This document shows positions 1 to 64,000 of a stretch of DNA of 64,000 nucleotides, piece by piece. The stretch spans positions 167,114 to 231,113 of the forward strand of contig JBAYWK010000001.1 in the NCBI GenBank assembly GCA_041674105.1, read 5' to 3'. How positions within the stretch are numbered: the first letter of the stretch is position 1; every line of letters starts with the position of its first letter. This DNA is from Minisyncoccota bacterium (GTDB lineage: Bacteria > Patescibacteriota > Minisyncoccia > Phycocordibacterales > DATDWN01). The notes under the pieces are model-generated. The model saw nothing but the letters and a program-made list of their open reading frames with translations, made no database searches and was not told where the DNA came from. The position numbers and the translations under genes were made by a program.

Positions 1-426
1 ACCCTTTCCTATTATTATATCCAGAGATCCTGATTCCATAGCAGGGTACAAAACTTCCTCAATTGTTTTATTTAGCCTATGTATTTCATCTATAAACAAT
101 ATATCTCCAGAAGAAAGGTTTGTTAGTATAGAAGCAAGATCACCAACTTTTTCTATAGCAGGACCAGATGTCACTTTCATTTGAGCCCCCATTTCTTTTG
201 CTATAAGATGTGCCAAAGTAGTCTTACCAAGTCCTGGTGGTCCGTAAAAGAGTATGTGCTCAGGAGGGTGATTTCTCTCTTTGGCTGCTGTCAGTAGTAT
301 GTGTAAGTTATTTTTTATTGGTTTTTGTCCTATATAATCGTCCCACCTAGAAGGACGCAGTGTTGTATCTAAAAATAATGCGTCTGATTCCTCTATGTTA
401 TTAGCCTTTTTTAGGTTACTTGACAT
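1..426 (-). CDS. ruvB: Holliday junction helicase RuvB, N-terminal part (gene continues past window start)
   Basis: Reverse-complement translation from the ATG at 424-426 reads [10 protein letters not shown]...[25 protein letters not shown]...[11 protein letters not shown]...[17 protein letters not shown]. Walker A and B motifs and the RuvB-specific motifs are present. It is absent from the ORF track because the window edge truncates it. Confidence 0.85.
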
Positions 427-785
427 AAAAAGTTTTTTATGCTAGACTTCCAATGAAGTTGAAAAAAGTGAGTTTTGGTATTATCATAAAGCTCCAAAAT
501 ATAAATCTCTAAGCAACTAAGCTTTTAGCTTAAGAGTGTCTCTACGAGGACATTCTGGTTATTACTTTGTGTAATTAGCTGGAATTATCCTTTGTGAAAT
601 ACTTAGCTTTTGGTATTGAGTATTGAAAGTGTTGCTTAGAGATTTATGTTTTGGAACAAATCTCTCATATCATATGGTATGAGAGATTTTTGTTCTCTCA
701 TATGTATTATTATTCACAACAAATAATGTTTCGCAAGACTTTTTTACATTACAACCTTAAAAATTTTATATGGCAATATATATTT

Positions 786-2459
786 TTAGGATTCTAGATC
801 GACCACTCTTTTTAATTCACTAAGTGTTGTAGTGCCACTCAAAACTTTCAAAATACCATCTTGTTTTATACTTGGAATTCCTTGGTCTTCTGCTGCTTTT
901 CTTATCTCTCTCTCGCTAGGATTTTCTTTGACTGCTTGTTCTATTTTTTCATTCATTAAAATTGCTTCATAAATACCTATTCTTCCTTTGTATCCTGTAA
1001 AATTACATTTTTCACAACCATCACTTTCCCATTTTAAGTTTGCATCCAATCCTTCAAGGTAAGATCTGTCTTTGAAGGTACTCAAAATTGAATCAACAAT
1101 TTCTTTATCTTTCCCTTCTAAAAGGACTTGTTTTTTACAATCAGGACAAAGTTTTCTAATAAGTCTTTGGGCCATAGCCATATTTACAGCTGAAGAAATT
1201 ATTTTTGGGTTAACTCCGAGATCAATTAGTCTTGGAAAAGTTCCAGCGGCATTATTTGTGTGAAGAGTAGAAAAAACAAGGTGACCAGTCAAAGCAGAGT
1301 TTATGGCAATTTCAGCTGTTTCGGAGTCTCTAATTTCACCAACCATTATTACATCAGGGTCTTGTCTTAAGGCACTACGCAAACCTTCACTAAAACCATA
1401 ACCTTTTGAATCATCTGTTTGGGTTTGAACAATACCAGGCAAGTGGTACTCAATAGGATTTTCTATTGTAATTATTTTAACCTCTTTTGTATGAACTTTT
1501 TTTAGGAAAGCATAAAGAGTGGTAGTTTTTCCAGAACCGGTTGGTCCGGTATTTAAAATCATTCCATTTGGTTTGCTGATTTCTCTCATTATGAGAGTTA
1601 GTAATTTTGGGTGAATACCTAAGTTTTCTAATGTGACAGAGATTGAGTTTGGGTTTAGAACTCTCATTACTACAGACTCATTGTAAGCTCCGGGAATAGA
1701 AGAGACTCTGATTTCTATTTCTGCATCATTTATTTTTATACTAAATCTACCGTCCTGAGCGCCTTTTACATTTAATTTAAGATTTGAAATAAGTTTTATA
1801 CGAGACAAAAGAAGTCTAAAGGTATTTAGATCAAATTCTACAATGTCAGTTAGTATTCCATCTAGTCTGTACCTTAGTCTGACATAGTTTTCCTCTGGTT
1901 CTAGGTGGATATCTGAAGCTTTTATGGATATGGCTCCAGCTAAAATTATTTCAAGTATACGAGAAATCCTGTAGCTTTTTTTCATATGCAAAATTTCACC
2001 AATCAAGTTTTGAACATCAGCAATACTCTGAACTTTTGAAAGGAATTCAGTTATTTGTTCATTGGAAATGTCTAAAGCACCTGACTTCGTCTCAAAAGAA
2101 TAAGATAGGTCTTTGTATCTATCCCAAACTTTATTTAGACTTGTACGAGAAACCATATATATCTCAAGAGAGTAACCTTTTTCTTTTAGGTTGTTTAGAA
2201 TCTCTACTGTTTTTGTGTTATTGGGAGACAATACTCCAATACTTACAATTTTGTTTACTTCATTAAAGACCGCCAGTTGTCCTTCGCGAGCTTCTATTTC
2301 TGAAATGATACGAAGAGAGTCAATGTTTACAGGAGTGACGGTGAGATCTAGGTAGGATACTCCGTATTTACTAGACAAGATTTGAGCTAGATCCTCCTCC
2401 TCTTTTTTACGAAGATCTTCAAGTCTTCTGTTTTGTTTGTCTTCATCAAAAATAACCAT
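786..2459 (-). CDS. pilB: type II/IV secretion system ATPase, PilB/GspE family (type IV pilus assembly ATPase)
   Basis: Walker A GPTGSGKTTT. C-terminal tetracysteine CPDC...CEKC. Overall GspE/PilB architecture; 557 aa. Confidence 0.85.
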   Translation of the reverse strand: MVIFDEDKQNRRLEDLRKKEEEDLAQILSSKYGVSYLDLTVTPVNIDSLRIISEIEAREGQLAVFNEVNKIVSIGVLSPNNTKTVEILNNLKEKGYSLEIYMVSRTSLNKVWDRYKDLSYSFETKSGALDISNEQITEFLSKVQSIADVQNLIGEILHMKKSYRISRILEIILAGAISIKASDIHLEPEENYVRLRYRLDGILTDIVEFDLNTFRLLLSRIKLISNLKLNVKGAQDGRFSIKINDAEIEIRVSSIPGAYNESVVMRVLNPNSISVTLENLGIHPKLLTLIMREISKPNGMILNTGPTGSGKTTTLYAFLKKVHTKEVKIITIENPIEYHLPGIVQTQTDDSKGYGFSEGLRSALRQDPDVIMVGEIRDSETAEIAINSALTGHLVFSTLHTNNAAGTFPRLIDLGVNPKIISSAVNMAMAQRLIRKLCPDCKKQVLLEGKDKEIVDSILSTFKDRSYLEGLDANLKWESDGCEKCNFTGYKGRIGIYEAILMNEKIEQAVKENPSEREIRKAAEDQGIPSIKQDGILKVLSGTTTLSELKRVVDLES

Positions 2460-2541
2460 AAAAATATTGTAACATATGAAACTGATTAATAACTGTGAAA
2501 AAATGGGGGATTTCCAACAAAAACCTTTGCTATTTTACCTA

Positions 2542-2571
2542 TTGACAAAATGACACCAAGTATGATATAAT
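2542..2571 (+). promoter_or_regulatory. consensus sigma70-type promoter TTGACA-N18-TATAAT upstream of the GC-rich secreted-protein gene
   Basis: TTGACA at 2542-2547 and TATAAT at 2566-2571. SD AGGAGGTG at 2578-2585, then ATG at 2590. Confidence 0.5.
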
Positions 2572-2589
2572 ATGGGTAGGAGGTGCAAG

Positions 2590-3375
2590 ATGCGCCAAGT
2601 TAATAGTTTTTTGATTTTGGTGCTCTTTTTGAGCACCACCATGATTTTTACAGTTTCGGCTCAGGAGAGCCGGGTTGGGGGCTGGAAGACTGTTCCAGCC
2701 AAGGCCGAGCCGTCTGAGCCGGCGGCAGAAGGTGCCGGGGAAACTCCTCAAGAGGGAGAAAAGTCAGAGGCTAAAAATGCTTCTGAGGCTGGAGTCTCCC
2801 CAGATCCTCTTTCCGAGCTGAAGGCTCATATCTCTGCCAGAGCTGAAGCTTTGGCAGAATTAGAAAAAAGAGAAAAAAATATCGATGAGCTTGAAAAATC
2901 TCTCACTCCTCTTGAGAGGAAAGCCTTCAGACAACTCAAAGAGGAAGCAGAAGCGAGGCGAAAAAGAGAGCTCAGAGACATGAGAGCTCGGATTGAGTCA
3001 AACCTTTCTGGGTGTGAAAAACCAGAAGAGGTCTGGGTCAATGATGACTTCGTTGCGGTTAGGACTTGGCGTGTAAACGCCAAGATTCTGATTCGCAACA
3101 CTAGTGGGGTTACCATTGATGAAATCGTCATCGGTGGGATACCAGCGGTCAAAAATCTGTGCCCCGGTGGGGCGCTTACCCTGACCAGGAAGCTCAATAC
3201 CTGGCAGGATGGTAATTCGCCGAGAATAATCTTCTCGGCCCAAGGAACTTTGGAGGATGGCACCGTCGCCACCTCCGAGAAACGGGTTTATCTTAGTGTT
3301 TGGCAGGCAGAGCAAGAGTTGTCCAAACAGGAGACTTGGGACATCTGTCTGCGCGGGAGCAGATGTCGTAACTAG
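2590..3375 (+). CDS. secreted hypothetical protein (signal peptide, E/A/P-rich linker, coiled coil, C-terminal beta-rich domain); gene is strikingly GC-rich relative to its flanks
   Basis: N-terminus MRQVNSFLILVLFLSTTMIFTVSAQE is a signal peptide. A coiled-coil segment AELEKREKNIDELEKSL...RKRELRDMRARIE follows. GC is visibly around 55% against AT-rich neighbours. Strong SD. Start moved from the track's 2572 to 2590. Confidence 0.6.
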   Translation: MRQVNSFLILVLFLSTTMIFTVSAQESRVGGWKTVPAKAEPSEPAAEGAGETPQEGEKSEAKNASEAGVSPDPLSELKAHISARAEALAELEKREKNIDELEKSLTPLERKAFRQLKEEAEARRKRELRDMRARIESNLSGCEKPEEVWVNDDFVAVRTWRVNAKILIRNTSGVTIDEIVIGGIPAVKNLCPGGALTLTRKLNTWQDGNSPRIIFSAQGTLEDGTVATSEKRVYLSVWQAEQELSKQETWDICLRGSRCRN

Positions 3376-3402
3376 TTTTTTTGTTCGCCCTCGCAAGGCA
3401 AG

Positions 3403-3436
3403 CCCCGATGCATTTTAGCATCGGGGCATTTTTTTG
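3403..3436 (+). terminator. rho-independent terminator (CCCCGATGC-loop-GCATCGGGG + T7)
   Basis: Perfect 9-bp stem followed by TTTTTTT. Confidence 0.6.
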
Positions 3437-3443
3437 TGTTAAA

Positions 3444-3887
3444 ATGCTTTTTATGAAATATAAAACAGGAAGCCTTGATGAAACTCAAAGTGTTGCATTG
3501 GATTTTATTTCTAAAATAAAAAAAACAGAAAATGATGCCACAGTTGTTGGTTTATATGGAGATCTTGGGGCAGGTAAAACTTCTTTTACTCAAGGTTTGG
3601 CCAAGTATTTAGGTATAAAAGAAAATGTTGTTAGCCCTACTTTTGTTATAGAAAAAATATATCATTTGGAAAATAATATTTTTAAACACCTTATACACAT
3701 AGATGCTTATAGAATAGAAAAGTCACAGGAGCTTTTAAGTTTAGGTTTTAAAAAAATAATATCTGACCCCGAAAATCTAATAGTCATTGAGTGGCCTGAA
3801 AGGATTTCTGACATAATGCCAGAACATATTCGTATAGATTTGAGACATATTTCTGAAAATAATAGAGAAATAGAAATCTCAAAATAG
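3444..3887 (+). CDS. tsaE: tRNA t6A37 threonylcarbamoyladenosine biosynthesis ATPase TsaE (YjeE)
   Basis: P-loop GDLGAGKTSFTQG. Downstream SPTF and HIDAYR motifs typical of TsaE. Start trimmed to the in-frame ATG at 3444. Confidence 0.7.
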   Translation: MLFMKYKTGSLDETQSVALDFISKIKKTENDATVVGLYGDLGAGKTSFTQGLAKYLGIKENVVSPTFVIEKIYHLENNIFKHLIHIDAYRIEKSQELLSLGFKKIISDPENLIVIEWPERISDIMPEHIRIDLRHISENNREIEISK

Positions 3888-3943
3888 GTGTTATAATGTA
3901 TATGTTTCCTGTAATTTTCTTAAAAATAGAGAAATTCCTTTTT

Positions 3944-6292
3944 ATGTCAAAAGAAAAAAATAAAAAAGTAGCCTTACTTGATGTTCACGCTATACTTCAC
4001 CGAGCTTATCACGCTTTACCTGACTTTGTTTCTAGTAAAGGTGAGCCAACAGGAGCTTTGTATGGTCTTTGCACATTTCTCATTAAGCTCATAAAAGATG
4101 TAAACCCAGATTATATTTTGGCTTGTTTTGATTTACCTGAACTTACAGAAAGACACGAGCTCTACAAAGAATACAAAGCTGGGAGAAAGAAAACTGACGA
4201 CGAGTTAATATTTCAACTTGAAAAATCCAAAGATGTTTTTACTGCTTTCAGTATCCCAATGTTTTCTTCCAAAGGTTTTGAAGCAGATGATATGCTTGGA
4301 ACAATTGTTGAACAATTGAAAGATAAAAATTACGACATAATAATTGCTTCTGGAGACATGGACACTATGCAACTTGTTTCTGGAAAAAAAGTTCAGGTTT
4401 ATACTTTGAAAAAAGGAATCAAAGATACAATTTTATACGATGAAGATGCTGTTTTTGAAAGATTTAGTTTTGACCCAAAATTTTTACCAGATTTCAAGGG
4501 TCTTAGAGGGGATCCATCGGACAATATAATCGGTATTGCTGGGATAGGAGAGAAAATAGCCACAGAACTTATTGTAAAATTTGGAAGTTTGGAAGATATC
4601 TATAAAAAATTAAAAAAGGACGAAGATAGTTTATTGAAAGCTGGTATCAAGAAAAGGGTGATTGAGCTTTTAAAAGATAACGAAGAGGAGGCTATGTTTT
4701 CTAAAATGCTAGCCACAATAAGGAGAGACGCTCCAATACATGTTTCTTTAAAAGAAAATGTTTGGAAAGAAGATGTTTCTATGAGCAAAGTTCATGATTT
4801 ATTTAGAGATTTAGAGTTTAGGACGCTGGGGGCAAAGTTTGCTGATTCTTTATCTATTCCTGTGGCTCAAAACACCGGTAAAGAAGAAAAACCAGAAGAT
4901 ATATACGAGGCAAGTCTTCTTTTGTGGGTAGTAGATTCAACTAAATCCAGTCCTAGTTTAGATGAAATTTTGTCTTTTACACACAGTCATACTTTGGGTG
5001 AAGCAAAAAAGGTTTTAGAAAAAATGATAAAAGACCAAAAACTTAGTTTTATTTTAGATGAGATAGAAAAACCTCTGATACCTATAATTAAAAAAATGAA
5101 AGAGGTTGGTATAAAAATAGACACAAAAAGACTAAAAGAATTGTCCAAAGAATATCATAAAAAATTAAACTCATTAGAAAAAGATATATGGAAAATAGCC
5201 GGAGAAGAATTTAATATAAATTCACCAAAACAGCTTGGAGAAATTTTGTTTGTTAAACTTGGCTTGAAAATAAAAAATCAAAAAAAGACTGCTGGAGGAG
5301 GTTTTTCTACTAAAGAATCTGAGCTGGAAAAATTAAAAAATGAATACAAAATCGCAAAATATATTTTGGAGTACAGAGAGTTGGCTAAGCTTTTAGGTAC
5401 TTATATAGACACTATTCCAACCCAAACAGATGAAAAAGACAGGCTTCATGCTGACTTTTTGCAAATGGGAGCTAGCACAGGGAGAATGGCTTCAGCAAAT
5501 CCAAATCTACAAAATATTCCAAATAAAACAGATCTTGGTAGGGAAATAAGAAAATCTTTTATAACAGAAAAAGGGTGGAAGCTTGTTTCTTTTGATTATT
5601 CTCAAATAGAGTTGCGTATTGCAGCTTTTCTTTCTGGTGATAAGAAACTAATAGAGATTTTTAATAATAAAGAAGATATCCATACTTCTGTAGCCAGTGA
5701 AGTTTTTGGTGTACCAAAAAATGAAGTAACAAAAGAAATGAGAGGGCACGCTAAAGTTATAAACTTTGGTGTTATGTATGGTATGGGTGTTTTAGCTTTG
5801 AAACAAAACCTCGGGACTTCTAAGGAGGAAGCTCAAGAATTTTTAGATGGTTATTTCAATAAATTTTCTGGCCTAGCAGAGTATTTGGAAAATGTTAAAA
5901 GAGAAACGGCTCAAAAAGGTTTTACTGAAACTTTCTTTGGTAGAAGAAGATATTTTCCAGACATTAGGTCCAAGCTTCCTTTTATGAGAGCTTCGGCCGA
6001 GAGAATGGCCATAAATGCTCCTATACAGGGCACAGAGGCTGATATTATAAAACTAGCTATGGTTAAGATAGAAGAGTTTTTAAAGACAAAAGGGCTGAGG
6101 GATGATGTTAAATTATTGCTTCAAGTCCATGATGAGCTTGTTTATGAAATAAAAGAAAACATAGTAGATTCTGTGGCTTTTGAAATAAAATCTATAATGG
6201 AAAGTGTTTTAGATTCTAAAAAAACAAGCGGGGTTATTTGTGTGGCCAACGCCTCTTTCGGAGATAATTGGGTAGAGATGAAAGAAATATGA
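3944..6292 (+). CDS. polA: DNA polymerase I (5'-3' exonuclease plus polymerase domains; 3'-5' exo region reduced)
   Basis: FEN-like N-terminus with GDPSDNIIGIAGIGEKIA. Pol A motifs DYSQIELRIAAFLSGD, RGHAKVINFGVMYGMG and QVHDELVYE. Start set to MSKEKNKK at 3944. Confidence 0.85.
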   Translation: MSKEKNKKVALLDVHAILHRAYHALPDFVSSKGEPTGALYGLCTFLIKLIKDVNPDYILACFDLPELTERHELYKEYKAGRKKTDDELIFQLEKSKDVFTAFSIPMFSSKGFEADDMLGTIVEQLKDKNYDIIIASGDMDTMQLVSGKKVQVYTLKKGIKDTILYDEDAVFERFSFDPKFLPDFKGLRGDPSDNIIGIAGIGEKIATELIVKFGSLEDIYKKLKKDEDSLLKAGIKKRVIELLKDNEEEAMFSKMLATIRRDAPIHVSLKENVWKEDVSMSKVHDLFRDLEFRTLGAKFADSLSIPVAQNTGKEEKPEDIYEASLLLWVVDSTKSSPSLDEILSFTHSHTLGEAKKVLEKMIKDQKLSFILDEIEKPLIPIIKKMKEVGIKIDTKRLKELSKEYHKKLNSLEKDIWKIAGEEFNINSPKQLGEILFVKLGLKIKNQKKTAGGGFSTKESELEKLKNEYKIAKYILEYRELAKLLGTYIDTIPTQTDEKDRLHADFLQMGASTGRMASANPNLQNIPNKTDLGREIRKSFITEKGWKLVSFDYSQIELRIAAFLSGDKKLIEIFNNKEDIHTSVASEVFGVPKNEVTKEMRGHAKVINFGVMYGMGVLALKQNLGTSKEEAQEFLDGYFNKFSGLAEYLENVKRETAQKGFTETFFGRRRYFPDIRSKLPFMRASAERMAINAPIQGTEADIIKLAMVKIEEFLKTKGLRDDVKLLLQVHDELVYEIKENIVDSVAFEIKSIMESVLDSKKTSGVICVANASFGDNWVEMKEI

Positions 6293-7011
6293 TTTATTTT
6301 TTGTATGGAACAGACATTTATACATCCAGAAAAAAAATGCACAGCATATTGGATGTCTTGTGTAAAAAAAGACCCGATTCGGAAATATTTAAAATAAATT
6401 CTGAAAGTTTTAATGAGGAAAGGTTTGATGAGCTTATATATTCACAGGGACTTTTTGATTCTAAATATATTGTTGTTCTGGATAATTTGTTGGAAGAAAA
6501 GAGCATTAAAGAATTTTTGGCAGAGAGATTTGTTGAAATGAAAGATTCTTTAAATGTTTTCGTTTGGCTAGAGAGCAAAGTAGACGCAAAAATTTTAAAA
6601 GAAATAGAAAAAAATTCTGAAAAGACACAGGAATTTACTAAAAGAGAAGACGGATTTGGGAAAAAGAAAGAGTTACCGGTTTTTGATATCACAGATGGTC
6701 TTTTGGAAAAAAATAAAAAAAGATTTTGGGTTTCTTATATAGATCTCATTTCAAAAGGAGCAGGTCCAGAAGAACTTCATGGTATTATTTTTTGGCAGGT
6801 AAAAAATATGGTCTTGGCTTCAAAAGCTGATAGTCAAAAAGATTCTGGTTTGGCACCATATCCTTATAAAAATGCACTGACTGGAAGTAGAAAATACAAA
6901 GAAAATGAGCTTGTTTCTATGATGTCGGATTTGGTTTCTATGACTCATAAAGTGAGGACAGGAGAAGGTGATTTGGATATTATGTTGGAAAAATGGATTT
7001 TGAGGCTATAA
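6289..7011 (+). CDS. holA: DNA polymerase III delta subunit (HolA-like)
   Basis: N-terminus MIYFLYGTDIY typical of HolA. The ATGA overlap with the polA stop is the usual polA-holA coupling. Confidence 0.55.
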   Translation: MIYFLYGTDIYTSRKKMHSILDVLCKKRPDSEIFKINSESFNEERFDELIYSQGLFDSKYIVVLDNLLEEKSIKEFLAERFVEMKDSLNVFVWLESKVDAKILKEIEKNSEKTQEFTKREDGFGKKKELPVFDITDGLLEKNKKRFWVSYIDLISKGAGPEELHGIIFWQVKNMVLASKADSQKDSGLAPYPYKNALTGSRKYKENELVSMMSDLVSMTHKVRTGEGDLDIMLEKWILRL

Positions 7012-7021
7012 AAAAGAGGCC

Positions 7022-7165
7022 CTAAATGGCCTCCTTCGGAACGAAATATTTAGTTAGTCTCTTATTGAGAATTGCCAAGTTAAATAATGTTAGATTTATG
7101 ATTATCATAAACCCCACCACAACGGTGAGGGCAATCATCACCAGAACGAACTTTACACTTTTCAT
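7022..7165 (-). CDS. small hydrophobic single-TM peptide (47 aa) MKSVKFVLVMIALTVVVGFMIIINLTLFNLAILNKRLTKYFVPKEAI
   Basis: Perfect SD AAGGAG 5 nt upstream of the ATG. Minus-strand terminator hairpin GAGGCC/GGCCTC + T6 lies at the stop. Not in the ORF track because it is under 60 aa. Confidence 0.4.
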   Translation of the reverse strand: MKSVKFVLVMIALTVVVGFMIIINLTLFNLAILNKRLTKYFVPKEAI

Positions 7166-7232
7166 CAGATCTCCTTTTTCTCCTGCTATTAAATCATATT
7201 TTTAATTAAAAGTAAAGCCAAGGTTAAAAATA

Positions 7233-7267
7233 ATAAAAAAAGCGGGTGGGACAAATGTGTCCCACCC
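7233..7267 (-). terminator. strong hairpin GGGTGGGACA-aatg-TGTCCCACCC followed, on the minus strand, by a T-run; lies in the leader upstream of the small peptide gene
   Basis: 10-bp perfect stem. The A9 run on the plus strand gives a T9 run on the minus strand. Confidence 0.45.
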
Positions 7268-7402
7268 ACCGTACAGCAACCATCCTTGCAATGAGCTACT
7301 GCAGGAATCATCCAATGCTTCATTTTTGTTCCCCTTTCCAAAATCAATATTAACTGAATAAAATTATATGTCAAATCTGATATATTGAGCTATAATATAT
7401 CT

Positions 7403-8527
7403 ATGTTTGAAAAGCCGGATAATTCAAGAAGGTCATTTGCTGGTCCTGAAGGTGAGGAAGATCTAAGAAAATTCTCTTCTCCTAGACCTAAAGAAGAAGT
7501 ACAGGATAATCGGACAGAATACAATGAGCTTTTTGCTGAAGTTCAAAAAAATCTGATAAGTGAGAAAAATTTTAAGCTATTTCTCAGGGCAGTTACAGAA
7601 AAAGAGACTATCGGTTCAAACGATTCTTTGTCTTTTTTACATAATCGTATTGTAGGAGAATGTGTTAATCTTTCTGAACACGATACTGAGCTTATTTTAG
7701 ATCAGTTTAATCGTTCTGTTCAAAAGTGGTTTGTTGATGAATACAGTCACGGCAGGCAAGTTGATCAAAGAGTTCGTGGTAGTATTACTTTGGGTAAATA
7801 TACTCATGGAGAAAAAAACATAGATATTAGAGGGGTTCAAAGTGTTATTTCTTTCCTAAGGGCAAGAGCTTTGCTTTTATCTAGTCAGCCTGCTCAGAAA
7901 CATTCTTTTTATTGGAATGATAAACTAGATGGTAGATACAGTATTGATGTTATAGAGGAAATAGATGGGGAGGACGGCCCAGCCATAAGTCTTGTTCAAA
8001 TAAAATCATCTAAACCGTCTGAAGAAGAAATAGAGCGTATACATGCAAACCACGCAAGATGGGCAAAGAAAGAGTGGCTTAATATTGAGGATTATGATAA
8101 TTCGTATATAGAAGAGGCTACCAAAGAGAAGCTTTTGGATTTTTTAATGGACAAACAAAAGGTAGAAGAAGCTCTTTTAGAGTTTTTGACTAGTCCGTCA
8201 GAACAAGGTTTAGATGATCTTACCTCTTTTCTCAATATGTCTGGTTTGGTTGATAGACAGAGGGCGTGGGTTCTATGGAAATATATAGATCTGATAAAAG
8301 ATTCTTTAGAAGAAGCTGTTTCTCTTGGAGATTTAGATAAAGAAACAAGAGATGAGGTATGGTTCTATTTAAACACTTTGAGAGAAAATCTTATTAATAA
8401 ATTTCATCTACCTAAATCCCAAACAGTAGTTAAAAATATAAAATCTATTGTATGTGTTGGCGCGAGGTCAGTTTCTGAGAGGGAAATAGAGACAGGGGCA
8501 AAGGGCAAAGTTTTAAATAGTAAATAA
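7403..8527 (+). CDS. hypothetical cytoplasmic protein (375 aa from the MFEKPDNS start), no recognisable domain
   Basis: Long ORF. A TATAAT box at 7391-7396 sits 6 nt before the ATG at 7403, suggesting a leaderless start. The track's start at 7385 is a TTG codon. Confidence 0.55.
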   Translation: MFEKPDNSRRSFAGPEGEEDLRKFSSPRPKEEVQDNRTEYNELFAEVQKNLISEKNFKLFLRAVTEKETIGSNDSLSFLHNRIVGECVNLSEHDTELILDQFNRSVQKWFVDEYSHGRQVDQRVRGSITLGKYTHGEKNIDIRGVQSVISFLRARALLLSSQPAQKHSFYWNDKLDGRYSIDVIEEIDGEDGPAISLVQIKSSKPSEEEIERIHANHARWAKKEWLNIEDYDNSYIEEATKEKLLDFLMDKQKVEEALLEFLTSPSEQGLDDLTSFLNMSGLVDRQRAWVLWKYIDLIKDSLEEAVSLGDLDKETRDEVWFYLNTLRENLINKFHLPKSQTVVKNIKSIVCVGARSVSEREIETGAKGKVLNSK

Positions 8528-8691
8528 TCTTGATATTTGACAAATAATTAATAATATTATATTATATAAAAGGAATGAATAAAAAAATTAAAGTTAAGGA
8601 TCGGACCATACCTGTCGATCCAAAAAAAATAGCTGAGGAGATGAGGAGAAAAGCCAAAGAGCTTGTCTCTAAACTTCCAGGAAAAAACAAA

Positions 8692-8812
8692 CGTCCGGCA
8701 TAGTCAAAATGACTGTGCTGGACGTTTCAAGAATCGCTCCGTCGTTCGATTCCTGCTCGCAAAGCAGTGCTTTGCTCGGGCACACAAAAATCCGCTTACG
8801 CGGATATTTTTG
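8692..8812 (-). repeat. tRNA-Lys 3' trailer: two terminator-like hairpins, an inverted copy of the tRNA's own T-arm (cgttcgattcctgc at 8743-8756) and an 8/9 direct copy of its 3' end (8692-8700)
   Basis: 13 of 14 nt match gcaggaatcgaac of the tRNA-Lys gene, in inverted orientation. The hairpin CCGCGTAAGCGG + T-run follows immediately after the tRNA. Confidence 0.4.
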
Positions 8813-8885
8813 TGCGCCCGGCAGGAATCGAACCTGCGACCATCTCCTTAAAAGGGAGCTGCTCTACCGACTGAGCTACGGGCGC
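8813..8885 (-). tRNA. tRNA-Lys(TTT)
   Basis: Cloverleaf checked by hand. Acceptor GCGCCCG/CGGGCGC, T-arm GCAGG-TTCGATT-CCTGC, anticodon loop CTTTTAA. 73 nt, no encoded CCA. Confidence 0.85.
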
Positions 8886-9035
8886 ATATGCTTGAGTAAT
8901 CAAACGATAAAAACAGTTGAAGCGGGGTCGTGGAAATTTTCGAGCGACAGCTGGAAAACTATCCCTGACCAAAATTACTACAAAATATTAACTCTTAGAA
9001 ATATACCAAATAAACTTAAAAAGTCCAACAACTTT

Positions 9036-9380
9036 TTAAAGAGGTAAGTCAAAAGCTAAAAATCCTGGACCTGTAAAAACAAGAGAAAGGAGAATTATTA
9101 TAACCACTATATGCATACCCATATCTGGTTTTTTGTCTGAATATTTTCTATCTAAATAGTAGTTTAACTTTGCCAGAGCAATTCCAAGGAGAGCAAATAT
9201 TTGTGTAAAAAGTCCGATAAATATAAAAAAACTAAATACTATATACAAAATAGAAAGCCATTTTAATGACTTGTTGTATCTTTTTATACCGTATTTTAAT
9301 CCTATAAGAGCAACGGTTATTCTAAGCAAAAAAGGCGAAATCAATCCAAATGATAATAAGAAAGGAAAAAGTGAAAGCAT
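9036..9380 (-). CDS. hypothetical polytopic membrane protein
   Basis: 114 aa, three to four hydrophobic helices. Confidence 0.45.
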   Translation of the reverse strand: MLSLFPFLLSFGLISPFLLRITVALIGLKYGIKRYNKSLKWLSILYIVFSFFIFIGLFTQIFALLGIALAKLNYYLDRKYSDKKPDMGMHIVVIIILLSLVFTGPGFLAFDLPL

Positions 9381-9410
9381 AGACTCTATTTTAGAAGTTT
9401 TTTTCTATAT

Positions 9411-9908
9411 ATGCAATATGGTATAGTCATTTCTATGAAAAAAGAGGTTTTTGTATTACTTCATAATATAAGAAGTATTCATAATGTTGGTTCTATATTT
9501 CGCACATCAAACGCTTTGGGTATAAATAAAATATACCTTTCGGGCTTTACTCCTACACCTTTGGACCGTTTCAATAAAAAAAGAAAAGATTTTGCAAAGG
9601 TTTCTCTCGGTTCTGAAAACGAAATAAATTGGGAGTATGTAGAAAAACCAACAAAGCTTTTAAAAGAACTAAAGAAACAAAATTTTCAGATAATAGGACT
9701 TGAGCAGTTTAAAAAGTCTAAAGACTATAAAAAAATAAAAACAAAATTTCCAGTAATTTTTTTGGTGGGTAATGAAGTAGAAGGGATAGATAAAAAAATG
9801 CTAGGCATTTGTGATGTTGTAGCTGAAATACCAATGAAAGGAAAGAAAGAATCACTCAATGTCTCAATTGCTTTTGGTGTAGGTCTATTTAGGATTTTGG
9901 AGATTTAG
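9411..9908 (+). CDS. SpoU/TrmH-family RNA 2'-O-methyltransferase
   Basis: SPOUT motifs LLHNIRSIHNVGSIFRTSNALG, GNEVEGI and ESLNVSIAFGVG. The real start may be MKKEV at 9435. Confidence 0.7.
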   Translation: MQYGIVISMKKEVFVLLHNIRSIHNVGSIFRTSNALGINKIYLSGFTPTPLDRFNKKRKDFAKVSLGSENEINWEYVEKPTKLLKELKKQNFQIIGLEQFKKSKDYKKIKTKFPVIFLVGNEVEGIDKKMLGICDVVAEIPMKGKKESLNVSIAFGVGLFRILEI

Positions 9909-10792
9909 TAGGTTAGACTGTGAACTATTTTTCCTTCATTATCATATAAAATAATATTTTCTTTTCTTTGTTTCCACAAAATATCGCTTCTTTTTAGGTA
10001 CACCCTCCATTCTTTTTTATAGAAATCAGGATCATTTTTGTATGTGTTTATGCAAGAATTGTAGTTTATTTTCTCATATATAAAGTTTTTACATTCATAA
10101 CTCCAGTTTAGAGGTAGTGTTTTTGTTTCTATCTTACAAGAGGGGAAGTATTCAATATAATCAAGGCAAGCATCATTTATTGTTAACTTTGGAATAGAGG
10201 ATAGATCCATTTCTCTAGGTCTAGGACAACTTGTGGTTAGGTAGGGTATGAATGTTTGAAATTGAGACAAGTACCCAGAACATTTATTCACCTTAAAACT
10301 TGCTCCATTTGGTGAAATACCTGTGACAATATAAACAGTTTCTCCTCCAGATAGAATTATGTTTTCTTCAGAATTTACTTGTCCAGCAAAAAACAAATAA
10401 GATGCTCTAGGTATTGTGATGGAGTTTCCTGAACTAGCACTTCTTATTGTCCAGCCGGTTATAGGTATGCTTGTTGTGGCTTTATTGTCTGTTTGAATTG
10501 TTATATATTCATTTCCCGGTTTTGTTGAACGGCTAACATATCTTATAAATACCAACCCTTTGTATTTTGATTCTGTTTTCTGAGCTTCTTTCTCGTCTAT
10601 TTGTTTTTGTATATCCAGGGCTTGTTTTTCTGCTTCGTTTAGTTGTTTTTGAATATCCACCCTTTGCTCTGCTTCTGTTTTTGGAGTGTTGTCTACAGGA
10701 GGACCAGTTAGGTTGTTTTTTGTACCACCGAAAAGAGCAATACCAATGATAAGAAGAAGAATACCTATTCCTGTATAGTCATCTTTACTCAT
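9905..10792 (-). CDS. membrane-anchored protein with lamin-tail-like (LTD) beta domain and Cys-rich C-terminal region
   Basis: N-terminal TM helix followed by a coiled coil. The segment EYITIQTDNKATTSIPITGWTIRSASSGNSITIPRASYLFFAGQ...ETVYIVTG matches the LTD pattern. Confidence 0.45.
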   Translation of the reverse strand: MSKDDYTGIGILLLIIGIALFGGTKNNLTGPPVDNTPKTEAEQRVDIQKQLNEAEKQALDIQKQIDEKEAQKTESKYKGLVFIRYVSRSTKPGNEYITIQTDNKATTSIPITGWTIRSASSGNSITIPRASYLFFAGQVNSEENIILSGGETVYIVTGISPNGASFKVNKCSGYLSQFQTFIPYLTTSCPRPREMDLSSIPKLTINDACLDYIEYFPSCKIETKTLPLNWSYECKNFIYEKINYNSCINTYKNDPDFYKKEWRVYLKRSDILWKQRKENIILYDNEGKIVHSLTY

Positions 10793-10801
10793 TTATATAT
10801 T

Positions 10802-11704
10802 CTACATCTTTTGGTGTTTATCACAAAAGTGTGTACTTCTTCCTCCGATAACAATTCTCTTTATTATCCCTCCACAACCTCTTTTAGAACAAATCTCTTT
10901 TGTTTTTCGGTATACTTTATGTGAATTTTGAAAGCCTCCTTTTTCTCCATTTATATTTCTATAATCAGACATTGAGTCTCCTCCCATAGAAATAGATTTT
11001 TTCAATATTTTTATCATTGAATTTAGTATTCTCTTGTACTGATTGTCGGAGATAGACAAAACTTTTTTTTCTGGGTGTATACACGACTCCCAAAGGATTT
11101 CATCAGAATAGATATTACCAATTCCAGCAATTAAGGATTGGTCCATAAGAGCAGTTTTTATTTTAAGTGTTGGTTTTTTTAATAGCTGAGATTTAAGTTT
11201 TTTAAATGATAAGTTGTTTAAAGGATCTACCCCAAGTTCTTTTAAGTGAATACTTTTATATACAAAATCTGTCTCAAAAAGCCTAACAGTCCCAAATTTT
11301 CTCATATCTGAAAAGGCTAAATTTTTACCGTTAGACAAGCTAATAACAAATCTCAAGTGACCATTGAAAGGGTCTTTTAGATTTTTTTCATCACTTTGCC
11401 ATTTTTTATTTTTAAAAATATATTTTCCGTAAAGAAAATGTCCAGTCATTTTCATATGGACTAGAATAGTTTTATTTTTGTTTAGATGTACCAGTATGTA
11501 TTTTCCTCTTCTTTCTACATCTTTAAATTTTGAACCGATTATTTCTTTTTTAAATTTTTTAAAATATTTTTTATTTTTAAGTGTATCTTTTTGTTTGTAT
11601 TTTGTTCCAATATAATAGTCTGTCCATACATCTTTTATGGAAAGGTTTGGCAAAACCTTTCTTAGTCCTTTTACTGTTGTTGTAACTTCTGGTAATTCAG
11701 GCAT
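10802..11704 (-). CDS. mutM: formamidopyrimidine-DNA glycosylase (Fpg/Nei family)
   Basis: Starts MPELPEV. C-terminal zinc finger CSKRGCGG...CDKHQ. Confidence 0.8.
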   Translation of the reverse strand: MPELPEVTTTVKGLRKVLPNLSIKDVWTDYYIGTKYKQKDTLKNKKYFKKFKKEIIGSKFKDVERRGKYILVHLNKNKTILVHMKMTGHFLYGKYIFKNKKWQSDEKNLKDPFNGHLRFVISLSNGKNLAFSDMRKFGTVRLFETDFVYKSIHLKELGVDPLNNLSFKKLKSQLLKKPTLKIKTALMDQSLIAGIGNIYSDEILWESCIHPEKKVLSISDNQYKRILNSMIKILKKSISMGGDSMSDYRNINGEKGGFQNSHKVYRKTKEICSKRGCGGIIKRIVIGGRSTHFCDKHQKM

Positions 11705-11708
11705 CTAT

Positions 11709-12284
11709 TTAAGAGAGTAGTTTAAGAGCTTTTTTAACTTTTTCACCAACATCCTCTATATCAGTAACTTTTTTTAGAGCTTCTCTGGAGTCCTTTTCGC
11801 TATAACCTAGAGAGGTTAGAGCCATAAGAGCATCGATATCTTGTGATAAAGAAGAATCTGTTTTATTCGAGAAGTTGGAGATCTTATCTTTTAATTCTAT
11901 TACGATTTTTTCTGCATTTTTTCTGCCAACCCCAGAAACCTTTATAAGATGACTAGTGTCTCCCATAGAAACTGCATGAACTAGGTTTGAGAGGGAGGCG
12001 ACTGATATAATACCCAAGGCGGATTTTGGACCTATACCTGAGACGGATAGGAGAAGCTCAAAAAAATCTAACTCTTCTTTTTGTAAAAAACCATATAGAT
12101 CTAAAGAATTTTCTCTAACCGCTAAATATGTCCAAAAAGAAGCCTTCTCTTTAATGTTAGAGGGTAAATACGCTATGTTAGTGTATATCTTGTAACCGAC
12201 TCCGGAGACATCCAGAATAATATACTTTGGGTCAGTGTGTAGTATTTCTCCACTAAGGTATCCTATCATAGGCATATTATACAT
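11709..12284 (-). CDS. ruvA: Holliday junction DNA helicase RuvA
   Basis: MIGYLSGEIL...ILDVSGVGYKI N-terminal OB domain. HhH GIGPKSA. Confidence 0.8.
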   Translation of the reverse strand: MYNMPMIGYLSGEILHTDPKYIILDVSGVGYKIYTNIAYLPSNIKEKASFWTYLAVRENSLDLYGFLQKEELDFFELLLSVSGIGPKSALGIISVASLSNLVHAVSMGDTSHLIKVSGVGRKNAEKIVIELKDKISNFSNKTDSSLSQDIDALMALTSLGYSEKDSREALKKVTDIEDVGEKVKKALKLLS

Positions 12285-12365
12285 AATAGGCTAAATAGAA
12301 GCTATTTTGGGTGAAGTTACTACGAGGTTGATTTATTTCTCCTTATGTTATACTCTATAGCTCAT

Positions 12366-12629
12366 ATGCCAATTATAAAATCAGCTAAAAAAGCGCTAAG
12401 AGGTTCTAAAAGAAAGAGGCTTTTTAACCTTAGAAAAAAAGAGCAAGTAAGTAAGACTATAAAACAAGTTAAGAAATTACTTGTTGAAAAAGATGTAAAG
12501 GGAGCGGAAGCTCTTATGTCAAAGGTTCAAAAAGTTTTGGACAAATCAGCAAAAACAGGACTTTTGAAGAAAAATACAGTTGCTAGAAAGAAAAGTAGAA
12601 TCTCAGCAATGATAAAGAAAGCTAAATAA
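12366..12629 (+). CDS. rpsT: 30S ribosomal protein S20
   Basis: MPIIKSAKKALRGSKRKRLFN...KTGLLKKNTVARKKSRISAMIKK. Start trimmed to 12366. Confidence 0.8.
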   Translation: MPIIKSAKKALRGSKRKRLFNLRKKEQVSKTIKQVKKLLVEKDVKGAEALMSKVQKVLDKSAKTGLLKKNTVARKKSRISAMIKKAK

Positions 12630-12632
12630 CAA

Positions 12633-12656
12633 AAAACCACCCGAGGTGGTTTTTTG
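12633..12656 (+). terminator. rho-independent terminator after rpsT
   Basis: AACCACCC-gag-GTGGTT followed by T5. Confidence 0.6.
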
Positions 12657-12702
12657 TTATTTGTATTGATATAATTGAGTTATTAAAATTAATATAAATA
12701 AT

Positions 12703-12936
12703 ATGGGATTTGGAGAAAGTTTTAAGAATTTTTTTGGGGGAGAAGCTAAGAAGGAAGTGACACAGGAAGAATCTTTGCGAGCAGAGCTGGTCACATTAGA
12801 GGAAAAAGTAGAGCAAGCTAAAAATGATCCTGAATATGGAGAAACACAAGATATGGTTCATATACAAAGAAGAATAAATGAAATAAAACAAGATTTAGGA
12901 TTGGAAGATGACCAGGCAAAAGAAGAAGTCGCATAA
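12703..12936 (+). CDS. small acidic hypothetical protein (77 aa)
   Basis: ORF with its own terminator at 12941-12966 (ACTACC-ttag-GGTAGT + T7). Confidence 0.4.
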   Translation: MGFGESFKNFFGGEAKKEVTQEESLRAELVTLEEKVEQAKNDPEYGETQDMVHIQRRINEIKQDLGLEDDQAKEEVA

Positions 12937-12965
12937 ATAAAAAACTACCTTAGGGTAGTTTTTTT

Positions 12966-13316
12966 GGTAGGAATCTCCCTCAAAAAATCATTTGCCGTCG
13001 CAAGTGATTTTTCTGGGCACCGGTTTGTCGACAAGCTCTGCCGATTTTGTAGACCTCAAATCTCTTCGATTCTGAAAGGGTGCTTTGGCAATGAAAATAC
13101 ATTAGATCCCTAACGAAAAATAGGCTAACGATTCTCAGTAGGAATCTTCCGCGAGTAAAATTTTGCCGTCGCAAAATTTTCTCGTGTCCGCAGCTCGCGA
13201 CCCATCGTGTTCGATGGGTACCCCGCTCCGCTTTTCGATTCCTAACGAAAAGCAATAACATTGCTTTTCTCCGGGAGCACAATATAAAAAACCCAGAGAT
13301 GGGTTTTTTTATATTG
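12966..13316 (-). repeat. tandem pair of GC-rich tRNA-trailer miniature elements downstream of tRNA-Arg(GCG). Each is bounded by a direct copy of the tRNA 3' end GGTAGGAATC: A1 at 12976-13147 and A2 at 13148-13316
   Basis: GGTAGGAATC occurs at 12966-12975, GTAGGAATC at 13139-13147, and again within the tRNA at 13324-13333. A1 carries the 65-nt conserved core at 12976-13043, shared with the elements at 22116 and 26050. A2 carries a degenerate copy. The track's 127-aa ORF at 12980..13363 is an artefact of this region. Confidence 0.6.
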
Positions 13317-13388
13317 TGCTCCCGGTAGGAATCGAACCTACATTTTAACTTCCGCAAAGTCATGTCCTATCCATTGAACGACGGGAGC
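13317..13388 (-). tRNA. tRNA-Arg(GCG)
   Basis: Hand-folded. Acceptor GCTCCCG/CGGGAGC, T-arm GTAGG-TTCGATT-CCTAC, anticodon loop TTGCGGA. The 3' end forms a roughly 25-bp perfect palindrome with the downstream sequence. Confidence 0.7.
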
Positions 13389-13415
13389 AAGTGGAAAAAG
13401 ATTATCACAAACAAA

Positions 13416-13871
13416 CTAAAAACCAAAATAAATCAAAAATTTTGTTAAAAAAGATTCAGTGTGAGTAACTTCTTCTAAATAATTGGATAGTAGATCCTTA
13501 ACATCTTCTGGCTCAACATCTTTTATTAATATAATTATATAAGAGGATACTGTTTTTTTTGGCAGGATTATTATCCTAGGGAATTTGTCTTTTGTTTCAA
13601 CCCAAAATGATTCTAAGTCGCTATAAGGGTAATATGTTTGTCCCATATTTATTCCTTTTTCATTTATCTTTATCTCAATATTTTCGGGTCTTCTTGATGC
13701 GTATAGGGTTAATATAGACATTGAGACAATTATCAAAATAGCAAAGATAATATTGTTTAAGATTATAGCTACTAAAGCTATAGACACTGTTATTATCCCA
13801 ACTATCCAATACCAATCAGAGTTTTTTTCTGAGTGTATATATTCAGGAGCAATCCAATTTATTTTTTCCAT
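13416..13871 (-). CDS. membrane protein with two N-terminal TM helices and a bacterial PH-like (YdbS-like) topology
   Basis: 151 aa. Hydrophobic hairpin followed by a soluble domain. Confidence 0.4.
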   Translation of the reverse strand: MEKINWIAPEYIHSEKNSDWYWIVGIITVSIALVAIILNNIIFAILIIVSMSILTLYASRRPENIEIKINEKGINMGQTYYPYSDLESFWVETKDKFPRIIILPKKTVSSYIIILIKDVEPEDVKDLLSNYLEEVTHTESFLTKFLIYFGF

Positions 13872-13875
13872 ATAT

Positions 13876-14322
13876 TTATTTTAGCACTTTTAAGGGTTTC
13901 ATGTGCGAAGCTATGCCTATGGCACAGGTTATAAGTGCAATATTTTTAATTATATATTGTCCCTCTAAAGTTGGAATCATAAAACGGCTCCATGATATTT
14001 GTTGTAAAAAGAATAGAGGCAAGGCGGTGGTTATCATATGTATAAAAAGTAGGGGAATTACAACTCTTTCTAACTTTGGAACCAAAAATAAAATACCTAT
14101 TAGCATTTCAAATAGGCCAAATAAAATAATAAATAGTTCAAAAGACATAAAAGGGAGTGTTTTTGACAATAAATCACTTACAAGAGGGTTTGCAGGACTT
14201 TGGTCTATTATTTTTAAGAACCCAAACCAGAAATATATTATAAATAAACTCAGTCTAGCCACGGGGACAGATATTTTTTTAAAGAAATTTATTAAATGTA
14301 TATCTAATAATTGTATGTTCAT
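13876..14322 (-). CDS. DUF417/YkgB-like small polytopic membrane protein
   Basis: 148 aa, four helices. LFIIYFWFGFLKI-type motif. Confidence 0.35.
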   Translation of the reverse strand: MNIQLLDIHLINFFKKISVPVARLSLFIIYFWFGFLKIIDQSPANPLVSDLLSKTLPFMSFELFIILFGLFEMLIGILFLVPKLERVVIPLLFIHMITTALPLFFLQQISWSRFMIPTLEGQYIIKNIALITCAIGIASHMKPLKVLK

Positions 14323-14323
14323 A

Positions 14324-15580
14324 TTATCTTATTTTTGTTATATCTCTCGGGTAAAAAATATCTAGTGTCCATTCAAAAGCAATATGTATTCTTTTTTCCC
14401 ACGACAAAAATTTGAACAAATAAACCGTTCTCCAGATCCACCATGCTATTTTTCCAGAAATCACAAAACTAAATATTTTTCCAGCGGCAAACCATTGTCC
14501 CAAAGAGACCAGTGTTCCTTTTGATTTATAAATAAATTTGGAAAGTTTTTTGTTTTTTATACTAGCTATTATGTTTCTGGCTACAATTTTAGCTTCACTA
14601 ACAGCTACTTGAGCAAGCATTGGTGGTGGAGGATTTCCATTTAGTTGAGTAACGCAGGCACTGTCTCCTAGGACAAAAATGTTTGGCATATCTATCATTC
14701 TCAAAAACTCATCTGTTTCAAGTCTTCCTCCAACGAATTTCGCATTATGCTCCATACATTTTGGAGTAGAGGGAGTAACTCCTGTTGCCCAAACTATAGT
14801 ATTGGCAGATAAAGTTGATTCATCTGAAAAGTGGATCGTTCCGGGAGATACAGATGAAACCATTTTGCTTAGAAGGAGAGTTACTCCCATTTCTTCCAAT
14901 CTCTTAGCAGCTATTTTTTGTATTTTTGGGTGAAAAGGTTTTAGTATTTCAGGTCCTGTATTTATAAGAGATATAGATATATCTTTAACATGATACTTTT
15001 TATCACCTTTGTAATATCTATTTTTTATTTCACAAGCAAATTCAGCTATTTCAGATACCGTTTCTACTCCAGTAGCACCTCCTCCAACAACCACAAAAGA
15101 TAAAAGTTTTTTCCTTTCATTCTCATCTTTGGTCAAAGTAGCTTTTTCAAAAGAATCAATAATAGATTGCCTAATGTTTACAGCATCCTCTAAGTTTTTT
15201 AGGCCGAGAGAGTTTTCTTTTGCTCCTGGAATGTTATAGTAGTTTGTTTCAGCTCCTGTAGCCAAAACAACATAGTCATAAGGTATCTCACAGTTTTCTG
15301 TCTGGATTACCTTTTTTGAAGTATTTATTGAAATAACAATATCTTGGTATATTGTTATACCTGTTTTTTTAAATATTTCTCTTAGAGCTTCTGAAATACT
15401 GGTTGGATGAAGTCCTCCTGTGGCTACCTCGTGAAGTAGTGGGGTGAATAAAAAATAATTTGTTTTATTTATTAAGGTTATGTCTAAAACACCTTTTTTA
15501 ACATAGGGAATAAGGTATTTTGCCGTATAAAGACCTCCAAAACCTGCCCCAACTATGACGATATGCGGTTTAGTAGACAT
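14324..15580 (-). CDS. ndh: type II NADH dehydrogenase (NDH-2) / FAD-dependent pyridine nucleotide-disulfide oxidoreductase
   Basis: Two Rossmann motifs, IVIVGAGFGGL and FVVVGGGATGVE. 418 aa. Confidence 0.75.
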   Translation of the reverse strand: MSTKPHIVIVGAGFGGLYTAKYLIPYVKKGVLDITLINKTNYFLFTPLLHEVATGGLHPTSISEALREIFKKTGITIYQDIVISINTSKKVIQTENCEIPYDYVVLATGAETNYYNIPGAKENSLGLKNLEDAVNIRQSIIDSFEKATLTKDENERKKLLSFVVVGGGATGVETVSEIAEFACEIKNRYYKGDKKYHVKDISISLINTGPEILKPFHPKIQKIAAKRLEEMGVTLLLSKMVSSVSPGTIHFSDESTLSANTIVWATGVTPSTPKCMEHNAKFVGGRLETDEFLRMIDMPNIFVLGDSACVTQLNGNPPPPMLAQVAVSEAKIVARNIIASIKNKKLSKFIYKSKGTLVSLGQWFAAGKIFSFVISGKIAWWIWRTVYLFKFLSWEKRIHIAFEWTLDIFYPRDITKIR

Positions 15581-15586
15581 AAAAAT

Positions 15587-15997
15587 TTAGGCGCCTAATT
15601 GGCGAATTAGAATATAAATATCCAAACTATAATAACCAGCTCCAACTAAAAATAGAACAGAAAGACCGGCCAATATTATTAAATCCATTTCCCACCCTCC
15701 TTTCTCAGAAAATTTTTTTCGCCATACTTTTATTTTAATATAGATTGCTCCCAGCATTATTATCATAAGACCTAAGGCAGCGTATTGAGTTAGAAAACCA
15801 ATCATTAAGGCAATAGCACCTAGAGGCTCAACAATAGACAGAAGTCTATTTATGTTTATCATAGATTTAGATATTTGCTCATCTGGCCTCATTTTCCACA
15901 TCCTAAGTTTTTGTATGCCGTGAACTAGAAAAGAAGCTCCTATAGCCAGTCTAAGAAAAATCAGACCGTAATCTATGTATAAATAAAGTGTTTCCAT
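15587..15997 (-). CDS. DoxX-family membrane protein
   Basis: RLAIGASFLVHGIQKL motif. 136 aa, four helices. Confidence 0.55.
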   Translation of the reverse strand: METLYLYIDYGLIFLRLAIGASFLVHGIQKLRMWKMRPDEQISKSMININRLLSIVEPLGAIALMIGFLTQYAALGLMIIMLGAIYIKIKVWRKKFSEKGGWEMDLIILAGLSVLFLVGAGYYSLDIYILIRQLGA

Positions 15998-16040
15998 ATT
16001 TTTTAGTTAAGTATAATTGAATAATTATACCTTAATTTTT

Positions 16041-16715
16041 CTATTTTTCTATATAGGATTTTGTATATTCGTAAAGAGATGACCAAAAAGCTCCAGCGAA
16101 AGAGGCTACAACTAATTCTTCTATTGGTACACCTAGTATAAATAAACCCGAGATATTTTCCAGGTTATAAGAATATTCTACTAAACCTTCAAAAATCAAA
16201 TTTATTAAAACAAAAACTAAAAAATAAAAACAACTAAAAACAACAGAGGTTACAAATATTTGCTTCCATAAGTCCCTACGATGATAAATTATAAATATAG
16301 ATCCTAACCCCGAGATGACTACTAGGCCGTAAATAGCTTTTGTGGGGTAAAAAATAGAAAAGATTATTATTGAAATAGCTGTAGTTAGTACAGGGTAGTA
16401 ATTTTTGGTAGCAGAGCGATTTATTTTTACTAATTTTTTCTTAAATAGGAATTCATAAATAACTGATGCTATACCAGCCATAAAGAAAAAGAATATGAAA
16501 CTTTCTATTCCAAAACCGTATTTTTCTATCAAACCAAAAAGGGAGTCGGGTTTCCAGTATTGTGGAACCAAAAAATAGTCAAAAAAGCCAAAAGGTAAGC
16601 CAATAAAACTTGCCCACAACATTTCTTTCCTCAAATCTTTTCTTTTTATATAAATGAATAGCCAAAAAAGCGAAAGAATAAAACAGCCTGTAATATATGC
16701 ATATGGATAAGACAT
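16041..16715 (-). CDS. polytopic membrane protein (possibly lycopene-cyclase-domain-like)
   Basis: 224 aa, about seven helices. LGVPIEEL motif. Confidence 0.35.
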   Translation of the reverse strand: MSYPYAYITGCFILSLFWLFIYIKRKDLRKEMLWASFIGLPFGFFDYFLVPQYWKPDSLFGLIEKYGFGIESFIFFFFMAGIASVIYEFLFKKKLVKINRSATKNYYPVLTTAISIIIFSIFYPTKAIYGLVVISGLGSIFIIYHRRDLWKQIFVTSVVFSCFYFLVFVLINLIFEGLVEYSYNLENISGLFILGVPIEELVVASFAGAFWSSLYEYTKSYIEK

Positions 16716-16872
16716 TTAAATAAGTATAATTTTTTTGTGGTATTCATTGTACAAAATTCGAATGTATTTTGAAAGTAACCCTGATGCCGACTAAACGACT
16801 TAGGATGCGGATTAATTCCGACAAAAAGTATTTTTGGTTTTTTGTATCTATAAAGGATTATGTGTGTCTTTG

Positions 16873-17214
16873 CTATTTCTCCAAAATGGTTTTTAGAGTC
16901 AATGCTTCGTTGTGCTCCATATCTTTCGCACCGTACACGAGCGTGACCATTCCTTTCTTGCCCAGGCGTTTGAGTTCCGCGAGCAGGTCGGTTTTTGACT
17001 TGAGTTCGCGCCTGTATTTCACTTGGAACGTCGTCCATCGCTTCGGATCGTGACCAAACCACTTCCGCAACTCGGTGCTCGGGCCGATATCTTTAAGCCA
17101 CATATCTATCGCTGCTTTTTGTTTCGTAAGGCCACGTGGCCAAAGCCTATCTACTAAAATTCTTCTGCCGTCGTTTTTTGTAGGCTTCTCGTATACGCGT
17201 TTAATTCTTATCAT
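16873..17214 (-). CDS. DUF488 family protein (YeaO-like)
   Basis: MIRIKRVYE...RILVDRLWPRG...WFGHDPKRW. GC-rich, around 50%. Start trimmed to avoid overlap with the next gene. Confidence 0.6.
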   Translation of the reverse strand: MIRIKRVYEKPTKNDGRRILVDRLWPRGLTKQKAAIDMWLKDIGPSTELRKWFGHDPKRWTTFQVKYRRELKSKTDLLAELKRLGKKGMVTLVYGAKDMEHNEALTLKTILEK

Positions 17215-17221
17215 AGTGTAA

Positions 17222-17935
17222 TTAATATCCGCTAAATTCTTCAGTCCTGATATTGTCTTCATTGGCGCCGGCTTTCATCAGCATCTCGCGCATTGCTTTG
17301 ACCATGCCGACAGGCCCGGACAAGTAATAGATCGGGATGGCGATGTCCAGTATGTACCGCTTTAACATGGCGTCGTCGATATACCCACTCTCTCCACTCC
17401 ATTCGGTTTCGGGAGTATCGGTATAGACGGGGATAAATATGAAATTCTGATTTTCTTTTGCAAAGCCTACCATGTCTGCCGTAAAGGCCGCGTCAGCTGG
17501 GGTTTTGTTAGAATACAAAAGTGTTATCTTGTGTGGCAGGTGGTCGTGCGATGCCTGCGCGATAATGCTTCGTACTGGCGTGATGCCGATGCCGCCAATC
17601 AGGAAGACGGCTGGCGTGGTCTCGTTCTTATGAAGTTTGAAATCTCCATACGGAGCGTCAAATTTTACTTCCGTACCAATGGGAAGATTTTTAAGTACAC
17701 GCTTAAAGGCGGTATCCCGCATACGCGTTGCTGTCACGATATTACTTTCGTATGGTGCGTGAGCGAGAGAAAAACCTCTTGTATTTCCTTCTTCATCGGT
17801 CTCGGGAGGATTGATCAAAGTAATATCGCAAAATTGTCCGGCGACAAATTCGAATCCGGCTGGCTTTTCCCAATAGAAAGCCATTGTACCGTTTGCAATT
17901 TCTTCTTTTTTTGTGAGCTTTATATTGTATATCAT
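17222..17935 (-). CDS. ferredoxin-NADP+ reductase-like FAD/NAD(P)-binding oxidoreductase
   Basis: RGFSLA FAD motif and GGIGITP NAD motif. GC-rich. Confidence 0.6.
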   Translation of the reverse strand: MIYNIKLTKKEEIANGTMAFYWEKPAGFEFVAGQFCDITLINPPETDEEGNTRGFSLAHAPYESNIVTATRMRDTAFKRVLKNLPIGTEVKFDAPYGDFKLHKNETTPAVFLIGGIGITPVRSIIAQASHDHLPHKITLLYSNKTPADAAFTADMVGFAKENQNFIFIPVYTDTPETEWSGESGYIDDAMLKRYILDIAIPIYYLSGPVGMVKAMREMLMKAGANEDNIRTEEFSGY

Positions 17936-17989
17936 GTTATTTTTATGGTTATTTTTTAAACTTCGTTTGAGAATATATAATTTGTCCAT

Positions 17990-18198
17990 TTCTTACTTTT
18001 AAAAAAGACGTGAGTCGATATCTTGTGGCAGAAGTGCAGTTCATGATGTCGTGCACAAGCCAACCCTTTGCGGAAATTTGAATTCCGATTTGTTGCGGTG
18101 ACGATTGCTGGAACTTTGAACCGATAATACGGCTTAGTTACAGCAATGTTGATAAAATTATACGAAAATTAAGGCGAATATACCAAGAAAAGCCGGAC
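17990..18198 (-). repeat. copy 1 of a roughly 200-bp paralogous leader/intergenic element (5' of the oxidoreductase gene, begins at the NUDIX stop)
   Basis: About 70% identical to 18796-19006. Shared blocks TTCTGAGCAAA, GATATC, TTTTATCAACA and ATCGTCACCGC. Confidence 0.5.
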
Positions 18199-18768
18199 TT
18201 ATTCGATATTCCTACTTTTGCTCAGAAGATTTACTAATTTCCTCAACCTCCTCGTCTCAGAAAGCTTGGATCCTGCAAGCCGGGTAGAGGCACCAGTGGA
18301 GGCTATAAGAGTGGCACGCTTGAGCTCCGTCAGTTGGAGTTTCGAAAGATAATCAGTGATCATCTTTCGCGCGGGCGGATTAAAACCACTATATGCTTCT
18401 CCGGCGATGTAGTCTTTTATCGGAACCCAACGCCATTCAGAAAATTTCTCCGGTTCCATGAGCTTGGCTTCTTGATCAGTTGTGCAGTAGAACATCAACA
18501 CCACATCTCCTTCTTTCGCTCCAGGAACTTCGCCAATAAAATCTAAAATTTTCAAATCTGTAATATTAACCTCTTCAGCCGTCTCTCGGCGAAGAGTTTG
18601 CTCGATGGTCTCTCCCAAATCTGATCTACCTCCTGGAATTGTCCAAACGGAAATTTTCTTCCACTTGTCGGGCGTATAGTGGCGATGTCCGGTTAACACT
18701 TTGCCGTCTTTTACAATGACCGCAATCGGACAGGTGATTTCATCTCCTTGTTTTGTAAGTTGTTCGTT
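18199..18768 (-). CDS. NUDIX hydrolase
   Basis: Nudix box GGRSDLGETIEQTLRRETAEEVNI. Start set to MNEQ; the track's start is GTG. Confidence 0.75.
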   Translation of the reverse strand, partial: NEQLTKQGDEITCPIAVIVKDGKVLTGHRHYTPDKWKKISVWTIPGGRSDLGETIEQTLRRETAEEVNITDLKILDFIGEVPGAKEGDVVLMFYCTTDQEAKLMEPEKFSEWRWVPIKDYIAGEAYSGFNPPARKMITDYLSKLQLTELKRATLIASTGASTRLAGSKLSETRRLRKLVNLLSKSRNIE

Positions 18769-18795
18769 CATAGTTCGAATCCCATCAGGGTTCAC

Positions 18796-19006
18796 TCATT
18801 TTATCACTTTTCGGTTTTGAAATGTAGCGCAAAATAAGGGAATTTTAATTGCCACTTTTCAAAACTACTGGCGGTGACGATGTCCCGAAGTTAGAACCAA
18901 TGAGAACGCTTCATTTCAGCCGTGTTGATAAAATTGTACGTGATTTACGGCAAATTTACAGAGAAAACCCAACCTGCTTTGATATCCCCGGATTTGCTCA
19001 GAAAAT
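18796..19006 (-). repeat. copy 2 of the roughly 200-bp paralogous leader element (5' of NUDIX, begins at the deacetylase stop)
   Basis: See copy 1. Confidence 0.5.
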
Positions 19007-19726
19007 CTATTGAGGACGAGCTTTCTGTAACAACTCGGACACTGTCACAAACGTATATCCTTCCTGCTTAAGCGCATCAATTATAAGCGGTAAAGCTTGG
19101 CGTTGTTCGCCACAGGTATCACACAGGGGGTGTAAAAGAATAATGGAACCAGGCCTTGTGTTCTCAATTGCATTGCTCACGAAGAATTCGGTGGTAGTGC
19201 CATAAGTGTCAGGCTCAACATCCCAAATAACCGTTGCTATATCGTGCTTATCCAGATACCACGGTAAGCCCAAGAGTTTCTTACTGTTTGGAGGACGGAA
19301 TGTAATCTTTCCCTCATATCCAGCCTGTCGAATAAGGCGATTTGTGGTTTGGATTTCATTATTTATGAAATCTTGCGATTTGAAGATTATTCTTTGGTGA
19401 GAATATGAATGGTTTCCAAGCTCGTTTCCGTTGGCAACTATCTTTTTTGTTAGATCGGGATATTTTTCGATTTGCTGACCAATTGCGTAAAACGTCGCGG
19501 TTACTTGTTTCTGTGCGAGCACATCAAGCACTTCATTCGTATAAGCAGTCGGCGCATCATCAAAGGTGAGTGCGACCACTTTTTCATCTGTGTCTACTCT
19601 TGTTATCAACACTCCAAAGACCTGATACGTCCTGGAATTCATGAGTTTGTAAGTGCCATACAAGACGACTATCACCGCAAGCAGTATCGCAATTACAATC
19701 AGAAATAGTTTAAAAAATTTATGCAT
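19007..19726 (-). CDS. polysaccharide deacetylase (NodB homology domain), N-terminal TM anchor
   Basis: VALTFDDAPTAYT...ATFYAIGQQ...GNHSYSHQ. Confidence 0.75.
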   Translation of the reverse strand: MHKFFKLFLIVIAILLAVIVVLYGTYKLMNSRTYQVFGVLITRVDTDEKVVALTFDDAPTAYTNEVLDVLAQKQVTATFYAIGQQIEKYPDLTKKIVANGNELGNHSYSHQRIIFKSQDFINNEIQTTNRLIRQAGYEGKITFRPPNSKKLLGLPWYLDKHDIATVIWDVEPDTYGTTTEFFVSNAIENTRPGSIILLHPLCDTCGEQRQALPLIIDALKQEGYTFVTVSELLQKARPQ

Positions 19727-19744
19727 AATTCTAATTTGCCCATT

Positions 19745-19834
19745 TGGCGGAGGAGGTGAGATTCGAACTCACGGTCCCCGTAAAGAGACTCCTGTTTTCA
19801 AGACAGGTGCAATCGGCCACTCTGCCACTCCTCC
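19745..19834 (-). tRNA. tRNA-Ser(TGA) copy 1, CCA encoded
   Basis: Class II tRNA. Anticodon loop CTTGAAA, long variable arm, T-arm GTGAG-TTCGAAT-CTCAC. Confidence 0.85.
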
Positions 19835-19868
19835 ATATTTTATATTATCTTTCCACTGTTTCTACTGT
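19747..19868 (-). repeat. 122-bp direct repeat copy 1 (tRNA-Ser plus 34 bp of its 5' flank), identical to 22277-22398
   Basis: Visible identity through ...ccatattttatattatctttccactgtttctactgt. Confidence 0.8.
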
Positions 19869-19872
19869 TATA

Positions 19873-20454
19873 TTATTTTCTCACAATAAAATGAAAAACA
19901 TGCCAGTGCTTCATATCTCCCTTTGCTGTTGGTCTGTCTGCTTCTTCTTCCTTAAAATCAATAATCTCTAAACCATTCAAAAACTTTTCTGCCTGTTCAC
20001 GAGTCTGAAAATTCATCTTGTGATCTGGAACATTCCACTCATCTTTTTCACCGAAAAATTGTCCGGTAAGTATTCCACCGGTTTTAAGTGAAGAAGTGAT
20101 TGATTTGAAAACTCTTTCAAAAGTGTTTTGTGGATTGAATGGTAAAGAGTATTGTGCATTTATGAGATCGTATTTGTCTTCAACAAAATCAAAATCCTCA
20201 AAAGTACTGATAACATATGAGACAATTTCTGGTGGAAAGTTTTGAATGATGTCTTGAGCAAGAGGTTTACTGTCTACAGCATTAATATGTTTAAAACCTT
20301 TTGAAACGAGGAACTTTACGTCATTCAATGCACCAGAGCCTAAATCCAATGCTTCATTTTTATCATTCACAAAATCCACCGCCTTAACGAGTAGAGGTCG
20401 TGGCTTTATGTCCTTTGTCCGTTCAAAGTATTCTTTCCAAGTATTTTCTGACAT
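19873..20454 (-). CDS. class I SAM-dependent methyltransferase
   Basis: Motif I LDLGSGALND. 193 aa. Confidence 0.6.
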   Translation of the reverse strand: MSENTWKEYFERTKDIKPRPLLVKAVDFVNDKNEALDLGSGALNDVKFLVSKGFKHINAVDSKPLAQDIIQNFPPEIVSYVISTFEDFDFVEDKYDLINAQYSLPFNPQNTFERVFKSITSSLKTGGILTGQFFGEKDEWNVPDHKMNFQTREQAEKFLNGLEIIDFKEEEADRPTAKGDMKHWHVFHFIVRK

Positions 20455-20543
20455 AGTTGCATATTAGCACATAGTTTTTGATAAAGAAAAAGTCCCACCG
20501 TTCGCATTTCGCTACTAGGTGGAACTTGATTCACGGCCGATCC

Positions 20544-21794
20544 TTACGGATGAGTAATGAAAGTGTACTGGCGTTCGGGACTGAGGAGAGCAACTACTTC
20601 CTCCATCTGCTCGAACGTAACCTTTTGCAGATTGTCCCAGACCTCCTGCATGGGAATGATTCGATGATGGTTAACCAATTCACCCGCACATTCTCCACAC
20701 AGACCTGCTCCAGAATGATCGATCATGAGACACTGCTTGATGCAGGACTCGAGCTTGCGATCAAAGAGATCACGCCGTGATGGAACCATTGAGATGCACT
20801 TGCGTACAAGCTCGTTGATATATGGCGTAGCTTCTGGACTGATCTGCCCCTCGATCCGATACTCGCAGACATCCTGTAAATCCTCGAAGTCGATACCGAT
20901 GCTGTATGCGAGTCCACGTTTTTCGCGAACTTCGTCAAACAGAATCTTTCCGAGAACATTGTTGAACACCCTGCGTGCTTGTCGAGGAAAATCTAACGGA
21001 AACGCCCACGTTGCTTTGTAGCCCGTCTGATCAACCTTGAAGTTGACGTGGTCGGACATCTTCACTGTGTGAGACTGTTCCATTGGGATTGCAAATTGAT
21101 TGAACATTGAAGGAATAGGATTTCTCCGTCCCTCCTTTTGCTTTCCAAACGGACTCCGTTCAAGCTCGGCGATTACTTCTTCGGTCGTGAGACCTCCGAG
21201 AATTACCAAGCTCATGTTGGCTGGCGTGTAGTGTTGGTCGTAGAAACCTTGCAGGTCAGCTTCCGTTGCCGAAAGAAAACCCTCAGGACGACCAAGTGGA
21301 CGATTGTACGTTTCGAGACGATGCCCTTTGAAAAGCGATCGTCGTATTGTCATATCCCATTCCAATTTTTCAAGGAATGGGTACCGCTGATTGAACTCGC
21401 GGTAGATGACTTTACGTTCTCTTTCAATATCCTTTTCGAGACGAGCTTCGAGAAGCATCGAACCGAAAATTGAAATTACTTCTCGAAATGTCGACAAATC
21501 TGCTGGAACAGCAAACTTGTATCGAGTTGAGAGGTAGTTGGTCCTACCATACTCCGCTCGACCACCAACGCTCTCGATAAACTGCTTCACCGAGTCGTGT
21601 GTACGATTCGGAATGTTTTGACTGACACAATGTTCAACGAAGTGAGCGACACCAGGCATCTTGACCTGATCTTCGCGTGCTCCGCTGTGAACGACGATCT
21701 CCATTCTAATCCAAGGACGATCCTGGGACATCGAATGAATTTCAAGACCGTTCGGAAGAGCACATTTGTTGAAACCTACATACGGATCGTACAT
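20544..21794 (-). CDS. M16-family zinc peptidase (pitrilysin-like)
   Basis: HFVEH zinc motif plus downstream ERERKVIYREF glutamates. GC around 48%, clearly above the genome background. Confidence 0.75.
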   Translation of the reverse strand: MYDPYVGFNKCALPNGLEIHSMSQDRPWIRMEIVVHSGAREDQVKMPGVAHFVEHCVSQNIPNRTHDSVKQFIESVGGRAEYGRTNYLSTRYKFAVPADLSTFREVISIFGSMLLEARLEKDIERERKVIYREFNQRYPFLEKLEWDMTIRRSLFKGHRLETYNRPLGRPEGFLSATEADLQGFYDQHYTPANMSLVILGGLTTEEVIAELERSPFGKQKEGRRNPIPSMFNQFAIPMEQSHTVKMSDHVNFKVDQTGYKATWAFPLDFPRQARRVFNNVLGKILFDEVREKRGLAYSIGIDFEDLQDVCEYRIEGQISPEATPYINELVRKCISMVPSRRDLFDRKLESCIKQCLMIDHSGAGLCGECAGELVNHHRIIPMQEVWDNLQKVTFEQMEEVVALLSPERQYTFITHP

Positions 21795-22095
21795 TTCTTC
21801 TCCTCTTTTTCGTGGTGAATTTGATGGTTACAAAGAATTTAGTCCATGCCTATTTTAGCACACTTAATGCCACTATGTCAATAGCACCCTTGTTTTTCCA
21901 TAAAGAGCGAGTACTGAAACTTGAACAGTTTTCTCTCTATGCTTCGGATTACGTTTCTTTATTCACTCGCATATATCAACTACTCGAAAAGTATCGGATG
22001 ACTGATGAGCTGACTGGAATAGGAATAGGTGTCAGGTACCGTTTTTTTACTTCAATCTCAAAAAATTAAAAACACCCCGAAGGGTGTCTTTAATT

Positions 22096-22277
22096 TGCGG
22101 AGGAGGTGAGAGTTTCTCCCTCGAAAAATCACTTGCCGTCGCAAGTGGTTTTTCTGGGCACCGGTTTGTCGACAAGCCCTGCTGGGCTCGTAGACCGACA
22201 AACCGTTCGAATCTCACCCGAAAAACTTTCAGTTTTTCTTCCACCCAAACAAAAAACACCTAACGGTGTTCTTGTTT
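22096..22277 (-). repeat. tRNA-trailer miniature element B downstream of tRNA-Ser copy 2, bounded by a 15-nt direct copy of the tRNA 3' end (gcggaggaggtgaga at 22096-22110)
   Basis: Conserved core tccctcgaaaaatcacttgccgtcgcaagtggtttttctgggcaccggtttgtcgacaagc at 22116-22176. Inverted copy of the Ser T-arm ccgttcgaatctcacc at 22201-22216. Confidence 0.6.
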
Positions 22278-22364
22278 GCGGAGGAGGTGAGATTCGAACT
22301 CACGGTCCCCGTAAAGAGACTCCTGTTTTCAAGACAGGTGCAATCGGCCACTCTGCCACTCCTC
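22278..22364 (-). tRNA. tRNA-Ser(TGA) copy 2 (identical body, CCA not encoded)
   Basis: Identical to copy 1. Confidence 0.85.
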
Positions 22365-22375
22365 CATATTTTATA

Positions 22376-22591
22376 TTATCTTTCCACTGTTTCTACTGTA
22401 TATTTTTTTGCCACAAAATATATATAAATAATATCCAATATGGCGAAAGTATTTATAATCAATAAAATAATGAACCATTTTTTCTGGGAAAGTTGCGCTG
22501 ATTTCCATAAAGCAAGCCCTTTCCAAGGTAATGTCCATACTAATACTGCTGCAATTAGCCAAGGATTTATTGTTAACATTTCTGTTGACAT
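22376..22591 (-). CDS. small two-helix membrane protein (about 72 aa)
   Basis: MSTEMLTINPWLIAAVLVWTLPWKGLALWK... Confidence 0.35.
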   Translation of the reverse strand: MSTEMLTINPWLIAAVLVWTLPWKGLALWKSAQLSQKKWFIILLIINTFAILDIIYIYFVAKKYTVETVER

Positions 22592-22655
22592 GCACACATA
22601 ATACCAGAAATAAGGCTTAATGCAATGTTTTAGTTTTTGGTATACAATGGCTTTT

Positions 22656-23048
22656 ATGAGGCATTTAGGCATAGATTTTGGGACAAAAAGGGTTGGGCTA
22701 TCTATATCAGATGATCAAGAGAACATAGCTTTTCCTCTTTCTGTTATAGAAAATTCAGATCATTTGGTAGATGATATTGTTTCAATTTGTTTAGAAAAAG
22801 AAGTCAGAGGTGTTGTGGTGGGGGATTCAAAGGATTTTTCTATGAAAGATAATCAGGTTATGAAATATGTAAATATTTTTGTTGCAGATTTCAGAGAAAA
22901 AATAAATATTCCAGTGTTTTTTCATCCAGAGTTTTTGACTTCTTTAGAGGCCAAGCAGATACAGGGTAAAAATGATATGTTAGATGCTTCGGCAGCAACG
23001 ATTATGTTACAAAGTTATTTAGACACACAAAAAAATGATATCAATTGA
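22656..23048 (+). CDS. ruvX: Holliday junction resolvase-like RuvX/YqgF
   Basis: MRHLGIDFGTKRVGLSISD. Confidence 0.75.
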   Translation: MRHLGIDFGTKRVGLSISDDQENIAFPLSVIENSDHLVDDIVSICLEKEVRGVVVGDSKDFSMKDNQVMKYVNIFVADFREKINIPVFFHPEFLTSLEAKQIQGKNDMLDASAATIMLQSYLDTQKNDIN

Positions 23049-23361
23049 TGATTTTAAAAAAATAGAAATAAAAATAGGACAAATATTGAGTGCGGAAAAA
23101 GTAGAAGATACAGACAAGTTGTTAAAATTGTCTGTTGATTTTGGGGAAGAAGCTCCTAGGCAAATAATTTCAGGAATATCTTCTTATTTTGAAGACACAA
23201 AAGATTTGGTTGGCAGAAAATGTGCATTTGCTACAAACTTAGAGCCACGCACTATAAAAGGGCTAGAAAGTCAGGGTATGATCCTAGCTGTTTCTGGAGA
23301 TAATTTTTTTTCATTGTTAGAAGTTTCGGTAAAAGTTTTACCGGGCAGTCCTATAAGATAA
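23035..23361 (+). CDS. stand-alone tRNA-binding protein (Trbp111/CsaA-like; homologous to the MetRS C-terminal domain)
   Basis: IDDFKKIEIKIGQILSAEKVEDTDKLLKLSVDFGEEAPRQIISGI. Confidence 0.7.
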   Translation: MISIDDFKKIEIKIGQILSAEKVEDTDKLLKLSVDFGEEAPRQIISGISSYFEDTKDLVGRKCAFATNLEPRTIKGLESQGMILAVSGDNFFSLLEVSVKVLPGSPIR

Positions 23362-23404
23362 AAATAAGTACACTTATTAAAAGTATTTTAGTATAATAAG
23401 GTTA

Positions 23405-24370
23405 ATGGTTTTTAAAAAAATTTTTGACACACTCCCTCCTCCAAAATTACTAAACATACCATATTTTGCGGTGTCTGTTTCTGATAAGAATATTCGTTGC
23501 ATATATCTTTCAAATCGAGGTCAAAAGATAGAACTTGTAAAATCCTCGGAGTACTCTATTCCAGAAGGAGTTATATCTGGAGGTCATATAGAAAATATGG
23601 ACGAGTTTTCCAATATATTGAAAAAAATAAAAAAAGAATTTGGTTTAAATTATGTAAGAATGTCTATTTCTGAAGAGAAGGCTTATCTTTTTAAAACTAA
23701 AATACCAATAGTGAAGAGAAAAGAGGTCCGTGATGCAATAGAGTCCACTCTAGAAGACAATGTCCCTGTGCCTGCAGAAGAGCTTGTCTTTGATTTTGTT
23801 GTAAATGACAAGACGGATTTAGATGATAGTTTAGATGTTGTTGTGGTAGCTCTTCCTGTAAAAATAGTTGACTCTTATGTAGAAGCTGTTTCTAAAGCCG
23901 GACTTTCAATGATTTCTTTGGAAATTGAATCACAAGCTATTTCGCAATCTCTTTTATCTCGTAATGATAGAAATACTAATATAATAATTTATCTTAATGA
24001 TGAAAAGATGTCTGTCTATGTTGTCAATAACTCTATAGTCCATTTTACCTCCACTACTTCTATAAAAGGGAATATAAAAGATAATGTCCCTTTTATTTCT
24101 CAAGAAGTAAGAAAGATTAGAACATATTGGAAATCCTTAGAGGGTAGTTCTTCTGAAGACAGTATAGAGGAGGTTATAATTTGTGGAGATTTTGTAGAAG
24201 AAGATGTCATATCACAGATATCGGTAAATATAAAAATGCCGGTAGTCCTTGGTAATGTGTGGACCAATGTATATAATTTAGATAAGTCTGTCCCAGATAT
24301 TTCTTTCAAGGATTCTTTAAAATTTGCTCCGGCTATAGGCTTGGCTTTGCCTGAAGATCTTTTAATTTAA
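23405..24370 (+). CDS. pilM: type IV pilus assembly protein PilM (actin-like ATPase fold)
   Basis: Size, position upstream of pilN/pilO, and PilM-like N-terminus. Confidence 0.6.
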   Translation: MVFKKIFDTLPPPKLLNIPYFAVSVSDKNIRCIYLSNRGQKIELVKSSEYSIPEGVISGGHIENMDEFSNILKKIKKEFGLNYVRMSISEEKAYLFKTKIPIVKRKEVRDAIESTLEDNVPVPAEELVFDFVVNDKTDLDDSLDVVVVALPVKIVDSYVEAVSKAGLSMISLEIESQAISQSLLSRNDRNTNIIIYLNDEKMSVYVVNNSIVHFTSTTSIKGNIKDNVPFISQEVRKIRTYWKSLEGSSSEDSIEEVIICGDFVEEDVISQISVNIKMPVVLGNVWTNVYNLDKSVPDISFKDSLKFAPAIGLALPEDLLI

Positions 24371-24376
24371 ATAAAA

Positions 24377-24916
24377 ATGTTTAATTTAATACCAAAATCA
24401 GCAAAAAAGATAATTTCAAAGGATTATAAAATAAGGAGATGGGTTGTTGTTTTAACTTTTGTAATATTTGTTCAGCTTTCTCTTATGGTTTTTTTGCTAC
24501 CATCTTTGGTTCTATCATATTTTAAAGACAAAGATCTTTCAGAAGAAGTTCAGTCTGCAAAAGAGTCAGTTTTATCTAAAGATGCCGCAGCTATCTCTAA
24601 AGTTATTACTTCTACAAATACAAGCTTAGATTTGTACGAAAATCTTTTTTCCTATCCTCAGGTGGTGCCCCAGATAAATAAAATAATTTCTTATAAAAAC
24701 CAGTCTTTAAAATTTACAGATTTTCTTTACCAGTCTACAGGTACTTCAACCTCTCTAATAACTGTGAGGGGGATAGCTAGTACCAGAGACTCTTTGGTTT
24801 TGCTTGTGAGAAATCTTGAAGAATCAGGAGTTTTTTATAATGTTGATTTGCCAGTGAGTAATTTAGCAAAAGATAGAAACATTGATTTTTCTGTGAGTCT
24901 TTATTTTAAAGAATAA
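24377..24916 (+). CDS. pilN: type IV pilus assembly protein PilN
   Basis: MFNLIP N-terminus (the NLLP motif), single TM. Confidence 0.6.
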   Translation: MFNLIPKSAKKIISKDYKIRRWVVVLTFVIFVQLSLMVFLLPSLVLSYFKDKDLSEEVQSAKESVLSKDAAAISKVITSTNTSLDLYENLFSYPQVVPQINKIISYKNQSLKFTDFLYQSTGTSTSLITVRGIASTRDSLVLLVRNLEESGVFYNVDLPVSNLAKDRNIDFSVSLYFKE

Positions 24917-24918
24917 AA

Positions 24919-25467
24919 ATGAATACTTATTTTTTCAAAAAAACAATAGCCATTTATTCTATAATAGTGATAGCTCTGTTGGGTTTACATATTTTTGTTT
25001 TTTTAAAAATAAAAAATTACAATCAAAGTATCGCTTCTTTTGAAAACGAACTAATCGTCCAGAAGGATAGGCAGGAAAAGATGTTTTATATGAATCAAAT
25101 TATTGATCAAAATAAAACTGAAATAGATTTAATAAAAAATTCTGTTGTATCAAAAAATGGTAATGTAGAGTTTATAGAAACAATGGAATCTCTGGCAAAA
25201 AATAATAATCTCTCAATAGAAATACAATCTTTGTCTTTTGAACCAGATCCGACTTTAAACAAAGATGAAATGGTTTTCTTTAAGATAAAGGCTTTGACTA
25301 AGGGTTCTTGGATCAATATATATACATTTTTATCCCAGATAGAAGCATTACCTTTTTCTATTAGAGTAGACAATATGGCTGCCGTATCTTCTTCTTCAGA
25401 TTCCCAAAATGGTATAAAGTCTGAGTGGCAAATGACTCTTGATATTAGAGTCTTAAAGTATAAATAA
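24919..25467 (+). CDS. pilO: type IV pilus assembly protein PilO-like
   Basis: Single TM, coiled coil. Gene order pilMNO. Confidence 0.45.
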   Translation: MNTYFFKKTIAIYSIIVIALLGLHIFVFLKIKNYNQSIASFENELIVQKDRQEKMFYMNQIIDQNKTEIDLIKNSVVSKNGNVEFIETMESLAKNNNLSIEIQSLSFEPDPTLNKDEMVFFKIKALTKGSWINIYTFLSQIEALPFSIRVDNMAAVSSSSDSQNGIKSEWQMTLDIRVLKYK

Positions 25468-25468
25468 T

Positions 25469-25795
25469 ATGGAAGATTTAATTAAAAAAATAAAGAGTTT
25501 TTATAGTTCAAATAAAAAAATTTCTTATGAGAAGAAGGGTATAAATCCTAAAAAAGATTGGATAGGTATTTTAAGCGTAGTTTTTATTGTTTTGGTTTTA
25601 GGAGGGATCTTTACTATTTATTTTTATATTCAAATAAACAATAGCTCTCTTTTTAAAGAAAATTACGAAGAATCTAGTGTTACTGTTTTAAATAATAAAG
25701 CTTTAGATAGGTTTGTAAAAAATATAAATGATAAAAAAGATGTTGTTCAAAGTATAAAAGACGGGAGAATGGCAATGTCTGACCCGTCAGAGTAA
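25469..25795 (+). CDS. small single-TM protein, last gene of the pilMNO cluster
   Basis: 108 aa. Translationally coupled to the upstream gene. Confidence 0.4.
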   Translation: MEDLIKKIKSFYSSNKKISYEKKGINPKKDWIGILSVVFIVLVLGGIFTIYFYIQINNSSLFKENYEESSVTVLNNKALDRFVKNINDKKDVVQSIKDGRMAMSDPSE

Positions 25796-25836
25796 TCTTT
25801 TCTGTTTTTTAAAAATATGTTAATCTGTCTATGTTT

Positions 25837-25908
25837 GCTCTCGTAGTTCAATGGATAGAACAGAGCTCTTCTAAGGCTTTGATGTAGGTTCGATTCCTGC
25901 CGAGAGCA
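25837..25908 (+). tRNA. tRNA-Arg(TCT)
   Basis: Acceptor GCTCTCG/CGAGAGC, T-arm GTAGG-TTCGATT-CCTGC, anticodon loop CTTCTAA. The 3' end lies within a 24-bp perfect palindrome at 25899-25952. Confidence 0.85.
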
Positions 25909-26066
25909 CAATTAAAAAAATCCCCTTGGGGATTTTTTTAATTGTGCTCTCGGAGAAATAGTCCGGGAGACTGTTTTGTCAGGAATCGAACGGTTTGTCG
26001 ACAAACCGGTACCCAGAAAAACACTTGGGGCGGCAAGTGTTTTTTCGAGGGAGATATCCTGCCGAG
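25909..26066 (+). repeat. tRNA-trailer miniature element C downstream of tRNA-Arg(TCT), ending in a direct copy of the tRNA 3' end (tcctgccgag at 26057-26066)
   Basis: Inverted T-arm copy caggaatcgaacgg at 25980-25993. Conserved core in reverse orientation at 25990-26055, with the GTCGAC palindrome and the AAAAACACTTGGGGCGGCAAGTGTTTTTT hairpin. Confidence 0.6.
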
Positions 26067-26180
26067 GACATGTTATTTTATGTTAAAATTATTAAACAGA
26101 TAATTTTTTGCTTGTTATGCTACTTACTTTAACGGTGCAAGAAATATTGTAAGAAATATCATAAAATTTAGTCTTGAAAT

Positions 26181-26693
26181 ATGAAAGACCTGGAGAAAAA
26201 AGAAAAAAACAATAATAAGGAAATTTTTGAAAGCTTATTTCAAGAGTATTCTTCTGTGGTCTATCGTCTTTGTTTGTATAAAACTAGCAAAGAAATAGTG
26301 GCACAGGATTTAACTCAAGAAACTTTTTTACGCTTGTGGAAGACAATGTCTTCTAGTAAAGAAATATTTAAACCAAAACAGTATATTTATCAAATCGCTA
26401 GGAATTTGATTGTAGATTATTATAAGTCAAATAAAACCATTTCTTTAGATGAATTGCAGGAAGAAGGTTTTGATCCGAAAATAGAACAAAGTTCACCAGA
26501 AATTTTGTCAGAGATTTCTCTTTTGAAAGAAGTCATTGAGAGTCTGGATACAGAATTTAGAGAAGTTATATATATGAGATTTGTAGAAGGTTTGGGAGTC
26601 TCAGAAATATCTGAAATATTAGATATTTCTGAGAATCTCGTCTCAGTCAGAATCAGTAGGGGTAAAGAAAAGTTGAAGGATAAATTTTTATAA
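26181..26693 (+). CDS. ECF-type RNA polymerase sigma factor (sigma-70 regions 2 and 4)
   Basis: Region 2 ...LTQETFLRLWK... Region 4 HTH EVIYMRFVEGLGVSEISEILDISENLVSVRISRG. Confidence 0.8.
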   Translation: MKDLEKKEKNNNKEIFESLFQEYSSVVYRLCLYKTSKEIVAQDLTQETFLRLWKTMSSSKEIFKPKQYIYQIARNLIVDYYKSNKTISLDELQEEGFDPKIEQSSPEILSEISLLKEVIESLDTEFREVIYMRFVEGLGVSEISEILDISENLVSVRISRGKEKLKDKFL

Positions 26694-26694
26694 T

Positions 26695-27492
26695 ATGAAA
26701 ATGACAGAAGAACAATTTAATGAAATTCAAAAAACTTTTTCTAAAAGGTCTCTTTCTGATGATCAAAAAAACATAATACTCTCGACTATTTATAGAGAAG
26801 TGGGGAAGACTGAATTTCAATCAATCCCGGGTTCTGTGGTGGATAGTCCTATAAATTACTATTTTTCTTTTTTTAAGCATAAAACTTTTGTTATTATGGC
26901 GAGCTTTTTATTGTTATTATCGGGCACAGCCTATGCTTCTGCCCAAAGTTTGCCAGGAGATTTACTTTATAGGATGAAGGTTAATATGATAGAGCCTACA
27001 GTACTTGCTTTTAAATTTAGTGAAGAGTCTAAAAATGAGTACAAGATAGAATTGCTTCAGAAACGAATCGAGGAATTAGAAAAACTAAATAGCAAGAGTG
27101 CATTAGATTTAAACTCGCAGAAAGAAAGTTTTAAAGCTACAGTAAAAAACATAAAAATTCTTGAAAAGAGTTCTATCTTCAACGAACAAGGTGAAAATCA
27201 AGGTGTTTCCGAGCAGATTAAAATTTATAATGGTCTAATGGGGGATGATTTGAAAGTGGACACAAAAATTGAGATTGAACTAGGTAGTGATTTAGAAGTA
27301 AAAAAAGATACAGGAGTAATTGATGGGAAAACAAATGATTTAAAAGATGTTACAAATAAGCCCGATAATGATAGTGGTAGTTTAAATATCAAGAATGATG
27401 TTATCGAAAAAGATGAAATTAAGGTTATTGATAATGTGATAAGGAATATTGAAGAAACTCAGGATATAGAACCTAAAATACCTCAATTGTAA
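26695..27492 (+). CDS. putative anti-sigma factor (single TM; LPGDLLYRMK motif as in DUF5667 proteins)
   Basis: The start overlaps the sigma stop. TM at residues about 65-85. LPGD.LY..K motif. Confidence 0.5.
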   Translation: MKMTEEQFNEIQKTFSKRSLSDDQKNIILSTIYREVGKTEFQSIPGSVVDSPINYYFSFFKHKTFVIMASFLLLLSGTAYASAQSLPGDLLYRMKVNMIEPTVLAFKFSEESKNEYKIELLQKRIEELEKLNSKSALDLNSQKESFKATVKNIKILEKSSIFNEQGENQGVSEQIKIYNGLMGDDLKVDTKIEIELGSDLEVKKDTGVIDGKTNDLKDVTNKPDNDSGSLNIKNDVIEKDEIKVIDNVIRNIEETQDIEPKIPQL

Positions 27493-27586
27493 GATTTTTT
27501 TAAAAATAAAGTCTTGGACCATGTACAATAAAAGTACAGTAGAATAAGTCGAAATTACTGATAAAACATAGATAAAATATAACTTT

Positions 27587-28318
27587 ATGAAAAATTTAAT
27601 GATAAAAGGGGTGAGTCTTTTAGCTTTATTAGCATTTGTATTTGCACCGATTGTTTCTAACGCCGAGTTAGATGCCAATGTCATAGGAAGTGTGGATTTA
27701 GTGTCAAAAACTAATGATAATGTATTAGATGTAAAAATTGATACTGACACAAATGTTGGCACATCTGTGGATACAGATAATGATGGAAAAGTAATGGTTG
27801 ATACAAGTTCAGGGAGTACTTCAAATCAAGTAAAAGCAGAATCAGATACAAATTCTGCTTTGAAAATTAATACTCTCGGTATTGCTATTACTTCATCTTC
27901 ACAAGTGAAGTCTGATGCTGATCTTGAGATATTTAGCTCAAATGTTTCTGTAGAGAAAGAAAAAGTTGATAAGGTAGAGATTAAGTCTGATGAGGATGGT
28001 GAATCAAAGGTGGAAGTGGTCTATAAACACAGAGGTAGATTATTAGGATTTATTCCAATAACTCTAAAATCAACTACAAGTGTTGAAGCAAACTCAGATT
28101 CAGAAATCGTGGTAAAGACAAGAATGCCTTGGTGGAGTTTCTTGGTGGGTAAGGTAGATTACTCAAAAACAGATATTGAGTCAAAAATAAAAAATAACGA
28201 AACTGTAAAGGCAAACGCCAAAGCAAATGCTTCTGCAGAATCCAAAGCAAAAGTAGTAGAAGCTGTTATTGCAGAAGTTCAAGCTGATGTTGATGCACAA
28301 GCTTCATTAAATAAATAA
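27587..28318 (+). CDS. secreted hypothetical protein (signal peptide), third gene of the ECF operon
   Basis: MKNLMIKGVSLLALLAFVFAPIVSNAE signal peptide. D/S/T-rich. Confidence 0.5.
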   Translation: MKNLMIKGVSLLALLAFVFAPIVSNAELDANVIGSVDLVSKTNDNVLDVKIDTDTNVGTSVDTDNDGKVMVDTSSGSTSNQVKAESDTNSALKINTLGIAITSSSQVKSDADLEIFSSNVSVEKEKVDKVEIKSDEDGESKVEVVYKHRGRLLGFIPITLKSTTSVEANSDSEIVVKTRMPWWSFLVGKVDYSKTDIESKIKNNETVKANAKANASAESKAKVVEAVIAEVQADVDAQASLNK

Positions 28319-28355
28319 GATGACTGTGAGTTTATAAACTGAAAACTTAAAACAA

Positions 28356-28388
28356 TAAAACTGCCATTTAGGCAGTTTTATTGTTTTG
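28356..28388 (+). terminator. rho-independent terminator (AAAACTGCC-attt-AGGCAGTTTT)
   Basis: Hairpin followed by a T-run. Confidence 0.6.
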
Positions 28389-28405
28389 CATACTAGAATC
28401 TATTC

Positions 28406-28481
28406 TGGTGCGCGATACAGGACTCGAACCTATGACCTTCCCGGTGTAAACGGGTTGCTCTACCAACTGAGCTAATCGCGC
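28406..28481 (-). tRNA. tRNA-Val(TAC), CCA encoded
   Basis: Acceptor GCGCGAT/ATCGCGC, anticodon loop TTTACAC, T-loop TTCGAGT. Confidence 0.85.
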
Positions 28482-28558
28482 GTATAGATATTTATACACT
28501 ATTACTATCTTTAATTCAAGATTTAATGTGGCATATTAGTGTGCTATATTAGAGCAGA

Positions 28559-29278
28559 ATGGACATAGAAATATTATACGAAGATAAAGATATCTTAGCC
28601 ATAAACAAGCCCTCAGGGTTGGTTGTTCATGGTGATGGGAGAACAGAAGAGAAGACTCTCGTGGACTGGTTTGTTTATAAATATCCAGAAAGTAAGGACA
28701 TCGGTGAGTCTTTGGTAGACAAGGATGGTAAAAAAATAGATAGGTCTGGCGTTGTACACAGACTAGATAGAGAAACCTCAGGCGTTTTACTTTTAGCTAA
28801 GACTCAGACGGGTTTTGATAATTTAAAATCTCAGTTTCAGACTCGTAATGTAGAAAAAGAATACCATGCTTTTGTTTATGGAAAAGTTAAATTGGATAAG
28901 GGTATTATAAATAGACCAATTGGCCGTAGCGGTAAAGATTTCAGAAAAAAGACAGCGCAGAGAGGATCTAGGGGACAGACTAGAGAAGCGGTTACAGAGT
29001 ATGAAACTATCCTTAGATCCAATAATTATTCTTTCCTTTATGTATTTCCTAAAACAGGTAGAACACACCAAATAAGAGTGCATTTTAAAGCTATAAACTA
29101 CCCTTTGGTTGCAGATAAACTGTATTCTGGAAGACAAGAAAATACTTTAGGTTTTGAAAGGTTGGCTTTGCACGCTTACTCCATAACTTTTGTAGATCTT
29201 CGGGGAGAGAAGATGTCCGCCACAGCTCCTTACCCAGCTGATTTTGAACTAGCCTTAGAAAAGTTGCAAAGTGAGTAG
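28559..29278 (+). CDS. RluA-family pseudouridine synthase
   Basis: HRLDRETSGVLLLAK catalytic-Asp motif. Confidence 0.75.
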   Translation: MDIEILYEDKDILAINKPSGLVVHGDGRTEEKTLVDWFVYKYPESKDIGESLVDKDGKKIDRSGVVHRLDRETSGVLLLAKTQTGFDNLKSQFQTRNVEKEYHAFVYGKVKLDKGIINRPIGRSGKDFRKKTAQRGSRGQTREAVTEYETILRSNNYSFLYVFPKTGRTHQIRVHFKAINYPLVADKLYSGRQENTLGFERLALHAYSITFVDLRGEKMSATAPYPADFELALEKLQSE

Positions 29279-29302
29279 TCTTATGTTAGATTTGTAGTCA
29301 CT

Positions 29303-29761
29303 ATGGAAAGAGCAGTGTTATCACCAGTAAATATATCTCAAAGAAAATCTTTGGACATTCGTTCAGGGGATACTGTTCGTATACAACAAAGAATTGTTGA
29401 GACAGATAAAAAAACAGGTAAACTAAAAACTCGACTCCAAGCTTTTGAAGGTTTAATTATCGCTGTAAAACACGGAAAAGAAGCCGGGGGGACTTTTACA
29501 GTTAGAAAGATTGCCTCAGGAGTTGGTGTAGAGAAAATATTTCCTATCTATTCTCCAATGATAGATTCTATTGAAGTAATAAAAAGATCAAAAGTGCGCA
29601 GAGCAAAGCTGTATCACATTAGAGATAAAGCAGCCAAGGAAATAAGAAGGCAGATGAGAAACACTAGAGAATTGCCAGATGTCGTTTCAGAGGAAGATGT
29701 GGTTTTGGAAGAAGAAGTTCCTGTTGAAATAGAAAAGACAGAAGAGGAAGTGAAAGAATAA
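29303..29761 (+). CDS. rplS: 50S ribosomal protein L19 with acidic C-terminal extension
   Basis: RSGDTVRI...FEGLIIA...FTVRK...[13 protein letters not shown]...RRAKLYHIR. Confidence 0.8.
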
Positions 29762-29763
29762 AC

Positions 29764-29789
29764 AAAAAATCCCGAGAGGGATTTTTTGT
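29764..29789 (+). terminator. rho-independent terminator after rplS
   Basis: AAAAAATCCCGAGAGGGATTTTTTG. Confidence 0.6.
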
Positions 29790-29826
29790 TGTAAAAAATT
29801 AAAGTTCAGAATATAATCACAGGATT

Positions 29827-29911
29827 GCCTAGGTGTTGAAATTGGTAGACAAGCACCCTTGAGGTGGGTGTGCCGAAAGGTGTGGAGGTTCGAGTCCTCT
29901 CCTAGGCACCA
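29827..29911 (+). tRNA. tRNA-Leu(GAG), class II, CCA encoded
   Basis: Anticodon loop TTGAGGT, long variable arm TGCCGAAAGGTGTG, T-loop TTCGAGT. Confidence 0.85.
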
Positions 29912-30066
29912 AATTTATGAAATAAATTTTGACTAGGAGGTCTAGGATTTTTTCAAAAATCCGTAAGACGGACTCGAAGCCCGATTGAGATGTTTTATGA
30001 GTTTGCGAAATAAAACAGCTAATTGGGATACTGAGTATGTAAGACTCGAGTCCTCTCCTAGGCACC
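29912..30066 (+). repeat. tRNA-Leu 3' trailer element: about 130 bp ending in a 22-nt direct repeat of the tRNA 3' end (TCGAGTCCTCTCCTAGGCACCA at 30045-30066), with an inverted T-loop copy GGACTCGAA at 30015-30023
   Basis: Exact 22-nt repeat visible. Integration-scar-like. The track's ORF at 29829..30065 is spurious. Confidence 0.65.
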
Positions 30067-30112
30067 AGAACAACCTTTCATAATTCGTTCTTATTTTATA
30101 TAATGAGACCTT

Positions 30113-30775
30113 ATGAATTCATTTCAGATTAAGGTCCTTGCTGTAGTTGCTATGATAGTGGACCATATTGGTTTTGTATTTTTTCCTCAAATCACAGTAC
30201 TTCGGATAATTGGCAGACTGGCGTTTCCTTTGTTTGCATTTCTTGTCAGCGAAGGTTTTATAAAAACAAGTAATAGGAGAAGATATTTTTTTAGGCTTAC
30301 TGCTTTTGCCATAATTTCTCATATCCCGTACATATATATGATACGTGCTGGGGGAGGAGAAGGAACTCAGTTAAATATTTTCTTTACCCTAAGTATAGGT
30401 CTTCTTTGTTTGATTTTGGTAGATAGATATAAAGACCTTTATCTGAGGACATTTATTGTGGGGGCTGTGCTTTTAGTAGCTATGCTTTTTAGGTTTGAGT
30501 ACGGAGCTTATGGAGTACTTCTTATTCTTTCTAGCTACTTGTTTATTAAATCTCATATAAAAGGTTTGGCTAGTATATTTTTTATAAGTATTTTTAATGT
30601 ATTCTATCGTATCGTGTATTTAGCGACACATCTACAGATATATGCTTTGGGAGCAATACCTTTTATGTATCTATATAATGGACAAAAAGGTCCAGATGGT
30701 TATAGAAATTGGTTTTATTATATTTATCCAGTTCATATGGTGGTTATTGCATTATTGGCTTATATAATAAAATAG
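30113..30775 (+). CDS. TraX-family membrane protein (F-pilin acetylase family)
   Basis: MIVDHIGFVF...RIIGRLAFPLFAFLVSEGF...SHIPY. Confidence 0.5.
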   Translation: MNSFQIKVLAVVAMIVDHIGFVFFPQITVLRIIGRLAFPLFAFLVSEGFIKTSNRRRYFFRLTAFAIISHIPYIYMIRAGGGEGTQLNIFFTLSIGLLCLILVDRYKDLYLRTFIVGAVLLVAMLFRFEYGAYGVLLILSSYLFIKSHIKGLASIFFISIFNVFYRIVYLATHLQIYALGAIPFMYLYNGQKGPDGYRNWFYYIYPVHMVVIALLAYIIK

Positions 30776-30918
30776 AAGTAAGGTGGATGATTTGTGGAAA
30801 AAAGAGCACGATAAAGAGGATTTTTTCAGGTATTTTGTGGGTACTAGCTAGACTTTTCAAGCGTTTATCTGGTATAAATGAAGAAGCCTTATATTTGTGT
30901 ATAAGGGCAAATAATAAT

Positions 30919-30993
30919 GGTGGCTATGGTGTAGCGGTAGCACGCGAGCTTGTGGAGCTCTCTGTCTGGGTTCAACTCCCAGTAGCCACCCCA
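30919..30993 (+). tRNA. tRNA-His(GTG) with encoded G-1 and CCA
   Basis: G-1 pairs with C73. Anticodon loop TTGTGGA. T-arm CTGGG-TTCAACT-CCCAG. Confidence 0.8.
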
Positions 30994-31060
30994 AAGTAAA
31001 TTAAGGAAGAAATACGAGTAGACTAATCTGTTTTATGATACGATTGATTATAAAGAATAT

Positions 31061-31438
31061 ATGAGAAATGAATACTTGTTTTCCGCTAATCTTATTTTCG
31101 TTGTACATTTTTTGCTGGTTTTAGTTGTTGCTTTTGGTTGGCTCATTCCCGGAAAATTCTTTTACGTTTTTTTGACTTTTTTTGTACTGACTTTTATTTC
31201 TGAAATTGCTTTCGGATATTGTGCTTTAACAAAAATAGAATTTGATCTTAGGAGAAGAATTGATCCAGATAAAAAATTTGATAAATCTTGTATCGCACAC
31301 TATATTCGTAGTTGGAGAGGTCTTCCTCCGAGAGAATCTTTTATTACTCAAAAAACTTTTTTGCAAAATAACTCTTTTATAATTTTAATGCTTGGTCTGC
31401 TTCTTGTAAGTCTATTATGGAGGATTTTTGTGTATTAA
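31061..31438 (+). CDS. DUF2784-like small membrane protein
   Basis: Three to four TM helices. GYCALTKIEFDLRRR motif. Confidence 0.35.
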   Translation: MRNEYLFSANLIFVVHFLLVLVVAFGWLIPGKFFYVFLTFFVLTFISEIAFGYCALTKIEFDLRRRIDPDKKFDKSCIAHYIRSWRGLPPRESFITQKTFLQNNSFIILMLGLLLVSLLWRIFVY

Positions 31439-31465
31439 AAAACAATCTACTGGTATAATTTTATT

Positions 31466-31978
31466 ATGAAAAAAGTAATAATATTTCTATTTATTTTAAT
31501 TATTTTAGTTTTAGCTTTTTGGTTTGGGCTAAGTTTTAACAATGAAAAACAATATGTTTCACCAGAGACTGTGGTTGTAATGTTTTTTAAAAATCTTTCA
31601 GATAAAAATTATGAGAAGGCTTTAGAATATTACGGAGGGAGCTTTGAAACTTTAGAGACATGGAATCCTGAAATATCTTCCCTAAATAAAATAGAGCTTA
31701 TAAAAACAGGATGTGAACAAAATGGTTTAAACTGTTTACCTGTTAGAAGTATTGTTGTTGACCCCTCTGTTTCAGTTGATGGTTTAAATAAAAATGGTTT
31801 ATATGACAGAATAGTTCCATACACAGTCACTTTTGAAAAAATAGGTGGAGGTCTTTTTGAAATAGGTCCTTGTTGCGGAGAAGAAGATAATGGTCAGAGA
31901 TTTAGTGAGTTCACTGTGTTTATAGCAGAAAAAAATGGAAGTTATTTGGTTTTGACTCTTCCTCCTTATACACCTTAA
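31466..31978 (+). CDS. membrane-anchored or secreted hypothetical protein
   Basis: N-terminal hydrophobic anchor. 170 aa. Confidence 0.4.
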   Translation: MKKVIIFLFILIILVLAFWFGLSFNNEKQYVSPETVVVMFFKNLSDKNYEKALEYYGGSFETLETWNPEISSLNKIELIKTGCEQNGLNCLPVRSIVVDPSVSVDGLNKNGLYDRIVPYTVTFEKIGGGLFEIGPCCGEEDNGQRFSEFTVFIAEKNGSYLVLTLPPYTP

Positions 31979-31979
31979 T

Positions 31980-32966
31980 TTAGTATTTTATCAATGTTGT
32001 AATAACAAATATTAAATATATTGCTATCAGGACATAGCTTTCTTTTCTAGTTATTTTTTCTTGTGTTCTTGTAAACATAAAAAAAGCTAATATTGCTATA
32101 ATTAGAAATATCCTGTTCATGAAAAAAGAACCGAGACCAGTTACATTTATTGGACTTATTAAAGTAACTATACCAAGAACAAGTGAAGCGGGAATGATAA
32201 CTGCACCCATTAGATTTCCAAGAATCATAAATGTTTCTTCTCTGCGAGCAGAATAAATAGCAAAATATACTTCGGGTAGAGCGCTGCCAAAAGCTATGAT
32301 CAAAGAACCTACTATGACTAAAGGCAGACCAAGGCTTGTGGCTAAAAAGGTAGATGATAAAACTATTCCTTGGGCGGCAATAAAAAGAAGACTAGTACCA
32401 AAAAAAATTTTAAAAGCATCCTTCAGTCCTTCTTTGGTCCCACTTATTGCATTGGGGTGAATATTTCCTTCAATAGCCTTTGAGAATCTTTCTTTCTTAG
32501 AAAATAACCAAAAAATGTAAATAAAAAAGAATGATATTAGGATAATACCATCTGCTCTAGAAAGGATTCCATCTACTATTAAAATAATAGGTAAGAGAGC
32601 TGCTCCAAGTGTAAACATAGAAGTTGATTGGATAGTCTTACTTTCGGCTGAGATTTCTTTTGTTGGTGAAAAGAGTACAGCCAGTCCTACAGCTATAGTC
32701 AGATCTATTAAGTTATTTCCCATAATATCACCAAGAGAAAGCTCGGGGATACCTTTCAAAGCTGAAGTTATACCTATAAGTAAGTTTGGTATAGATGAGG
32801 CAACCGCCATAACAAAAAACGCCACAACGAATTCTTTTAAACCGAAGTATTTGGATAATCTGACTAGACTGTTGACCATTATTTCTCCTGATATATAAAG
32901 TAGACCACAGGAGGAAACAAAGATTAGAATGTTTATTATTGGTGTCATTGTGTCTAATTGTAACAT
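31980..32966 (-). CDS. Ca2+/cation antiporter (CaCA family, YrbG-like)
   Basis: Alpha-repeat motifs ASSIPNL and AFGSALPE. About 10 TM helices. Confidence 0.6.
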   Translation of the reverse strand: MLQLDTMTPIINILIFVSSCGLLYISGEIMVNSLVRLSKYFGLKEFVVAFFVMAVASSIPNLLIGITSALKGIPELSLGDIMGNNLIDLTIAVGLAVLFSPTKEISAESKTIQSTSMFTLGAALLPIILIVDGILSRADGIILISFFFIYIFWLFSKKERFSKAIEGNIHPNAISGTKEGLKDAFKIFFGTSLLFIAAQGIVLSSTFLATSLGLPLVIVGSLIIAFGSALPEVYFAIYSARREETFMILGNLMGAVIIPASLVLGIVTLISPINVTGLGSFFMNRIFLIIAILAFFMFTRTQEKITRKESYVLIAIYLIFVITTLIKY

Positions 32967-33016
32967 TTCGGGATAACTTTAGGTGCAAATAAATTTTATT
33001 TGGTATAATAGACTAT

Positions 33017-33502
33017 ATGAAAAATTCAAAAAATATTATTATAGGTTTGGCTTCAGTTTTAGTTTTAGCCTTTATTATGTATGTGTATTTGGCTTATAGT
33101 GTAAACCAAAATGGTGGGGTATTAGATTTAAATGAAAACACTGATACAGAGGATGCTAATCAAAATACGACATCAAAAGATACAAATACAAAAAATACAG
33201 CTTCTCAGGACAAGGCTTATCTTGGTGTAGACGGTATTTATGTTGTGAAATATACAGATGAGGGTTTTGTACCAAGCAATCTACAAATACCTAGAGGTAA
33301 AAGTATTCGTTTTATAAATAATTCTTCTAAAGGAATGAGAGTTTCTTCAGATGAAAAAGCTTCTCCAACTTTTAGTGAATTAACTCAGTCTGAAACAGTA
33401 GGAAAGGGTTCAACCTATACATTTTCTTTTGTTAAAGAAGGTCTATGGGTTTATTACAACGGAGCAATTCCTTCACATAGAGGTTCAGTCGTTGTTTATT
33501 AA
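33017..33502 (+). CDS. membrane-anchored hypothetical protein with a C-terminal beta-sandwich-like domain
   Basis: N-terminal TM, N/T-rich linker. No copper-ligand pattern. Confidence 0.4.
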   Translation: MKNSKNIIIGLASVLVLAFIMYVYLAYSVNQNGGVLDLNENTDTEDANQNTTSKDTNTKNTASQDKAYLGVDGIYVVKYTDEGFVPSNLQIPRGKSIRFINNSSKGMRVSSDEKASPTFSELTQSETVGKGSTYTFSFVKEGLWVYYNGAIPSHRGSVVVY

Positions 33503-33507
33503 AAAAT

Positions 33508-34035
33508 ATGAGTGATTATTCCTCTTACTTAGAAACAAAAAAATACCAGACAAAGTATAGGGCTCATTTTATTACCATAACTCCAGATATAAATCAGGCT
33601 ATAAAAAAATCTGGTATAAAAAGAGGAACAGTAACCATCCAAACTCATCACACAACCTGTGGGGTATGGATAAATGAGGATGAAAAAAACTTAGTAGGGC
33701 CATCCGAGGAGCTCGGATATACAGCAGACTTAAGAAAGATACTAGATAATTTTGCTAGTCCAACTTTGGGGTATGGACATAATGATGTCTGTGATCCAAA
33801 AAATCCAGAAGGTAAAAGAAACACTCATTTGTGTGAGCCAGATGAAAATGGGGTTATTCACGAGTGTATAAATGGACACTCTCATGCTCAGGCCTTACTT
33901 ATTCATCCATCTCTCTCTTGTATAGTAGATGATGGTCAAATATTGAAAGGTAATTGGCAACAGATAATGTTAGTTGAGCTTGACCATGATAGGGAAAGAA
34001 CGGTATCTTTTCTAATACAAGGTATTAAGGAATAA
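33508..34035 (+). CDS. YjbQ/UPF0047-family protein with a Cys/His-rich insert
   Basis: ITITPDIN...TVTIQTHHTTCGVWINEDE...GNWQQIMLVELDHDRER fits the YjbQ fold. Confidence 0.6.
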   Translation: MSDYSSYLETKKYQTKYRAHFITITPDINQAIKKSGIKRGTVTIQTHHTTCGVWINEDEKNLVGPSEELGYTADLRKILDNFASPTLGYGHNDVCDPKNPEGKRNTHLCEPDENGVIHECINGHSHAQALLIHPSLSCIVDDGQILKGNWQQIMLVELDHDRERTVSFLIQGIKE

Positions 34036-34038
34036 GAT

Positions 34039-34896
34039 ATGTATACATTAAAACCATCAGAAGATTATAGTCTCCTAGATAGTGGAGAAGGATATAAGCT
34101 GGAAAAATTTGGCGCATTTTTGGTATCAAGACCAGACCCTCAAGCTATCTGGAAAAAAAAGCTGAAAGAAGAATGGTCTTTGGCGGATTTTGAGTTTATT
34201 CAGAAAGGACAAAATGGTAAATGGAGAAAAAATAAAGAAGTACCAAAAGATTGGGTTATGAGTCTAAGTGGAATTTTATTTAACCTAACAATGGGGAATT
34301 TTAAGCACTTAGGAATTTTTCCTGAACAGTCTGTGCATTTCAAGTGGCTTAAAGATAAAATAGAAGAAGGTATAAAAGAAAATGACACGGTTTCTGTTTT
34401 AAATTTATTTGGTTATACAGGCGGAGCATCTGTATTTTCCGCAAAATGTGGAGCAGAGGTTTGTCATGTAGATGCTTCAAGAGTATCAGTTGATACGGCT
34501 TTTAAAAATTGTGATTTAAATAATTTAGAGAAAGCACCAATAAAGTTTATTGTAGATGATGTTAAAAAATTTATAGAGAAAGAAATTCGTCGTGGAAAAA
34601 CTTACGACATTGTAATAATGGACCCACCTCTTTATGGAAGGGGAACAAAAAATGAAGTTTGGAATTTGAATACTGATTTACCAAAACTTCTTTCAAAAAT
34701 ACCCAAGCTTCTTTCAAAAAATAAATCAGCGGTTTTGTTAAATGGATACGCTTCAAACTACTCTCATATAACATATAAACAAGTTTTAGAATCAAACATG
34801 GCTTTAGAGGGAAAATACTCTTCTGATGAGATTTATATAGAGGAGACATCCGGAAGGCTTTTACCTGTCGGTATTTTTTCTAAGTGGGAGAAATAA
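34039..34896 (+). CDS. class I SAM-dependent RNA methyltransferase (RlmI/YccW-like, no PUA domain)
   Basis: NLFGYTGGASVFSAKCGAEVCHVDAS...IVIMDPP. Confidence 0.55.
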   Translation: MYTLKPSEDYSLLDSGEGYKLEKFGAFLVSRPDPQAIWKKKLKEEWSLADFEFIQKGQNGKWRKNKEVPKDWVMSLSGILFNLTMGNFKHLGIFPEQSVHFKWLKDKIEEGIKENDTVSVLNLFGYTGGASVFSAKCGAEVCHVDASRVSVDTAFKNCDLNNLEKAPIKFIVDDVKKFIEKEIRRGKTYDIVIMDPPLYGRGTKNEVWNLNTDLPKLLSKIPKLLSKNKSAVLLNGYASNYSHITYKQVLESNMALEGKYSSDEIYIEETSGRLLPVGIFSKWEK

Positions 34897-34933
34897 AAAA
34901 ATAGACAGTGGTATCAAACCACTGTCTTTATAA
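34896..34933. terminator. bidirectional rho-independent terminator (A7-AGACAGTGG-tatcaaa-CCACTGTCT-TTT)
   Basis: Serves the convergent genes on either side. Confidence 0.6.
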
Positions 34934-34951
34934 TGCCCAGTTCAGGGCGGT

Positions 34952-35107
34952 TTATTTGCTTTCCTTTGTACGAGACTCGGTCTTCTCGCTTCTGGGTTTC
35001 TCTGGACCCCTTCTTTTAATAGAAGGAAGGGGCCCCAGGATATTATCAACGTTATTTTCTGGTACTGGCGCGAGACGCGCTAGAAATTCATCTTCATGAA
35101 CTGACAT
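34952..35107 (-). CDS. small basic protein (51 aa) MSVHEDEFLARLAPVPENNVDNILGPLPSIKRRGPEKPRSEKTESRTKESK
   Basis: SD AAGGA 5 nt upstream. Terminator directly after the stop. GC-rich. Not in the track because it is under 60 aa. Confidence 0.35.
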   Translation of the reverse strand: MSVHEDEFLARLAPVPENNVDNILGPLPSIKRRGPEKPRSEKTESRTKESK

Positions 35108-35182
35108 AAATATCCTTTCTTTTTATAAATTATCATTGATTATTCTAGTTTGCAAGGTATAGTGTTATGATTATACAAACCT

Positions 35183-36007
35183 ATGATATTTTCTGGCACA
35201 CAAATTAGAGATGAAATAATACCTAAATTAAGACAGGGTTTTTCTTTGCTAGAGTATAAATCTCAGTTAGTTATAGTTCAAATAGGTGAAAACGAGGTTT
35301 CTTCTGTCTATATAAATCAAAAGAAGAAAATCGGGGATTCTTTAGGGGTAAAAGTTTTGAGTATAAATTTGTCTGAAGAAGTGGAAGAAAATGAAATACT
35401 GGATGTTATCTCTGGATATAATGATGATGAAGAAACTCTAGGAATAATTGTTCAACTACCAATTCCAGATAAATTTGATACTAGAAAGATTTTGGATTCT
35501 ATAAAACCCGAAAAGGATATAGATGGCCTTGGCTCTATTCAAACAGGATTTCTTTTAACCAAAAATCCAAAAGCTTTTGTGCCAGCTACCGCCAGAGGTG
35601 TTTTGTCTATTTTGGATTATTACAAAGTAGAATTAAGTGGTACGGATGTGGTAATTGTCGGTAGATCAAATCTAGTAGGGTTACCCACTGCTATTTCCTG
35701 TATACATAGAGATGCTACTGTAACTGTGTGTAATTCTCATACTAAAAACCTAGATCAAATAACAAGTAAGGCAGATATTCTAATTGTGGCTTGTGGTAAG
35801 CCAAAATTGATTACTGAAAACTTCATTAAAAAAGGAGCTATTGTGATAGATATTGGTATACATAAAATAGAAAAAGGTCTTTGTGGGGATGTTGATTTTG
35901 AAAAAGTTTCAGAAAAAGTTTCTGGTATAACACCGGTTCCAGGGGGAGTAGGGCCTTTGACCGTTATCTCTTTATTTCAAAATCTTCTGGATGCCTCAAA
36001 GAGGTAG
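35183..36007 (+). CDS. folD: bifunctional methylenetetrahydrofolate dehydrogenase/cyclohydrolase
   Basis: GRSNLVGLP...ATVTVCNSHT...PVPGGVGPLT. Confidence 0.85.
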   Translation: MIFSGTQIRDEIIPKLRQGFSLLEYKSQLVIVQIGENEVSSVYINQKKKIGDSLGVKVLSINLSEEVEENEILDVISGYNDDEETLGIIVQLPIPDKFDTRKILDSIKPEKDIDGLGSIQTGFLLTKNPKAFVPATARGVLSILDYYKVELSGTDVVIVGRSNLVGLPTAISCIHRDATVTVCNSHTKNLDQITSKADILIVACGKPKLITENFIKKGAIVIDIGIHKIEKGLCGDVDFEKVSEKVSGITPVPGGVGPLTVISLFQNLLDASKR

Positions 36008-36021
36008 ATATGGTATAATAG

Positions 36022-36855
36022 GTGGGTTATAAGGTAATAATTAATATCATGTATCAATTTTTAGACGATTCAAGGAAAAAACAATTTTTTAATATCATTA
36101 TTGCTATAGGTATACTTTTGTCTTTATTTCTAGCGGTCAAGGCTATAAATGCTGTAAAAGAATACTCTAATATAGGAAAAGGTATTTACCCTTCAAACAC
36201 TATATCAGTCTCTGGAACAGCTGAAGTTTTTGCTATACCAGATACAGCTTCTCTTTCTTTTTCTGTAGTTGAAGAAGGAAAAGATGTGGCAGAAGCACGA
36301 GATAAATCTGCCAAGAAAATTAATTCTATCATTGACTCTATAAAATCTATGGGGGTTGAGGATAAAGATATAAAAACAACAGGGTACAATGCCTATCCTA
36401 GATATGACTACACAAGGGTTCTTTGTAATGAATTTTCTTGCCCACCTAGTAAACAAGTCTTGATAGGTTATGAAGTTTCTCAGACAATCACTTTAAAAAT
36501 TAGAAAGACTGATAAAGCAGGAGAAATTTTGACAAAGGTTGGAGATCTAGGAGCTTCAAATATAAGTGGTTTAGACTTTGTTGTTGACGATATGGATGCT
36601 ATAAAAGCAGAAGCTAGAGAGAAAGCCATAGCTAATGCTAAAGATAAAGCAAAAGCTCTTTCAAAATCTCTCAATGTAAAACTTGTTGATATTGTAAGTT
36701 TTTATGAAATGGAACCTTCCGACATATACGGTAGAGGGATGGGAGGTCAAGCTTATGATGAAAAACTAATGTCAGCCTCTCCTGTCGTGCCACAACTACC
36801 CGTTGGTGAAAACAAATATGTTTCAAATGTCTCTATAACCTATGAGATAAGATAG
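36022..36855 (+). CDS. SIMPL-domain (DUF541) protein, membrane-anchored
   Basis: TM anchor. ISVSGTAEVFAIPDTASLSFSV...GY segments. Confidence 0.55.
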   Translation: MGYKVIINIMYQFLDDSRKKQFFNIIIAIGILLSLFLAVKAINAVKEYSNIGKGIYPSNTISVSGTAEVFAIPDTASLSFSVVEEGKDVAEARDKSAKKINSIIDSIKSMGVEDKDIKTTGYNAYPRYDYTRVLCNEFSCPPSKQVLIGYEVSQTITLKIRKTDKAGEILTKVGDLGASNISGLDFVVDDMDAIKAEAREKAIANAKDKAKALSKSLNVKLVDIVSFYEMEPSDIYGRGMGGQAYDEKLMSASPVVPQLPVGENKYVSNVSITYEIR

Positions 36856-36989
36856 AAAGACATCGTGTCTTTAAAATACAAAAAACCTCTATTTCTAGAG
36901 GTTTTTTGTTGTATTGACTATCCATTTATAATAGAGTACTATTATTTCATTGCCCCTCGGGGGTTTTTTACTAAACAAACATTACATTT

Positions 36990-37169
36990 ATGAGCATAAT
37001 AAATTATCTTAAAGACACACAAGGAGAGTTGAAGCATGTAAATTGGCCATCAAAAAAACAAGCTATAATATTTAGTATTGTGGTGGTACTTATTTCTGTA
37101 TTCACAGCCTTTTTCTTGGGTTTCTTTGATTATATATTTCAACTAATTCTTAATAAATTCGTTATTTAA
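36990..37169 (+). CDS. secE: preprotein translocase subunit SecE (59 aa)
   Basis: MSIINYLKDTQGELKHVNWPSKKQAIIFSIVVVLISVFTAFFLGFFDYIFQLI. Lies directly upstream of nusG-rplK. Absent from the track because it is under 60 aa. Confidence 0.6.
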   Translation: MSIINYLKDTQGELKHVNWPSKKQAIIFSIVVVLISVFTAFFLGFFDYIFQLILNKFVI

Positions 37170-37173
37170 AAAT

Positions 37174-37719
37174 ATGTCTAAACAACAAATATCAGAAGGT
37201 AGAAATTGGTATGTTATACATACATACGCTGGATATGAGAATGCTGTTATGAGAAATTTAAAACAGCGTATAGAGTCTTTGGGAATGAACGACAAGATTT
37301 TTAATGTTATTGTTCCAACAGAAAAGAAAATAAAAATAAAAGGTGGAAAAAGAGTAGAAGATGAAGAAAAAATATATCCAGGATATATTTTAGTGGATAT
37401 GGTGGTGACTGATGATTCTTGGTATGTTGTTAGAAATACTCCTCGTGTGACCGGGTTTGTTGGCTCTGGAGTCTACCCAGTACCGGTAGATAAAAAAGAA
37501 ATAGAAGATTTGTTTTCTAGAATGAATTCTCATACCTTAAAACACAAGATTGATTTGTCAGTGGATGACAATATTATGATAGTAGACGGACCATTTAAAG
37601 ATCTTGAGGGTAAAGTTTCAGAAGTGGACGAAGAAAGAGGAAAGATAAAGGTATTGGTGGCTATGTTTGGAAGAGAAACCCCTGTAGAGCTAGATTTTTT
37701 ACAGGTCAAAAAGGCTTGA
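37174..37719 (+). CDS. nusG: transcription termination/antitermination factor NusG
   Basis: NGN domain WYVIHTYAGYE. KOW motif at the C-terminus. Confidence 0.85.
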   Translation: MSKQQISEGRNWYVIHTYAGYENAVMRNLKQRIESLGMNDKIFNVIVPTEKKIKIKGGKRVEDEEKIYPGYILVDMVVTDDSWYVVRNTPRVTGFVGSGVYPVPVDKKEIEDLFSRMNSHTLKHKIDLSVDDNIMIVDGPFKDLEGKVSEVDEERGKIKVLVAMFGRETPVELDFLQVKKA

Positions 37720-37806
37720 TTGGGATGATGTTGAAAATATAAGATTATTAGTATATAGTTTGGCTTCCTGTGCTTCTCGGGAAAACATTAAATAAATATA
37801 AAAATC

Positions 37807-38229
37807 ATGGCAAAAAAGATTATTAAAAGACTAAAGCTGATCATAGAAGGGGGTAAAGCTACTCCCGCTGGAACAACAGGTCCAGCTCTAGGTCAAGCTG
37901 GTGTAAATATTGGTGAATTTGTAAAACAATTCAATGATGCTACCTCAAAACAAATGGGTGAGGTTATTCCTGTAGAAATCTCTGTTTATGAAGATAGGAC
38001 TTTCTCTTTTATTACTAAAACTTCTCCTGCGACAAACCTAATACTTAAGGCCTTAGGAAAAGATAAAGGTTCAGGAAAAGCAAACACTTCTAAAATAGGT
38101 TCAATAACAAAGGCTCAGTTGAAAGAAATTGCTGAGAAGAAGATGGCTGACTTGAATGCTAACGATATTGATGCAGCGATGAAAATAATTGCTGGTTCTG
38201 CTAGAAGCATGGGGGTTGATGTGAAATAG
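37807..38229 (+). CDS. rplK: 50S ribosomal protein L11
   Basis: [34 protein letters not shown]. Confidence 0.9.
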
Positions 38230-38233
38230 GTAA

Positions 38234-38356
38234 CATCAACCGATCTTTTGAGGTGTTTTGTTCGATTAGAAACAAAAGACCCAAAGGATGTACTGATCCT
38301 GTAAGGATTTGATGTGAATTAAAGAACATCAGCCGATCTTTTGAGGTGTGTTGTGG
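38234..38356 (+). repeat. two 29-nt direct repeats (acatcaRccgatcttttgaggtgtKttgt) 94 bp apart in the position where rplA normally sits
   Basis: Copies at 38234-38262 and 38328-38356 with 27 of 29 identical bases. Hairpins lie between them. Confidence 0.6.
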
Positions 38357-38528
38357 ATAATATACTTGACTTTTTACATCGATCTATATTATACTAATTA
38401 GACAAAAGGTGCCTTCGGGTACCTTTTGTATTTTTATATTAAAGAATAAATACTAATATTTGAAAAGTGTTTAATTGCATATTTATATGGTATGACTAGT
38501 TCAGATTCTGTTCATTGAGGAGGAAGAA

Positions 38529-39143
38529 ATGGCGACAGTCAAAGAAATTTTGAATGCAGGAAGTTCTGTACAAAGCAAGTACATGGCTTCATTCGAAGAA
38601 TTGGGTGGAGTAGTTTCTCTATTCAAAGCTTCTGGATACAAAATTGTCCTGACCCAAGGTGTGTATGACATGTTTCATGTTGGTCATGGAAGATACATAC
38701 TTGAAGCAGCTTCTCATGGCGATATTTTAATCATAGGAGTAGATTCTGACGAATTGACTAAGTCAATGAAAGGACCTGGTCGTCCTTTTGATGATTTCGA
38801 TCAGAGGATTGAAGTCCTAGCAATGCTCTCTGCGGTTAATATCATTGTAAAAAGAGATCTGGGTCAAGATAAGTATGATCTTATTAAACTTGTTAAACCA
38901 GACGTTTTGATTATGTCTCAAACAACTCGGTCTTTTGGAGAAGAAGACGTTGAAAATCTAAAAGACTTCTGTGGTAAAATAGAGTGGTTAGAGGCAAAAG
39001 CAGCACAAACAACCACAGCTAAACTCAGACGAATGGCTGATGAGCACGGTTTAGAAACAGCCAAGAGAATTGTTGAGGCTATGAACCCTGTTTTAGAGCC
39101 TCTTGGAGCAAAAATTCAAGTGGTTGTGAATGGAGGAAAATAA
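38529..39143 (+). CDS. cytidylyltransferase-family nucleotidyltransferase (HxGH; TagD/RfaE-domain-II-like)
   Basis: GVYDMFHVGHGRYL...IIGVDSDELTKSMKGPGRPFDDFDQRIEVLAML. Strong SD GAGGAGG. Confidence 0.6.
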   Translation: MATVKEILNAGSSVQSKYMASFEELGGVVSLFKASGYKIVLTQGVYDMFHVGHGRYILEAASHGDILIIGVDSDELTKSMKGPGRPFDDFDQRIEVLAMLSAVNIIVKRDLGQDKYDLIKLVKPDVLIMSQTTRSFGEEDVENLKDFCGKIEWLEAKAAQTTTAKLRRMADEHGLETAKRIVEAMNPVLEPLGAKIQVVVNGGK

Positions 39144-39144
39144 G

Positions 39145-39987
39145 ATGGCTAATCTTGTAGCTTATATTCCAGTCCTAAACTACCGGCACATAGAGTGGTT
39201 TAGAAAACATTCTAATAGCAGTCTCCATCTGATTTCGCAAGAAATGGCCGAAAGTCTCCTCCCAAGATTATCTAGGAACATGGTTGCTGTGCCCACGGGC
39301 ATTACGGCTAAATCAATTATTGCCAATGAACTTTGCAGAAGAGTCTGTGATTTTAACTCAAAAATAGGATTTTTTGCTGGACGGGAGTTCATTCTTCCAG
39401 ATGAGGATATTTCTCATCTAGTAGCAGAAAGATACCTATTAGATTCTATATCTCATTTTGAAAGGATTTGGTCTAGATGGGATATGACAGCGGTTAAAGC
39501 ATCTCAGCCAATTATTTCAGACTGTGAAATCAGTCTGGATGAAACTGATTTTTCTAGAATTTTTCAATCCAACCAGATTTCTCAAAGATCTCCGGATTGG
39601 TGGAGACAGGTTGGAATAATAGCGTTTAGAGAGGACAGACTGTTGGCTTGTGGTTGGAATGAACACTTTCCTACAGAGTATGAAACGGGCATTTTTGGAG
39701 ATCCTCGTCTAAATTTCGATGCAGGTGATCCTTCTGGCATGGATGCTTATGTTTCTCTTCATGCTGAAGAGTATCTAATTGCCTTCTGTTCTCGGGAAGG
39801 GATTTCACTTGAAGGAGCATCTCTATACATAAATACATTTCCTTGTGGCCGATGTGCAAGAGCACTATCTCTGACAGGCGTCAAAGAACTTTTTTTTGGA
39901 GAAGGATATAGCTTCCTTAAAGGGTTCGATGTCCTTTCCAGTAAAGGTATAAGGATTGTGCATGTAAAAGACCCCAGATCAGCCTAA
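39145..39987 (+). CDS. dCMP/cytidine deaminase-family zinc enzyme with an N-terminal extension of about 150 aa of unknown function
   Basis: C-terminal HAEEYLI...TFPCGRCA zinc motif. SD GGAGGA 7 nt before the ATG at 39145. The track's start at 39130 overlaps the upstream gene. Confidence 0.55.
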   Translation: MANLVAYIPVLNYRHIEWFRKHSNSSLHLISQEMAESLLPRLSRNMVAVPTGITAKSIIANELCRRVCDFNSKIGFFAGREFILPDEDISHLVAERYLLDSISHFERIWSRWDMTAVKASQPIISDCEISLDETDFSRIFQSNQISQRSPDWWRQVGIIAFREDRLLACGWNEHFPTEYETGIFGDPRLNFDAGDPSGMDAYVSLHAEEYLIAFCSREGISLEGASLYINTFPCGRCARALSLTGVKELFFGEGYSFLKGFDVLSSKGIRIVHVKDPRSA

Positions 39988-40010
39988 GGCTGACTGGGGT
40001 CTATTTTTTG
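39971..40010 (+). terminator. terminator: palindrome GACCCCAGATCAGCC-taa-GGCTGACTGGGGTC followed by a T-run
   Basis: 14-bp stem and T6. Confidence 0.6.
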
Positions 40011-40453
40011 TGCCCAAGGGTAACAAGTAATCTATTTTCTTGGTTCATTTTTTTTGTTTTCTTTTTCCCAACTAAAAAATGAAAATGTAGATGATCCAAA
40101 GTTGCGCCTGTGTAAGCCATATCTCCAGATCTTATAAAAACTGAATAGCCTTTTACTTTTAATTTATTTTTTAACCATTTTATTGATTTAAAAAAATCTA
40201 ATCCAGATTTATCACTGATTTCTTCGGTATCTTTTATATGTTTTTTACTTACTATTAAGTAATGGTGTTCTGCTCCCTGATAAGGGAAATCATTGGCTGT
40301 TATAAACCAGTATTTGTTGCTATGTATTATTGGAGAGGAGTGAGTTAATTTAAATCCATTTTTACAAAAATGACATTCATTATTTTTTTTAAGTTCCTGC
40401 ATTTTACGAGTCTGTTCAGGATGTCTACTGTTATCTAAGTTCATTTTTATCAT
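40001..40453 (-). CDS. HIT-superfamily protein, GalT/Apa2-like branch (CxFC zinc motif plus HxHxH)
   Basis: CHFCK and LDHLHFHFLVG. Confidence 0.5.
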   Translation of the reverse strand: MIKMNLDNSRHPEQTRKMQELKKNNECHFCKNGFKLTHSSPIIHSNKYWFITANDFPYQGAEHHYLIVSKKHIKDTEEISDKSGLDFFKSIKWLKNKLKVKGYSVFIRSGDMAYTGATLDHLHFHFLVGKKKTKKMNQENRLLVTLGHKK

Positions 40454-40527
40454 AAGTAATCATATTTTATCATTTTTATTAAAAAAGCAAGTCGCCTCGG
40501 CTTACGCCTCGGCGACTTGTGTTATTT

Positions 40528-41487
40528 TTAGACCACAGCATCTGCCAGTTTCATTGCCGGATGATACTTGTAGTCTTTTAGGTCGAAATGAGTAGAACGA
40601 AAATCAAGGATGTTTTTTATTCTTTTTCCCTCTTCTGTTAGATGCATACTAGGAAAGGGAAATGATGTTCGGTTGATTATTTCATCGACCTCTCCCATAT
40701 GCCGTTCGTATATCTGACAATCATGCGGAGCATGGATAAACAGACCCGGTTCGTGACCAGTAATATTACATATTGCAAGCATCAGTGCTGCATATTGAAT
40801 CATATTTGAAGGAACTCCAATTGGGAAATCAGCAGACCTTTGATCCATCCGTAGATTAAGTTTGTCATTTAGGATGGTGATTTGTATATCACCATGACAT
40901 GGGGCCACCACAACCTTTCTAACCATTTCTTCGTGCTGAAGACAGTATTGAGGTATCCATGTACTTACCTTGTGAGTTCTTATTTCTGGATACTTTTTAA
41001 TCTGTTTTATCAAATTAACTATTTGGTTAAATGGTTTTGGTATCCACTTACCTCCATCTGGATATCCCAGAATGTTTTGCCAATCAAAATGGGGGAAAGA
41101 TGCAAATGCTGGACCATAAGATCCTGGACCCATATCGTATGGTTCAAGACCAAATTGGGCACATTTTTCAGGTGTCGCCCAACTTTTTTGCCACCAGTCA
41201 ACACCCCAATCTTCTGCTAGTATTCTGGCATCTCTTACGCCGTTTATAAATGCAAACAGTTCAGAGATAGGCTTTCTCCAAAAACCAATTTTTCTTTCAG
41301 TCAGTATAGGGAAGCCGTTACAGAGATCAAATTCCATAGGAGGAACAGTTAAAGAAGTATATGTTCCGTCTGTTTGGAACCTGCTTTTTGTAAAAACTCC
41401 AGTTTCTTTTATCATTCTAAGACGGTTTTTGTATTGTGTGTCAGGCACCCTCTTGTTTAAGGGTAAATAATTCGGTTCCATTTTCAT
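40528..41487 (-). CDS. thyA: thymidylate synthase ThyA-type (divergent)
   Basis: FDLCNGFPILTERK, catalytic APCH, DQRSADFPIGVPSNMIQYA (Asn of dUMP specificity). The second Arg of the RR pair is replaced (EIRTHK). Confidence 0.65.
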   Translation of the reverse strand: MKMEPNYLPLNKRVPDTQYKNRLRMIKETGVFTKSRFQTDGTYTSLTVPPMEFDLCNGFPILTERKIGFWRKPISELFAFINGVRDARILAEDWGVDWWQKSWATPEKCAQFGLEPYDMGPGSYGPAFASFPHFDWQNILGYPDGGKWIPKPFNQIVNLIKQIKKYPEIRTHKVSTWIPQYCLQHEEMVRKVVVAPCHGDIQITILNDKLNLRMDQRSADFPIGVPSNMIQYAALMLAICNITGHEPGLFIHAPHDCQIYERHMGEVDEIINRTSFPFPSMHLTEEGKRIKNILDFRSTHFDLKDYKYHPAMKLADAVV

Positions 41488-41554
41488 CTCCTTTCAAAGA
41501 TCGACTCTAGCGAGATACGATCATTTATTTGTTTTTAGTCAAAAAGAAAGCGCT

Positions 41555-42133
41555 TTATGGGCGCTTTTTGTAAGTAACAAATTTGTAAGACATCCCTGTT
41601 TTGGAAAGATGTTCTTCGGATGAATCAACCCGCCATTCTTTTCCGAGTTCGGGGAAATAGGCTGTTCCATCTATATCTGTATTTATGTGGGTTGCAATAA
41701 CCCTATCTGCAAAAGGAAGAAAAATTTTGTAGACATCTTCTCCTCCACAGATAAAGATCTTTTGTCCATATTTTTGGATTTTACGTGCTTTAGCAAGTGC
41801 TTCGCGCACGCTGTGTACAATAAAGACATTATCGTAATCACATTTCCATTCTTTGTTTTTTGTTAAGACTATAGAAATTCTTCCCGGGAGGGGTTTTCCT
41901 AAGATCTCCAAAATATTTTGGAAAGTTGATCTTCCAAAGATACAAATATTTTCAAAAGTGGTTTTTTTGAAGTGTTGCATATCTTCTGGTAGGTGCCAGA
42001 GCATACCCTCAACACCTTTGTTTCCAATAACATTTCTTTTTGCCATGGCTACAATTATTGTGAGTTTGGATGTCTTAATATTGTTTAAATCTTCATAATG
42101 AACAGTTTTTCTTTTTCTCGTTGCCGGGGTCAT
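41555..42133 (-). CDS. folA: dihydrofolate reductase
   Basis: IIVAMAKRNVIG...LWHLPEDMQHFKKTT...GRSTF...PLPGRISIVLT...GGEDVY. Confidence 0.75.
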   Translation of the reverse strand: MTPATRKRKTVHYEDLNNIKTSKLTIIVAMAKRNVIGNKGVEGMLWHLPEDMQHFKKTTFENICIFGRSTFQNILEILGKPLPGRISIVLTKNKEWKCDYDNVFIVHSVREALAKARKIQKYGQKIFICGGEDVYKIFLPFADRVIATHINTDIDGTAYFPELGKEWRVDSSEEHLSKTGMSYKFVTYKKRP

Positions 42134-42203
42134 TTCTTTATTCCTTTCTTCTGATCCGAATGCTATCCTTTATAAAAATCAAAGTCAATGATATTATGGC
42201 TTT

Positions 42204-42626
42204 ATGATTTTAAAGGTTAAAAAACTTGATTCAGAAGCAATTTTGCCAAATTATGCGCATAGTTGGGATGCTGGGATAGATATGTTTTCAGTTGAAGATG
42301 TTACACTAGTTCCTGGTCAAATAGGTAAAATAAAAAGTGGTATAGCCGTAGAGATTCCAGAAGGTTTTGTTGGTCTTTGTTGGGATAAAAGTGGTTTATC
42401 TATGAACCATTCAATAAAAGTTATGGGTGGGGTGATAGATTCTGGGTTTAGAGGAGAGATTATTTTTGGAGTAATTAACCTAGGAAAAGAAAATTATACT
42501 TTTAAAAAAGGGGACAAGGTTTTACAGATGCTTATTCAGAAGGTTGAAAAAGTAGAGGTTGTGGAATTTAAAGAACTTTCTTTCACAGATAGAGGAGAAA
42601 AAGGTTTTGGAAGTACGGGAAAATAA
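42204..42626 (+). CDS. dut: dUTP diphosphatase
   Basis: AGIDMF and SGLSMN motifs. 140 aa. Confidence 0.8.
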   Translation: MILKVKKLDSEAILPNYAHSWDAGIDMFSVEDVTLVPGQIGKIKSGIAVEIPEGFVGLCWDKSGLSMNHSIKVMGGVIDSGFRGEIIFGVINLGKENYTFKKGDKVLQMLIQKVEKVEVVEFKELSFTDRGEKGFGSTGK

Positions 42627-42630
42627 TAAA

Positions 42631-44385
42631 ATGACAATACATCATAAGATAAAAAAATGGATAGAAGAAACATTAAAAGTTGATAAAGACTTTGTTTTGG
42701 AATATCCAGCAGATCCATCGCATGGTGATTTTGCTACAAACGTAGCTATGGTTGAATATAGAAAAATCTCAAAAATCCTTGATTCTAATGTTCCAGAGGG
42801 AAAACATAAAGAAGATGGATTAAGGTGGGTAGGTGAAGCAAATAATCCAAGAGAATTAGCAGAGAAGTATAAACAAATATTAGAAGAAAATAAAATAGAT
42901 GAGGTTTCCGGAGTTTTTGTAGCTGGTCCTGGGTTTATAAATATAACAATAGACCCAAAACTTTTTGCTTTGGCTATAGAAAAGATAGATAAAGTAGGGG
43001 AAACTTTTGGTGAAAATAAGCACTATGCAGGTTCTAGGTTTTTGATTGAATATGCCCAACCAAATCCTTTCAAAGAATTTCATATTGGTCATATGATGAA
43101 TAATGTCATAGGGGAGTCTGTAGCTAAACTTATTGAAAGCCAAGGAAATGAAGTTGTTAGATTTTCATATCATGGAGATGTTGGTCTTCATGTGGCTAAA
43201 ACTATTTGGGGAGTAATAAATCTAGGTGTTGGTACAAATTTAAATATAAAAACTTTGGGTCAAGCTTATGCTCTTGGAGCAAAATTTTATGAAGATGATG
43301 ATGTTGTTAAAAAAGAAATAATTGAAATAAATAAAAAAATTTACGATAAATCTGATCAAGAGATAAATATTTTGTATGATAAAGGTCGTCAAATTTCTTT
43401 GGATGATTTTGAAAAAATCTATGAAAGATTGGGTAGTCATTTTGATCATCACTTTTATGAAAGTGAATCAGCTCCAGTTGGTAAAAAATTGGTAGAGGAA
43501 TTTTTAGAGAAAGGTGTTTTTGAAAAAAGTGAAGGAGCTATTATTTTTAAAGGAGAAAAAGTTGGACTTCATACAAGAGTTTTTTTAAATTCTGATGGTT
43601 TGCCCACATATGAAGCAAAGGAAATTGGTTTGATGTATATAAAAAAAGAAAAATATTCTCCGTTTGATATTTCTATTACTGTTACGGCAAACGAACAAGA
43701 CGCATTTTTCAAGGTAGTAGAAAAAGCCCTAGAAGAAGTTTTTCCTGAATTAAATGGAAAGTTACTTCACTTGTCTCATGGTCTGATAAAACTTCCTTCT
43801 GGAAAGATGTCTTCTAGAACAGGAGATGTCTTAACAGCAGAGTGGATTATAGATACCCTTAAAGAGGGATCAATAAATAAAATACGTGAACCACTTATAT
43901 CTCCAGAAGAAAAGGAGATTATAGCTGAGATGGTCGCTTTAGGTGCTTTGAAATTTTCTATATTGCGCCAAGCTATAGGAGGAGATATTGTTTTTGATAT
44001 AAATAAAGCATTGTCTTTGGATGGAGACTCGGGACCATACTTACAATATTCAGTGGTTAGAGCCGAAGCTCTTTTGAGAAAGTCTAGAGGTCAGATAGAA
44101 ATATCGGGAAAACAACCCGAAGGTTGGAAGGTTACTCTTTTGGAGCGATTACTTGAAAGATTTCCATCTATCTTGGAGAGATCAACAAATGAATATGCTC
44201 CACATCATTTGGTTACTTATCTGACAGCTTTATCTTCAGAATTTAATTCTTTCTATTCAGTAGAAAAAATAATTGATAATGAAAATGTAAATTCATCTTA
44301 TAAACTAGCTATAGTTAAAGCTTTTATTTATGTTATGACTTCTGGTTTAAATATTTTAGGTATTAAAATTCCTGAAAGAATGTAG
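42631..44385 (+). CDS. argS: arginyl-tRNA synthetase
   Basis: DPSHGDFATNVAM. Class I HIGH-like motif. DALR C-terminal domain. Start set to MTIHHK at 42631, after the dut stop. Confidence 0.85.
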   Translation: MTIHHKIKKWIEETLKVDKDFVLEYPADPSHGDFATNVAMVEYRKISKILDSNVPEGKHKEDGLRWVGEANNPRELAEKYKQILEENKIDEVSGVFVAGPGFINITIDPKLFALAIEKIDKVGETFGENKHYAGSRFLIEYAQPNPFKEFHIGHMMNNVIGESVAKLIESQGNEVVRFSYHGDVGLHVAKTIWGVINLGVGTNLNIKTLGQAYALGAKFYEDDDVVKKEIIEINKKIYDKSDQEINILYDKGRQISLDDFEKIYERLGSHFDHHFYESESAPVGKKLVEEFLEKGVFEKSEGAIIFKGEKVGLHTRVFLNSDGLPTYEAKEIGLMYIKKEKYSPFDISITVTANEQDAFFKVVEKALEEVFPELNGKLLHLSHGLIKLPSGKMSSRTGDVLTAEWIIDTLKEGSINKIREPLISPEEKEIIAEMVALGALKFSILRQAIGGDIVFDINKALSLDGDSGPYLQYSVVRAEALLRKSRGQIEISGKQPEGWKVTLLERLLERFPSILERSTNEYAPHHLVTYLTALSSEFNSFYSVEKIIDNENVNSSYKLAIVKAFIYVMTSGLNILGIKIPERM

Positions 44386-44423
44386 TTTTTGAAAAAATAC
44401 CCTAAGGTGCTAGTATTATATTT

Positions 44424-47400
44424 ATGAAAGAAGAAGAGTCTAATAAAAGTGAAGTTGTCCAAAAAGAAGAAAAAATACTAGATTTTTGGCAAAAAAACAA
44501 AATTTTTGAAAAAACTTTGGAAAAAGAAAATCCAGAAGGCAATTTTGTTTTTTTCGATGGGCCACCTTTTGCAACTGGACTCCCTCATTACGGGCATATT
44601 TTGCCTGGAACAGTAAAAGATTTAATACCGAGGTATCAGACAATGAAAGGGAAGAAGGTCTTGCGTCGTTGGGGCTGGGATTGTCATGGATTACCAATAG
44701 AAAACTTGATAGAAAAAGAACTCGGTCTTTCTAGTAAAAGAGACATAGAAAAATATGGAGTAGAAAAATTTAACTTGGCTGCCAGAAATGCTGTGTTTAG
44801 ATACAGGGATGAATGGAAAAAAATAATTCCACGCTCTGGTAGATGGGTTGATATGGAAAATGATTACCGAACAATGGATTCAACTTATACTGAGTCTGTC
44901 TGGTGGTCTTTTAAAAATCTTTATGATAAAAAACTAATTTATAAAGATTTCAAAACAATGCATATTTGTCCGCATTGTGAGACAACTCTTTCAAATTTAG
45001 AGGTCAGTCAAGGTTACAAAGACATAACAGATATTTCTGTATACGTAAAAGTAAAACTTTTAGACGAAGAAAATACATTTGCTTTGATATGGACAACAAC
45101 TCCTTGGACTCTTCCTGGAAATGTAGCTTTGGCTGTAAATCCAGATTTTGATTATGTAAAAGCGAAAAAAGGTGATGTTTTTTTTATCTTATTAAAAGAT
45201 CTTGCTCTAAAAGTTTTGAAAGACAACTATGAAATCGTAGATGAATTTAAGGGAAAGAAGCTTGTAGGTAAATCATATGAGCCAATTTTCTCGTATTATA
45301 AAAATTCAAACTTGGATAATTTAGAAAATGCTTGGAAAATATATGATGCGGATTTTGTTGATGTAGAAACAGGAACAGGAATTGTTCATATCGCTAGTGC
45401 TTTTGGTGAAGATGATATGAATTTGGGTAAAAAAAATGAATTACCTTTTATTCAACATGTTGGTATGGATGGAACTTTTAAAGAGGAGGTTTCTTTTTTA
45501 GCTGGGCAAAAAGTTAAACCCATAGAGGATCATCAAAAATCAGATGTGGAAATAATAAAATATCTAGCGAAAGAAGGAAGTTTGTTTGCTAAAGAAAAAA
45601 TAATTCACTCTTATCCTCATTGCTGGAGATGTGCTACACCTCTTTTGAATTACGCTACCTCTTCTTGGTTTGTTAAGGTTACTCTCTTGAAAGATAAGAT
45701 GATAGATTTAAATAATAAAATAAACTGGAAGCCGGCTTTTATTGGGGAAGGTAGATTTGGTAATTGGTTGGAGGGAGCAAGAGATTGGAGTATTTCTCGG
45801 GGAAGGTTTTGGGGAGCACCTCTTCCTGTATGGGAAAATGAATCTGAAGAAAGATTTGTTATAGGTTCAGTAGAAGACCTAAAAAATTATATAGGAAGAA
45901 AAAACAAATATTTTCTAATGAGACATGCTGAGTCAGAAGACAATGCCCATGGCAACCTAATTAATTCTAAAGATACGACCATAAATCCTCTTACCGAAGA
46001 AGGTATTTCGCAAGCTAAAGCCTCTGTCAAAAATCTAAAAGATAAAAAAATAGATCTAATAATTCATTCTCCTTTTCTTCGCACAAAACAAACAAGTCAA
46101 ATAATTGCCGAAGAATTGGGTATACCCAAAGAATCTGTCTTGGAAGAAGAAAAAATAGTGGAATTACAAGCGGGGGAATATGATAGGAAATCATGGGAAG
46201 AGTTTATAGAAAACTTTTCTTCTATAAAAGAGAAGTTTGAAAAGAACATTGGGGAAGCTGAATCATGGGAAGATGTGAGAAAAAGATCAATGAGCTTTAT
46301 TTATGATATAGATTCAAAATATGAAGGTAAAAATATCTTGATCGTAAGTCACGGAGCTCCTCTAAATCTTATAATGATGGGGTCTAGAGGTTTTTCTACA
46401 AATCAGATGATTAAGTATTTTCATAGCGATATCTTTAGTAATGCTGAAATAAAAGAATGTGATTTTGTCTCTCTCCCTCATAATGAAAAATATGAAATAG
46501 ATTTGCATAGACCTTATATAGATGATGTCGTTCTTAAGGATAAAAAAGGGAATCTTTTGAAAAGAGTTCCAGAGGTTTTTGATACTTGGTATGACTCTGG
46601 ATCTATGTCTTTTGCTCAACAACATTATCCTTTTGAAAATAAAGAGTTATTTGAGTCTAAAAATAATTCTCTATTTCCAGCGGATTTTATAGCTGAAGGA
46701 TTGGACCAGACTAGAGGTTGGTTTTATACACTACTTGTTTTGGGCACAGGTCTATTTAATAAATCTCCATACAATAGTGTGATTGTGAACGGTTTGGTTT
46801 TGGCTGAGGACGGTAGAAAAATGTCAAAGAGTTTGAAAAACTATCCAGATCCGATGGATATAATAAATAAATATGGAGCAGATGCTTTAAGGTATTACCT
46901 CATGTCTTCTTCTGTTGTTAGAACTGAAGATCTAAATTTTTCGGAAAAAGGTGTAGACGAGATATATAAAAAACTTATACAAAAGATTTATAACGTCCTA
47001 TCTTTTTATCAGATGTATTCTACAGATTATGTTTCTGTATATGAAAAAAGTTCAAATGTACTGGACCAATGGATTGTTTATAGGTTAAAAGAGTTGTTGG
47101 ACACAGTTACTAAACATTTAGATAGTTACGAAATAGAGAAAGCAGCAAGACCTATAATGGATTTTGTTGAAGATTTATCTACTTGGTATATAAGGAGATC
47201 TAGGGAAAGATTTAAATCAGATAACTTTCAAGATAGAAAAGATGTTTCTGATACGACATCATATATTTTAAAAGAATTATCAAAAATAATGGCTCCCATA
47301 ACACCTTTTATTGCTGAAGAGGTTTATTTGGAAATAACAAAAGGTTTAAAAAAGGAAAGTGTTCATTTAGAAAAGTGGCCAAATTTGAAAGAAATAGTTA

Positions 47401-47867
47401 TTGACCAAAATGTTTTAGATAATATGTCCAAAACTAGAGAAATTGTTTCAAAAGCTTTAGATCTGAGACAAGCTTCAGGTATAAAAGTAAGACAACCATT
47501 AGCATCTTTGATTGTAGAGGATAATTTATCAGAAGAATTTTTTAATATAATTGCTGATGAGGTTAATGTTAAGAAGGTCAGCCCTTCTCCAAGCCCGTCT
47601 CAGGAAAATTTTGAAATGTTTTTAGATACAAATATAACAGACGATCTTTTTGAAGAAGGCTTAGCTAGAGAGATAATAAGAGAGATTCAGGATTTAAGGA
47701 AAAAGGAAAATTTTGACCCAAATCAAAAAGTAAAAATAAAATTACTATCTGATAAAAAAACAAAAAATATCTTTGATAAATATCTTGAGATGATATCTAA
47801 AGTAACCCTGGTTTCAGAAGTTGAATATGAAGAAAGTGACGAAAGGTCTATTTCTGTCATAGTTTAA
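44424..47867 (+). CDS. ileS: isoleucyl-tRNA synthetase (type 2) with an inserted histidine-phosphatase (PGAM-like) domain of about 205 aa
   Basis: HYGH, WTTTPWTLPGN, KMSKS. The insert at roughly nt 45885-46500 contains LMRHAESEDN and LIVSHGAPL, placed between ...PVWENESEERFVIGSVEDL and DLHRPYIDDV. Confidence 0.85.
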   Translation: MKEEESNKSEVVQKEEKILDFWQKNKIFEKTLEKENPEGNFVFFDGPPFATGLPHYGHILPGTVKDLIPRYQTMKGKKVLRRWGWDCHGLPIENLIEKELGLSSKRDIEKYGVEKFNLAARNAVFRYRDEWKKIIPRSGRWVDMENDYRTMDSTYTESVWWSFKNLYDKKLIYKDFKTMHICPHCETTLSNLEVSQGYKDITDISVYVKVKLLDEENTFALIWTTTPWTLPGNVALAVNPDFDYVKAKKGDVFFILLKDLALKVLKDNYEIVDEFKGKKLVGKSYEPIFSYYKNSNLDNLENAWKIYDADFVDVETGTGIVHIASAFGEDDMNLGKKNELPFIQHVGMDGTFKEEVSFLAGQKVKPIEDHQKSDVEIIKYLAKEGSLFAKEKIIHSYPHCWRCATPLLNYATSSWFVKVTLLKDKMIDLNNKINWKPAFIGEGRFGNWLEGARDWSISRGRFWGAPLPVWENESEERFVIGSVEDLKNYIGRKNKYFLMRHAESEDNAHGNLINSKDTTINPLTEEGISQAKASVKNLKDKKIDLIIHSPFLRTKQTSQIIAEELGIPKESVLEEEKIVELQAGEYDRKSWEEFIENFSSIKEKFEKNIGEAESWEDVRKRSMSFIYDIDSKYEGKNILIVSHGAPLNLIMMGSRGFSTNQMIKYFHSDIFSNAEIKECDFVSLPHNEKYEIDLHRPYIDDVVLKDKKGNLLKRVPEVFDTWYDSGSMSFAQQHYPFENKELFESKNNSLFPADFIAEGLDQTRGWFYTLLVLGTGLFNKSPYNSVIVNGLVLAEDGRKMSKSLKNYPDPMDIINKYGADALRYYLMSSSVVRTEDLNFSEKGVDEIYKKLIQKIYNVLSFYQMYSTDYVSVYEKSSNVLDQWIVYRLKELLDTVTKHLDSYEIEKAARPIMDFVEDLSTWYIRRSRERFKSDNFQDRKDVSDTTSYILKELSKIMAPITPFIAEEVYLEITKGLKKESVHLEKWPNLKEIVIDQNVLDNMSKTREIVSKALDLRQASGIKVRQPLASLIVEDNLSEEFFNIIADEVNVKKVSPSPSPSQENFEMFLDTNITDDLFEEGLAREIIREIQDLRKKENFDPNQKVKIKLLSDKKTKNIFDKYLEMISKVTLVSEVEYEESDERSISVIV

Positions 47868-48451
47868 TGTCTTATCATATATATACAACAGCTGGTATAG
47901 TTTTGAAAAAGAATCATTTTAATGAGGCTAATTCTTTGTTCTATATCTTAACAGAAGATTTGGGACTAATAATTGCTTCTGCTCAAGGGGTTAGACTCCA
48001 GTCTTCAAAGTTAGGTAGTTCTTTGCAGGAATTTTCTTTAGTAACCCTTTCTTGTGTTAAAGGTAAAGGGGGTTGGAAAATAACAAACTCTATAGCCAGA
48101 GAAAATTTTTTCTTTGATAAACCTATTTATGTTCAGAAATTCATTACGAATTTGTCTAGAGTTTTAATTCGTATGATGCCAGGAGAAGAAAATAACCAAG
48201 ATATTTTTTATTTAGTTGAAGGATCTTTTTCTTGGTTAAAGAATTTGAGCAAGGAAAGTATAGATTCGTTTGAGATACTTTGCAATTTAAGGGTTTTACA
48301 TAACCTGGGGTATGTGGATAGAAACCCTGGTACAGAAGTATTTTTGGGATCTTCGGATAAATGGGACGAGCTATTACTCTGCAAGGTTTTAAAAAATAAA
48401 AATCTCCTGTTGGGCTATATAAATAAAGGTTTGAAAGAAAGCCATTTGTGA
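47867..48451 (+). CDS. recO: DNA repair protein RecO-like (short form)
   Basis: TTAGIVLKKNHFNEANSLFYILTEDLGLIIASAQGVR fits the N-terminal OB fold. Confidence 0.45.
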   Translation: MSYHIYTTAGIVLKKNHFNEANSLFYILTEDLGLIIASAQGVRLQSSKLGSSLQEFSLVTLSCVKGKGGWKITNSIARENFFFDKPIYVQKFITNLSRVLIRMMPGEENNQDIFYLVEGSFSWLKNLSKESIDSFEILCNLRVLHNLGYVDRNPGTEVFLGSSDKWDELLLCKVLKNKNLLLGYINKGLKESHL

Positions 48452-48456
48452 TATAA

Positions 48457-50358
48457 TTGTTGAGTATGGAATTTGATAAAAGTCGTATAGAAAGATTAAA
48501 AAGATCTCTTTATTCAAGAGACGAATCCTTGGTCCCAAAAGAAAAACGCACTCCAGTTAGAGAAGAAGAATTTTCTGCGCCGAAAAATTGGGGAGATGAT
48601 CGTTCTTTTGAATTTTCAACAGAAGAAATGTCTAAAAAAAATAACTCTTTTTTCAACAAATTTTTTGCCTTCTCTCTTCTATTTTTTGTTATATCAATTG
48701 GGTTGGCTGGTTTTATATTTTTTGGAGGATTAAATCTCATTTCTTCAAACAATGTTGATATAAAAGTCGTTGGTCCTAGTACGGTTGCATCTGGGGAAGA
48801 ACTAGATTTTGTGGTATCTGTAGTAAATCAAAATAGAACTGATTTGGATGAAGTTACACTATCTTTGGAATATCCAGAAGGGACTCGTTTAGCCGGAGAT
48901 AATGGAGAACCTATTGTCAGAGATAAGATAGATTTGGGAACTTTAGAAAAAGGAAAAACAAAAGATTCGTCTTTCAGGGTCTCTGTATTTGGTGAAAAGG
49001 ATTCTATAAGACCTATAGTGATGAAAGTTAATTACCGCGTTTCTGGTTCAAATGCTGTGTTCTCTAAAGAGAAAACATATGAAATTGTCATAAACTCTTC
49101 TCCTATTCTCTTAAAAGTAAATTACCCTAAAGAAGTAAATTCTGGGCAGCCTATTACTCTTTCATTGGACGTAACTTCAAATTCAATTGTGCCGGTTGAA
49201 AATACTTTACTAAAAATAGAGTATCCTTATGGTTTTTCTTATAAAGAGTCTAGTTTAAAACCAGTTAGAGATGATTCGGTTTGGAATTTGGGAACAATGA
49301 AAGATGGAGATAAGAAGACTTTGAAAGTGACCGGTGTTTTGATAGGACAAGATTTAGAAGACCGGTCTTTTAGAATATCAGTTGGAAGTCAGAATAACTC
49401 AGTCGGAGAATTTGATACAGATTTAGCTGTGGAACAGGCTACTGTCGGTATCAGAAAATCTTTTTTTAACCTTGGTATAAAATCAACTAGCGAATTTTAT
49501 AATGTAGGGGAGACTGCATTTATGGATGTATCTTGGCAAAATACTTTACCAGAGAAATTATCAAACAATCGTATAGAGATAGTTTTGTCTGGAAATGCGT
49601 TTGACCGCAACGGTGTTTCTGCTGTAACAGGTGGTTATTATAGGTCATTGGATAGCAGTATTATATGGGATAAAAATACTACGCCACTTTTTGGTGAGTT
49701 AGTCTCAGGTAGTTCTGGTAAGGTATCTTTTTCTGTTAAACCTTTATCTGATATTTCCAATATAAGAAATATTAAAAATCCACATATAGATATGAAAGTT
49801 ACTATGCTCGGAGATAGGTCTAACAGTGGAGAAACAATCTCTTCGACAGAAGATGTCTCTGTTAAATTTTCTACTTTATTAAATTTAACTTCTAGAGTGT
49901 ACAGGTCTTTTACTGGTATGCAGAACAGTGGGCCTATTCCTCCCAAGGCTGATGTTGAATCAACATATACTATTTCTTGGACACTAACCAATACTGTTAA
50001 TGATACTTCAGATGTTTCTATTTCAGCTCAATTACCAGTATATGTTTCTTGGAAAGGGGAAACTTCTCCAAATACAGAGAGTATAAGTTATGATCCAAGT
50101 ACCCGTAAGGTTATATGGAATGTTGGAAATGTCTCTTTTGGAACAGGTTTTGTATACTCTCCAAAGCAAGTCTCTTTTAAGGTCGGATTAATTCCAAGCG
50201 TTAACCAGGTTGGATCTAGTCCTGAGATCCTTTTCCCTTCGACGATTTCTGGTAAAGATTTGTATACAGGTAAAAACCTATCAGGCAGCACTTCTTCTGT
50301 GAACACCTTTTTCTCTGACTTAAGCTTTAAGCCAGGAGATGAAAAGGTTGTTAATTAG
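48457..50358 (+). CDS. large membrane-anchored surface protein with repeated beta-rich (CARDB/DUF11-like) domains
   Basis: Cytoplasmic N-terminus, a single TM at about residues 65-88, then about 540 aa of extracellular S/T/V-rich repeats. Confidence 0.45.
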   Translation: MLSMEFDKSRIERLKRSLYSRDESLVPKEKRTPVREEEFSAPKNWGDDRSFEFSTEEMSKKNNSFFNKFFAFSLLFFVISIGLAGFIFFGGLNLISSNNVDIKVVGPSTVASGEELDFVVSVVNQNRTDLDEVTLSLEYPEGTRLAGDNGEPIVRDKIDLGTLEKGKTKDSSFRVSVFGEKDSIRPIVMKVNYRVSGSNAVFSKEKTYEIVINSSPILLKVNYPKEVNSGQPITLSLDVTSNSIVPVENTLLKIEYPYGFSYKESSLKPVRDDSVWNLGTMKDGDKKTLKVTGVLIGQDLEDRSFRISVGSQNNSVGEFDTDLAVEQATVGIRKSFFNLGIKSTSEFYNVGETAFMDVSWQNTLPEKLSNNRIEIVLSGNAFDRNGVSAVTGGYYRSLDSSIIWDKNTTPLFGELVSGSSGKVSFSVKPLSDISNIRNIKNPHIDMKVTMLGDRSNSGETISSTEDVSVKFSTLLNLTSRVYRSFTGMQNSGPIPPKADVESTYTISWTLTNTVNDTSDVSISAQLPVYVSWKGETSPNTESISYDPSTRKVIWNVGNVSFGTGFVYSPKQVSFKVGLIPSVNQVGSSPEILFPSTISGKDLYTGKNLSGSTSSVNTFFSDLSFKPGDEKVVN

Positions 50359-50390
50359 GGTAGTTTTGAGGTAGTATACTGTCTATAAAT

Positions 50391-51719
50391 ATGGCAAAAG
50401 AAAATAAAAATGAATTAATGGAGAAGATTGTATCTCTTTGCAAAAGGAGAGGATTTATATTCCAAGGATCAGAAATATATGGTGGCTTGGCCGGCACATG
50501 GGACTATGGTCCTTATGGAGCTTCTCTTTCTTATAATATAAAGGAATTGTGGTGGAAACATTTTGTTAGTGAACAGGAAAATATTTTTGGAATCTCAACG
50601 CCTACAATAATGCCAGAAGCTGTTTGGAGAGCCAGCGGACATCTTTCTGGATTTACAGACCCAATGATAGAGTGTAAAAAATGTCACCATCGTTTTAGAG
50701 CGGACCATCTAGATAAAAAAAATCTTGAATCAAAAAAATGTCCTGATTGTGGTGGAGAATTGGGAGAAGAAAAGGCTTTCAATTTAATGTTCCCTTTGAA
50801 TATGGGGAGTAGTTCAGATAGTATCGCTTATTTGCGTGGAGAGATCGCTCCTGGAATGTTTGTTAATTTTAAAAATATATTAGACACAATGCGTCCAAGT
50901 CTTCCTTTTGGTATTGCTCAAATAGGTAAGGCTTATAGAAATGAAATAGCTCCAAGAGATTTTCTCTTTAGGGTTCGCGAGTTTGATCTTATGGAATTTG
51001 AATTCTTTTTAAAGGAAGAGGATTGGGAAAAGTATTTTGAGTTTTGGAGAAGTGAAATGTGGAGATGGGTAGAAAGAGTGGGAATAAATAAAGAAATGGT
51101 CTATGAGTTGGAGGTTTCTTCTGAGGATAGAGCTCATTATTCAAAGCGTACAATCGATTTTGAGTTTGAGTGGCCATTTGGAAGAAAGGAATTGTATGGA
51201 CTAGCGTATAGAACAGATCATGATTTGAAAAGTCATTCAGCTGGATCTGGTACAGATTTAAGTTACTTTGATGAGAGCACAAAAGAAAAATTTATTCCTC
51301 ATGTTGTGGAACCATCAATGGGTCATGGCAGAACAATGCTTGCTGTTCTCGTTTCGTCATACAGAGAAGATGAGATGAACGGAGAGGTAAGAAGTTATTT
51401 AGCTTTTAAACCATCCATTGCTCCTATCAAAGTAGCTGTTTTTCCACTTCTTAAAAATAAACCAGAGCTTGTAGAGAAGGCTCGTGAAATTTATAAAATT
51501 CTAAAAAAAGAATTCAGTTCAGTTGAGTTTGATGATAATGGTAATATTGGTAAGAGATACAGAAGACAAGACGAGATAGGAACTCCTTTTTGTGTAACTA
51601 TCGATTTTGAAACAATTGAAAAAGATAATGCAATAACTGTTAGGGATAGAGATACGGGTGTGCAGACGAGGGTGGGTACTTCAGAGCTTATAGCCTATAT
51701 AAAAGAAAGAATGGTTTAA
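50391..51719 (+). CDS. glyQS: glycyl-tRNA synthetase (class II, alpha2 type)
   Basis: GSEIYGGLAGTWDYGPYG. Zinc ribbon CKKCHH...CPDCGG. Confidence 0.8.
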   Translation: MAKENKNELMEKIVSLCKRRGFIFQGSEIYGGLAGTWDYGPYGASLSYNIKELWWKHFVSEQENIFGISTPTIMPEAVWRASGHLSGFTDPMIECKKCHHRFRADHLDKKNLESKKCPDCGGELGEEKAFNLMFPLNMGSSSDSIAYLRGEIAPGMFVNFKNILDTMRPSLPFGIAQIGKAYRNEIAPRDFLFRVREFDLMEFEFFLKEEDWEKYFEFWRSEMWRWVERVGINKEMVYELEVSSEDRAHYSKRTIDFEFEWPFGRKELYGLAYRTDHDLKSHSAGSGTDLSYFDESTKEKFIPHVVEPSMGHGRTMLAVLVSSYREDEMNGEVRSYLAFKPSIAPIKVAVFPLLKNKPELVEKAREIYKILKKEFSSVEFDDNGNIGKRYRRQDEIGTPFCVTIDFETIEKDNAITVRDRDTGVQTRVGTSELIAYIKERMV

Positions 51720-51839
51720 CCTTGACATAATCTCTGTTTGGTAGTATAATATATCTTAACTTTTTTATTTTTTAAATTGTGGTATATTCACTTGGTATAG
51801 TCATGTGTCTATAAAAACGGCTTAAAATAAAGGTATTAT

Positions 51840-53108
51840 ATGAATTATAACCAAAAAGTGCTTAAAAATGGCTTAACAGTCATCACATCTCCTATGAAAG
51901 ATAGTCCATCTGTGACTGTTTTAGTTATGGTATCTGCTGGCTCTAAATATGAAGATAGAAGTATAAATGGAATATCTCATTTTTTGGAACACATGTGTTT
52001 TAAAGGAACACATAAGAGGCCTACAGCTTTTCATATTTCTAGAGAATTAGATAGCATAGGATCTCAAAATAACGCTTTCACTGCTCAAGAATTTACAGGA
52101 TATTATGCTAAAGCTCATCCACAATATTTAGAATCTATTATGGATGTGGTTTCCGATATATATTTAAATCCCACTTTTGATCCTGCTGAGATAGAAAGAG
52201 AAAGAGGAGTAATAATAGAGGAAATGAATATGTACGAAGATATGCCTCATAGATTGGTCCAAGAAGTTTTTATGGAAACTTTGTATAAAGATCAACCTGC
52301 TGGTTACTGGGTGATTGGAACAAAAGAAAATATTCTAAAAATTACTAGGGAAGATTTTTTAGCTTATAGAAAAAAACATTATGTGGCAGAGGGTACGACT
52401 GTTTTTGTTTCTGGAGATATAGACGAAGAAAAAGTTCTTGCTCTAGTTGAAAATTATTTTAGTAGTATTCCAGTATCTCCAAAAGAGGCACCTAAAAAAG
52501 TTGTGGAGAGTCAAACAAAACCAGAACTAAACATAAGAGATAAAGATACAGATCAAACTCATCTTGTCTTAGGAGTTAAAACATTTGGTGGGGATGATAA
52601 GAGAAATAGTACCTTAAGTGTACTAAACTCTATTTTGGGTGGAGGTATGAGCTCTAGACTTTTTCAAAAACTCAGAGAGGAAATGGGAGTAGGGTATTAT
52701 GTTAGATCTGAAACAGACGAATATATTGATCATGGATATTTAGCTATATCTACTGGTGTGGATACAAGTCGAGTTGTAGAAGTGGTAAAAGCAATCATTT
52801 TTGAATTAAAAAGATTTGTAGTCGAACCTGTTTTAGAGGCGGAGCTCAAGAAAGCTAAAGACTATCTGGTTGGTAGTACTTTTTTAGGACTTGAATCTTC
52901 TGATTCTGTTGCAGAGTACTATGCTATGCAAAAAATTGTTTCATCTAAACTTGTAACCCCTTCCGAATTGGCTTCAGAGATTCAGTCTGTAACAGCCGAG
53001 GAGGTTATGGAATTGGCAAAAGAGATAATGATTGACTCTCGTTTAAATATGGCTATTGTAGGAAATATAAAAAATAGAGAAGAGATTGAAGCAGAACTGC
53101 ATTTTTAG
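51840..53108 (+). CDS. M16-family zinc peptidase
   Basis: HFLEHMCFKGT plus EIERERGVIIEE. Confidence 0.75.
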   Translation: MNYNQKVLKNGLTVITSPMKDSPSVTVLVMVSAGSKYEDRSINGISHFLEHMCFKGTHKRPTAFHISRELDSIGSQNNAFTAQEFTGYYAKAHPQYLESIMDVVSDIYLNPTFDPAEIERERGVIIEEMNMYEDMPHRLVQEVFMETLYKDQPAGYWVIGTKENILKITREDFLAYRKKHYVAEGTTVFVSGDIDEEKVLALVENYFSSIPVSPKEAPKKVVESQTKPELNIRDKDTDQTHLVLGVKTFGGDDKRNSTLSVLNSILGGGMSSRLFQKLREEMGVGYYVRSETDEYIDHGYLAISTGVDTSRVVEVVKAIIFELKRFVVEPVLEAELKKAKDYLVGSTFLGLESSDSVAEYYAMQKIVSSKLVTPSELASEIQSVTAEEVMELAKEIMIDSRLNMAIVGNIKNREEIEAELHF

Positions 53109-53149
53109 TTTTTTACAAATGGTGGACTCGGTGTTATTATATTAGTAAT

Positions 53150-54208
53150 ATGCAATCTAATAAACAAACATTAGAAATAAGCTCCGGTACAATAATTAGA
53201 TTTATATTAATTTGTATTGTTTTTTTTGTACTTTTCTTAGTTAAAGATCTAATATTGGTTGTTTTGATGGCTATACTTGTAGCTTCTGCTGTAGAACCAG
53301 CTACTCAATGGTTTGTAAAAAGGAAAGCTCCTAGATTATTAGCCGTCATACTTGTTTATTTGATGATAGCTTCTGTTATAATAAGCATCGTTTATTTTCT
53401 AATTTTACCTCTTTTAACAGACTCAACTAATTTTTTAAAAAACCTTCCTTCATACTTTAATGAAAAAACATTAAACGATATAAGCCAAAATGATTTACTC
53501 CAACCATTTTCCAGTCTAAAAGATACTATAAATGTTGGGGATGTTGTTAAAAATATGAATAGTTTTATTAGTAGCTTGTCTTCCAGTACTTTCAGTACGG
53601 TGTCTTCTATCTTTGGCGGTATATTGAGTTTTATTTTGATTATTGTTTTATCATTTTACCTTTCTGTTGACGAAAATGGTGTGGCTAAATTTTTAAGAAT
53701 GGTTACCCCATTAAAGCACGAAAAATATGTCATAAATTTATGGAATAGGTCTCAAAGAAAAATAGGACTTTGGATGCAAGGCCAGTTAGTTTTGGCTGTT
53801 ATAGTTGGTATGTTGGTTTATTTAGGACTGACTCTTCTTGGTGTTGAAAATGCGCTTCTTTTAGCATTTTTAGCGGCAGCCTTCGAAATAATTCCTCTGT
53901 TTGGACCTGTTCTGTCTGCAATACCGGCTATTGCTTTGGCTTTTGTAGATGGAGGAATAACTTTAGCTATTTTAGTAATGGGCTGGTATCTTATAGTTCA
54001 ACAATTTGAGAATCATCTTATATATCCTTTGGTTGTAAAAAATGTTGTAGGAGTGTCACCTATAGTTTCAATTCTTTCTCTTGTTATTGGTTATACCTTG
54101 GCAGGATTTCTGGGTCTTATCCTTTCTGTACCCATAGCCGCAGCTTTGATTGAATATTTTGATGATTTGGAAAAAGATAAACTCTCCAAATCTAAAGAAG
54201 AGATTTAG
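53150..54208 (+). CDS. AI-2E family transporter (PerM/YdiK-like)
   Basis: Eight TM helices. UPF0118-like layout. Confidence 0.65.
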   Translation: MQSNKQTLEISSGTIIRFILICIVFFVLFLVKDLILVVLMAILVASAVEPATQWFVKRKAPRLLAVILVYLMIASVIISIVYFLILPLLTDSTNFLKNLPSYFNEKTLNDISQNDLLQPFSSLKDTINVGDVVKNMNSFISSLSSSTFSTVSSIFGGILSFILIIVLSFYLSVDENGVAKFLRMVTPLKHEKYVINLWNRSQRKIGLWMQGQLVLAVIVGMLVYLGLTLLGVENALLLAFLAAAFEIIPLFGPVLSAIPAIALAFVDGGITLAILVMGWYLIVQQFENHLIYPLVVKNVVGVSPIVSILSLVIGYTLAGFLGLILSVPIAAALIEYFDDLEKDKLSKSKEEI

Positions 54209-54211
54209 ATT

Positions 54212-55639
54212 ATGATTAAAACCTTTTATATAACCACTCCAATATTTTACCCAAATGCGAATTTACATATGGGTCATGCATACACAGTAACTGTCTGTGA
54301 TATTTTAACTAGGTACCACAAACTTGTAGGAGAAGAAACTTATTTTTTAACTGGTTCAGATGAAAACACGGGAAAGATTTTGAAAGCAGTAGAAGAAAGA
54401 GGTGAGAAAGTTTCAGATTATTTAGATGCAATATCAGAAAATTTTAAAAATTTATATAAAAGTTTGGACATTTCTTATGACCAGTTCATAAGAACGAGTG
54501 ATAAAAAAAATCATTGGCCTGGAGCTTTGGCTATGTGGGAGAGGCTTGTTTCTTCTGGTGATATATACAAAGCTACTTACAAGGGTTTATATTGTGTCGG
54601 TTGTGAGACTTTTTATAAAGAGAAAGATTTGGTGGATGGTAAATGCCCAATTCATCAGACAATTCCAGAAGAAATAGAAGAAGATAATTATTTTTTTAGA
54701 CTTTCAAAATATTCTGTTAAGATAAAAGAAAAAATAAGAAACGAGGAAATAAAAATTGTTCCAACATCAAGAAAAAATGAAATTCTTGCTCTACTCGATA
54801 GAGGACTTGAAGATGTTAGTTTTTCTCGTCCTATAAAAAATGTTCCACACGGAATACCTGTACCAAATGATCCAGAACAGGTTATTTATGTTTGGTGTGA
54901 TGCTTTAGTTAACTATATTTCTGCCTTAGGTTTTGGTAGAGATGATGATTTGTTTAAGAAATTTTGGCCAGCTGATGTGCATGTAATAGGTAAAGATATA
55001 CTTCGTTTTCACACTGCTATATGGCCGGCAATGCTTATGTCAGCCAACCTTCCTCTTCCAAAATCAGTCTTTGTTCATGGTCTTATAACTTCTGGTGGAG
55101 TAAAAATGTCAAAAACTTTGGGTAATGTTGTTGATCCTTATGATTTAATAAATCAGTATGGTAGAGATGCTGTTAGGTATTATTTTGCTAGAGAAATTTC
55201 ACCATTTGAAGATGGAGATTTAACTGTTGAGAGATTTAAAGAAAGCTACAATGCAAATTTAGCAAATGGCGTTGGTAATTTGGTTTCCAGAATAATGAAA
55301 ATGTCAGAAGATAATCTAGACAAGCCCATAGAAATACCAGAGTTTAAATTATCTGATGAATACAAAAAATATTTAGAAAATTTTGAAATAAATAAGGCCT
55401 GTGATCTTGTTTGGCAAGAAATAGGAGATATAGATAAGTACATTCAAGATAATAAACCATTTAAGATTGTTAAAGAAAACAAAGAAGAGGGAGTAAAGAT
55501 GATAAAAGAGCTTGTGTCTAAACTTTATATGGTGGCAACTCTTTTAGAGCCGATTATGCCAGAAACATCAGGAAAAATAAAAGGACTTGTAAAATTAAAT
55601 AAATCTCCAGAAAAGCCTCTGTTTTTAAGAAAGGAGTAA
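54212..55639 (+). CDS. metG: methionyl-tRNA synthetase, short form lacking the C-terminal tRNA-binding domain
   Basis: PNANLHMGHAYT, zinc knuckle CVGCE...CPIH, KMSKT. Confidence 0.85.
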   Translation: MIKTFYITTPIFYPNANLHMGHAYTVTVCDILTRYHKLVGEETYFLTGSDENTGKILKAVEERGEKVSDYLDAISENFKNLYKSLDISYDQFIRTSDKKNHWPGALAMWERLVSSGDIYKATYKGLYCVGCETFYKEKDLVDGKCPIHQTIPEEIEEDNYFFRLSKYSVKIKEKIRNEEIKIVPTSRKNEILALLDRGLEDVSFSRPIKNVPHGIPVPNDPEQVIYVWCDALVNYISALGFGRDDDLFKKFWPADVHVIGKDILRFHTAIWPAMLMSANLPLPKSVFVHGLITSGGVKMSKTLGNVVDPYDLINQYGRDAVRYYFAREISPFEDGDLTVERFKESYNANLANGVGNLVSRIMKMSEDNLDKPIEIPEFKLSDEYKKYLENFEINKACDLVWQEIGDIDKYIQDNKPFKIVKENKEEGVKMIKELVSKLYMVATLLEPIMPETSGKIKGLVKLNKSPEKPLFLRKE

Positions 55640-55736
55640 CTCAGTATTGTCTTTTAAAAAACGGATAAATTTTTGCTAAAATTTTCCTCGTGTTCGCGCC
55701 GTTGCACTCGCAATGTTTTTAAAAAACAATACTGAG
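55640..55736 (+). repeat. 22-bp inverted repeat (CTCAGTATTGTCTTTTAAAAAAC ... GTTTTTAAAAAACAATACTGAG) enclosing a 52-nt GC-rich loop, between the metG stop and the tatD promoter
   Basis: 21 of 22 bases complementary. TTATAAT follows directly. Confidence 0.6.
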
Positions 55737-55780
55737 TTATAATATGAGTACTTATTAAATAGTAGTGTTAATATTATTTT

Positions 55781-56584
55781 ATGGATTTTGAATATATAGA
55801 TATACATTCTCATCTCTATTTTCCAGATTATGAGCCTGATAGAGAAAGACAAATAGAAGAAATGAAGAAGGCTAAAATAGCTACGATTTCTATTGGCACA
55901 AATTTTGAGACTTCCAAAATGTGTATAGACCTTGCAGAGAAAAATCAAAACATCTTTGCTTGCGTGGGTCAGCATCCGGGTGATTTAAATACTGCATCTA
56001 TTTTTGATAGAGATATAATTCAGCTGACCAAAAACAAGAGAGTTGTTTCTATTGGTGAGTGTGGTCTGGATTATTTTAGACTTCCTGTAGATAATAAAAT
56101 TTTGAAAGAAATACAGAAAAGTATTTTTATTGATCATATAAATCTTTCGGTTGAGACTGGTAAACCTTTAATGCTTCATATAAGACCAAGTCCAAAAAGT
56201 TTTGATGCTTATTTAGAAGCCCTAGAGATTTTAGAGAGTAAATTCAAAGAAGTTGGAGATAAACTAAAAGGCAACGCACATTTTTTTGCTGGTGATATGG
56301 ATATTCTTAAAAGATTTTTGAATATTGGTTTTACAGCATCTTTTACAGGGGTTATTACTTTTGTAAAAGATTATGATGAATTTATAAAATATATTCCAAA
56401 TGAAAAGATAATGTCAGAAACAGATTCTCCTTTTGTGGCCCCAAATCCTTACAGAGGGCAGAGAAATTCTCCTTTATATATACCAGAGGTAGTAAAGAGA
56501 ATAGCCGAGATAAAAAGTGAGCCATTGGAAAAGGTAAAAAAAGCCTTAGTAGATACCGCTATTTCCTCTTTTGGTCTTATTTAG
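55781..56584 (+). CDS. tatD: TatD-family metal-dependent deoxyribonuclease
   Basis: IDIHSHL...CVGQHPGD...GECGLDY. Confidence 0.75.
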   Translation: MDFEYIDIHSHLYFPDYEPDRERQIEEMKKAKIATISIGTNFETSKMCIDLAEKNQNIFACVGQHPGDLNTASIFDRDIIQLTKNKRVVSIGECGLDYFRLPVDNKILKEIQKSIFIDHINLSVETGKPLMLHIRPSPKSFDAYLEALEILESKFKEVGDKLKGNAHFFAGDMDILKRFLNIGFTASFTGVITFVKDYDEFIKYIPNEKIMSETDSPFVAPNPYRGQRNSPLYIPEVVKRIAEIKSEPLEKVKKALVDTAISSFGLI

Positions 56585-56675
56585 GTCAAAAAATTTATAT
56601 TTGCCATAGAAGGACTTTTATGATAGTCTAACCGGTATGGAAAAAGAAGAAAAAACCAAAGAGAAAGGTAGTGAT

Positions 56676-57158
56676 ATGACCGTTTACGAAGTGTCATATT
56701 TGCTTCTTCCGTCCCTTGCTTTAGAGCAAGTTCCTGCTGTTGTTGGGGAAATCAAAAACTCAATAAATACAGCAGGCGGTGAGGTTGTTTCAGGCGAAGA
56801 TCCGATTTTGATTGATCTCGCTTATACAATGACAAAAATTGTTCAGACCCAAAGATACAAGTGTGATTCAGGTTACTTTGGCTGGACAAAATTTGAACTA
56901 ACTGCGGATGGTATGGAGGCGGTGAAAAAGGCACTAGACGCAAATGATAATATCCTGCGATATTTATTAGTAAAGACAGTAAAAGAAAATACTCTTTTGC
57001 AAGGTAAAATGATGCTTAAGAAGGAAGATGTAAAGAGGGAATATTCAGAAGAAACTATTGAAGACTCTGATGAGGTTTCAGAATCAGAACCAGAATCAGA
57101 TAAGGTTTCAGAAGAGGGGGATATAGACAAAAGTATAGATGATCTTGTTATTAATTAA
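56676..57158 (+). CDS. rpsF: 30S ribosomal protein S6 with acidic tail
   Basis: MTVYEVSYLLLP. Followed by ssb and rpsR. Confidence 0.8.
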   Translation: MTVYEVSYLLLPSLALEQVPAVVGEIKNSINTAGGEVVSGEDPILIDLAYTMTKIVQTQRYKCDSGYFGWTKFELTADGMEAVKKALDANDNILRYLLVKTVKENTLLQGKMMLKKEDVKREYSEETIEDSDEVSESEPESDKVSEEGDIDKSIDDLVIN

Positions 57159-57169
57159 TAAAAAAGATT

Positions 57170-57613
57170 ATGTACTTAAACAAAGCACTTATTATAGGTA
57201 ATTTAACTAGAGATCCTGAATTAAAGTCTTTGCCGTCTGGTATTAGAGTGGCTAGTTTTTCTGTGGCCACAAATAGAGTTTGGAAAAATAAAGATGGAGC
57301 AAAACAAGAAAGTGTTGACTACCACAATGTTGTTGTCTTCGGTAGACAAGCTGATATTGTGGGACAATATCTTAAGAAAGGAGGATCAGTTTTAGTTGAA
57401 GGCAGAATGCAGACTAGAAGCTGGGATGATGCTTCAGGAACAAAAAAATACAGAACAGAGATTATTGCAGATAGGGTACAGTTTGGTCCTAGAAGGGAAG
57501 GAGGTTCACCTAGCTATGATGCTGGAAGTAGTTCTCAAGATGAAGAAAAGAAAGCATTGGATACTATAGAGTATCCAGAAGAAGAGATTAACCCAGAAGA
57601 CATACCCTTCTAA
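57170..57613 (+). CDS. ssb: single-stranded DNA-binding protein
   Basis: OB fold. C-terminal DIPF. Confidence 0.85.
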   Translation: MYLNKALIIGNLTRDPELKSLPSGIRVASFSVATNRVWKNKDGAKQESVDYHNVVVFGRQADIVGQYLKKGGSVLVEGRMQTRSWDDASGTKKYRTEIIADRVQFGPRREGGSPSYDAGSSSQDEEKKALDTIEYPEEEINPEDIPF

Positions 57614-57779
57614 ATTTCCAAATCTGGCGAACTCCTTTGTTGGACTTCGGTAAAATAATTTTCACTTTATACTTATAAAGCTCAAATTATTTTCCTTGTC
57701 CGCCTCGGATTTCATCCAGATTATGAAAATTAGAACCTAAGTGAAAATTAAAATAAATTAATAAAATTATAAAAGAAAT

Positions 57780-57980
57780 ATGAAACAGTGCTATTTTACT
57801 CAAAATAATATAAAACACATAGACTACAAAGATGTAGATATGTTGAAGAAATTCCTAAACCCACACGCTAGGATCCTTTCAAGAAAGAAGACGGGAGTGG
57901 CCACAAAGAATCAAAGAAAGCTAGCTTTGGCAGTCAAAAGAGCTCGTTTTATGGGTCTCGTACCATTTGTATCTAGATAG
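57780..57980 (+). CDS. rpsR: 30S ribosomal protein S18
   Basis: [33 protein letters not shown]. Confidence 0.8.
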
Positions 57981-57991
57981 AGAAAAACCCG

Positions 57992-58294
57992 CTACTTGGC
58001 GAGTTTTTCGATGGGCTTAACGGACGATGAGGAGATAACTTTAGATTCTCCCATTAAAGCTATATTTGTACGATTTAATGCTCCTGTATCGTTGGGGTTT
58101 ATACTTTTTATTAGTGCAAAGAAGGTTTTGAGTGGGCAGACAAACACTCCTCCACCACTTCCAACTTTCTTATAAAGTACCGGAGCGCCCGCTTGGATTT
58201 CTCCATGCCCATTGTAAACAATATGGACAAGGAGTTTTCCCAGTGACCACCCCAAAAGAAGTGCCATCCGTTCAACTTCTGTATTTGTGTCCAA
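57992..58294 (-). CDS. hypothetical protein (100 aa), TTG start preceded by SD AGGAGGTG
   Basis: Strong SD with a 6-nt spacer. No recognised domain. Confidence 0.4.
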   Translation of the reverse strand: MDTNTEVERMALLLGWSLGKLLVHIVYNGHGEIQAGAPVLYKKVGSGGGVFVCPLKTFFALIKSINPNDTGALNRTNIALMGESKVISSSSVKPIEKLAK

Positions 58295-58340
58295 AGAACA
58301 CCTCCTAAGGTAGGATATTATTTTATTGTAGGTTAGTCAA

Positions 58341-58919
58341 TTAAAAACTATTTCCAATTCTTTCGGTGTATTCTCCTGTTTCTGTATTTATTCTAACGAT
58401 TTCACCTTCTTTTATAAACATAGGAACATTTATCATGATTCCTGTTTCAACTTTTACTTGTTTTGTGGCGCCAGAAGAAGTATTTCCTCTTACGGCTTCA
58501 TGAGCTTCTGTAACTTTTAAATCTACTTTTATAGGGAATTTGATGCCTATGACTTTCTCATCAAACTCTAGGGCCGTAAGAGTATCATTCTCTTTTATAA
58601 ATTTTATTTGATTTCCCAGTGTATTTTCGTCGATTTTGAATCGGTTTTTCGGGTCTTCTGGGTCGCAGAACCAGTATTCACCTTTATTATTATATAAATA
58701 TTTTATTTCTCTATTTTCTATCTGAGCTTCTTCAACTTTTTCGGACACATGAAAAGACCTTTCAGTCACTTTCCCTGTGATCATATTTTTTAGTTTTGTG
58801 GCATTAACAGGTTTTCTCTGTTGTTTTCTAAATACATGAGATGATATAACCTCATAAGGGTCACCATCTAAAATGATAACTTTTCTTTCTACTATTTCGC
58901 TGTATTCTAGCATTGCCAT
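58341..58919 (-). CDS. efp: elongation factor P with a non-canonical modification loop
   Basis: ILDGDPYEVISSHVFRKQQRKPVNATKLKNMITG aligns to the EF-P KPGKGQAF loop region. Confidence 0.7.
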   Translation of the reverse strand: MAMLEYSEIVERKVIILDGDPYEVISSHVFRKQQRKPVNATKLKNMITGKVTERSFHVSEKVEEAQIENREIKYLYNNKGEYWFCDPEDPKNRFKIDENTLGNQIKFIKENDTLTALEFDEKVIGIKFPIKVDLKVTEAHEAVRGNTSSGATKQVKVETGIMINVPMFIKEGEIVRINTETGEYTERIGNSF

Positions 58920-59022
58920 ATTTTTTCTAGTTAAGTTTAAATACTAGGGCAGTATAGCGGAAAAACCTAAGTTTTTCAACCTTTAAGGTTTATTTTTTAT
59001 ATAAAGTAGTTTAAATGAATTC

Positions 59023-60111
59023 TTACTCACCACTCTCCTCACTCTCACCGGTAGGAGTAGGAGATACAGAACCTCCATTTTTATGTAGCTCATCTTTAAT
59101 TTTCTTCAAGATTTCACTTGATACTTTTTTATCTTCTTTTAGAAATTGTCTTGTAGAGTCATAACCTCGTCCAAGTTTTATATCACCATAAGAGTAAGAA
59201 GATCCAGATTTTTGGATTATTTTCATTTTTTCACCTAAGGCGATTATTTCTCCTTCTCTTGAGATTCCTTCGTTGTACATTAGATCAAATTCTGTTTGTT
59301 TAAACGGAGCTGCTACTTTATTTTTTACTACTTTTACTCTTATTCTACCTCCCATAACTTCTTCACCTTTTTTTATTTGAGCGATACGACGAATATCTAT
59401 TCTAACAGATGTATAAAATTTCAAAGCTTTTCCTCCTGGAGTAGTTTCTGGATTTCCAAACATCACACCTATTTGCATACGGATTTGGTTTATAAAGATA
59501 ACAACAGTTTTAGATTTTGCTACTATGGCTGTGAGTTTTCTAAGAGCTTGGGACATAAGGCGAGCTTGTTTTCCAACATGATGAGCTCCCATATCTCCCT
59601 CTATTTCATCTTTTGGTGTAAGAGCTGCCACTGAGTCTATTACAATAACATCCAATTTTCCTGATCTAACAAGGGATTCCACTATTTCCAAAGCTTGTTC
59701 TCCTGTATCTGGTTGAGAAATAAGTAATTCTTGTATTTTTACACCGAGTCTTTTTGAATATTCAGGATCCATAGCGTGTTCAGCGTCTATGAAAGCACAT
59801 ATACCTCCTTTTTTCTGAGCTTCAGCTATGACGTGTAGTGATAGGGTAGTCTTTCCTGATGATTCCGGGCCAAAGATTTCTATTATCCTTCCTCTAGGTA
59901 GACCTCCGACTCCTAGAGCAGCATCTAGACCAATGGAACCAGTAGAGATGGCGTTTACATCTACATGGGGTTTATCTCCGAGCATCATTATAGAGTCGTC
60001 TCCAAATTTTGTTTTTATTTCTCTTAAAGTATCTTCTATTTCTGATGTGCCAACTTTATCCTTATCTTTCTTTGGTGTTTTTGTTTTTTTCATAATTTTC
60101 CAAATAAGCAA
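59023..60111 (-). CDS. recA: recombinase RecA with a short C-terminal extension
   Basis: [26 protein letters not shown]...FIDAEHA. Confidence 0.9.
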
Positions 60112-60148
60112 GACTGATGTTTTAAGAAAGTCTTGTTTTTAATTATTG

Positions 60149-60514
60149 TTAATATTCTTTCAGTACAAGCTTCAGTTGTTTTTCCGTATAGGAGCCAAAC
60201 TTGTCGGAAGCATCTAGCTTAATTATATTATAGCCTGTAGATAGGAGCAATTCCTCTTCAAAATAGCCATTTGTGTCCGTGTATATTTTTCTATCATTTA
60301 GGTTTATATAAGCAATATTTTTAGCTCTTCCTGATATTTGGACTAATGTGGAATGGATAGTACTACCGTTTTTTGGGAATTCTATTTCTATGACCGGCCC
60401 CCTTATTATTTTATTTGCTTGAAAAGCTGTGTATCCGAATAAAACAAGTCCAAAAAGAGATAATATACCAATTCTTAATATTGATGAGGCATTTCTATTC
60501 ATGATTTTCTTCAC
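60149..60514 (-). CDS. membrane-anchored hypothetical protein with an Ig-like beta domain
   Basis: TM, then GPVIEIEFPKNGSTIHSTLVQISGRAKN. Confidence 0.4.
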   Translation of the reverse strand: MKKIMNRNASSILRIGILSLFGLVLFGYTAFQANKIIRGPVIEIEFPKNGSTIHSTLVQISGRAKNIAYINLNDRKIYTDTNGYFEEELLLSTGYNIIKLDASDKFGSYTEKQLKLVLKEY

Positions 60515-62684
60515 TAGACTCTGTCTTTTCTAGTATTTCTCTTGGTTTAGCACCAGAACCCGGTCCAATAACACCTCTTTCCTCTAACATATCTATGAGT
60601 CTTGCGGCTCTAGCATAGCCAACACCAAGTTTTCTTTGTAGATATGATGTGGAAGCTTTACCGGCTTCTAAGACCGTCATACGGGCATCCTCGTATAAAT
60701 CATCTTCATCTGCAATAGACCTTTCCTCTCCTAGGGTTGCTTCAAAAATAGAGTTTTTATTATTTGCTCCAGTTAGATCTATTTCATCAGGCATATCACT
60801 TTCGTAACTTTGAGCAAGATATTTCGCAACTGCTTTCACTTCACTTTCAGAAATATATGCAGATTGTATACGCTGAGGTTGAGACATTTCACCTGAGAGG
60901 TAGAGCATATCACCAGCACCTAGTAGTTTTTCAGCTCCACCCATATCCAAGATAGTTCTTGAATCTATTTGAGAAGAAACCTGCAAGGCTATTCTAGAAG
61001 GGATGTTTGCTTTTATAAGACCTGTAATGACATTTACAGAAGGTCTTTGTGTGGATAGTATCAAGTGTATACCGACCGCACGAGACATTTGAGCTAGTCT
61101 GACAATAGCGGATTCTAATTCTCTAGGGTAAGCCTGCATAATATCAGCTAGTTCATCTATAACTATAATGATGTAAGGCATTGTTTCTATTCGTTTTTCC
61201 TCATCGGTAGCAGATCTATCTTTTACTTTCTTTATCTGAGGTTCAACAATATTTTTATGATATGATTCAACGTTTTGTAAGGATTCTGCTTGGAGAACAT
61301 CATATCTTCTATCCATTTCTTTGGCAGCCCATTTTAGAGATAGAATAGCTTTTTTTGCATCAGTTATGACAGGAGTTAGTAGGTGAGGTATTTTGTTGTA
61401 CAAAGTCAGTTCAACTCTCTTTGGGTCAACCATAATAAATTTTAAATTGTCCGGTGAGTTTCTAAAAAGAAGAGAGTTTATAATTGCGTGTATTGTTACA
61501 GATTTACCTGAGCCAGTTGCTCCAGCAATAAGTAGGTGAGGGGATTTAGCTAAGTTTGCAAAATAAGACATTCCAGAGATTCCTTTACCAAGTGACATAA
61601 GTAAAGCTTTGTCTGAGTTTTGAAACTCTGGTGACGAAAGGAGTGTTCCAAGTCCAACAGTTGTTTTTGTACTATTTGGTATTTCTATACCAACCAAAGA
61701 TTTTCCAGGAATAGGAGCTTCTATACGTATTGGGTGAGCAGCTAAAGCAAGAGACAGATCATTTTGAAGACCGACAATTCTAGATAGCTTTACTCCCTCC
61801 GCAGGTTTTAGAGCATATCTAGTAATAGATGGTCCTATAGATATTTCATCCATTTCTACACTGATTCCAAAGTTTGCCAGAGTCCTTTTTATTATATTTG
61901 AGTTTGCCTTTATATCTCCAACTCCAGGTTTACCTTTGTCTTTCTCTAGAAGTGAAAGAGGGGGAGGAGTAAATTCTCTACCGTTAAATGTTATGCCATT
62001 CATAAAGAAACCATCATCTTTTTTATCGGAAGGTTTTGGTGGCTCTGGAGCTTTGGTTGTAGCTTTTTCTGCTTCTGCCATTGCTACAGCTTTTTGTGAT
62101 TCTGGGGAGAGAATAATCTCTGGATCTTCATCATCTAAATCATCCGAAGTCTCTTCTTTTTTGCTTCCAAAAAAAGTAGGAAAGGAAGAGAGTTTTAGTG
62201 GAGTATCAAACATCACCAAAAATGAGATTATTATAAAACCAAAAAGCAAAATAATACTGACATAAATATCAAACATTCCTAAAAGTGGTTCGGAAATGAA
62301 CCCTCCCAATATTCCTCCTTTGTTTGGGAAAGTAATATTTATTACAGCTAGTGAAGATATAAAAAAAAGTAAGCCACCTATAGTATGAGTCATAGCTAGC
62401 TTGTTTTTTAGAGTTTTAAAAAAAGATACTCCTAAAATAAAAAATAGGATTGGTATTATATAGTACCCAGTTCCAAATAAATATGAGAAGAGTTTAAAAG
62501 TTCCTTTTCCAACAGGACCTCCTATATTGAAAGCGGCAAGTAGAAAAAAAATGGAGATTAAAAAAAATAAAATAGCCAAAACTCCTTGGAAAGTTTCTGT
62601 TTTCAAATAAGTAATAACAACGGAATCAGAATTATTGTTTTTATCCTTCTTTACTTTAGAGTTCTTTTTATTCTTGCGTGACAT
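60495..62684 (-). CDS. ftsK: DNA translocase FtsK/SpoIIIE
   Basis: N-terminal TM helices, linker, motor domain with GATGSGKS, C-terminal gamma wHTH. Confidence 0.85.
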   Translation of the reverse strand: MSRKNKKNSKVKKDKNNNSDSVVITYLKTETFQGVLAILFFLISIFFLLAAFNIGGPVGKGTFKLFSYLFGTGYYIIPILFFILGVSFFKTLKNKLAMTHTIGGLLFFISSLAVINITFPNKGGILGGFISEPLLGMFDIYVSIILLFGFIIISFLVMFDTPLKLSSFPTFFGSKKEETSDDLDDEDPEIILSPESQKAVAMAEAEKATTKAPEPPKPSDKKDDGFFMNGITFNGREFTPPPLSLLEKDKGKPGVGDIKANSNIIKRTLANFGISVEMDEISIGPSITRYALKPAEGVKLSRIVGLQNDLSLALAAHPIRIEAPIPGKSLVGIEIPNSTKTTVGLGTLLSSPEFQNSDKALLMSLGKGISGMSYFANLAKSPHLLIAGATGSGKSVTIHAIINSLLFRNSPDNLKFIMVDPKRVELTLYNKIPHLLTPVITDAKKAILSLKWAAKEMDRRYDVLQAESLQNVESYHKNIVEPQIKKVKDRSATDEEKRIETMPYIIIVIDELADIMQAYPRELESAIVRLAQMSRAVGIHLILSTQRPSVNVITGLIKANIPSRIALQVSSQIDSRTILDMGGAEKLLGAGDMLYLSGEMSQPQRIQSAYISESEVKAVAKYLAQSYESDMPDEIDLTGANNKNSIFEATLGEERSIADEDDLYEDARMTVLEAGKASTSYLQRKLGVGYARAARLIDMLEERGVIGPGSGAKPREILEKTESSEENHE

Positions 62685-62735
62685 ATGATTTCATTTTAAC
62701 AAATATGCAGACATAAAGAAAACTAGCCATGAGAC

Positions 62736-63641
62736 TTGCGAAGATGTCTTTTAATGGAGTATAATAGACATACTCTAGTTTTACTGCTAAAAGACAAAAT
62801 TAACTTAAAGGACAGAAAAGGACATTATCAAAATTATAAAAGTCATATTATGGATATAGAAAAAGACAAGAATATAAAAGACAATATCTCCAAAAATGCA
62901 AATTTGTCTAATAATAATATAGACCCTATATCATTTTTTCAGAAAGATGAGACTTTTGTTTTTCTATACAAAAAGACAGAAAAGTTAACGACAGCGATGT
63001 ATATGATAACAAATCTATTCTCGGACAGTGAGCCGATGAAATGGACATTGCGTAAAAAAATGTCCGACCTTTTGTCTTTTACTTTGGACTACAAAGATTT
63101 ACCTCAATCTCATTATTATGATTTTGTGCACAATATAAAAACAAAGATTTTAGAAATAGTTTCTTTGCTTGAAGTTTCATCTAGGTCAGGTCTTGTGTCT
63201 CCTATGAATTTCTCTATCTTAAAACAAGAATTTTCAAAACTTGTATCGACTTTGGATCAAGCTGAAGGTACTCATAATGAATATGCAAATAAGAGTGTTT
63301 TGACTGATAACTTTTTCAATGTTTACGGTAGTTCAAGTGGAAGCAATAAAGAAGCTTTAAACTCAAATACAAATACTGGAGAGAAAGTACAGATTTCTCA
63401 AGGACATAATGTAAAGGACACAAAATCCGTATCAGACAACGCTGTAGTAAAGAGGAATTATCGTCAGAATGTTATTGTTGATTTACTAAAGAAAAAGAAG
63501 GAAATAGACATAAAAGACATAACACAAGTCATTAGAGATTGTAGTGAGAAAACTATACAAAGAGAGCTAATATCTCTTATCAATTCTGGTGTTTTGAAGA
63601 AGACTGGACAAAGGAGATGGAGTAAATACTCACTTGCCTAA
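62736..63641 (+). CDS. hypothetical protein with a C-terminal DeoR-like winged-HTH domain
   Basis: C-terminus VIVDLLKKKKEIDIKDITQVIRDCSEKTIQRELISLINSGVLKK. Confidence 0.4.
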   Translation: MRRCLLMEYNRHTLVLLLKDKINLKDRKGHYQNYKSHIMDIEKDKNIKDNISKNANLSNNNIDPISFFQKDETFVFLYKKTEKLTTAMYMITNLFSDSEPMKWTLRKKMSDLLSFTLDYKDLPQSHYYDFVHNIKTKILEIVSLLEVSSRSGLVSPMNFSILKQEFSKLVSTLDQAEGTHNEYANKSVLTDNFFNVYGSSSGSNKEALNSNTNTGEKVQISQGHNVKDTKSVSDNAVVKRNYRQNVIVDLLKKKKEIDIKDITQVIRDCSEKTIQRELISLINSGVLKKTGQRRWSKYSLA

Positions 63642-63760
63642 AGGTCATTTATTTTTATTTTTGAATACACAAAAATTTTAAATTCAATTTAACTAAGTTA
63701 GATTGAATTAATCCTTTGTAGAGGTTGACTTTTTGGCCTATTTTATGAAATAATAGACCT

Positions 63761-63820
63761 TGTGGATATTTCTGTTAAAAACCTGTTAAAACAGCGTTTT
63801 TATATGCAGAGTTATCCACA
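63761..63820 (+). promoter_or_regulatory. two DnaA-box-like 9-mers in an AT-rich tract (tgtggatat = ATATCCACA reversed, and TTATCCACA)
   Basis: A perfect TTATCCACA at 63812-63820 and an 8/9 match at 63761-63769. Confidence 0.3.
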
Positions 63821-64000
63821 TCATAATTTGGAAGTCTCACAGAGAGAAGATATAATTGCTTTAATAAATGTGTTTAAAACACATTTATTAAAGACAGAAT
63901 ATTACTTCTAAATTTTCAGTAAGAATAAGTACCTTGACAATTAAATATGGATTTATTTTTCCGAAAGACTAGTTCTGCTTTTGACTGCTTCATCTAGAAA

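Follow-up and report, generated by a model that had tools for sequence, protein, structure and literature searches.

Does a gene that stands far above its genome in GC content have to be a recent import? In genome scans, a GC island of one gene is usually taken as horizontal transfer, and the initial annotation of the locus described here read it in this way. The locus lies in a stretch of 64,000 nucleotides from a Minisyncoccota bacterium (the window), where an open reading frame on the + strand, gene X, runs from an ATG at 2590 to a TAG at 3373-3375 and encodes 261 amino acids. Its neighbors are the gene of a T2SSE/PilB ATPase (pilB; 786-2459, - strand) and tsaE (3453-3887, + strand). The reading that we prefer, with a probability of roughly 0.55, is that X is an old, vertically inherited envelope-protein gene under strong and lasting expression, and that selection on how its mRNA folds has left the high GC as a footprint. 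X is thus a caution for genome scans, its signal being ancient and most likely RNA-selected.

The total GC of X was 50.3%, as opposed to 34.3% for the window. A strong deviation from the surroundings had been reported for this gene and was borne out, although the value attached to it (~55%) was about 5 points too high; the highest-GC 300-nt sub-window of X reached 53%. Among 786-nt segments across the window (mean GC 34.4%, SD 4.0%), the maximum (51.3%) fell on X, at about +4 SD. GC at codon positions 1, 2, and 3 was 0.55, 0.45, and 0.50, respectively, and the last of these values (GC3) compares with 0.18-0.25 in pilB, tsaE, polA, and holA and with ~0.23 for the window. The amino acid composition of X was GC-shifted too, as seen at the first two positions, with Ala, Arg, and Glu abundant. 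The GC boundary coincided with the X transcript and not with a broader recombination tract. Antisense ORFs were also present in X, as is to be expected in GC-rich DNA.

Comparison with relatives showed that the order pilB, X, tsaE, polA is the same in four of four known close relatives (56-73% amino acid identity), and the identities of X rank among these homologs as the pilB identities do. A member of the same family filled this slot in ~60 of 80 loci of related Paceibacteria (Candidate Phyla Radiation, CPR) species, and family members occurred nowhere outside the slot in the DNA examined. A metagenome scan for further close homologs returned the known contig only, and in a word-indexed search for homologs based on the family alignment, coiled-coil words dominated and little was added. 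The GC excess of the slot gene was also found in lineages where pilB is just 65-77% identical; relative to pilB, GC3 of the slot gene was higher by a median of 0.25 (the difference passing 0.10 in 47 of the 54 loci) and lay at 0.5-0.84 in dozens of lineages. Recent horizontal acquisition would mean that X came from a GC-richer donor and has not yet reached the composition of its host, and X is indeed atypical for this genome and forms a compact unit that includes a promoter and a terminator of its own. However, the initial annotation had itself set conservation in all relatives against this idea, and the family proved to be conserved: X was placed identically in all the close relatives that were found, in a slot filled across the class and with the same GC excess over the distances given above. 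Repeats flanking X were short and at chance level, neither tRNA nor mobility genes stood beside it (its neighbors being pilB, tsaE, and polA), and no net AT drift was seen at its synonymous sites. The window does contain an actual island candidate, at 16.9-22.4 kb and with a duplicated tRNA-Ser, with which X contrasts. X is therefore an old, conserved gene and not a recent import, and an origin by recent transfer is hardly credible. Like horizontally acquired islands, X is atypical in composition for its host, but unlike them it keeps its position across the class, is compositionally stationary, and lacks signatures of mobility.

The expression signals and coding sequence of X are as follows.

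2542-2571, + strand: sigma-70 promoter, with -35 element TTGACA (2542-2547), an 18-nt spacer with TG, and -10 element TATAAT (2566-2571); score 12/12.
2578-2585, + strand: Shine-Dalgarno (SD) sequence AGGAGGTG, 4 nt 5' of the ATG and 6 nt past the -10 hexamer.
2582-2596, + strand: predicted start hairpin (-8.3 kcal/mol), with 5' arm GGUGCA, loop AGA, and 3' arm UGCGCC.
2590-3375, + strand: coding sequence of X, with dN/dS of 0.10-0.19 and in-frame indels.
3402-3435, + strand: intrinsic terminator, a 10-bp stem (3402-3427) with 8 G-C pairs followed by a T-run, kept in homologs with compensatory changes.

The coordinates, the pilB and tsaE flanks, and the promoter, SD, and terminator agree with the initial annotation and are far beyond chance; it had called the promoter perfect, the SD strong, and the terminator the gene's own, and we found them so. 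Two perfect sigma-70 sites occur in the 64 kb, against an expectation of 0.11, and the X promoter, one of the two, is identical base for base in four close homologs. A promoter with at least 11 of 12 matches precedes 42 of the 55 orthologous slot genes, compared with 0 of 54 on the side of the same intergenic spacer that faces pilB, which is compatible with the earlier suggestion that X is probably highly expressed. With the transcription start deduced from the -10 element, the SD probably forms the extreme 5' end of the transcript, in a 5' UTR of ~12 nt, and the distance from the -10 element to the start of the SD was 5-9 nt in ~30 of 55 slot genes.

A strong, conserved promoter and SD might suggest that the GC of X reflects codon adaptation, i.e., translational selection on a very highly expressed gene. 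However, ribosomal-protein genes of the same window have a GC3 of ~0.25-0.29 (about 0.26), the range is 0.24-0.29 when the genes for NusG, SSB, and EF-P are included, and the codon choices of all of these are unlike those of X. Third-position G and C are both elevated in X, unlike in ribosomal-protein genes, so that G-ending codons are raised as well as C-ending ones. Given this double rise and the low GC3 of ribosomal-protein genes, the GC of X is not tRNA adaptation, and codon adaptation is a very improbable explanation.

The 5' arm of the start hairpin overlaps the final Gs of the SD, and its 3' arm includes two letters of the start codon, U and G. Hairpins of -5 kcal/mol or below were predicted at this position in 35 of 51 slot genes, and the median energy was -6.0 for slot genes vs. 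-0.7 for 69 other start regions of the window (P = 3e-10). The arm sequences vary among lineages while their pairing is preserved, i.e., the hairpin covaries across the class. The predicted contacts between SD nucleotides and the start codon resemble those in RNA thermometers and in other hairpins that mask the SD and AUG, and the hairpin may gate translation too; unlike in such cases, X otherwise seems built for maximal output. One would expect a hairpin across these two elements to reduce translation and not to increase it, which counts against our preferred reading.

We then compared the folding of X, for which all structures are thermodynamic predictions, with that of shuffled sequences. 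Synonymous-codon shuffles had a minimum free energy of -256.3 +/- 7.5 kcal/mol, whereas the coding region itself reached -330.4 (z = -9.9), an advantage of ~70 kcal/mol, and the full transcript reached z = -12.9 against dinucleotide shuffles. X showed the largest folding excess among all 71 ORFs of the window, and its folding extends along the entire coding region instead of being confined to one discrete domain. The M16-peptidase-like gene at 20544-21794 is another candidate in the window for a gene of this type. The median folding z was -4.65 for 58 slot genes and -0.28 for the pilB copies of those loci; in comparisons within a locus, the slot gene surpassed pilB 40 times out of 42 (P = 3e-12), and the sense strand out-folded the antisense strand in 55 of 59 genes. 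GC3 was 0.47-0.58 at third positions predicted to be paired and ~0.33 at unpaired ones, a difference that was absent from pilB and polA, and GC3 excess correlated with folding excess (rho = -0.34, P = 0.012). Three GC-rich slot genes (L050, L073, and L079) lacked excess folding, and GC3 at unpaired positions (~0.33) was above background (~0.25), so that folding may not account for the whole GC excess.

Synonymous sites of X are saturated within the close clade (dS from 0.9 to >2). Polarised synonymous changes numbered 63 from GC to AT and 70 from AT to GC, small counts that rest on parsimony, and there is no net drift toward AT; the composition of X is at equilibrium. These data bear on an ancient acquisition, by which the class ancestor would have received X from a very GC-rich donor and amelioration would be incomplete. 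In keeping with it, GC1 and GC2 are raised, and the longer profile matches P0017, P0039, and P0043 may be from other phyla. Nonetheless, saturated sites with balanced changes, and a GC3 that stays so high in so many lineages, are not what slow amelioration would leave, and passive decay does not account for excess folding, its sense-strand specificity, or the concentration of GC3 in stems. We consider an ancient import quite improbable.

The dS of X was higher, not lower, than that of neighboring genes, which counts against our preferred reading. Between the window and the relative L002, pS was 0.54 for X vs. 0.27-0.37 for its neighbors, and dN was 0.18 vs. 0.02-0.08. Such faster evolution at synonymous and nonsynonymous sites, an AT-to-GC rate per site ~3 times that of pilB, and the joint rise of G3 and C3 would all suit a recombination hotspot subject to GC-biased gene conversion, where a fast-evolving surface gene is often swapped between strains and gains GC through biased repair. 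Conversion does not, however, predict the extra ~70 kcal/mol of folding that comes from codon order, nor strand specificity, the enrichment of GC3 in stems, or a covarying start hairpin, and the GC boundary tracks the transcript and not a wider tract; we regard it as unlikely. Selection on mRNA folding, the reading that we favor, also carries an interest beyond this locus, as X provides a test in nature of the extent to which coding composition can be altered when mRNA structure is selected, here by 15-20 GC points kept over class-level divergence.

To what extent the folded state is conserved can be judged from a consensus structure of five homologs. This structure has 223 pairs, in which 89% of cells are paired vs. 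39-48% in slid controls. Consensus pairs changed on both sides numbered 35, compared with 17.3 +/- 3 in shuffles, and pairs with both sides changed stayed paired in 54% of cases vs. 33% in controls. Where only one side had changed, a predicted pair was lost at the same rate as in controls (34-36%), and much of the structure turns over. Extra synonymous conservation within consensus helices was not significant (28% vs. 15%, P = 0.28). The turnover and this last result count against our preferred reading. Two predicted elements of the consensus are listed here.

3051-3100, + strand: consensus helix 16, the best supported of the conserved internal mRNA helices; its core, CUUGGCG-UGUAAA-CGCCAAG, spans 3065-3084.
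3383-3399, + strand: 3'-UTR box GUUCG-CCCUCGCAAGGC, invariant in five homologs.

Helix 16 comprises 21 pairs, 6 of which have changed on both sides and still pair, and 91% of its cells are paired in the five homologs. The 3'-UTR box is predicted, with weak support, to pair with 2692-2710 in the coding region as a long-range closing helix; consensus helices 4-6, which form this closure, have 13 pairs, of which 1 has changed on both sides with pairing kept. In a replicate clade, a UUCG-loop hairpin stands where X has the 3'-UTR box. Searches of X against Rfam 15 gave no match at gathering score and only sub-threshold chance matches (E up to 1). The deep family shares foldedness and not an alignable RNA architecture.

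These structures bear on whether X might be a bifunctional RNA, at once an mRNA and a structured RNA with its own job (scaffold, sponge, exported, or protein-binding), whose folding was selected for the second role. A z of -10 to -13 is what structured RNAs, and not mRNAs, would show, the core helices, 3'-UTR box, and start hairpin are conserved, and folding is specific to the sense strand. Against this stand the lack of an Rfam match, the turnover of much of the structure between close relatives, and the spread of folding over the coding region in a deep family whose architecture cannot be aligned, and we find the idea doubtful. A broader form of it, which we hold to be speculative, is that this CPR class keeps one coding transcript folded like a structural RNA, which could be a long-lived, stored message freed when the start hairpin opens on host contact, a scaffold, or an exported RNA. 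If true, such a transcript would be an undescribed kind of gene, recognisable genome-wide as a coding GC island.

Under the preferred reading, X would be a single-copy gene of Zambryskibacteria-like Paceibacteria, expressed strongly and lastingly through its consensus promoter, an SD at or near the RNA 5' end, and the start hairpin. Its coding region would be folded well beyond the need of the protein sequence, with 3' hairpins added, and X would be GC-rich because stable stems in a 34%-GC genome require G and C; its GC would then arise as it does in rRNA and tRNA genes and not from a foreign origin. The folding likely shields the transcript from RNases and so may give it a long functional half-life. 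We infer from these features the transcription start, high expression, and mRNA stability as the selected trait. In combination, a 5'-terminal SD, a start hairpin, a hyper-folded coding region, and 3' hairpins point to a post-transcriptional strategy in the uncultured CPR.

The product of X has the following layout, which is that given in the initial annotation (signal peptide, E/A/P-rich linker, coiled coil, and a Cys-containing C-terminal domain).

2590-2661, + strand: putative Sec-type signal peptide, aa 1-24, MRQVNSFLILVLFLSTTMIFTVSA then QE, read from the sequence, with a predicted helix at 2-24; conserved in homologs.
2662-2805, + strand: E/A/P-rich linker, aa 25-72, probably disordered (pLDDT ~50).
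2806-2997, + strand: predicted antiparallel helical hairpin, aa 73-136 (AlphaFold2 helices 73-104 and 107-136, pLDDT 91-98).
2998-3372, + strand: predicted C-terminal beta-sandwich domain with four Cys, aa 137-261 (pLDDT 94-98).

The AlphaFold2 model had a pLDDT of 86 with a 42-sequence alignment and of 50 with 5 sequences. X is coding and not a non-coding RNA with a chance ORF, as its dN/dS is 0.1-0.2, its indels keep the frame, and coevolution yields a confident fold. The linker is the most variable and most indel-rich segment of the alignment, while identity in the C-terminal domain is 70-89% among close homologs. Within this domain lie the motif NLCPGG and, at 139-142, LSGC, a relic lipobox; C142 and C191 are invariant throughout the family. 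An exhaustive profile search yielded 41 representatives, and by hhalign (probability 90%, E = 1.5e-6) the domain is homologous to the short lipoproteins that occupy this slot, with the internal LSGC of X aligning with their lipobox Cys. The signal peptide of X and the residues just after it contain no Cys and hence no lipobox, whereas lipoboxes are present in distant family members; the relatives would thus be lipid-anchored, and the clade of X would have lost its lipobox. Searches of Pfam, NCBIfam, and PDB sequences with X and 41 relatives gave coiled-coil noise only. As pilB adjoins X, a type IV pilin or pseudopilin was considered and rejected, since the N-terminus (MRQVNSFLILVLFLSTTMIFTVSA, then QE) is an ordinary Sec signal and not a class III peptide (G|F/M-T-L-I/L-E) followed by a hydrophobic N-terminal helix; a pilin Pfam match to X was not found.

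The best reading is a secreted or lipid-anchored protein with a helical hairpin and a beta-sandwich, in which a flexible linker would carry a helical-hairpin stalk and a small head, and we infer a role in the envelope. The secreted or surface factor proposed initially is consistent with the Sec signal peptide and with the lipoboxes of distant members. The family is uncharacterised, probably abundant, and encoded beside a pilus ATPase gene, which makes it a target for proteomics and cryo-tomography of episymbionts.

A strong SD at the 5' end and a hairpin a few nucleotides from the predicted 5' end are shared by X with the 5' hairpin of E. coli ompA, the Bacillus aprE leader, and the cryIIIA STAB-SD, which block decay that depends on the 5' end. 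In X, unlike in these systems, the hairpin takes in part of the SD and the AUG, and the transcription start is predicted from the -10 element. Another comparison is with the lpp mRNA of E. coli, which was reportedly described in 1980 as extensively base-paired. X resembles lpp in being small and monocistronic, with strong constitutive signals and an envelope protein that has a helical coiled part. The lpp mRNA is unusually stable, with a half-life of ~10 min, and Lpp reaches ~750,000 copies per cell (PMC5924895). In contrast, X is 3 times longer, has a beta-sandwich head, lacks a lipobox in this copy, and is unrelated to lpp in sequence or fold; a Pfam or NCBIfam match to Lpp (Braun lipoprotein) was found in none of 42 family members. 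For the X mRNA, unlike that of lpp, high abundance and stability are predictions, and lpp is no compositional outlier in its own genome. Finally, GC-IGR searches find genes of GC-rich structured RNAs in AT-rich genomes and have been applied to non-coding intergenic RNAs (PMC6429828). Like their targets, X stands ~16 GC points above a low-GC genome and coincides with strong predicted RNA structure; unlike them, its RNA is a full-length mRNA whose protein is under purifying selection (dN/dS 0.1-0.2).

X, the GC-rich gene between pilB and tsaE, and its signals were located in the window as follows.

786-2459, minus strand: PilB-type ATPase gene, neighbour of X
2542-2571, plus strand: X promoter, TTGACA-N18-TATAAT, scoring 12/12, with TG upstream
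2590-3375, plus strand: X ORF, ATG 2590 to TAG 3375, 261 aa
3402-3427, plus strand: X terminator, 10-bp G+C-rich stem
3453-3887, plus strand: tsaE (TsaE), neighbour of X

The GC content of X was 50.3% (codon positions 0.55/0.45/0.50) and not the ~55% of the initial annotation, which had correctly placed it far above its surroundings: X is the strongest compositional outlier of the window, where 786-nt segments averaged 34.4% (standard deviation 4.0%) and peaked at X (51.3%). GC3 was 0.18-0.25 in the adjoining genes and 0.24-0.29 in the window's ribosomal-protein, NusG, SSB and EF-P genes. The perfect promoter, strong SD, separate terminator and position between pilB and tsaE described initially were all recovered. 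Two perfect sigma-70 sites, one of them that of X, were found in 64 kb (0.11 expected), and the SD, AGGAGGTG, lies 4 nt 5' of the ATG. The other perfect site, TTGACA-N17-TATAAT at 51722-51750 (+), lies 5' of an ORF at 51840-53108. The longest ORF call for tsaE (3381-3887, +) begins at a TTG within the terminator of X; TsaE has its conserved start at ATG 3453, giving 144 aa and matching relatives.

Recent acquisition, as proposed initially, was contradicted by related genomes. A search of 5.8 billion clustered proteins gave only four close homologs of X (identity 56-73%), and a metagenome scan yielded no more. All four (loci L001-L004) share one gene order (divergent pilB, X, tsaE, polA), and in each close relative the GC of X is 45-50% against a background of 31-35%. 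Conservation extends to the promoter, the SD-to-ATG stretch (AGGAGGTGCAAGATG) and, with compensatory changes, the terminator. X identity follows the same order across relatives as pilB identity to the window (L002, 95.5%; L003, 92%; L001, 83%; L004, 74%, over a partial pilB). Since dN/dS was 0.10-0.19, every indel was in frame and the last 125 residues were 70-89% identical among close homologs, X is clearly protein-coding. In L002, ~150 nt extra relative to the window lie between the X terminator and tsaE (5547-5768) and include a 33-nt palindrome, CTAAGATGTCAAGGGGCACCCTTGACATCTTAG.

The organism appears to be one of the Zambryskibacteria-like Paceibacteria (Parcubacteria, Candidate Phyla Radiation). 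In a wider survey of 80 species-representative loci, an X-family profile matched the ORF at the pilB-tsaE junction (the slot gene) in ~40; the family extends across the class. A further ~20 carried a shorter slot lipoprotein, homologous in its mature part to the X C-terminal domain (hhalign probability 90%, E 1.5e-6), and in ~12 pilB and tsaE were directly adjacent. The family therefore comprises two architectures, i.e., the long form (X) and the short lipoprotein. The short proteins (110-180 aa, with a lipobox; ~3300-3930 (-) of each locus) belong to more distant relatives, including L012, L016, L017, L027, L031, L032, L034, L052, L053, L060, L065 and L066, and their genes are likewise GC-rich with a consensus promoter. 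The rest of the window and the flanks of surveyed loci contained no X paralog, and no repeats, tRNA or mobility genes were found flanking X.

An AlphaFold2 model of X (42 family sequences; pLDDT 86, >94 from residue 73) predicted a signal helix, a disordered E/A/P-rich linker, an antiparallel helical hairpin (73-104/107-136) and a beta-sandwich (~140-255), in agreement with the signal peptide, E/A/P linker, coiled coil and Cys-bearing C-terminal domain first described. Since C142 and C191 are invariant in the family, a disulfide between them is likely, and since Cys142 aligns with the lipobox Cys of the short lipoproteins, LSGC (aa 139-142) looks like a relic lipobox. No relatives were found in Pfam, NCBIfam or PDB sequences. 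We read X as a stalk-displayed envelope protein, ancestrally lipid-anchored; the sole basis for any link to the pilus would be the conserved adjacency to pilB.

Slot genes were GC-rich in nearly all surveyed loci (GC 0.48-0.64, GC3 0.5-0.84), and their GC3 exceeded that of pilB at the same locus by a median of 0.25 and by >0.10 in 47 of 54 loci. Synonymous sites were saturated even among members of the close clade, with dS from 0.9 to >2, and polarised synonymous changes were balanced (63 GC-to-AT vs. 70 AT-to-GC; small counts from overlapping comparisons). In the window lineage, the AT-to-GC rate per site was ~3x higher in X than in pilB (0.31 vs. 0.10), and GC-to-AT rates were similar (0.15 vs. 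0.21). Since the GC excess is kept across loci, changes are balanced and signs of mobility are missing, recent transfer of X is excluded and slow amelioration unlikely; an ancient transfer with slow decay fits these data poorly and is distinctly improbable. Codon adaptation also fits poorly and seems very improbable indeed, as X codon usage was unlike that of both bulk and ribosomal-protein genes, and G- and C-ending codons were both raised (G3 0.28 and C3 0.22 vs. 0.13 and 0.09), which is not a tRNA-adaptation pattern.

The predicted X transcript (2578-3436) folded at -374.5 kcal/mol, whereas its dinucleotide-shuffled versions reached -283.4 ± 7.1 (z = -12.9), and shuffling within 60-nt blocks gave z = -12.5. 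When synonymous codons were permuted among positions, preserving protein and codon usage, the coding region stood at -330.4 vs. -256.3 ± 7.5 (z = -9.9); pilB and polA gave z near 0 in shuffle controls. This excess was the largest among 71 window ORFs, the other strongly folded ones being artefacts over tRNAs, the unannotated structured region at ~12.9-13.3 kb and one island gene, and it peaked locally in the first ~150 nt and over the C-terminal-domain region. Among 58 slot genes, the median z was -4.65 (84% below -2) vs. -0.28 for same-locus pilB; excess energy per 100 nt was -4.76 vs. -0.23 kcal/mol, and the slot-gene excess was greater in 40/42 loci (Wilcoxon p = 3e-12). In 55 of 59 genes, folding was stronger for the sense strand than for its antisense (median -24.6 kcal/mol). 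Third-position G/C was 0.47-0.58 in predicted stems vs. ~0.33 in unpaired positions in four of the five close homologs (window X included), pilB and polA showed no such difference, and GC3 excess correlated with excess folding (rho = -0.34, p = 0.012). L076 (genome GC 0.30), the only relative with a slot gene that is not GC-rich, fits this link as a natural exception and loss-of-feature case: its slot gene (3117-3896 (-); GC3 0.20) showed little excess folding (z = -1.9) and a weak promoter (9/12).

Folding the five close homologs together gave a consensus of 223 pairs. Of its cells, 89% were paired vs. 39-48% with slid partners, and 35 pairs had changed on both sides vs. 17.3 ± 3.0 in shuffles (0/500 reached 35) and 6-16 in slid controls, both results being inflated by deriving the structure from the same sequences. 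A stricter test took the fold predicted from only the window sequence and checked it in the other homologs: 65-75% of its pairs could still form (slid controls, 40-47%), and 59/110 pairs changed on both sides still paired (controls, 118/361). Single-sided changes broke pairs of this fold as often as in controls, and conservation of synonymous sites inside helices was not significantly higher. The consensus fold of a second clade (L044, L047, L049, L057) had 160 pairs. A core of helices was kept (e.g., 3051-3100); since much other structure turned over while the amount of folding was preserved, the pattern fits selection to be folded as such more readily than selection to maintain a single precise architecture. 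That the X transcript is bifunctional, serving as both mRNA and structured RNA, has an outside chance.

Slot-gene promoters scored 12/12 in 26 of 55 cases and at least 11/12 in 42, and none of 54 reached 11/12 when the same spacers were read towards pilB. Since the SD starts 5-9 nt past the -10 hexamer in ~30/55 slot genes, it would lie at the extreme 5' terminus of the transcript. A predicted start hairpin begins within the final Gs of the SD and ends directly past the AUG (2582-2596 in X, -8.3 kcal/mol). Its energy was -5 kcal/mol or lower in 35 of 51 slot genes, with a median of -6.0 vs. -0.7 at 69 other window start regions (p = 3e-10). The arms vary by lineage with pairing kept (GUGCA/UGCAC, GCUCA/UGAGC, GACCA/UGGUC, GGCGC/GCGCC, GUGCC/GGCAC), and AUG-anchored helices of at least 5 bp occurred in 35% of slot genes vs. 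14 ± 4% with permuted arms. A conserved box or tetraloop hairpin lies 5' of the terminator. GC-biased gene conversion at a fast-evolving locus would account for the raised GC3 and fast dS but leaves over the codon-order-dependent folding, strand bias and hairpin covariation, and we consider it unlikely.

The most coherent account, with a probability of roughly 55%, is that X encodes an envelope protein and is strongly transcribed into an mRNA under selection to fold heavily, with high GC as the inevitable trace that such folding leaves where the genome is AT-rich. Its architecture recalls 5'-hairpin and 5'-SD elements, which act as mRNA stabilisers. Computed wholly from sequence, it is also reminiscent of envelope-protein mRNAs with long lifetimes, such as that of E. 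coli lpp, whose half-life is ~10 min and from which each cell makes ~750,000 copies of the protein (PMC5924895). Longevity of the mRNA would be the likeliest trait under selection; instead or additionally, the start hairpin could gate translation. The principle proposed for the GC of X is that by which GC-rich structural RNA genes stand out in AT-rich genomes (PMC6429828).

Elsewhere in the window, an unannotated, GC-richer stretch at 12900-13315 (-) adjoins tRNA-Arg, is bounded by terminator-like hairpins and folds with z = -7.1 vs. shuffles; as it had no Rfam match, it is a candidate novel structured RNA. A genuine island candidate (GC 0.42-0.49) spans 16870-22400. Here, tRNA-Ser(tga) occurs twice, within a 125-nt direct repeat (19744-19868/22275-22399, 99% identical) that brackets a methyltransferase gene (19873-20454 (-)) and an M16-peptidase-like gene (20544-21794 (-), GC 0.48). 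To their left lie DUF488, FNR-like reductase, NUDIX and polysaccharide deacetylase genes and a 139-nt repeat (18095-18233/18871-19009, 72% identical). Compared with shuffles of synonymous codons, the mRNA of the M16-peptidase-like gene is strongly over-folded, with an excess of about -44 kcal per 780 nt (z about -6 to -7), and may be a second example of X-type folding.

Follow-up and report, generated by a model that had tools for sequence, protein, structure and literature searches.

Small hairpin-rich elements at tRNA 3' ends in Patescibacteria: a candidate family of tRNA-homing miniature insertions

The identity segments of tyrosine integrases that target tRNA genes typically span the stretch between the T-loop and the 3' end of the tRNA. 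Integrative elements of this kind, CIMEs and P4-type att sites are inserted at tRNA 3' ends with the gene restored, have a direct repeat of this same extent and accumulate as tandem arrays at the site nearest the tRNA, and these properties are shared by the small elements described here. The present units, however, are only 120–200 bp long, lack an integrase and internal cargo, contain as their core a conserved double hairpin kept by covariation, and carry an extra inverted copy of the T-arm, with one core family serving more than 13 different tRNAs. MITEs, REP/BIME sequences and the double-hairpin elements of fungal mitochondria are likewise small, non-coding, multi-copy, hairpin-rich, intergenic and terminator-like, vary in presence among relatives and show resemblance between copies within a genome. 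Unlike MITEs and REP/BIME, the present elements are confined to tRNA 3' ends in one orientation, and host tRNA sequence, different at every site, makes up their 'terminal inverted repeats' and 'target duplication', the duplication being variable (10–22 nt) and much longer than usual. We know of no transposase-encoding relative.

IS200/IS605 elements and PATEs resemble the units in their subterminal hairpins, their one-orientation insertion 3' of a short motif (here TTCGA) and a small size compatible with single-stranded circles, and the TnpB reRNA layout is also alike, with a structured right end of ~100 nt followed by a flank of ~16–20 nt matching the site beside the motif. However, TnpA and TnpB were not seen here, the left- and right-end hairpins are unlike each other, the left end would need a host-specific tRNA 3' end, the inner boundary is not fixed, and the element matched no IS605-type RNA in Rfam. 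Casposons use tRNA 3' ends as targets. They, Cas1-type integration in general and CRISPR spacer acquisition share with the units a polarised addition beside a fixed 'leader' (here the tRNA) and a defined segment that is duplicated with every insertion, whereas here Cas1 and a polymerase are absent, the duplication has no fixed length, and what is inserted is neither a large transposon nor a variable spacer but a structured, conserved element. The tandem-spacer RNAs of TIGR-Tas systems occur in CPR bacteria (PMC12045711). Like these and the IS110 bridge RNA, the units combine a conserved scaffold with two short segments matching opposite strands of one target, but no IS110 recombinase or Tas gene is nearby, 36-nt tandem arrays and box C/D motifs are absent, and the segments that would act as guides flank the scaffold and do not lie in internal loops. 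No Rfam family matched the element and no relevant paper on such a family was found, neither search being exhaustive. This agrees with an earlier note on this DNA, which recognised no described family, and the repeat family is apparently undescribed so far.

Five tRNA genes in the Saccharibacteria-like window, the whole 64-kb stretch of DNA that was analysed, are followed on their 3' side by small non-coding hairpin elements, Table 1. The earlier note had described these five trailers as carrying copies of their host tRNAs. The terminal repeats persisted once ARAGORN and Rfam had been used to redefine the tRNA boundaries, and the description stood apart from small coordinate errors and a weak direct copy at tRNA-Lys. 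From the tRNA outward a unit consists of a terminator hairpin abutting the tRNA 3' end, an inverted tRNA copy, a core and a direct copy. The inverted part comprises the T-loop and the 3' strand of the T-stem, often with the acceptor strand, and is interrupted by a small hairpin (hp3). The direct copy, usually ~105 nt farther out, reproduces the last 10–22 nt of the tRNA, beginning in the T-loop and stopping precisely at the 3' end, and is still joined to the old trailer; the host tRNA gene beside the unit is intact. The inner boundary of the direct copy varies from position 55 to 60, and short filler bases are present.

Table 1. Coordinates of host tRNA genes and elements in the window
Locus	Feature	Position	Strand	Evidence or remark
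Ser(TGA) copy 2	host tRNA	22278..22365	-	ARAGORN, Rfam
	t1 terminator-like hairpin, abuts tRNA 3' end	22247..22277	.	sequence, terminator scan
	tRNA-proximal module	22206..22246	+	sequence
	inverted T-loop and T-stem 3' strand copy	22206-22218		within proximal module
	small hairpin hp3	22220-22238		within proximal module
	decayed inverted acceptor copy	22239-22246		within proximal module
	family A core	22115..22210	+ (antisense to host tRNA)	138.8 bits, covariation, fold z = -5.8 and -7.6
	distal direct copy, tRNA 3' end and 3 nt of trailer	22094..22111	+	18/18
	t2 outer terminator hairpin	22060..22095	.	sequence, terminator scan
	putative older outer A-core remnant (GGTGTCAGGTACCGTTT)	22028..22044	+	motif similarity
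Arg(GCG)	host tRNA	13316..13388	-	ARAGORN, Rfam
	palindrome, acceptor 3' strand fused to terminator hairpin	13271..13325	.	24-nt arms, 96%
	inner family B unit	13138..13270	+	22.6 bits, E = 8.5e-6; fold z = -7.3
	direct copy GTAGGAATC	13138-13146		then core B
	inverted T-arm copy	13234-13246
	hp3	13247-13269
	outer, partly decayed family A unit	12966..13083	+	89.7 bits
	direct copy GGTAGGAATC	12966-12975		core from 12974
	degenerate inverted T-arm copy	13062-13074
Arg(TCT)	host tRNA	25837..25909	+	ARAGORN, Rfam
	proximal module	25900..25991	.
	palindrome	25900-25953		acceptor and terminator
	hp3	25954-25979
	inverted T-arm copy	25980-25991
	family A core and direct copy	25991..26066	-	76.1 bits
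	A core	25991-26054		inner part of hairpin 2 deleted
	direct copy TCCTGCCGAG	26057-26066
Leu(GAG)	host tRNA	29827..29911	+	ARAGORN; not listed by Rfam gathering scan
	family C unit	29912..30067	-	sequence
	t1	29912-29929
	inverted acceptor copy and hp3	29930-29969
	inverted T-arm copy	29970-29978
	core C	29979-30044
	22-nt direct copy	30046-30067
Lys(TTT)	host tRNA	8812..8885	-	ARAGORN, Rfam
	degenerate unit	8673..8821	+	9.8 bits, E = 0.26, not significant alone
	marginal core-like stretch	8673-8763
	inverted T-arm copy	8745-8756
	hp3	8760-8774
	acceptor/terminator palindrome	8775-8821

Three unrelated cores (A, B and C) were found in this one architecture. Three trailers (Ser, the outer one at Arg-GCG and Arg-TCT) contain a 102-nt double-hairpin core, family A; the fourth core copy, the inner one at Arg-GCG, is a diverged relative, family B; and the Leu trailer has a different core, family C, in the same layout. 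That three trailers share a core had been claimed before and was borne out, the pattern CTGGGYACCGGTTTGTCGACAA occurring three times in the window against none expected by chance and a covariance-model search of the whole 64 kb recovering all three A cores, the diverged copy at 13127-13252 (E = 8.5e-6) and no other credible core. The A core at tRNA-Ser reads TCTCCCTCG, hairpin 1, CTGGGCACCGG, hairpin 2, CCGTTCGA, and the direct copy TTTGCGGAGGAGGTGAGA matches the host at 22275-22292. The hp3 and acceptor copy of this Ser unit are conserved beside the same tRNA in the related loci L003, L007, L009, L021 and L025, and in L009 a near-identical t2 hairpin directly adjoins tRNA-Ser. The GGTGTCAGGTACCGTTT motif is also found outside the A unit in L023, L027, L030 and L031. 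Immediately beyond the tRNA-Ser units are accessory genes and a GC-rich island. Hairpin 2 is broken in the outer A unit at Arg-GCG. The B unit there has relatives in L008, L023 and L007; core C at tRNA-Leu is 86% identical to L020 2163-2247 and is also the inner unit of L014. The Leu direct copy matches 29890-29911 at 22/22 and ends exactly at CCA.

Other details of the earlier note fared unevenly. The inverted T-arm copies were found at Lys, Ser, Arg-TCT and Leu, with the Leu copy at 29970-29978 and not at 30015, and Arg-GCG carries another that had not been listed. The fusion of both Arg acceptor strands to a downstream complement as palindromes is real (26 nt at 100% for Arg-TCT). Of the tandem direct copies given for Arg-GCG the outer was present as described and the inner is only a 9-mer, and the Lys direct copy 'cgtccggca' (8692) is an 8/9 match within a hairpin and a small ORF, indistinguishable from chance.

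Among 44 tRNAs in the window and related loci, an inverted 12-mer (positions 54-65, ≤1 mismatch) was found downstream of 21 and upstream of 1. A direct 15-mer (≤2 mismatches) is present in the downstream sequence of 14 of them and in the upstream sequence of none. Units accompany over half of the tRNAs at these loci; the tRNAs for Val, His and Ser copy 1 are without one. Pattern scans for the A core gave ~30 further copies in Saccharibacteria, Parcubacteria and other Patescibacteria assemblies. The genome scan contributed 11 Patescibacteria loci, 10 of them beside a called tRNA (the exception is L005), its remaining 5 matches being chance occurrences in high-GC coding sequence, and the metagenome scan added 15 loci. 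Within 260 nt of a tRNA 3' end, and always antisense to the tRNA, were 24 of 30 A copies, spanning more than 13 tRNA species; the others are outer array members or orphans. This association is partly biased because the loci were selected for containing the core, a bias lessened by the other tRNAs in those loci and by the whole-window model search. In relatives most copies of the core lie close to tRNA 3' ends, a point that the earlier note had proposed to check, and its view of one regular, non-chance family tied to these ends is upheld.

The length of the A core is constant across ~29 copies, with the same 102 nt and the same ends. In the A-core alignment 97% of helix cells were paired and 18 of 27 pairs showed double changes; the observed value was reached in 0 of 500 shuffles, and slid controls were 30–52% paired. 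The helix pairs comprised 745 Watson-Crick pairs against 6 G-U and 12 A-C, with no G-U excess on either strand. In folds of the intact units, whose z ranged from -4.3 to -7.6, both core hairpins were enclosed by a stem made of the direct and the inverted tRNA copy. Given that the compensation is Watson-Crick only on both strands and that the tRNA copies close the stem, folded single-stranded DNA is the likely substrate. In a terminator scan hairpin 1, t1 and t2 scored as terminators. The element is bracketed by terminators, one of them standing between it and the tRNA, and no promoter-like site was found inside the element.

Such strong covariation and terminator-like hairpins speak for a module that benefits the host and is kept by selection, not by mobility. 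It could be a bidirectional terminator or insulator stack shielding tRNA genes from convergent transcription. Alternatively it could work as an RNA, either a structured one or an antisense or guide RNA directed at the tRNA 3' end. The frequency of units among the tRNAs points the same way, and a host-useful function would also fit the retention of the tRNA-Ser(TGA) element across six genomes and the co-variation of unit flanks with the host T-loop in L014 and L028. However, the units are dispensable, as their absence from the Val, His and Ser copy 1 tRNAs indicates, their presence varies among relatives, outer units decay, three unrelated cores occupy one position, there is neither an internal promoter-like site nor the G-U bias that would mark an RNA strand, a terminator stands between tRNA and unit, and no Rfam family exists. 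Both versions are considered quite unlikely. The suggestion of a 3' external transcribed spacer RNA is weak on the same transcriptional grounds and since units are gained, lost and decaying among relatives.

At tRNA-Glu the loci L014 and L028, from two related genomes, differ by exactly one 120-nt unit, in which a 20-nt repeat and core C are accompanied by an inverted T-arm copy and a hairpin. The L014 unit has a perfect direct repeat, but its inverted part already has a deletion and mismatches, so the two parts may differ in age. A unit occupies the Arg-TCT site in the window but not in the syntenic L009; two taxa do not polarise filled and empty sites, as precise deletion between direct repeats looks like insertion; the Arg-GCG site in the syntenic L003 holds a remnant only. 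The same Lys-CTT tRNA is followed by B units in L008 and by a C unit in L020. Where units are stacked the decayed ones are outermost in most arrays, with older units outside at Arg-GCG and at the Ser remnant (22028) in the window and in L011, L014 and L007, an order consistent with entry next to the tRNA.

A leading idea of the earlier note was decayed att scars of tRNA-targeting integrative elements, taken here as fused attL and attR arms of larger elements or prophages whose interior was deleted. Direct repeats of 18–22 nt that span the tRNA sequence between T-loop and 3' end do resemble integrase identity segments, and the accessory genes and island outside the tRNA-Ser units could be read in the same way. 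However, cargo is located between units and never inside, no copy has genes between the arms, and independent deletions would not converge on one 102-nt core with the same ends in ~29 copies. Among the neighbours examined no genes or integrase were found within or beside any copy, nor an intact relative with an integrase between the tRNA and the 3'-end copy, and the core was not found in the viral contigs, phage records or plasmid records searched. With the compensatory helices and the one-unit 120-nt difference added, decayed att scars are unsupported and this origin is very improbable.

Replication template switching at quasi-palindromes would need no dedicated enzyme. A nascent strand stalled at a T-arm hairpin would use T-arm microhomology to copy the core of a different tRNA locus, the terminal GTTCGA of the core would re-anneal to the wrong strand to give the inverted copy, and a return switch would occur at the terminator hairpin; hairpin-rich cores would spread by favouring such switches. 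In keeping with this, the terminal part of family A cores is a sense-type T-loop half (CCGTTCGA), able to pair with the antisense strand of any tRNA gene, junctions fall in palindromic TCGA with 0–4 filler bases, perfect palindromes of 24–26 nt are centred on terminator loops, and units in L009 share an identical 85-nt proximal module with different cores, the breakpoint being the T-loop copy. No recombinase, transposase or reverse transcriptase was found among the neighbours examined. Set against this, the same rare multi-switch event would have to recur for three core families and beside more than 13 tRNA species, always with identical boundaries, the perfect direct repeat and degraded inverted part in L014 may be of different ages, and compensatory change maintains the core structure. 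Template switching is considered an unlikely origin.

We infer, with a probability of about one half, that the units are non-coding, non-autonomous insertion elements of ~120–200 bp that home to the 3' ends of tRNA genes among Patescibacteria, Saccharibacteria included. The earlier view of the direct repeats as att-type or target duplications from insertion is shared here. The variable inner boundary and the fillers are untidy for a precise nuclease, and the host-specificity of the inverted tRNA copy is unexplained by the model. Insertion would occur within the T-loop (TTCGA) or immediately behind it. The element would provide the tRNA with a new 3' end and a terminator, and the original 3' end, pushed outward, would become the distal repeat, in the manner of an att identity segment or of a tRNA-mimicking left end. 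Since the element codes for nothing it would be moved in trans, and no mobilising enzyme or autonomous partner was found; a structure-specific enzyme, possibly an HUH/Y1 'peel-and-paste' transposase or a tyrosine recombinase, would read the folded single-stranded DNA. Gene conversion between a tRNA and its two copies, together with the swapping of cores between loci, would then keep the parts of each unit matched.

Eight tRNA genes were found in the window with ARAGORN, seven of them confirmed by Rfam, and structured spacers lie behind five: Lys-TTT, Arg-GCG, Ser-TGA copy 2, Arg-TCT and Leu-GAG. The observation of an earlier note, that these spacers carry inverted and direct copies of the host tRNA, is as a whole real and far beyond chance. 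The repeats which it listed were still present when the tRNA boundaries were recomputed (ARAGORN, Rfam), and its coordinates were mostly right, with three small slips and one wrong position, that of the Leu inverted copy. The supposed direct copy at Lys is weak with 8 of 9 bases matching. A 22-nt core pattern occurred three times in the window with none expected by chance. A covariance model for family A, the family with the double-hairpin core, was built from 26 copies and run over the 64-kb window. The three family A copies scored 76–139 bits and a fourth, diverged copy was recovered with E = 8.5e-6. The only other match of note was a marginal one in the Lys trailer, and no further credible copy was found over the 64 kb. 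This gives four credible copies in the window and about 30 in the relatives' loci. The units are 120–200 bp in size and have no ORF of their own. Some ORFs of 78–127 amino acids do cross the elements and tRNA genes; these are almost certainly spurious and are at risk of being annotated as proteins.

Reading outward from the tRNA, a unit begins with t1, a terminator-like hairpin abutting the tRNA, followed by an inverted copy of the acceptor 3' strand, decayed or absent in some units, and by hp3, a small hairpin. The T-loop and the 3' strand of the T-stem come next as an inverted copy. Beyond this lie the core and a direct copy of the last 10–22 nt of the tRNA, in many cases with another terminator, t2, outside. 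The t1 stem of both Arg genes and of Lys is lengthened into a 21–26-nt palindrome which includes the acceptor 3' strand. Three core types, A, B and C, are present in the window. The family A core runs TCTCCCTCG, hairpin 1, CTGGGCACCGG, hairpin 2 and CCG-TTCGA and is antisense to the host tRNA in every case. The core of the inner Arg-GCG unit (family B) is related to A but diverged. The core of the Leu unit (family C) is 66 nt long and unrelated to A, with an identical layout, and is also found behind Lys-CTT in locus L020 (86% identity) and Glu-CTC in locus L014. The inverted repeats around the core are host tRNA sequence and so differ at each tRNA. Direct repeats of the 3' part of the tRNA flank the insert with matches of 18/18, 22/22 and 20/20 nt and the tRNAs are intact, which supports the proposal in the earlier note that the repeats are att-like and derive from insertion. 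When either strand is folded alone, the direct tRNA copy pairs with the inverted one to form a three-way junction enclosing the two core hairpins, and the fold z-scores of intact units are -4.3 to -7.6. Each unit is a discrete, structured segment associated with a tRNA 3' end and flanked by a repeat running from the T-loop to the 3' end.

Coordinates of the elements and of other features in the window and in the loci of relatives.
Feature	Sequence	Position	Remark
Diverged copy, covariance model	window	13127-13252	E = 8.5e-6
Inverted copy behind Leu-GAG	window	29970	not 30015 as in the earlier note
Unit remnant	window	22028	outer, more decayed
Spurious ORF	window	12980-13363(-)	
Spurious ORF	window	22106-22465(+)	
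Spurious ORF	window	29829-30065(-)	
Spurious ORF	window	8709-9047(+)	
tRNA-Ser copy 1	window	19745-19834	encodes CCA, no element
tRNA-Ser copy 2	window	22278-22365	minus strand, no CCA
Putative island	window	16850-22070	40-50% GC, genome ~31% GC
Accessory genes at tRNA-Ser(TGA)	window	19873-22069	
Accessory genes at tRNA-Ser(TGA)	L007	2006-3260	
Accessory genes at tRNA-Ser(TGA)	L009	4277-5055	
Tandem units	L009	4051-4140, 5085-5175	common 85-nt module
Array behind tRNA-Lys(CTT)	L008	1500-2040	
Subfamily A2 core	L008	1212	
Subfamily A2 core	L009	5155	
Subfamily A2 core	L026	3251	
tRNA-Val, T-loop TTCAA	L002	5788-5860	no unit
tRNA-Leu, T-loop TTCAA	L009	180-262	no unit
tRNA-His, T-loop TTCAA	window	30920-30993	no unit
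Conserved intergenic stretch	window	57616-57735	120 nt
Conserved intergenic stretch	L004	6492-6613	record label Parcubacteria
Two tandem 42-nt repeats	window	10586-10669	in minus-strand ORF
Weaker third copy of 42-nt repeat	window	27615	

The spread of the elements was examined by scanning a genome collection with a 19-base core pattern, which gave 16 loci, 11 of them in Saccharibacteria, Parcubacteria or 'Patescibacteria group' assemblies. The core lies beside a called tRNA in 10 of these 11, and the other, L005, has tRNA-like fragments only. The remaining five matches (L006, L012, L013, L015 and L016) were set aside as chance occurrences within high-GC coding sequence. A scan of metagenomes with an independent hairpin 2 pattern gave 15 further copies and one chance match within coding sequence, L022, also set aside. 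The association of the core with tRNA 3' ends is seen in 24 of 30 copies, each at most 260 nt from the 3' end of an opposite-strand tRNA; the other six are outer array members or orphans with tRNA fragments alongside. The host tRNAs are Ser-TGA, Ser-CGA, Ser-GCT, Ser-ACT, Arg-GCG, Arg-TCT, Trp, Tyr, Leu-TAA, Leu-TAG, Ile-GAT, Ile-TAT, Glu-CTC and Pro-TGG, and Arg-TCG is a host in L032 only, outside the copies counted.

The layout was also tested independently of the core using 44 tRNAs from the window and loci. An inverted 12-mer (positions 54–65, at most one mismatch) was found downstream of 21 of the 44 and upstream of one, and a direct 15-mer (at most two mismatches) downstream of 14 and upstream of none, these fractions being biased upward because the loci were selected for containing the core. 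Units are also present at tRNAs in the same loci which had not been selected for. The spacing from the inverted to the direct copy is usually about 105 nt, or about 77–83 nt with a short core. Three tRNAs have the T-loop TTCAA in place of TTCGA and all three are without a unit. This hints that the TCGA palindrome is important for targeting, three cases being too few for a test.

The length of the family A core, 102 nt, is constant across nearly all copies. Over 29 copies, pairing was found in 97% of cells and both-sided changes at 18 of 27 pairs, the observed value was reached by none of 500 shuffles and pairing fell to 30–52% when the partners were slid. In the divergent subfamily A2 the outer stem of hairpin 2 and the basal stem of hairpin 1 are swapped for compensating sequences, and the unpaired motifs, the CGTC loop, ACAA/CGTAGAC and TTCGA, are retained. 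There are 745 Watson-Crick pairs, with 6 G-U pairs on the displayed strand and 12 on the other; calling a strand by G-U versus A-C counts (6 versus 12) was not decisive. As the pairs are nearly exclusively Watson-Crick, no RNA strand is marked, and the composition fits either DNA hairpins or a requirement on both strands. Promoter-like sites in a promoter scan belonged to the tRNA alone, and a terminator scan picked out t1, t2 and hairpin 1. The terminator-like hairpin with its T-run separating tRNA and element argues against co-transcription, so that the alternative offered in the earlier note, a structured trailer (3'ETS) RNA transcribed with the tRNA, is unlikely.

Other RNA and tRNA-derived readings were considered. 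At gathering score Rfam 15 matched only tRNAs in the window, and there was no match over the Ser element, the family A unit behind tRNA-Ser(TGA) copy 2, at E ≤ 10 or over an orphan array at E ≤ 0.1. No covariance model among the Rfam 15 families of tRNA-like RNAs, IS605-orfB RNAs and ribozymes gave a match. A pseudo-tRNA or other tRNA-like gene, a permuted or split tRNA and a minihelix RNA were rejected on three grounds: the tRNA model did not match, several copies (L004, L018) lack the acceptor-like pairing, and hosts with a G-U pair in the T-stem show that the left flank corresponds to the reverse complement of the tRNA 3' strand and not to the 5' strand of the tRNA itself. A retro-copy of mature tRNA was rejected since CCA is found in the copies only where the gene itself encodes it. 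Neither a K-turn nor a box C/D motif is present.

Viral contigs contained no match to any of five patterns, which were drawn from families A, A2, B and C, and a BLAST search of phage and plasmid records with the Ser unit gave none. No description of the element family was found in the literature and the elements belong to no described family that we found. With Pfam, no integrase, transposase or reverse transcriptase was detected in the genes between the two tRNA-Ser copies, in the cargo ORFs or among the most frequent families of 120 neighbouring ORFs, although a single occurrence could escape the last of these. There is no integrase inside any unit or in 20 ORFs checked individually. Accessory genes (for a SET-domain protein, small unknown proteins, a methyltransferase and an M16 peptidase) are located between units, never within them. 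The earlier note had also suggested that the spacers may be decayed att scars of tRNA-targeting integrative elements. However, no unit has genes inside it, no integrase, transposase or reverse transcriptase was found among the neighbours examined, and about 29 copies have identical core ends and compensated helices; deletion relics were rejected on these grounds.

Comparison of related loci gave evidence of turnover. L014 and L028 can be aligned across an orthologous A unit and tRNA-Glu(CTC), and L014 has exactly 120 extra bases beside the tRNA, made up of a 20-nt repeat, core C, an inverted T-arm copy and a hairpin. The repeat, TGTGACCCTACCGGGAGTCG, spans from C56 of the T-loop to 2 nt beyond the discriminator, and its distal copy is still attached to the old trailer. 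The difference is an insertion or a precise deletion, the two being indistinguishable with two taxa. A T-loop base differing between these two tRNAs also differs in both flanking copies, which points to gene conversion among the three copies. The Arg-TCT site is occupied in the window and empty in the syntenic L009. The syntenic L003 has only a ~45-nt remnant at Arg-GCG, where the window carries two units, a damaged A unit outside and a B unit inside. The Lys-CTT tRNA is followed by B units in L008 and by a C unit in L020. The L008 array is dense and contains four or more B and A2 units, complete or partial; in front of every one is a tRNA 3'-end copy that includes 4 nt of the trailer (CATGTGCACCC...). 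Decay has gone further in the outer unit than in the inner one in most arrays (Arg-GCG and a remnant in the window, L011, L014 and L007). The t2 hairpin outside the window Ser unit is almost identical to the hairpin directly 3' of tRNA-Ser in L009, which is consistent with an incoming unit that carries a terminator of its own and pushes the old 3' end outward along with its terminator. Units are gained or lost whole and the tRNA is left intact.

Parts of units also appear to be exchanged. Orthologous Ser-TGA units keep hp3 and the acceptor copy and have entirely different hairpin 1 stems. Two tandem units in L009 are alike on the tRNA side, where an 85-nt module of terminator, acceptor copy, hp3 and inverted T-arm differs by a single mismatch, but their cores are A1 and A2 and the breakpoint is exactly at the T-loop copy. 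This indicates swapping of cores from one locus to another, with the T-loop copy as the breakpoint.

The units resemble MITEs in being short, non-coding and multi-copy. They differ in having no element-encoded terminal inverted repeats common to all copies, the inverted repeats being host tRNA, in a duplication of no fixed length (direct copies of 7–22 nt) and in that no longer version was found, nor any transposase among the neighbours examined. REP/BIME sequences (REPINs) are palindromes with a GTAG head, present at hundreds of extragenic sites, together with a RAYT gene; here the credible window copies are confined to tRNA trailers and the conserved CGTAGAC is within hairpin 2 rather than at the palindrome head. 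Integron attC sites have R''/L''...L'/R' boxes (RYYYAAC...GTTRRRY) at the outer ends of the folded strand and lie beside cassette ORFs. In the units GTT...AAC is limited to the T-loop palindrome, which sits at the stem's inner ends, and most units are without an ORF. Tyrosine integrases leave 18–22-nt direct repeats at tRNA genes, and the direct tRNA 3' repeat around the insert and the restored tRNA are shared with tRNA-targeting integrative elements and CIMEs, but no integrase was found in the element or among the neighbours examined. The comparison with miniatures derived from IS200/IS605, which insert in one orientation 3' of a conserved 4–5-nt motif and have subterminal hairpins, is mixed: the host junction is in or after TTCGA, the orientation is fixed and there are hairpins near both ends, but the boundary varies from position 55 to 60 and the end hairpins differ. 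The geometry is reminiscent of IS200/IS605 ends and TnpB reRNA: TTCGA, ~18 nt, a hairpin, a further hairpin, about 9–12 nt and the flank. No Tas or IS110 recombinase gene was found among the neighbours examined, unlike TIGR-Tas and IS110 bridge RNA systems, whose tandem 36-nt units or loop-embedded guides also differ from the layout seen here. TIGR-Tas, in which a Tas (Nop-domain) gene accompanies tandem 36-nt units (PMC12045711), was rejected on architecture. The elements are best classed with miniature, site-specific insertion elements, with an unusual host-mimicking architecture.

Insertion would occur in or just after the T-loop. The element would provide a substitute 3' end and terminator, following the logic of an att identity segment or a tRNA-mimicking left end, and may be moved in trans by an enzyme reading folded single-stranded DNA. 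The route could be IS200/IS605-like or tyrosine integrase-like and we make no choice between them. A serious rival is enzyme-free template switching at the quasi-palindromes of the T-arm and terminator, taken seriously in part because half a T-loop forms the end of the A core and could pair with the antisense strand of any tRNA gene. A terminator or insulator role beneficial to the host may also operate alongside selfish spread. Returning to enzymatic insertion, the tRNA copies, rather than being passive footprints, could form a two-strand targeting module in a conserved scaffold, making the element a programmable, nucleic-acid-guided homing element; we consider this improbable, at roughly one chance in eight. 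A Patescibacteria enzyme would read the module and insert the element at any tRNA with the mimicked T-arm. The layout, with TTCGA of the T-loop as adjacent motif followed by an 18–22-nt match, supports such guidance and is analogous to TnpB reRNA, IS110 bridge RNA or a TIGR tandem spacer.

A region of raised GC content (see table) borders the Ser unit on its outer side and has genes for DUF488, an NAD-binding oxidoreductase, NUDIX, a polysaccharide deacetylase, a methyltransferase and an M16 peptidase. Another tRNA-Ser lies within it, and the tRNA-Ser duplication covers 125 nt at 99% identity including 34 nt upstream of the tRNA. The region resembles an acquired island that may have come in through homologous recombination at the tRNA. 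At tRNA-Ser(TGA) in L007, L009 and the window, accessory genes (SET-domain protein, unknown small proteins, methyltransferase, peptidase) lie between the inner unit and an outer, older unit or array, and this flank resembles a variable region in which cassettes accumulate, although no recombinase is close by. Elsewhere in the window, an intergenic stretch 84% identical to one in L004 follows a gene with an SSB-like '...EDIPF' tail and has self-complementary ends. It had no Rfam match at gathering score and may be a conserved leader or regulatory RNA. The tandem 42-nt repeats in the table are 71% identical.

Patescibacteria genomes are tiny and gene-dense with few recognised mobile elements. 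In the loci examined, which were chosen for the core, more than half of the tRNA genes are followed by a unit. The elements provide terminators for many tRNA genes and, in practice, generate spurious ORFs and mark variable regions where accessory genes accumulate. Targeting of tRNA flanks would be a safe-haven strategy in bacteria, recalling the tRNA-targeted retroelements of eukaryotes. The structured core with host-specific tRNA mimics would imply a structure-reading single-strand recombinase or guided insertion, either of which would be of mechanistic and possibly technological interest. The elements are likely an unrecognised family of mobile DNA and, if mobile, would make up a major unrecognised part of the non-coding DNA of Patescibacteria.

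Follow-up and report, generated by a model that had tools for sequence, protein, structure and literature searches.

The window, by which we mean the whole 64,000-nucleotide stretch of DNA analyzed, carries tRNA-Ser(TGA) twice on its minus strand, each copy inside a direct repeat, as a preliminary description of this DNA had stated. A repeat search gives 125 nt at 99% identity for the two repeats; BLAST lengthens this to 143 nt at 96.5% identity, the outer 18–20 nt having diverged. Pfam confirms the six gene calls made earlier (DUF488, NAD_binding_1/FNR-like, NUDIX, Polysacc_deac_1, SAM methyltransferase, and Peptidase_M16; Table 1). The resident part of the locus consists of DUF5652, tRNA copy 2, a hairpin, an element that we designate E, and a second hairpin; beyond it follow M16, the methyltransferase, a second junction of the DUF5652 3′ end with tRNA, and then three cassettes.

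Table 1. Features of the tRNA-Ser(TGA) locus, in window coordinates
Feature	Position	Strand	Basis or remark
Whole variable segment	16730..22268	.	Homology break-points vs close relative L007
DUF488 protein, third cassette	16873..17262	-	Pfam; 41-nt overlap with FNR-like gene
FNR-like oxidoreductase (NAD_binding_1), third cassette	17222..17989	-	Pfam
D2a, second inter-cassette repeat	18097..18237	-	72% identical to D2b; ends ...CGTCACCGCAA
NUDIX hydrolase core	18333..18771	-	Pfam; ORF reads through to 18199
NUDIX cassette leader	18772..18869	-	90.6% identity to native 3′ flank of L014 tRNA-Ser(CGA)
D2b, inter-cassette repeat	18870..19010	-	Ends ...GGTTCTAACTTCGGGACATCGTCACCGCCA, degenerate partial tRNA-Ser 3′ end
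Polysaccharide deacetylase cassette gene	19007..19726	-	Pfam; 18-nt leader after CCGCCA
Direct repeat copy 1	19744..19868	-	DUF5652 3′ fragment (8 codons + stop), spacer, tRNA
tRNA-Ser(TGA) copy 1, derived	19745..19834	-	ARAGORN and Rfam; CCA encoded
SAM-dependent methyltransferase	19873..20454	-	Pfam; host-like composition; last codons and stop in diverged outer repeat
M16 (pitrilysin-family) peptidase, GC 0.48	20544..21794	-	Pfam Peptidase_M16
Promoter-like site upstream of M16	21852..21881	-	TTGACA-18-TG-TAAAAT, 11/12 matches; consensus match only
Second terminator-like hairpin, after E	22065..22093	-	Resident part of the locus
Third copy of tRNA-Ser 3′ end, 18 nt, TCTCACCTCCTCCGCAAA	22094..22111	-	Is the 3′ end of E
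Element E, structured tRNA-like "shadow" of tRNA-Ser, ~155 nt	22094..22251	-	Fold, covariation, homologues
Terminator-like hairpin bearing A and U tracts, immediately 3′ of tRNA copy 2	22250..22274	-	Layout also in L017, L019
Direct repeat copy 2	22275..22399	-	tRNA, 10-nt spacer, last 8 codons/stop of intact DUF5652
tRNA-Ser(TGA) copy 2, resident	22278..22365	-	ARAGORN and Rfam; then GCAA (CCA not encoded)
DUF5652 gene, host flank	22376..22591	-	Pfam PF18893; 3′ end inside direct repeat

M16 had been taken to adjoin tRNA copy 2; a structured element of ~155 nt and a spacer of ~270 nt with a strong promoter-like site in fact intervene. The element, E, runs from an acceptor-like 5′ strand through hairpin 1, GUGAG-AUUCGAA, an AGCA-loop hairpin, and GGUGCCCAG to a GACG-loop hairpin, GAGGGAGA, and a tRNA T-stem with the acceptor 3′ strand. 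Its fold has a z-score of -9.2, covariation is seen at 15 of 27 pairs, and its homologue in L007 shows compensatory changes. A covariance model of E matches orthologous sites in relatives, and comparison with Rfam gave no family match. Since E or its 5′ half sits after tRNA-Ser in L017, L018, and L019, we regard it as resident. The 18-nt tRNA 3′ end has four matches in the window, a number reached by 0 of 100 shuffles.

The variable segment and its counterparts in relatives

The relatives compared are metagenome contigs throughout. Positions 1–3407 of L007 correspond to 13333–16729 of the window (84%) and positions 7060–10658 to 22269–25870 (90%), so that homology spans tRNA copy 2 plus 8 nt further, ending at 22269. 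The flanks, NDH2 ... tRNA-Ser-DUF5652-RuvX-PilM, are kept in five related lineages, with NDH2/lycopene-cyclase as the host side opposite tRNA-Ser-DUF5652-RuvX-PilM; a DUF5652 gene is called at the matching position in L006 and adjoins tRNA-Ser in L007, L017, L018, and L019. Each of the five lineages has one tRNA-Ser, as had been expected of relatives, and cargo that differs or is absent. The site is essentially empty in one lineage; it holds MarR, LUD, glyoxalase, and a methylase fragment in L007, L010, and L011 (PilM 90% identical), an acetyltransferase and a DNA-alkylation repair gene in L017, PIG-L in L018, and at least 8.9 kb of 45–52% GC with a large serine recombinase in L003. L019, which is 99.5% identical to L018, is without the PIG-L insert. 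This comparison confirms the 3′ side of tRNA-Ser(TGA) as a hotspot that appears to have gained different cargo repeatedly.

The preliminary description had divided the segment into two GC-rich islands. Of the six genes that the host flanks enclose, this holds for five, whose GC3 lies 5–9 SD above the host reference (60 host ORFs; mean 0.239, SD 0.034): DUF488 (0.54, z 8.7), the FNR-like gene (0.48, z 7.0), M16 (0.49, z 7.4), NUDIX (0.44, z 5.8), and the deacetylase (0.42, z 5.2). It fails for the methyltransferase, which looks native by composition (GC 0.35, GC3 0.284, z 1.3). In all AT-rich genomes examined, the M16 gene has a high GC content, and composition alone is therefore no proof of recent import. 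More than 100 homologues (416 aa, 60–86% identity) are found in Paceibacterota, and in L013 and L014 it occurs in different surroundings, as an isolated GC-rich gene. "Island 2" is heterogeneous, combining a conserved Paceibacterota M16 family with a host-like methyltransferase. Since M16 and the deacetylase are Patescibacteria families, exchange looks intra-phylum, the traceable donors of these two genes lying within Patescibacteria. The donor search traced none for the FNR-like and DUF488 genes; the NUDIX protein belongs to a cluster of 19 sequences at ≥90% aa identity, one of which comes from an unrelated genome of 55% GC and is encoded next to an IS1595 transposase.

Several expectations stood up: the segment is strain-specific, compositionally foreign, and located at the tRNA-Ser(TGA) 3′ end, GC is nonuniform, and relatives do not share the two-tRNA arrangement. 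It seems probable that horizontally acquired genes have piled up, specifically in this strain, over 16730–22268 at a tRNA-Ser(TGA) hotspot in a tiny Patescibacteria (Paceibacterota-type) genome.

Origin of the second tRNA gene

The 34 bp 5′ of the tRNA, earlier labeled a promoter, prove to be the last 8 codons and stop of DUF5652 with a 10-nt spacer, and promoter-like matches there are weak. DUF5652 is intact at copy 2 only, and within the tRNA unit the copies differ solely at the base following the discriminator, with GCCA in copy 1 and GCAA in copy 2. Because the repeat comprises the whole tRNA and the last 8 DUF5652 codons, copy 1 derives from the resident junction and not from a regenerated 3′ end; in other words, the resident DUF5652-tRNA junction gained a duplicate downstream, without regeneration of the tRNA by an incoming attP.

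In classic integration, duplication is confined to the 3′ part of the tRNA. The locus had been read as the classic signature of successive acquisitions at a tRNA 3′ end; in such a scheme two elements would have integrated in turn into the 3′ end of tRNA-Ser, an attP on each regenerating the tRNA, and the integrases would later have been lost. In favor of this scheme, the locus adjoins a tRNA 3′ end, is foreign in composition, varies among relatives, and contains partial tRNA 3′ ends, but we consider it quite unlikely: the repeat, a whole gene with at least 34 nt of upstream DUF5652 sequence that stops at the tRNA 3′ end, is the opposite of attL/attR; attP would not bring a fragment of the host's upstream gene; and D2 subdivides the island into single-gene units.

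A second possibility is homologous recombination between the resident tRNA region and a 2,531-bp circle that bore DUF5652′-tRNA, E, M16, and the methyltransferase. Such a Campbell-type insertion through 125 nt of homology would create a direct repeat, and the reverse reaction could delete the unit. The two repeats, with 123 identical nt, do enclose a single unit and no more (spacing 2,531 nt). A comparable case is the 49-nt repeat on either side of the PIG-L insertion/deletion that separates L018 from L019; in L021, moreover, a 1,990-bp insert lies between perfect direct repeats of 45 nt, of which 5 nt are the end of the tRNA and 40 nt its flank. This route is nonetheless unlikely. A prior genome with the methyltransferase upstream of the tRNA would be needed to make the circle, the inserted unit would have to duplicate or replace E and the hairpin, which are resident in relatives, and the diverged outer 18–20 nt of the repeat are better suited to an illegitimate junction.

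In our reading, the full tRNA duplication is no att duplication; most likely, the hotspot existed as two alternative alleles that became joined in tandem. Of these, allele A would be tRNA-E-M16-methyltransferase, and allele B a tRNA with encoded CCA plus the cassette array. The joining may have relied on a single homologous anchor at the lycopene-cyclase side, together with an illegitimate or microhomology junction of the methyltransferase 3′ end with the DUF5652 3′ end, possibly upon DNA uptake from a sibling strain. A strain with just one of the two alleles, A or B, was not found, so the tandem-allele step is one that we purely infer.

Could the arrangement instead be an artefact of assembly or binning, two strains or genomes having been joined via the identical tRNA sequence? 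The source is a MEGAHIT metagenome contig, and repeats are classic chimera points. Against this, the final k-mer named in the contig (k141) exceeds the 125-nt repeat in length, so junction k-mers span the repeat, and both sides bear host-like flanks. The gene order recurs on a 245-kb contig that was deposited separately, in the consecutive NCBI proteins MFA7216563-69. In a second sample (SRR6484325), unitigs enter the repeat copies from the methyltransferase and DUF5652 sides and stop exactly 30 nt inside each, as expected if two upstream contexts exist there too. Given the gene order on the 245-kb contig and these unitig stops, an artefact is very unlikely.

Cassettes, D2 repeats, and a candidate recombinase

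"Island 1" consists of three cassettes (deacetylase; NUDIX; FNR-like with DUF488) split by D2 repeats of ~140 nt. The deacetylase ATG (19726) does lie 18 nt from the end of tRNA copy 1, as reported, and the NUDIX ORF of 198 aa is a read-through, its homologues having 145–147 aa. The deacetylase and NUDIX cassettes each end in D2, with the terminus ...CCGCCA or ...CCGCAA, and the next cassette always starts directly after it. Both units recur with their D2 in unrelated Patescibacteria, after a real tRNA-Ser or another D2, and NUDIX+D2 is also present in L037. A homologous deacetylase cassette in L021 (76% nt/79% aa) has D2 on both sides and starts at the same CCGCCA, where its homology with the window begins. 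Further D2 copies number two in L021, one in L014, and three full and one partial within 2.5 kb in L037; in these contigs and the window, each comes after a single ORF. The D2 terminus aligns to tRNA-Ser from the T-loop to the 3′ end, the alignment taking in the last 30 nt. The att-like remnants lie elsewhere than a division into two islands implies, as the 18-nt copy at 22094–22111 and the degenerate partial tRNA-Ser ends of the two D2 repeats.

We propose that site-specific recombination inserts cassettes at the final bases of tRNA-Ser and that every cassette brings a pseudo-tRNA end that would re-create the target, so that later arrivals could stack up. The core shared by the junctions is only 5–6 nt (CCGCC/A), which is weak by itself.

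D2 might alternatively be a small opposite-strand gene of ~50–60 aa (e.g., a regulator or antitoxin) that travels with cargo, its cassette look being incidental. The opposite-strand frame is open and a 12-nt indel keeps it in frame, so D2 may encode a small protein; the frame, ending ...FAQKIY*, is kept in 74 protein clusters, and no RNA structure is predicted. We find this reading rather unlikely, since the start codon is not conserved and the N-termini are unrelated, substitutions between the window copies are without third-position bias (11/13/17), the L014 copy has an internal stop, and a Pfam search gave no match. Moreover, conservation across the 74 clusters breaks off in every case at GGCGG (CCGCC on the other strand), exactly at the tRNA-like end.

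As reported, the variable segment and the window contain no integrase or recombinase gene; neither excision nor a circular junction was seen. A large serine recombinase is present in related islands next to tRNA-Ser (72% nucleotide identity between L003 and L021), and IMG/VR holds 13 relatives of it, 3 with tRNA-Ser(TGA) at the contig end, 0.9–2.9 kb off. On this circumstantial evidence, the best candidate is that enzyme, which would act in trans. To our knowledge, large serine recombinases normally neither need nor create long repeats; another enzyme may thus be the one that uses D2, or D2 may be no recombination site. The build-up of islands anchored on a tRNA is a familiar form of genome plasticity, and some of the repeat elements encountered here are unusual and undescribed.

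Tandem tRNA-Ser genes at a variable hotspot

Both ARAGORN and Rfam call two copies of tRNA-Ser(TGA) on the minus strand, and a repeat search of the window places them in a direct repeat of 125 nt (99% identical, spacing 2,531 nt), which bears out the preliminary description of a tRNA duplicated within such a repeat; measured by BLAST, the repeat is 143 nt long at 96.5% identity. The tRNA copies are identical in sequence, and the next bases are CCA at copy 1 and CAA at copy 2. The 34 nt of the repeat that lie 5′ of the tRNA consist of the last eight codons and stop of DUF5652 (…TVETVER*) plus 10 nt. Since DUF5652 is intact only at copy 2, copy 2 is the original and copy 1 derives from the resident junction. 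The DUF5652 fragment at copy 1 comes after a SAM methyltransferase gene, and the final codons of that gene fall in the outermost 18-20 nt of the repeat, where the copies diverge. Behind copy 2 come, in order, a hairpin with A and U tracts, a structured element of about 155 nt (E), and another hairpin.

The right edge of the repeat is the tRNA 3′ end, where the cargo differs between alleles; the left edge falls arbitrarily within coding sequence, and the outer part is diverged. Judged from this arrangement, the simplest account of the duplication would be the tandem joining of two hotspot alleles, one with the order tRNA-E-M16-methyltransferase and the other a tRNA(CCA) followed by a cassette array. 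Homology would have anchored the join on the lycopene-cyclase side, and at the boundary between the methyltransferase and the DUF5652 fragment the junction would have been illegitimate. The main alternative is a Campbell insertion, in which a 2.5-kb circle recombining through the 125-nt homology would have made the duplication. If two alleles were joined, the tandem tRNA illustrates the merging of alternative islands.

A chimeric join at the repeat is unlikely. The window falls within ENA contig ERZ27247358:k141_584348 (109.5 kb), and the same proteins are found at NCBI under 'Candidatus Paceibacterota bacterium', their accessions (MFA7216563-69) running consecutively along a 245-kb contig. 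The unitigs of a second sample (SRR6484325) include one that corresponds to 22142-19839 and one that corresponds to 22370-25870; both end exactly 30 nt into a repeat copy, the behavior expected of a k=31 graph at a repeat with two upstream contexts. It is these unitig ends, together with the same gene order on the 245-kb contig, that argue against a chimera.

Features of the tRNA-Ser hotspot and other elements in the window
Feature	Position	Strand	Content or context
ORF, 267 aa	2572-3375	+	between PilB-like ATPase gene and tsaE
E-type short variant	8712-8790	-	behind tRNA-Lys
E-type units, two in tandem	12963-13279	-	behind tRNA-Arg(GCG)
Variable segment	16730-22268		begins 9 nt past tRNA copy 2
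Unit 3			FNR-like and DUF488 genes, last in array
D2a, end of unit 2	18097-18237		~100-nt leader, NUDIX gene, D2a
Short reading frame	18238-18332	-	between NUDIX and D2
D2b, end of unit 1	18870-19010		copy 1 CCA, 18-nt leader, deacetylase gene, D2b
Partial tRNA 3′ ends	18097-18130; 18870-18905; 22094-22111		short or degenerate
tRNA-Ser(TGA), copy 1	19745-19834	-	cassette array begins at its CCA
Direct repeat	19744-19868; 22275-22399		125 nt
ORF, 81 aa	21824-22069		
E	22094-22251		its 18-nt tRNA 3′-end copy at 22094-22111
tRNA-Ser(TGA), copy 2	22278-22365	-	intact DUF5652 adjoining
Second tRNA-adjacent variable segment	25910-28400		host-like GC
E-type unit	25945-26072	+	behind tRNA-Arg(TCT)

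Relatives with the same neighborhood were recovered by look-ups of PilM homologues; scanning a genome collection with PilM gave one relative only (L003), and the others came through the protein look-ups alone. An exact 53-nt tRNA-Ser pattern matched one 1-kb contig in a metagenome scan, which added nothing on the locus. The tRNA-Ser gene is single in all relatives examined, as had been predicted from the window. Three related loci (L007, L010, and L011; PilM 90% identical) align to window positions 13333-16729 (84%) and 22269-25870 (90%), and between the aligned parts they carry the single tRNA-Ser, MarR, LUD, and glyoxalase genes, a methylase fragment, and a 135-aa ORF. The variable segment is atypical in composition and absent from close relatives, both of them marks of a tRNA-anchored genomic island.

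Other relatives carry other cargo at this site. In L017 it is an acetyltransferase gene with a DNA-alkylation repair gene. L018 holds an AT-rich PIG-L gene of 873 nt that is missing from the 99.5% identical L019 (L018 2377-3347 versus L019 2372-2420), where about 480 nt of noncoding DNA separate tRNA-Ser from NDH2. In L018 this indel is bracketed by a 49-nt direct repeat whose sequence corresponds to the start of NDH2 and the region upstream of it, a promoter-region repeat analogous to the tRNA repeat of the window. In L003 (PilM 62% identical) at least 8.9 kb at 45-52% GC stand behind the same tRNA, and the island genes (605-8772) encode HtrA, a ClpB-like protein, HSP20, an ECF sigma factor, DUF2975, and a large serine recombinase; by eye, the set resembles protein-quality-control or heat-resistance islands.

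Two further observations concern these loci. Upstream of NDH2 in L019, a GC-rich segment of about 230 nt (2425-2660, minus strand) has a promoter-like site (TTGACA...TAGTAT) on one side and a strong terminator hairpin on the other; it may be a small RNA or a leader, and Rfam gave no match at E <= 0.1. The window also contains a second tRNA-adjacent variable segment (the counterpart in L003 is 12514-12938), in which an ECF sigma factor, a DUF5667-like gene, and a 243-aa ORF follow tRNA-Arg(TCT); these are missing between tRNA-Arg(TCT) and tRNA-Val in L003.

Cargo genes, cassettes, and the D2 repeat

Pfam confirmed all six gene identities proposed from the sequence. Measured against 60 host ORFs in the window (mean GC3 0.239, SD 0.034), GC3 reaches 0.54 in DUF488, 0.48 in the FNR-like gene, 0.44 in NUDIX, 0.42 in the deacetylase, and 0.49 in M16 (z 5.2-8.7). 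The preliminary description of GC-rich islands holds for these five genes; the one exception is the methyltransferase, which is host-like (GC3 0.284, z 1.3). The 81-aa ORF of the variable segment has no Pfam match. Elsewhere in the window, the lone 50% GC ORF of 267 aa (GC3 z = 7.9; signal-peptide-like N-terminus, no Pfam match) is probably another single-gene import.

By itself, GC content identifies no donor. The M16 protein has more than 100 homologues, each of exactly 416 aa and 60-86% identical, in organisms named Parcubacteria, Paceibacterota, or Taylorbacteria. In L013 and L014/L016 (8001-9251 in each) it sits in unrelated neighborhoods as a solitary GC-rich gene (GC 0.46-0.49 versus 0.27-0.39 around it), and it has either been transferred repeatedly or been kept GC-rich by selection. 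The deacetylase family is also Patescibacteria-wide. We have accordingly rejected, for these two Patescibacteria families, the notion that a GC-rich gene is foreign from outside the phylum. The NUDIX protein belongs to a cluster of 19 sequences at >=90% identity, one member of which comes from a 55% GC genome (L012, 2584-7446), in a patch of 42-49% GC with an IS1595 transposase, a DpnII-type restriction-modification pair, and an HNH gene. The 90% clusters of the FNR-like and DUF488 proteins hold this genome only. The distribution of the M16 and deacetylase families suggests that cargo is exchanged largely within the phylum.

The block behind copy 1 has the gene content first described, but it is not one undivided island: a repeat of about 140 nt, which we call D2, splits it into three units. 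The copies D2a and D2b are 72% identical. The last ~30 nt of D2 align with tRNA-Ser from the T loop to the 3′ end, with a 5-nt insertion, and terminate in CCGCCA or CCGCAA, right after which the next unit begins; one D2 ends ...CGTCACCGCCA, and the leader of its own cassette contains AATGGGCAAATTAG. Cassettes here measure about 0.9-1.3 kb, some with their own promoter-like leader.

The same parts recur elsewhere. L021 has a deacetylase cassette (79% identical in amino acids, 76% in nucleotides) with D2 on both sides, and its nucleotide homology to the window starts at CCGCCA; in the same locus, an insert of 1,990 bp is enclosed by a perfect 45-nt direct repeat, of which 5 nt are the end of tRNA-Ser(CGA) and 40 nt are flank. 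In L014, the 106 nt behind tRNA-Ser(CGA) match the NUDIX leader at 90.6% identity and precede another gene, which again is followed by D2. A 2.5-kb stretch of L037 contains three full and one partial D2 between single genes (NUDIX, a 183-aa ORF, and a methyltransferase). A short reading frame (...LKRATLIASTGASTRLAGSKLSE... in the window) is conserved between NUDIX and D2, occurring in L037 as a 41-aa ORF (6206-6331, minus strand); in the window NUDIX is fused to it by read-through, giving 198 aa versus 145-147 aa in homologues.

What kind of element is D2? On neither strand does it fold better than shuffles (z -2.2 to +1.4, the -2.2 being weak and from one copy), and because no structure was found we dropped its reading as a structured RNA or attC-like site; its conservation lies in sequence. 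The opposite strand translates to a 47-aa peptide ending FAQKIY*, which a search of 1.8 billion proteins located at the C-terminus of 74 short-ORF clusters. The N-termini of these clusters are unrelated, conservation starts at GGCGG, the complement of CCGCC, and the peptide has no Pfam match. D2 may also encode a small protein on that strand: a 12-nt indel keeps the frame. The substitutions between the two copies compared (11/13/17 by codon position) show no third-position bias. In our reading, D2 forms the conserved terminus of a family of cassettes and carries a pseudo-tRNA-Ser end.

Element E beside tRNA genes

E folds with a z of -9.2 against shuffles and terminates in a copy of the tRNA 3′ end that includes 3 nt of trailer. 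In the L007 homologue, three hairpin stems are swapped for other complementary sequences and the AGCA and GACG loops are kept; double changes affect 15 of the 27 predicted pairs in an alignment of five sequences only. Compensatory changes are thus found at orthologous sites. A covariance model matches E in L018, behind both tRNA-Ser and tRNA-Arg, and in L019, behind tRNA-Ser (PilM 58% identical), and weakly in L020, where no tRNA is called nearby; the 5′ half of E lies behind tRNA-Ser in L017 and L019. Within the window, the further E-type units are each preceded by a long hairpin and have no Rfam match. Every unit repeats the acceptor and T-stem strands of its adjoining tRNA around a common two-hairpin module.

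Formal tests of the identity of E were Rfam and ARAGORN only: the element alone matched no Rfam family at the gathering threshold or up to an E value of 10, and ARAGORN made no call. With no cloverleaf and no match to an Rfam covariance model, it was rejected as a tRNA or known structured RNA; by eye, none of tmRNA, SRP RNA, 6S RNA, RNase P RNA, Y RNA, and the known ribozymes was supported. E is like tRNA (RF00005) and tRNA-like RNAs in its acceptor-like closing stem, in T-stem strands identical to those of the adjoining tRNA, in its UUCGAA motif, and in its place directly behind a tRNA gene; unlike them, it has neither D arm nor anticodon arm and carries a two-hairpin module of ~110 nt at the place of the T loop. 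The pair table (G-U 9 versus A-C 5) weakly favors the tRNA strand. Because E is found at orthologous sites in relatives, we regard it as an old conserved companion of these tRNAs, resident, to judge from that distribution, and outside the imported DNA. Beside several tRNA genes of this clade, E may thus stand for an undescribed structured-RNA class or for a structured site in the DNA.

Recombinases and comparison with known systems

Pfam detected no integrase or recombinase gene among all ORFs of the variable segment and no recombinase gene among the other window ORFs scanned, in keeping with the first reading of the window as integrase-free. Partial tRNA 3′ ends occur within the segment, and near the distal boundary at 16730 there is a CCGCA motif only, with no clear partial tRNA. 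The large repeat is not an att pair, since it comprises a whole tRNA plus upstream sequence. Of the classic tRNA-island signature that had been proposed, the position directly 3′ of the tRNA and the foreign composition stand; as a classical integrase island the segment falls short for want of an integrase, and its att repeat gives an equivocal answer.

Between the L003 and L021 islands, the large serine recombinase genes are 72% identical in nucleotides and a common HTH/DUF2975 module is 78% identical, and IMG/VR holds 13 relatives of the recombinase, three of them on contigs with tRNA-Ser(TGA) at the end, 0.9-2.9 kb away; over the two islands and these three contigs the distance is 0.9-6.8 kb. 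Because it recurs beside tRNA-Ser in this way, the enzyme is a candidate for acting in trans on the cassettes, with no tie to D2. A viral scan with patterns of the D2 terminus and E core gave no match, and the 13 viral contigs that bear the recombinase yielded neither D2 nor E to tblastn, nhmmer, or the covariance model.

Taken jointly, an undescribed integron-like, tRNA-anchored cassette system in Patescibacteria and E as a new structured class form a proposal that we consider possible but doubtful. Such a system would move single genes (deacetylase, NUDIX, methyltransferases, and others), each in a cassette whose conserved ~140-nt D2 arm finishes as a pseudo-tRNA-Ser 3′ end. One after another, cassettes would enter at the final bases of tRNA-Ser genes, and they would pass between distant members of the phylum; the recombinase responsible would act in trans and might be the large serine recombinase beside tRNA-Ser. 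A full-text literature search returned nothing relevant on integrons or cassettes in CPR or on tRNA islands in Patescibacteria.

To our knowledge, few mobile elements have been recognized in Patescibacteria, and gene exchange there is poorly known because of this and because the genomes are tiny. A single tRNA-Ser hotspot, different in content from one related strain to the next and filled in part by small, phylum-recurrent cassettes bearing a recognizable repeat, offers a concrete and testable picture. If D2 is a recombination site, the mobile genes of these organisms can be catalogued by means of it and the enzyme responsible can be sought; E contributes several structured elements beside tRNA genes that are conserved and unannotated. 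Current ideas are not overturned, tRNA-anchored island accretion being well established already; what is new is a Patescibacteria accretion hotspot that combines a tandem of whole tRNAs, a repeat that recurs between cassettes, and unannotated tRNA-shadow elements.

Like integrons, the window has tandem single-gene cassettes each ending in a repeat, one primary insertion site, and a cassette that recurs in different genomes. Unlike them, it has no IntI, attI, or Pc, and its primary site is a tRNA 3′ end. attC sites are imperfect palindromes conserved in structure, whereas D2 is conserved in sequence and has no predicted fold; with intI and attC structure both absent, integron membership fails. 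CIMEs are cis-mobilizable elements beside streptococcal ICEs that accrete at att sites; in known cases tyrosine integrases target fda or tRNA 3′ ends, and each unit spans several kb. The window shares with CIMEs integrase-less DNA, att-like repeats, and tandem arrangement at one chromosomal target, and by this analogy its segments are presumably mobilized in trans; its units, however, are much the smaller. Prophages and integrative elements with large serine recombinases resemble the L003, L021, and three IMG/VR loci in having that gene beside tRNA-Ser; the window has no such gene.

The tRNA-proximal islands of Prochlorococcus are built by tycheposons at fixed tRNA genes, tRNA-Ser(TGA) included, in a streamlined genome; successive integrations push older elements deeper into the island, leaving degenerate remnants and partial tRNAs scattered along it (Hackl et al., bioRxiv 10.1101/2020.12.28.424599). 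Most of these islands have no integrase-bearing or active element, and a minority of elements carry a large serine recombinase (10.1101/2020.12.28.424599). The window differs in lacking both an integrase or other recombinase and a replication module (L003 and L021 have the large serine recombinase, with no replication module identified), in its single-gene cassettes with a common ~140-nt repeat, in duplicating a full tRNA with an upstream gene fragment, and in its Patescibacteria host. It shares the streamlined host, the tRNA-Ser(TGA) site, and a cross-strain hotspot with full and partial tRNAs and element remnants. The tycheposon islands thus appear to be the closest framework for this hotspot, likened to it by layout rather than by integrase phylogeny.
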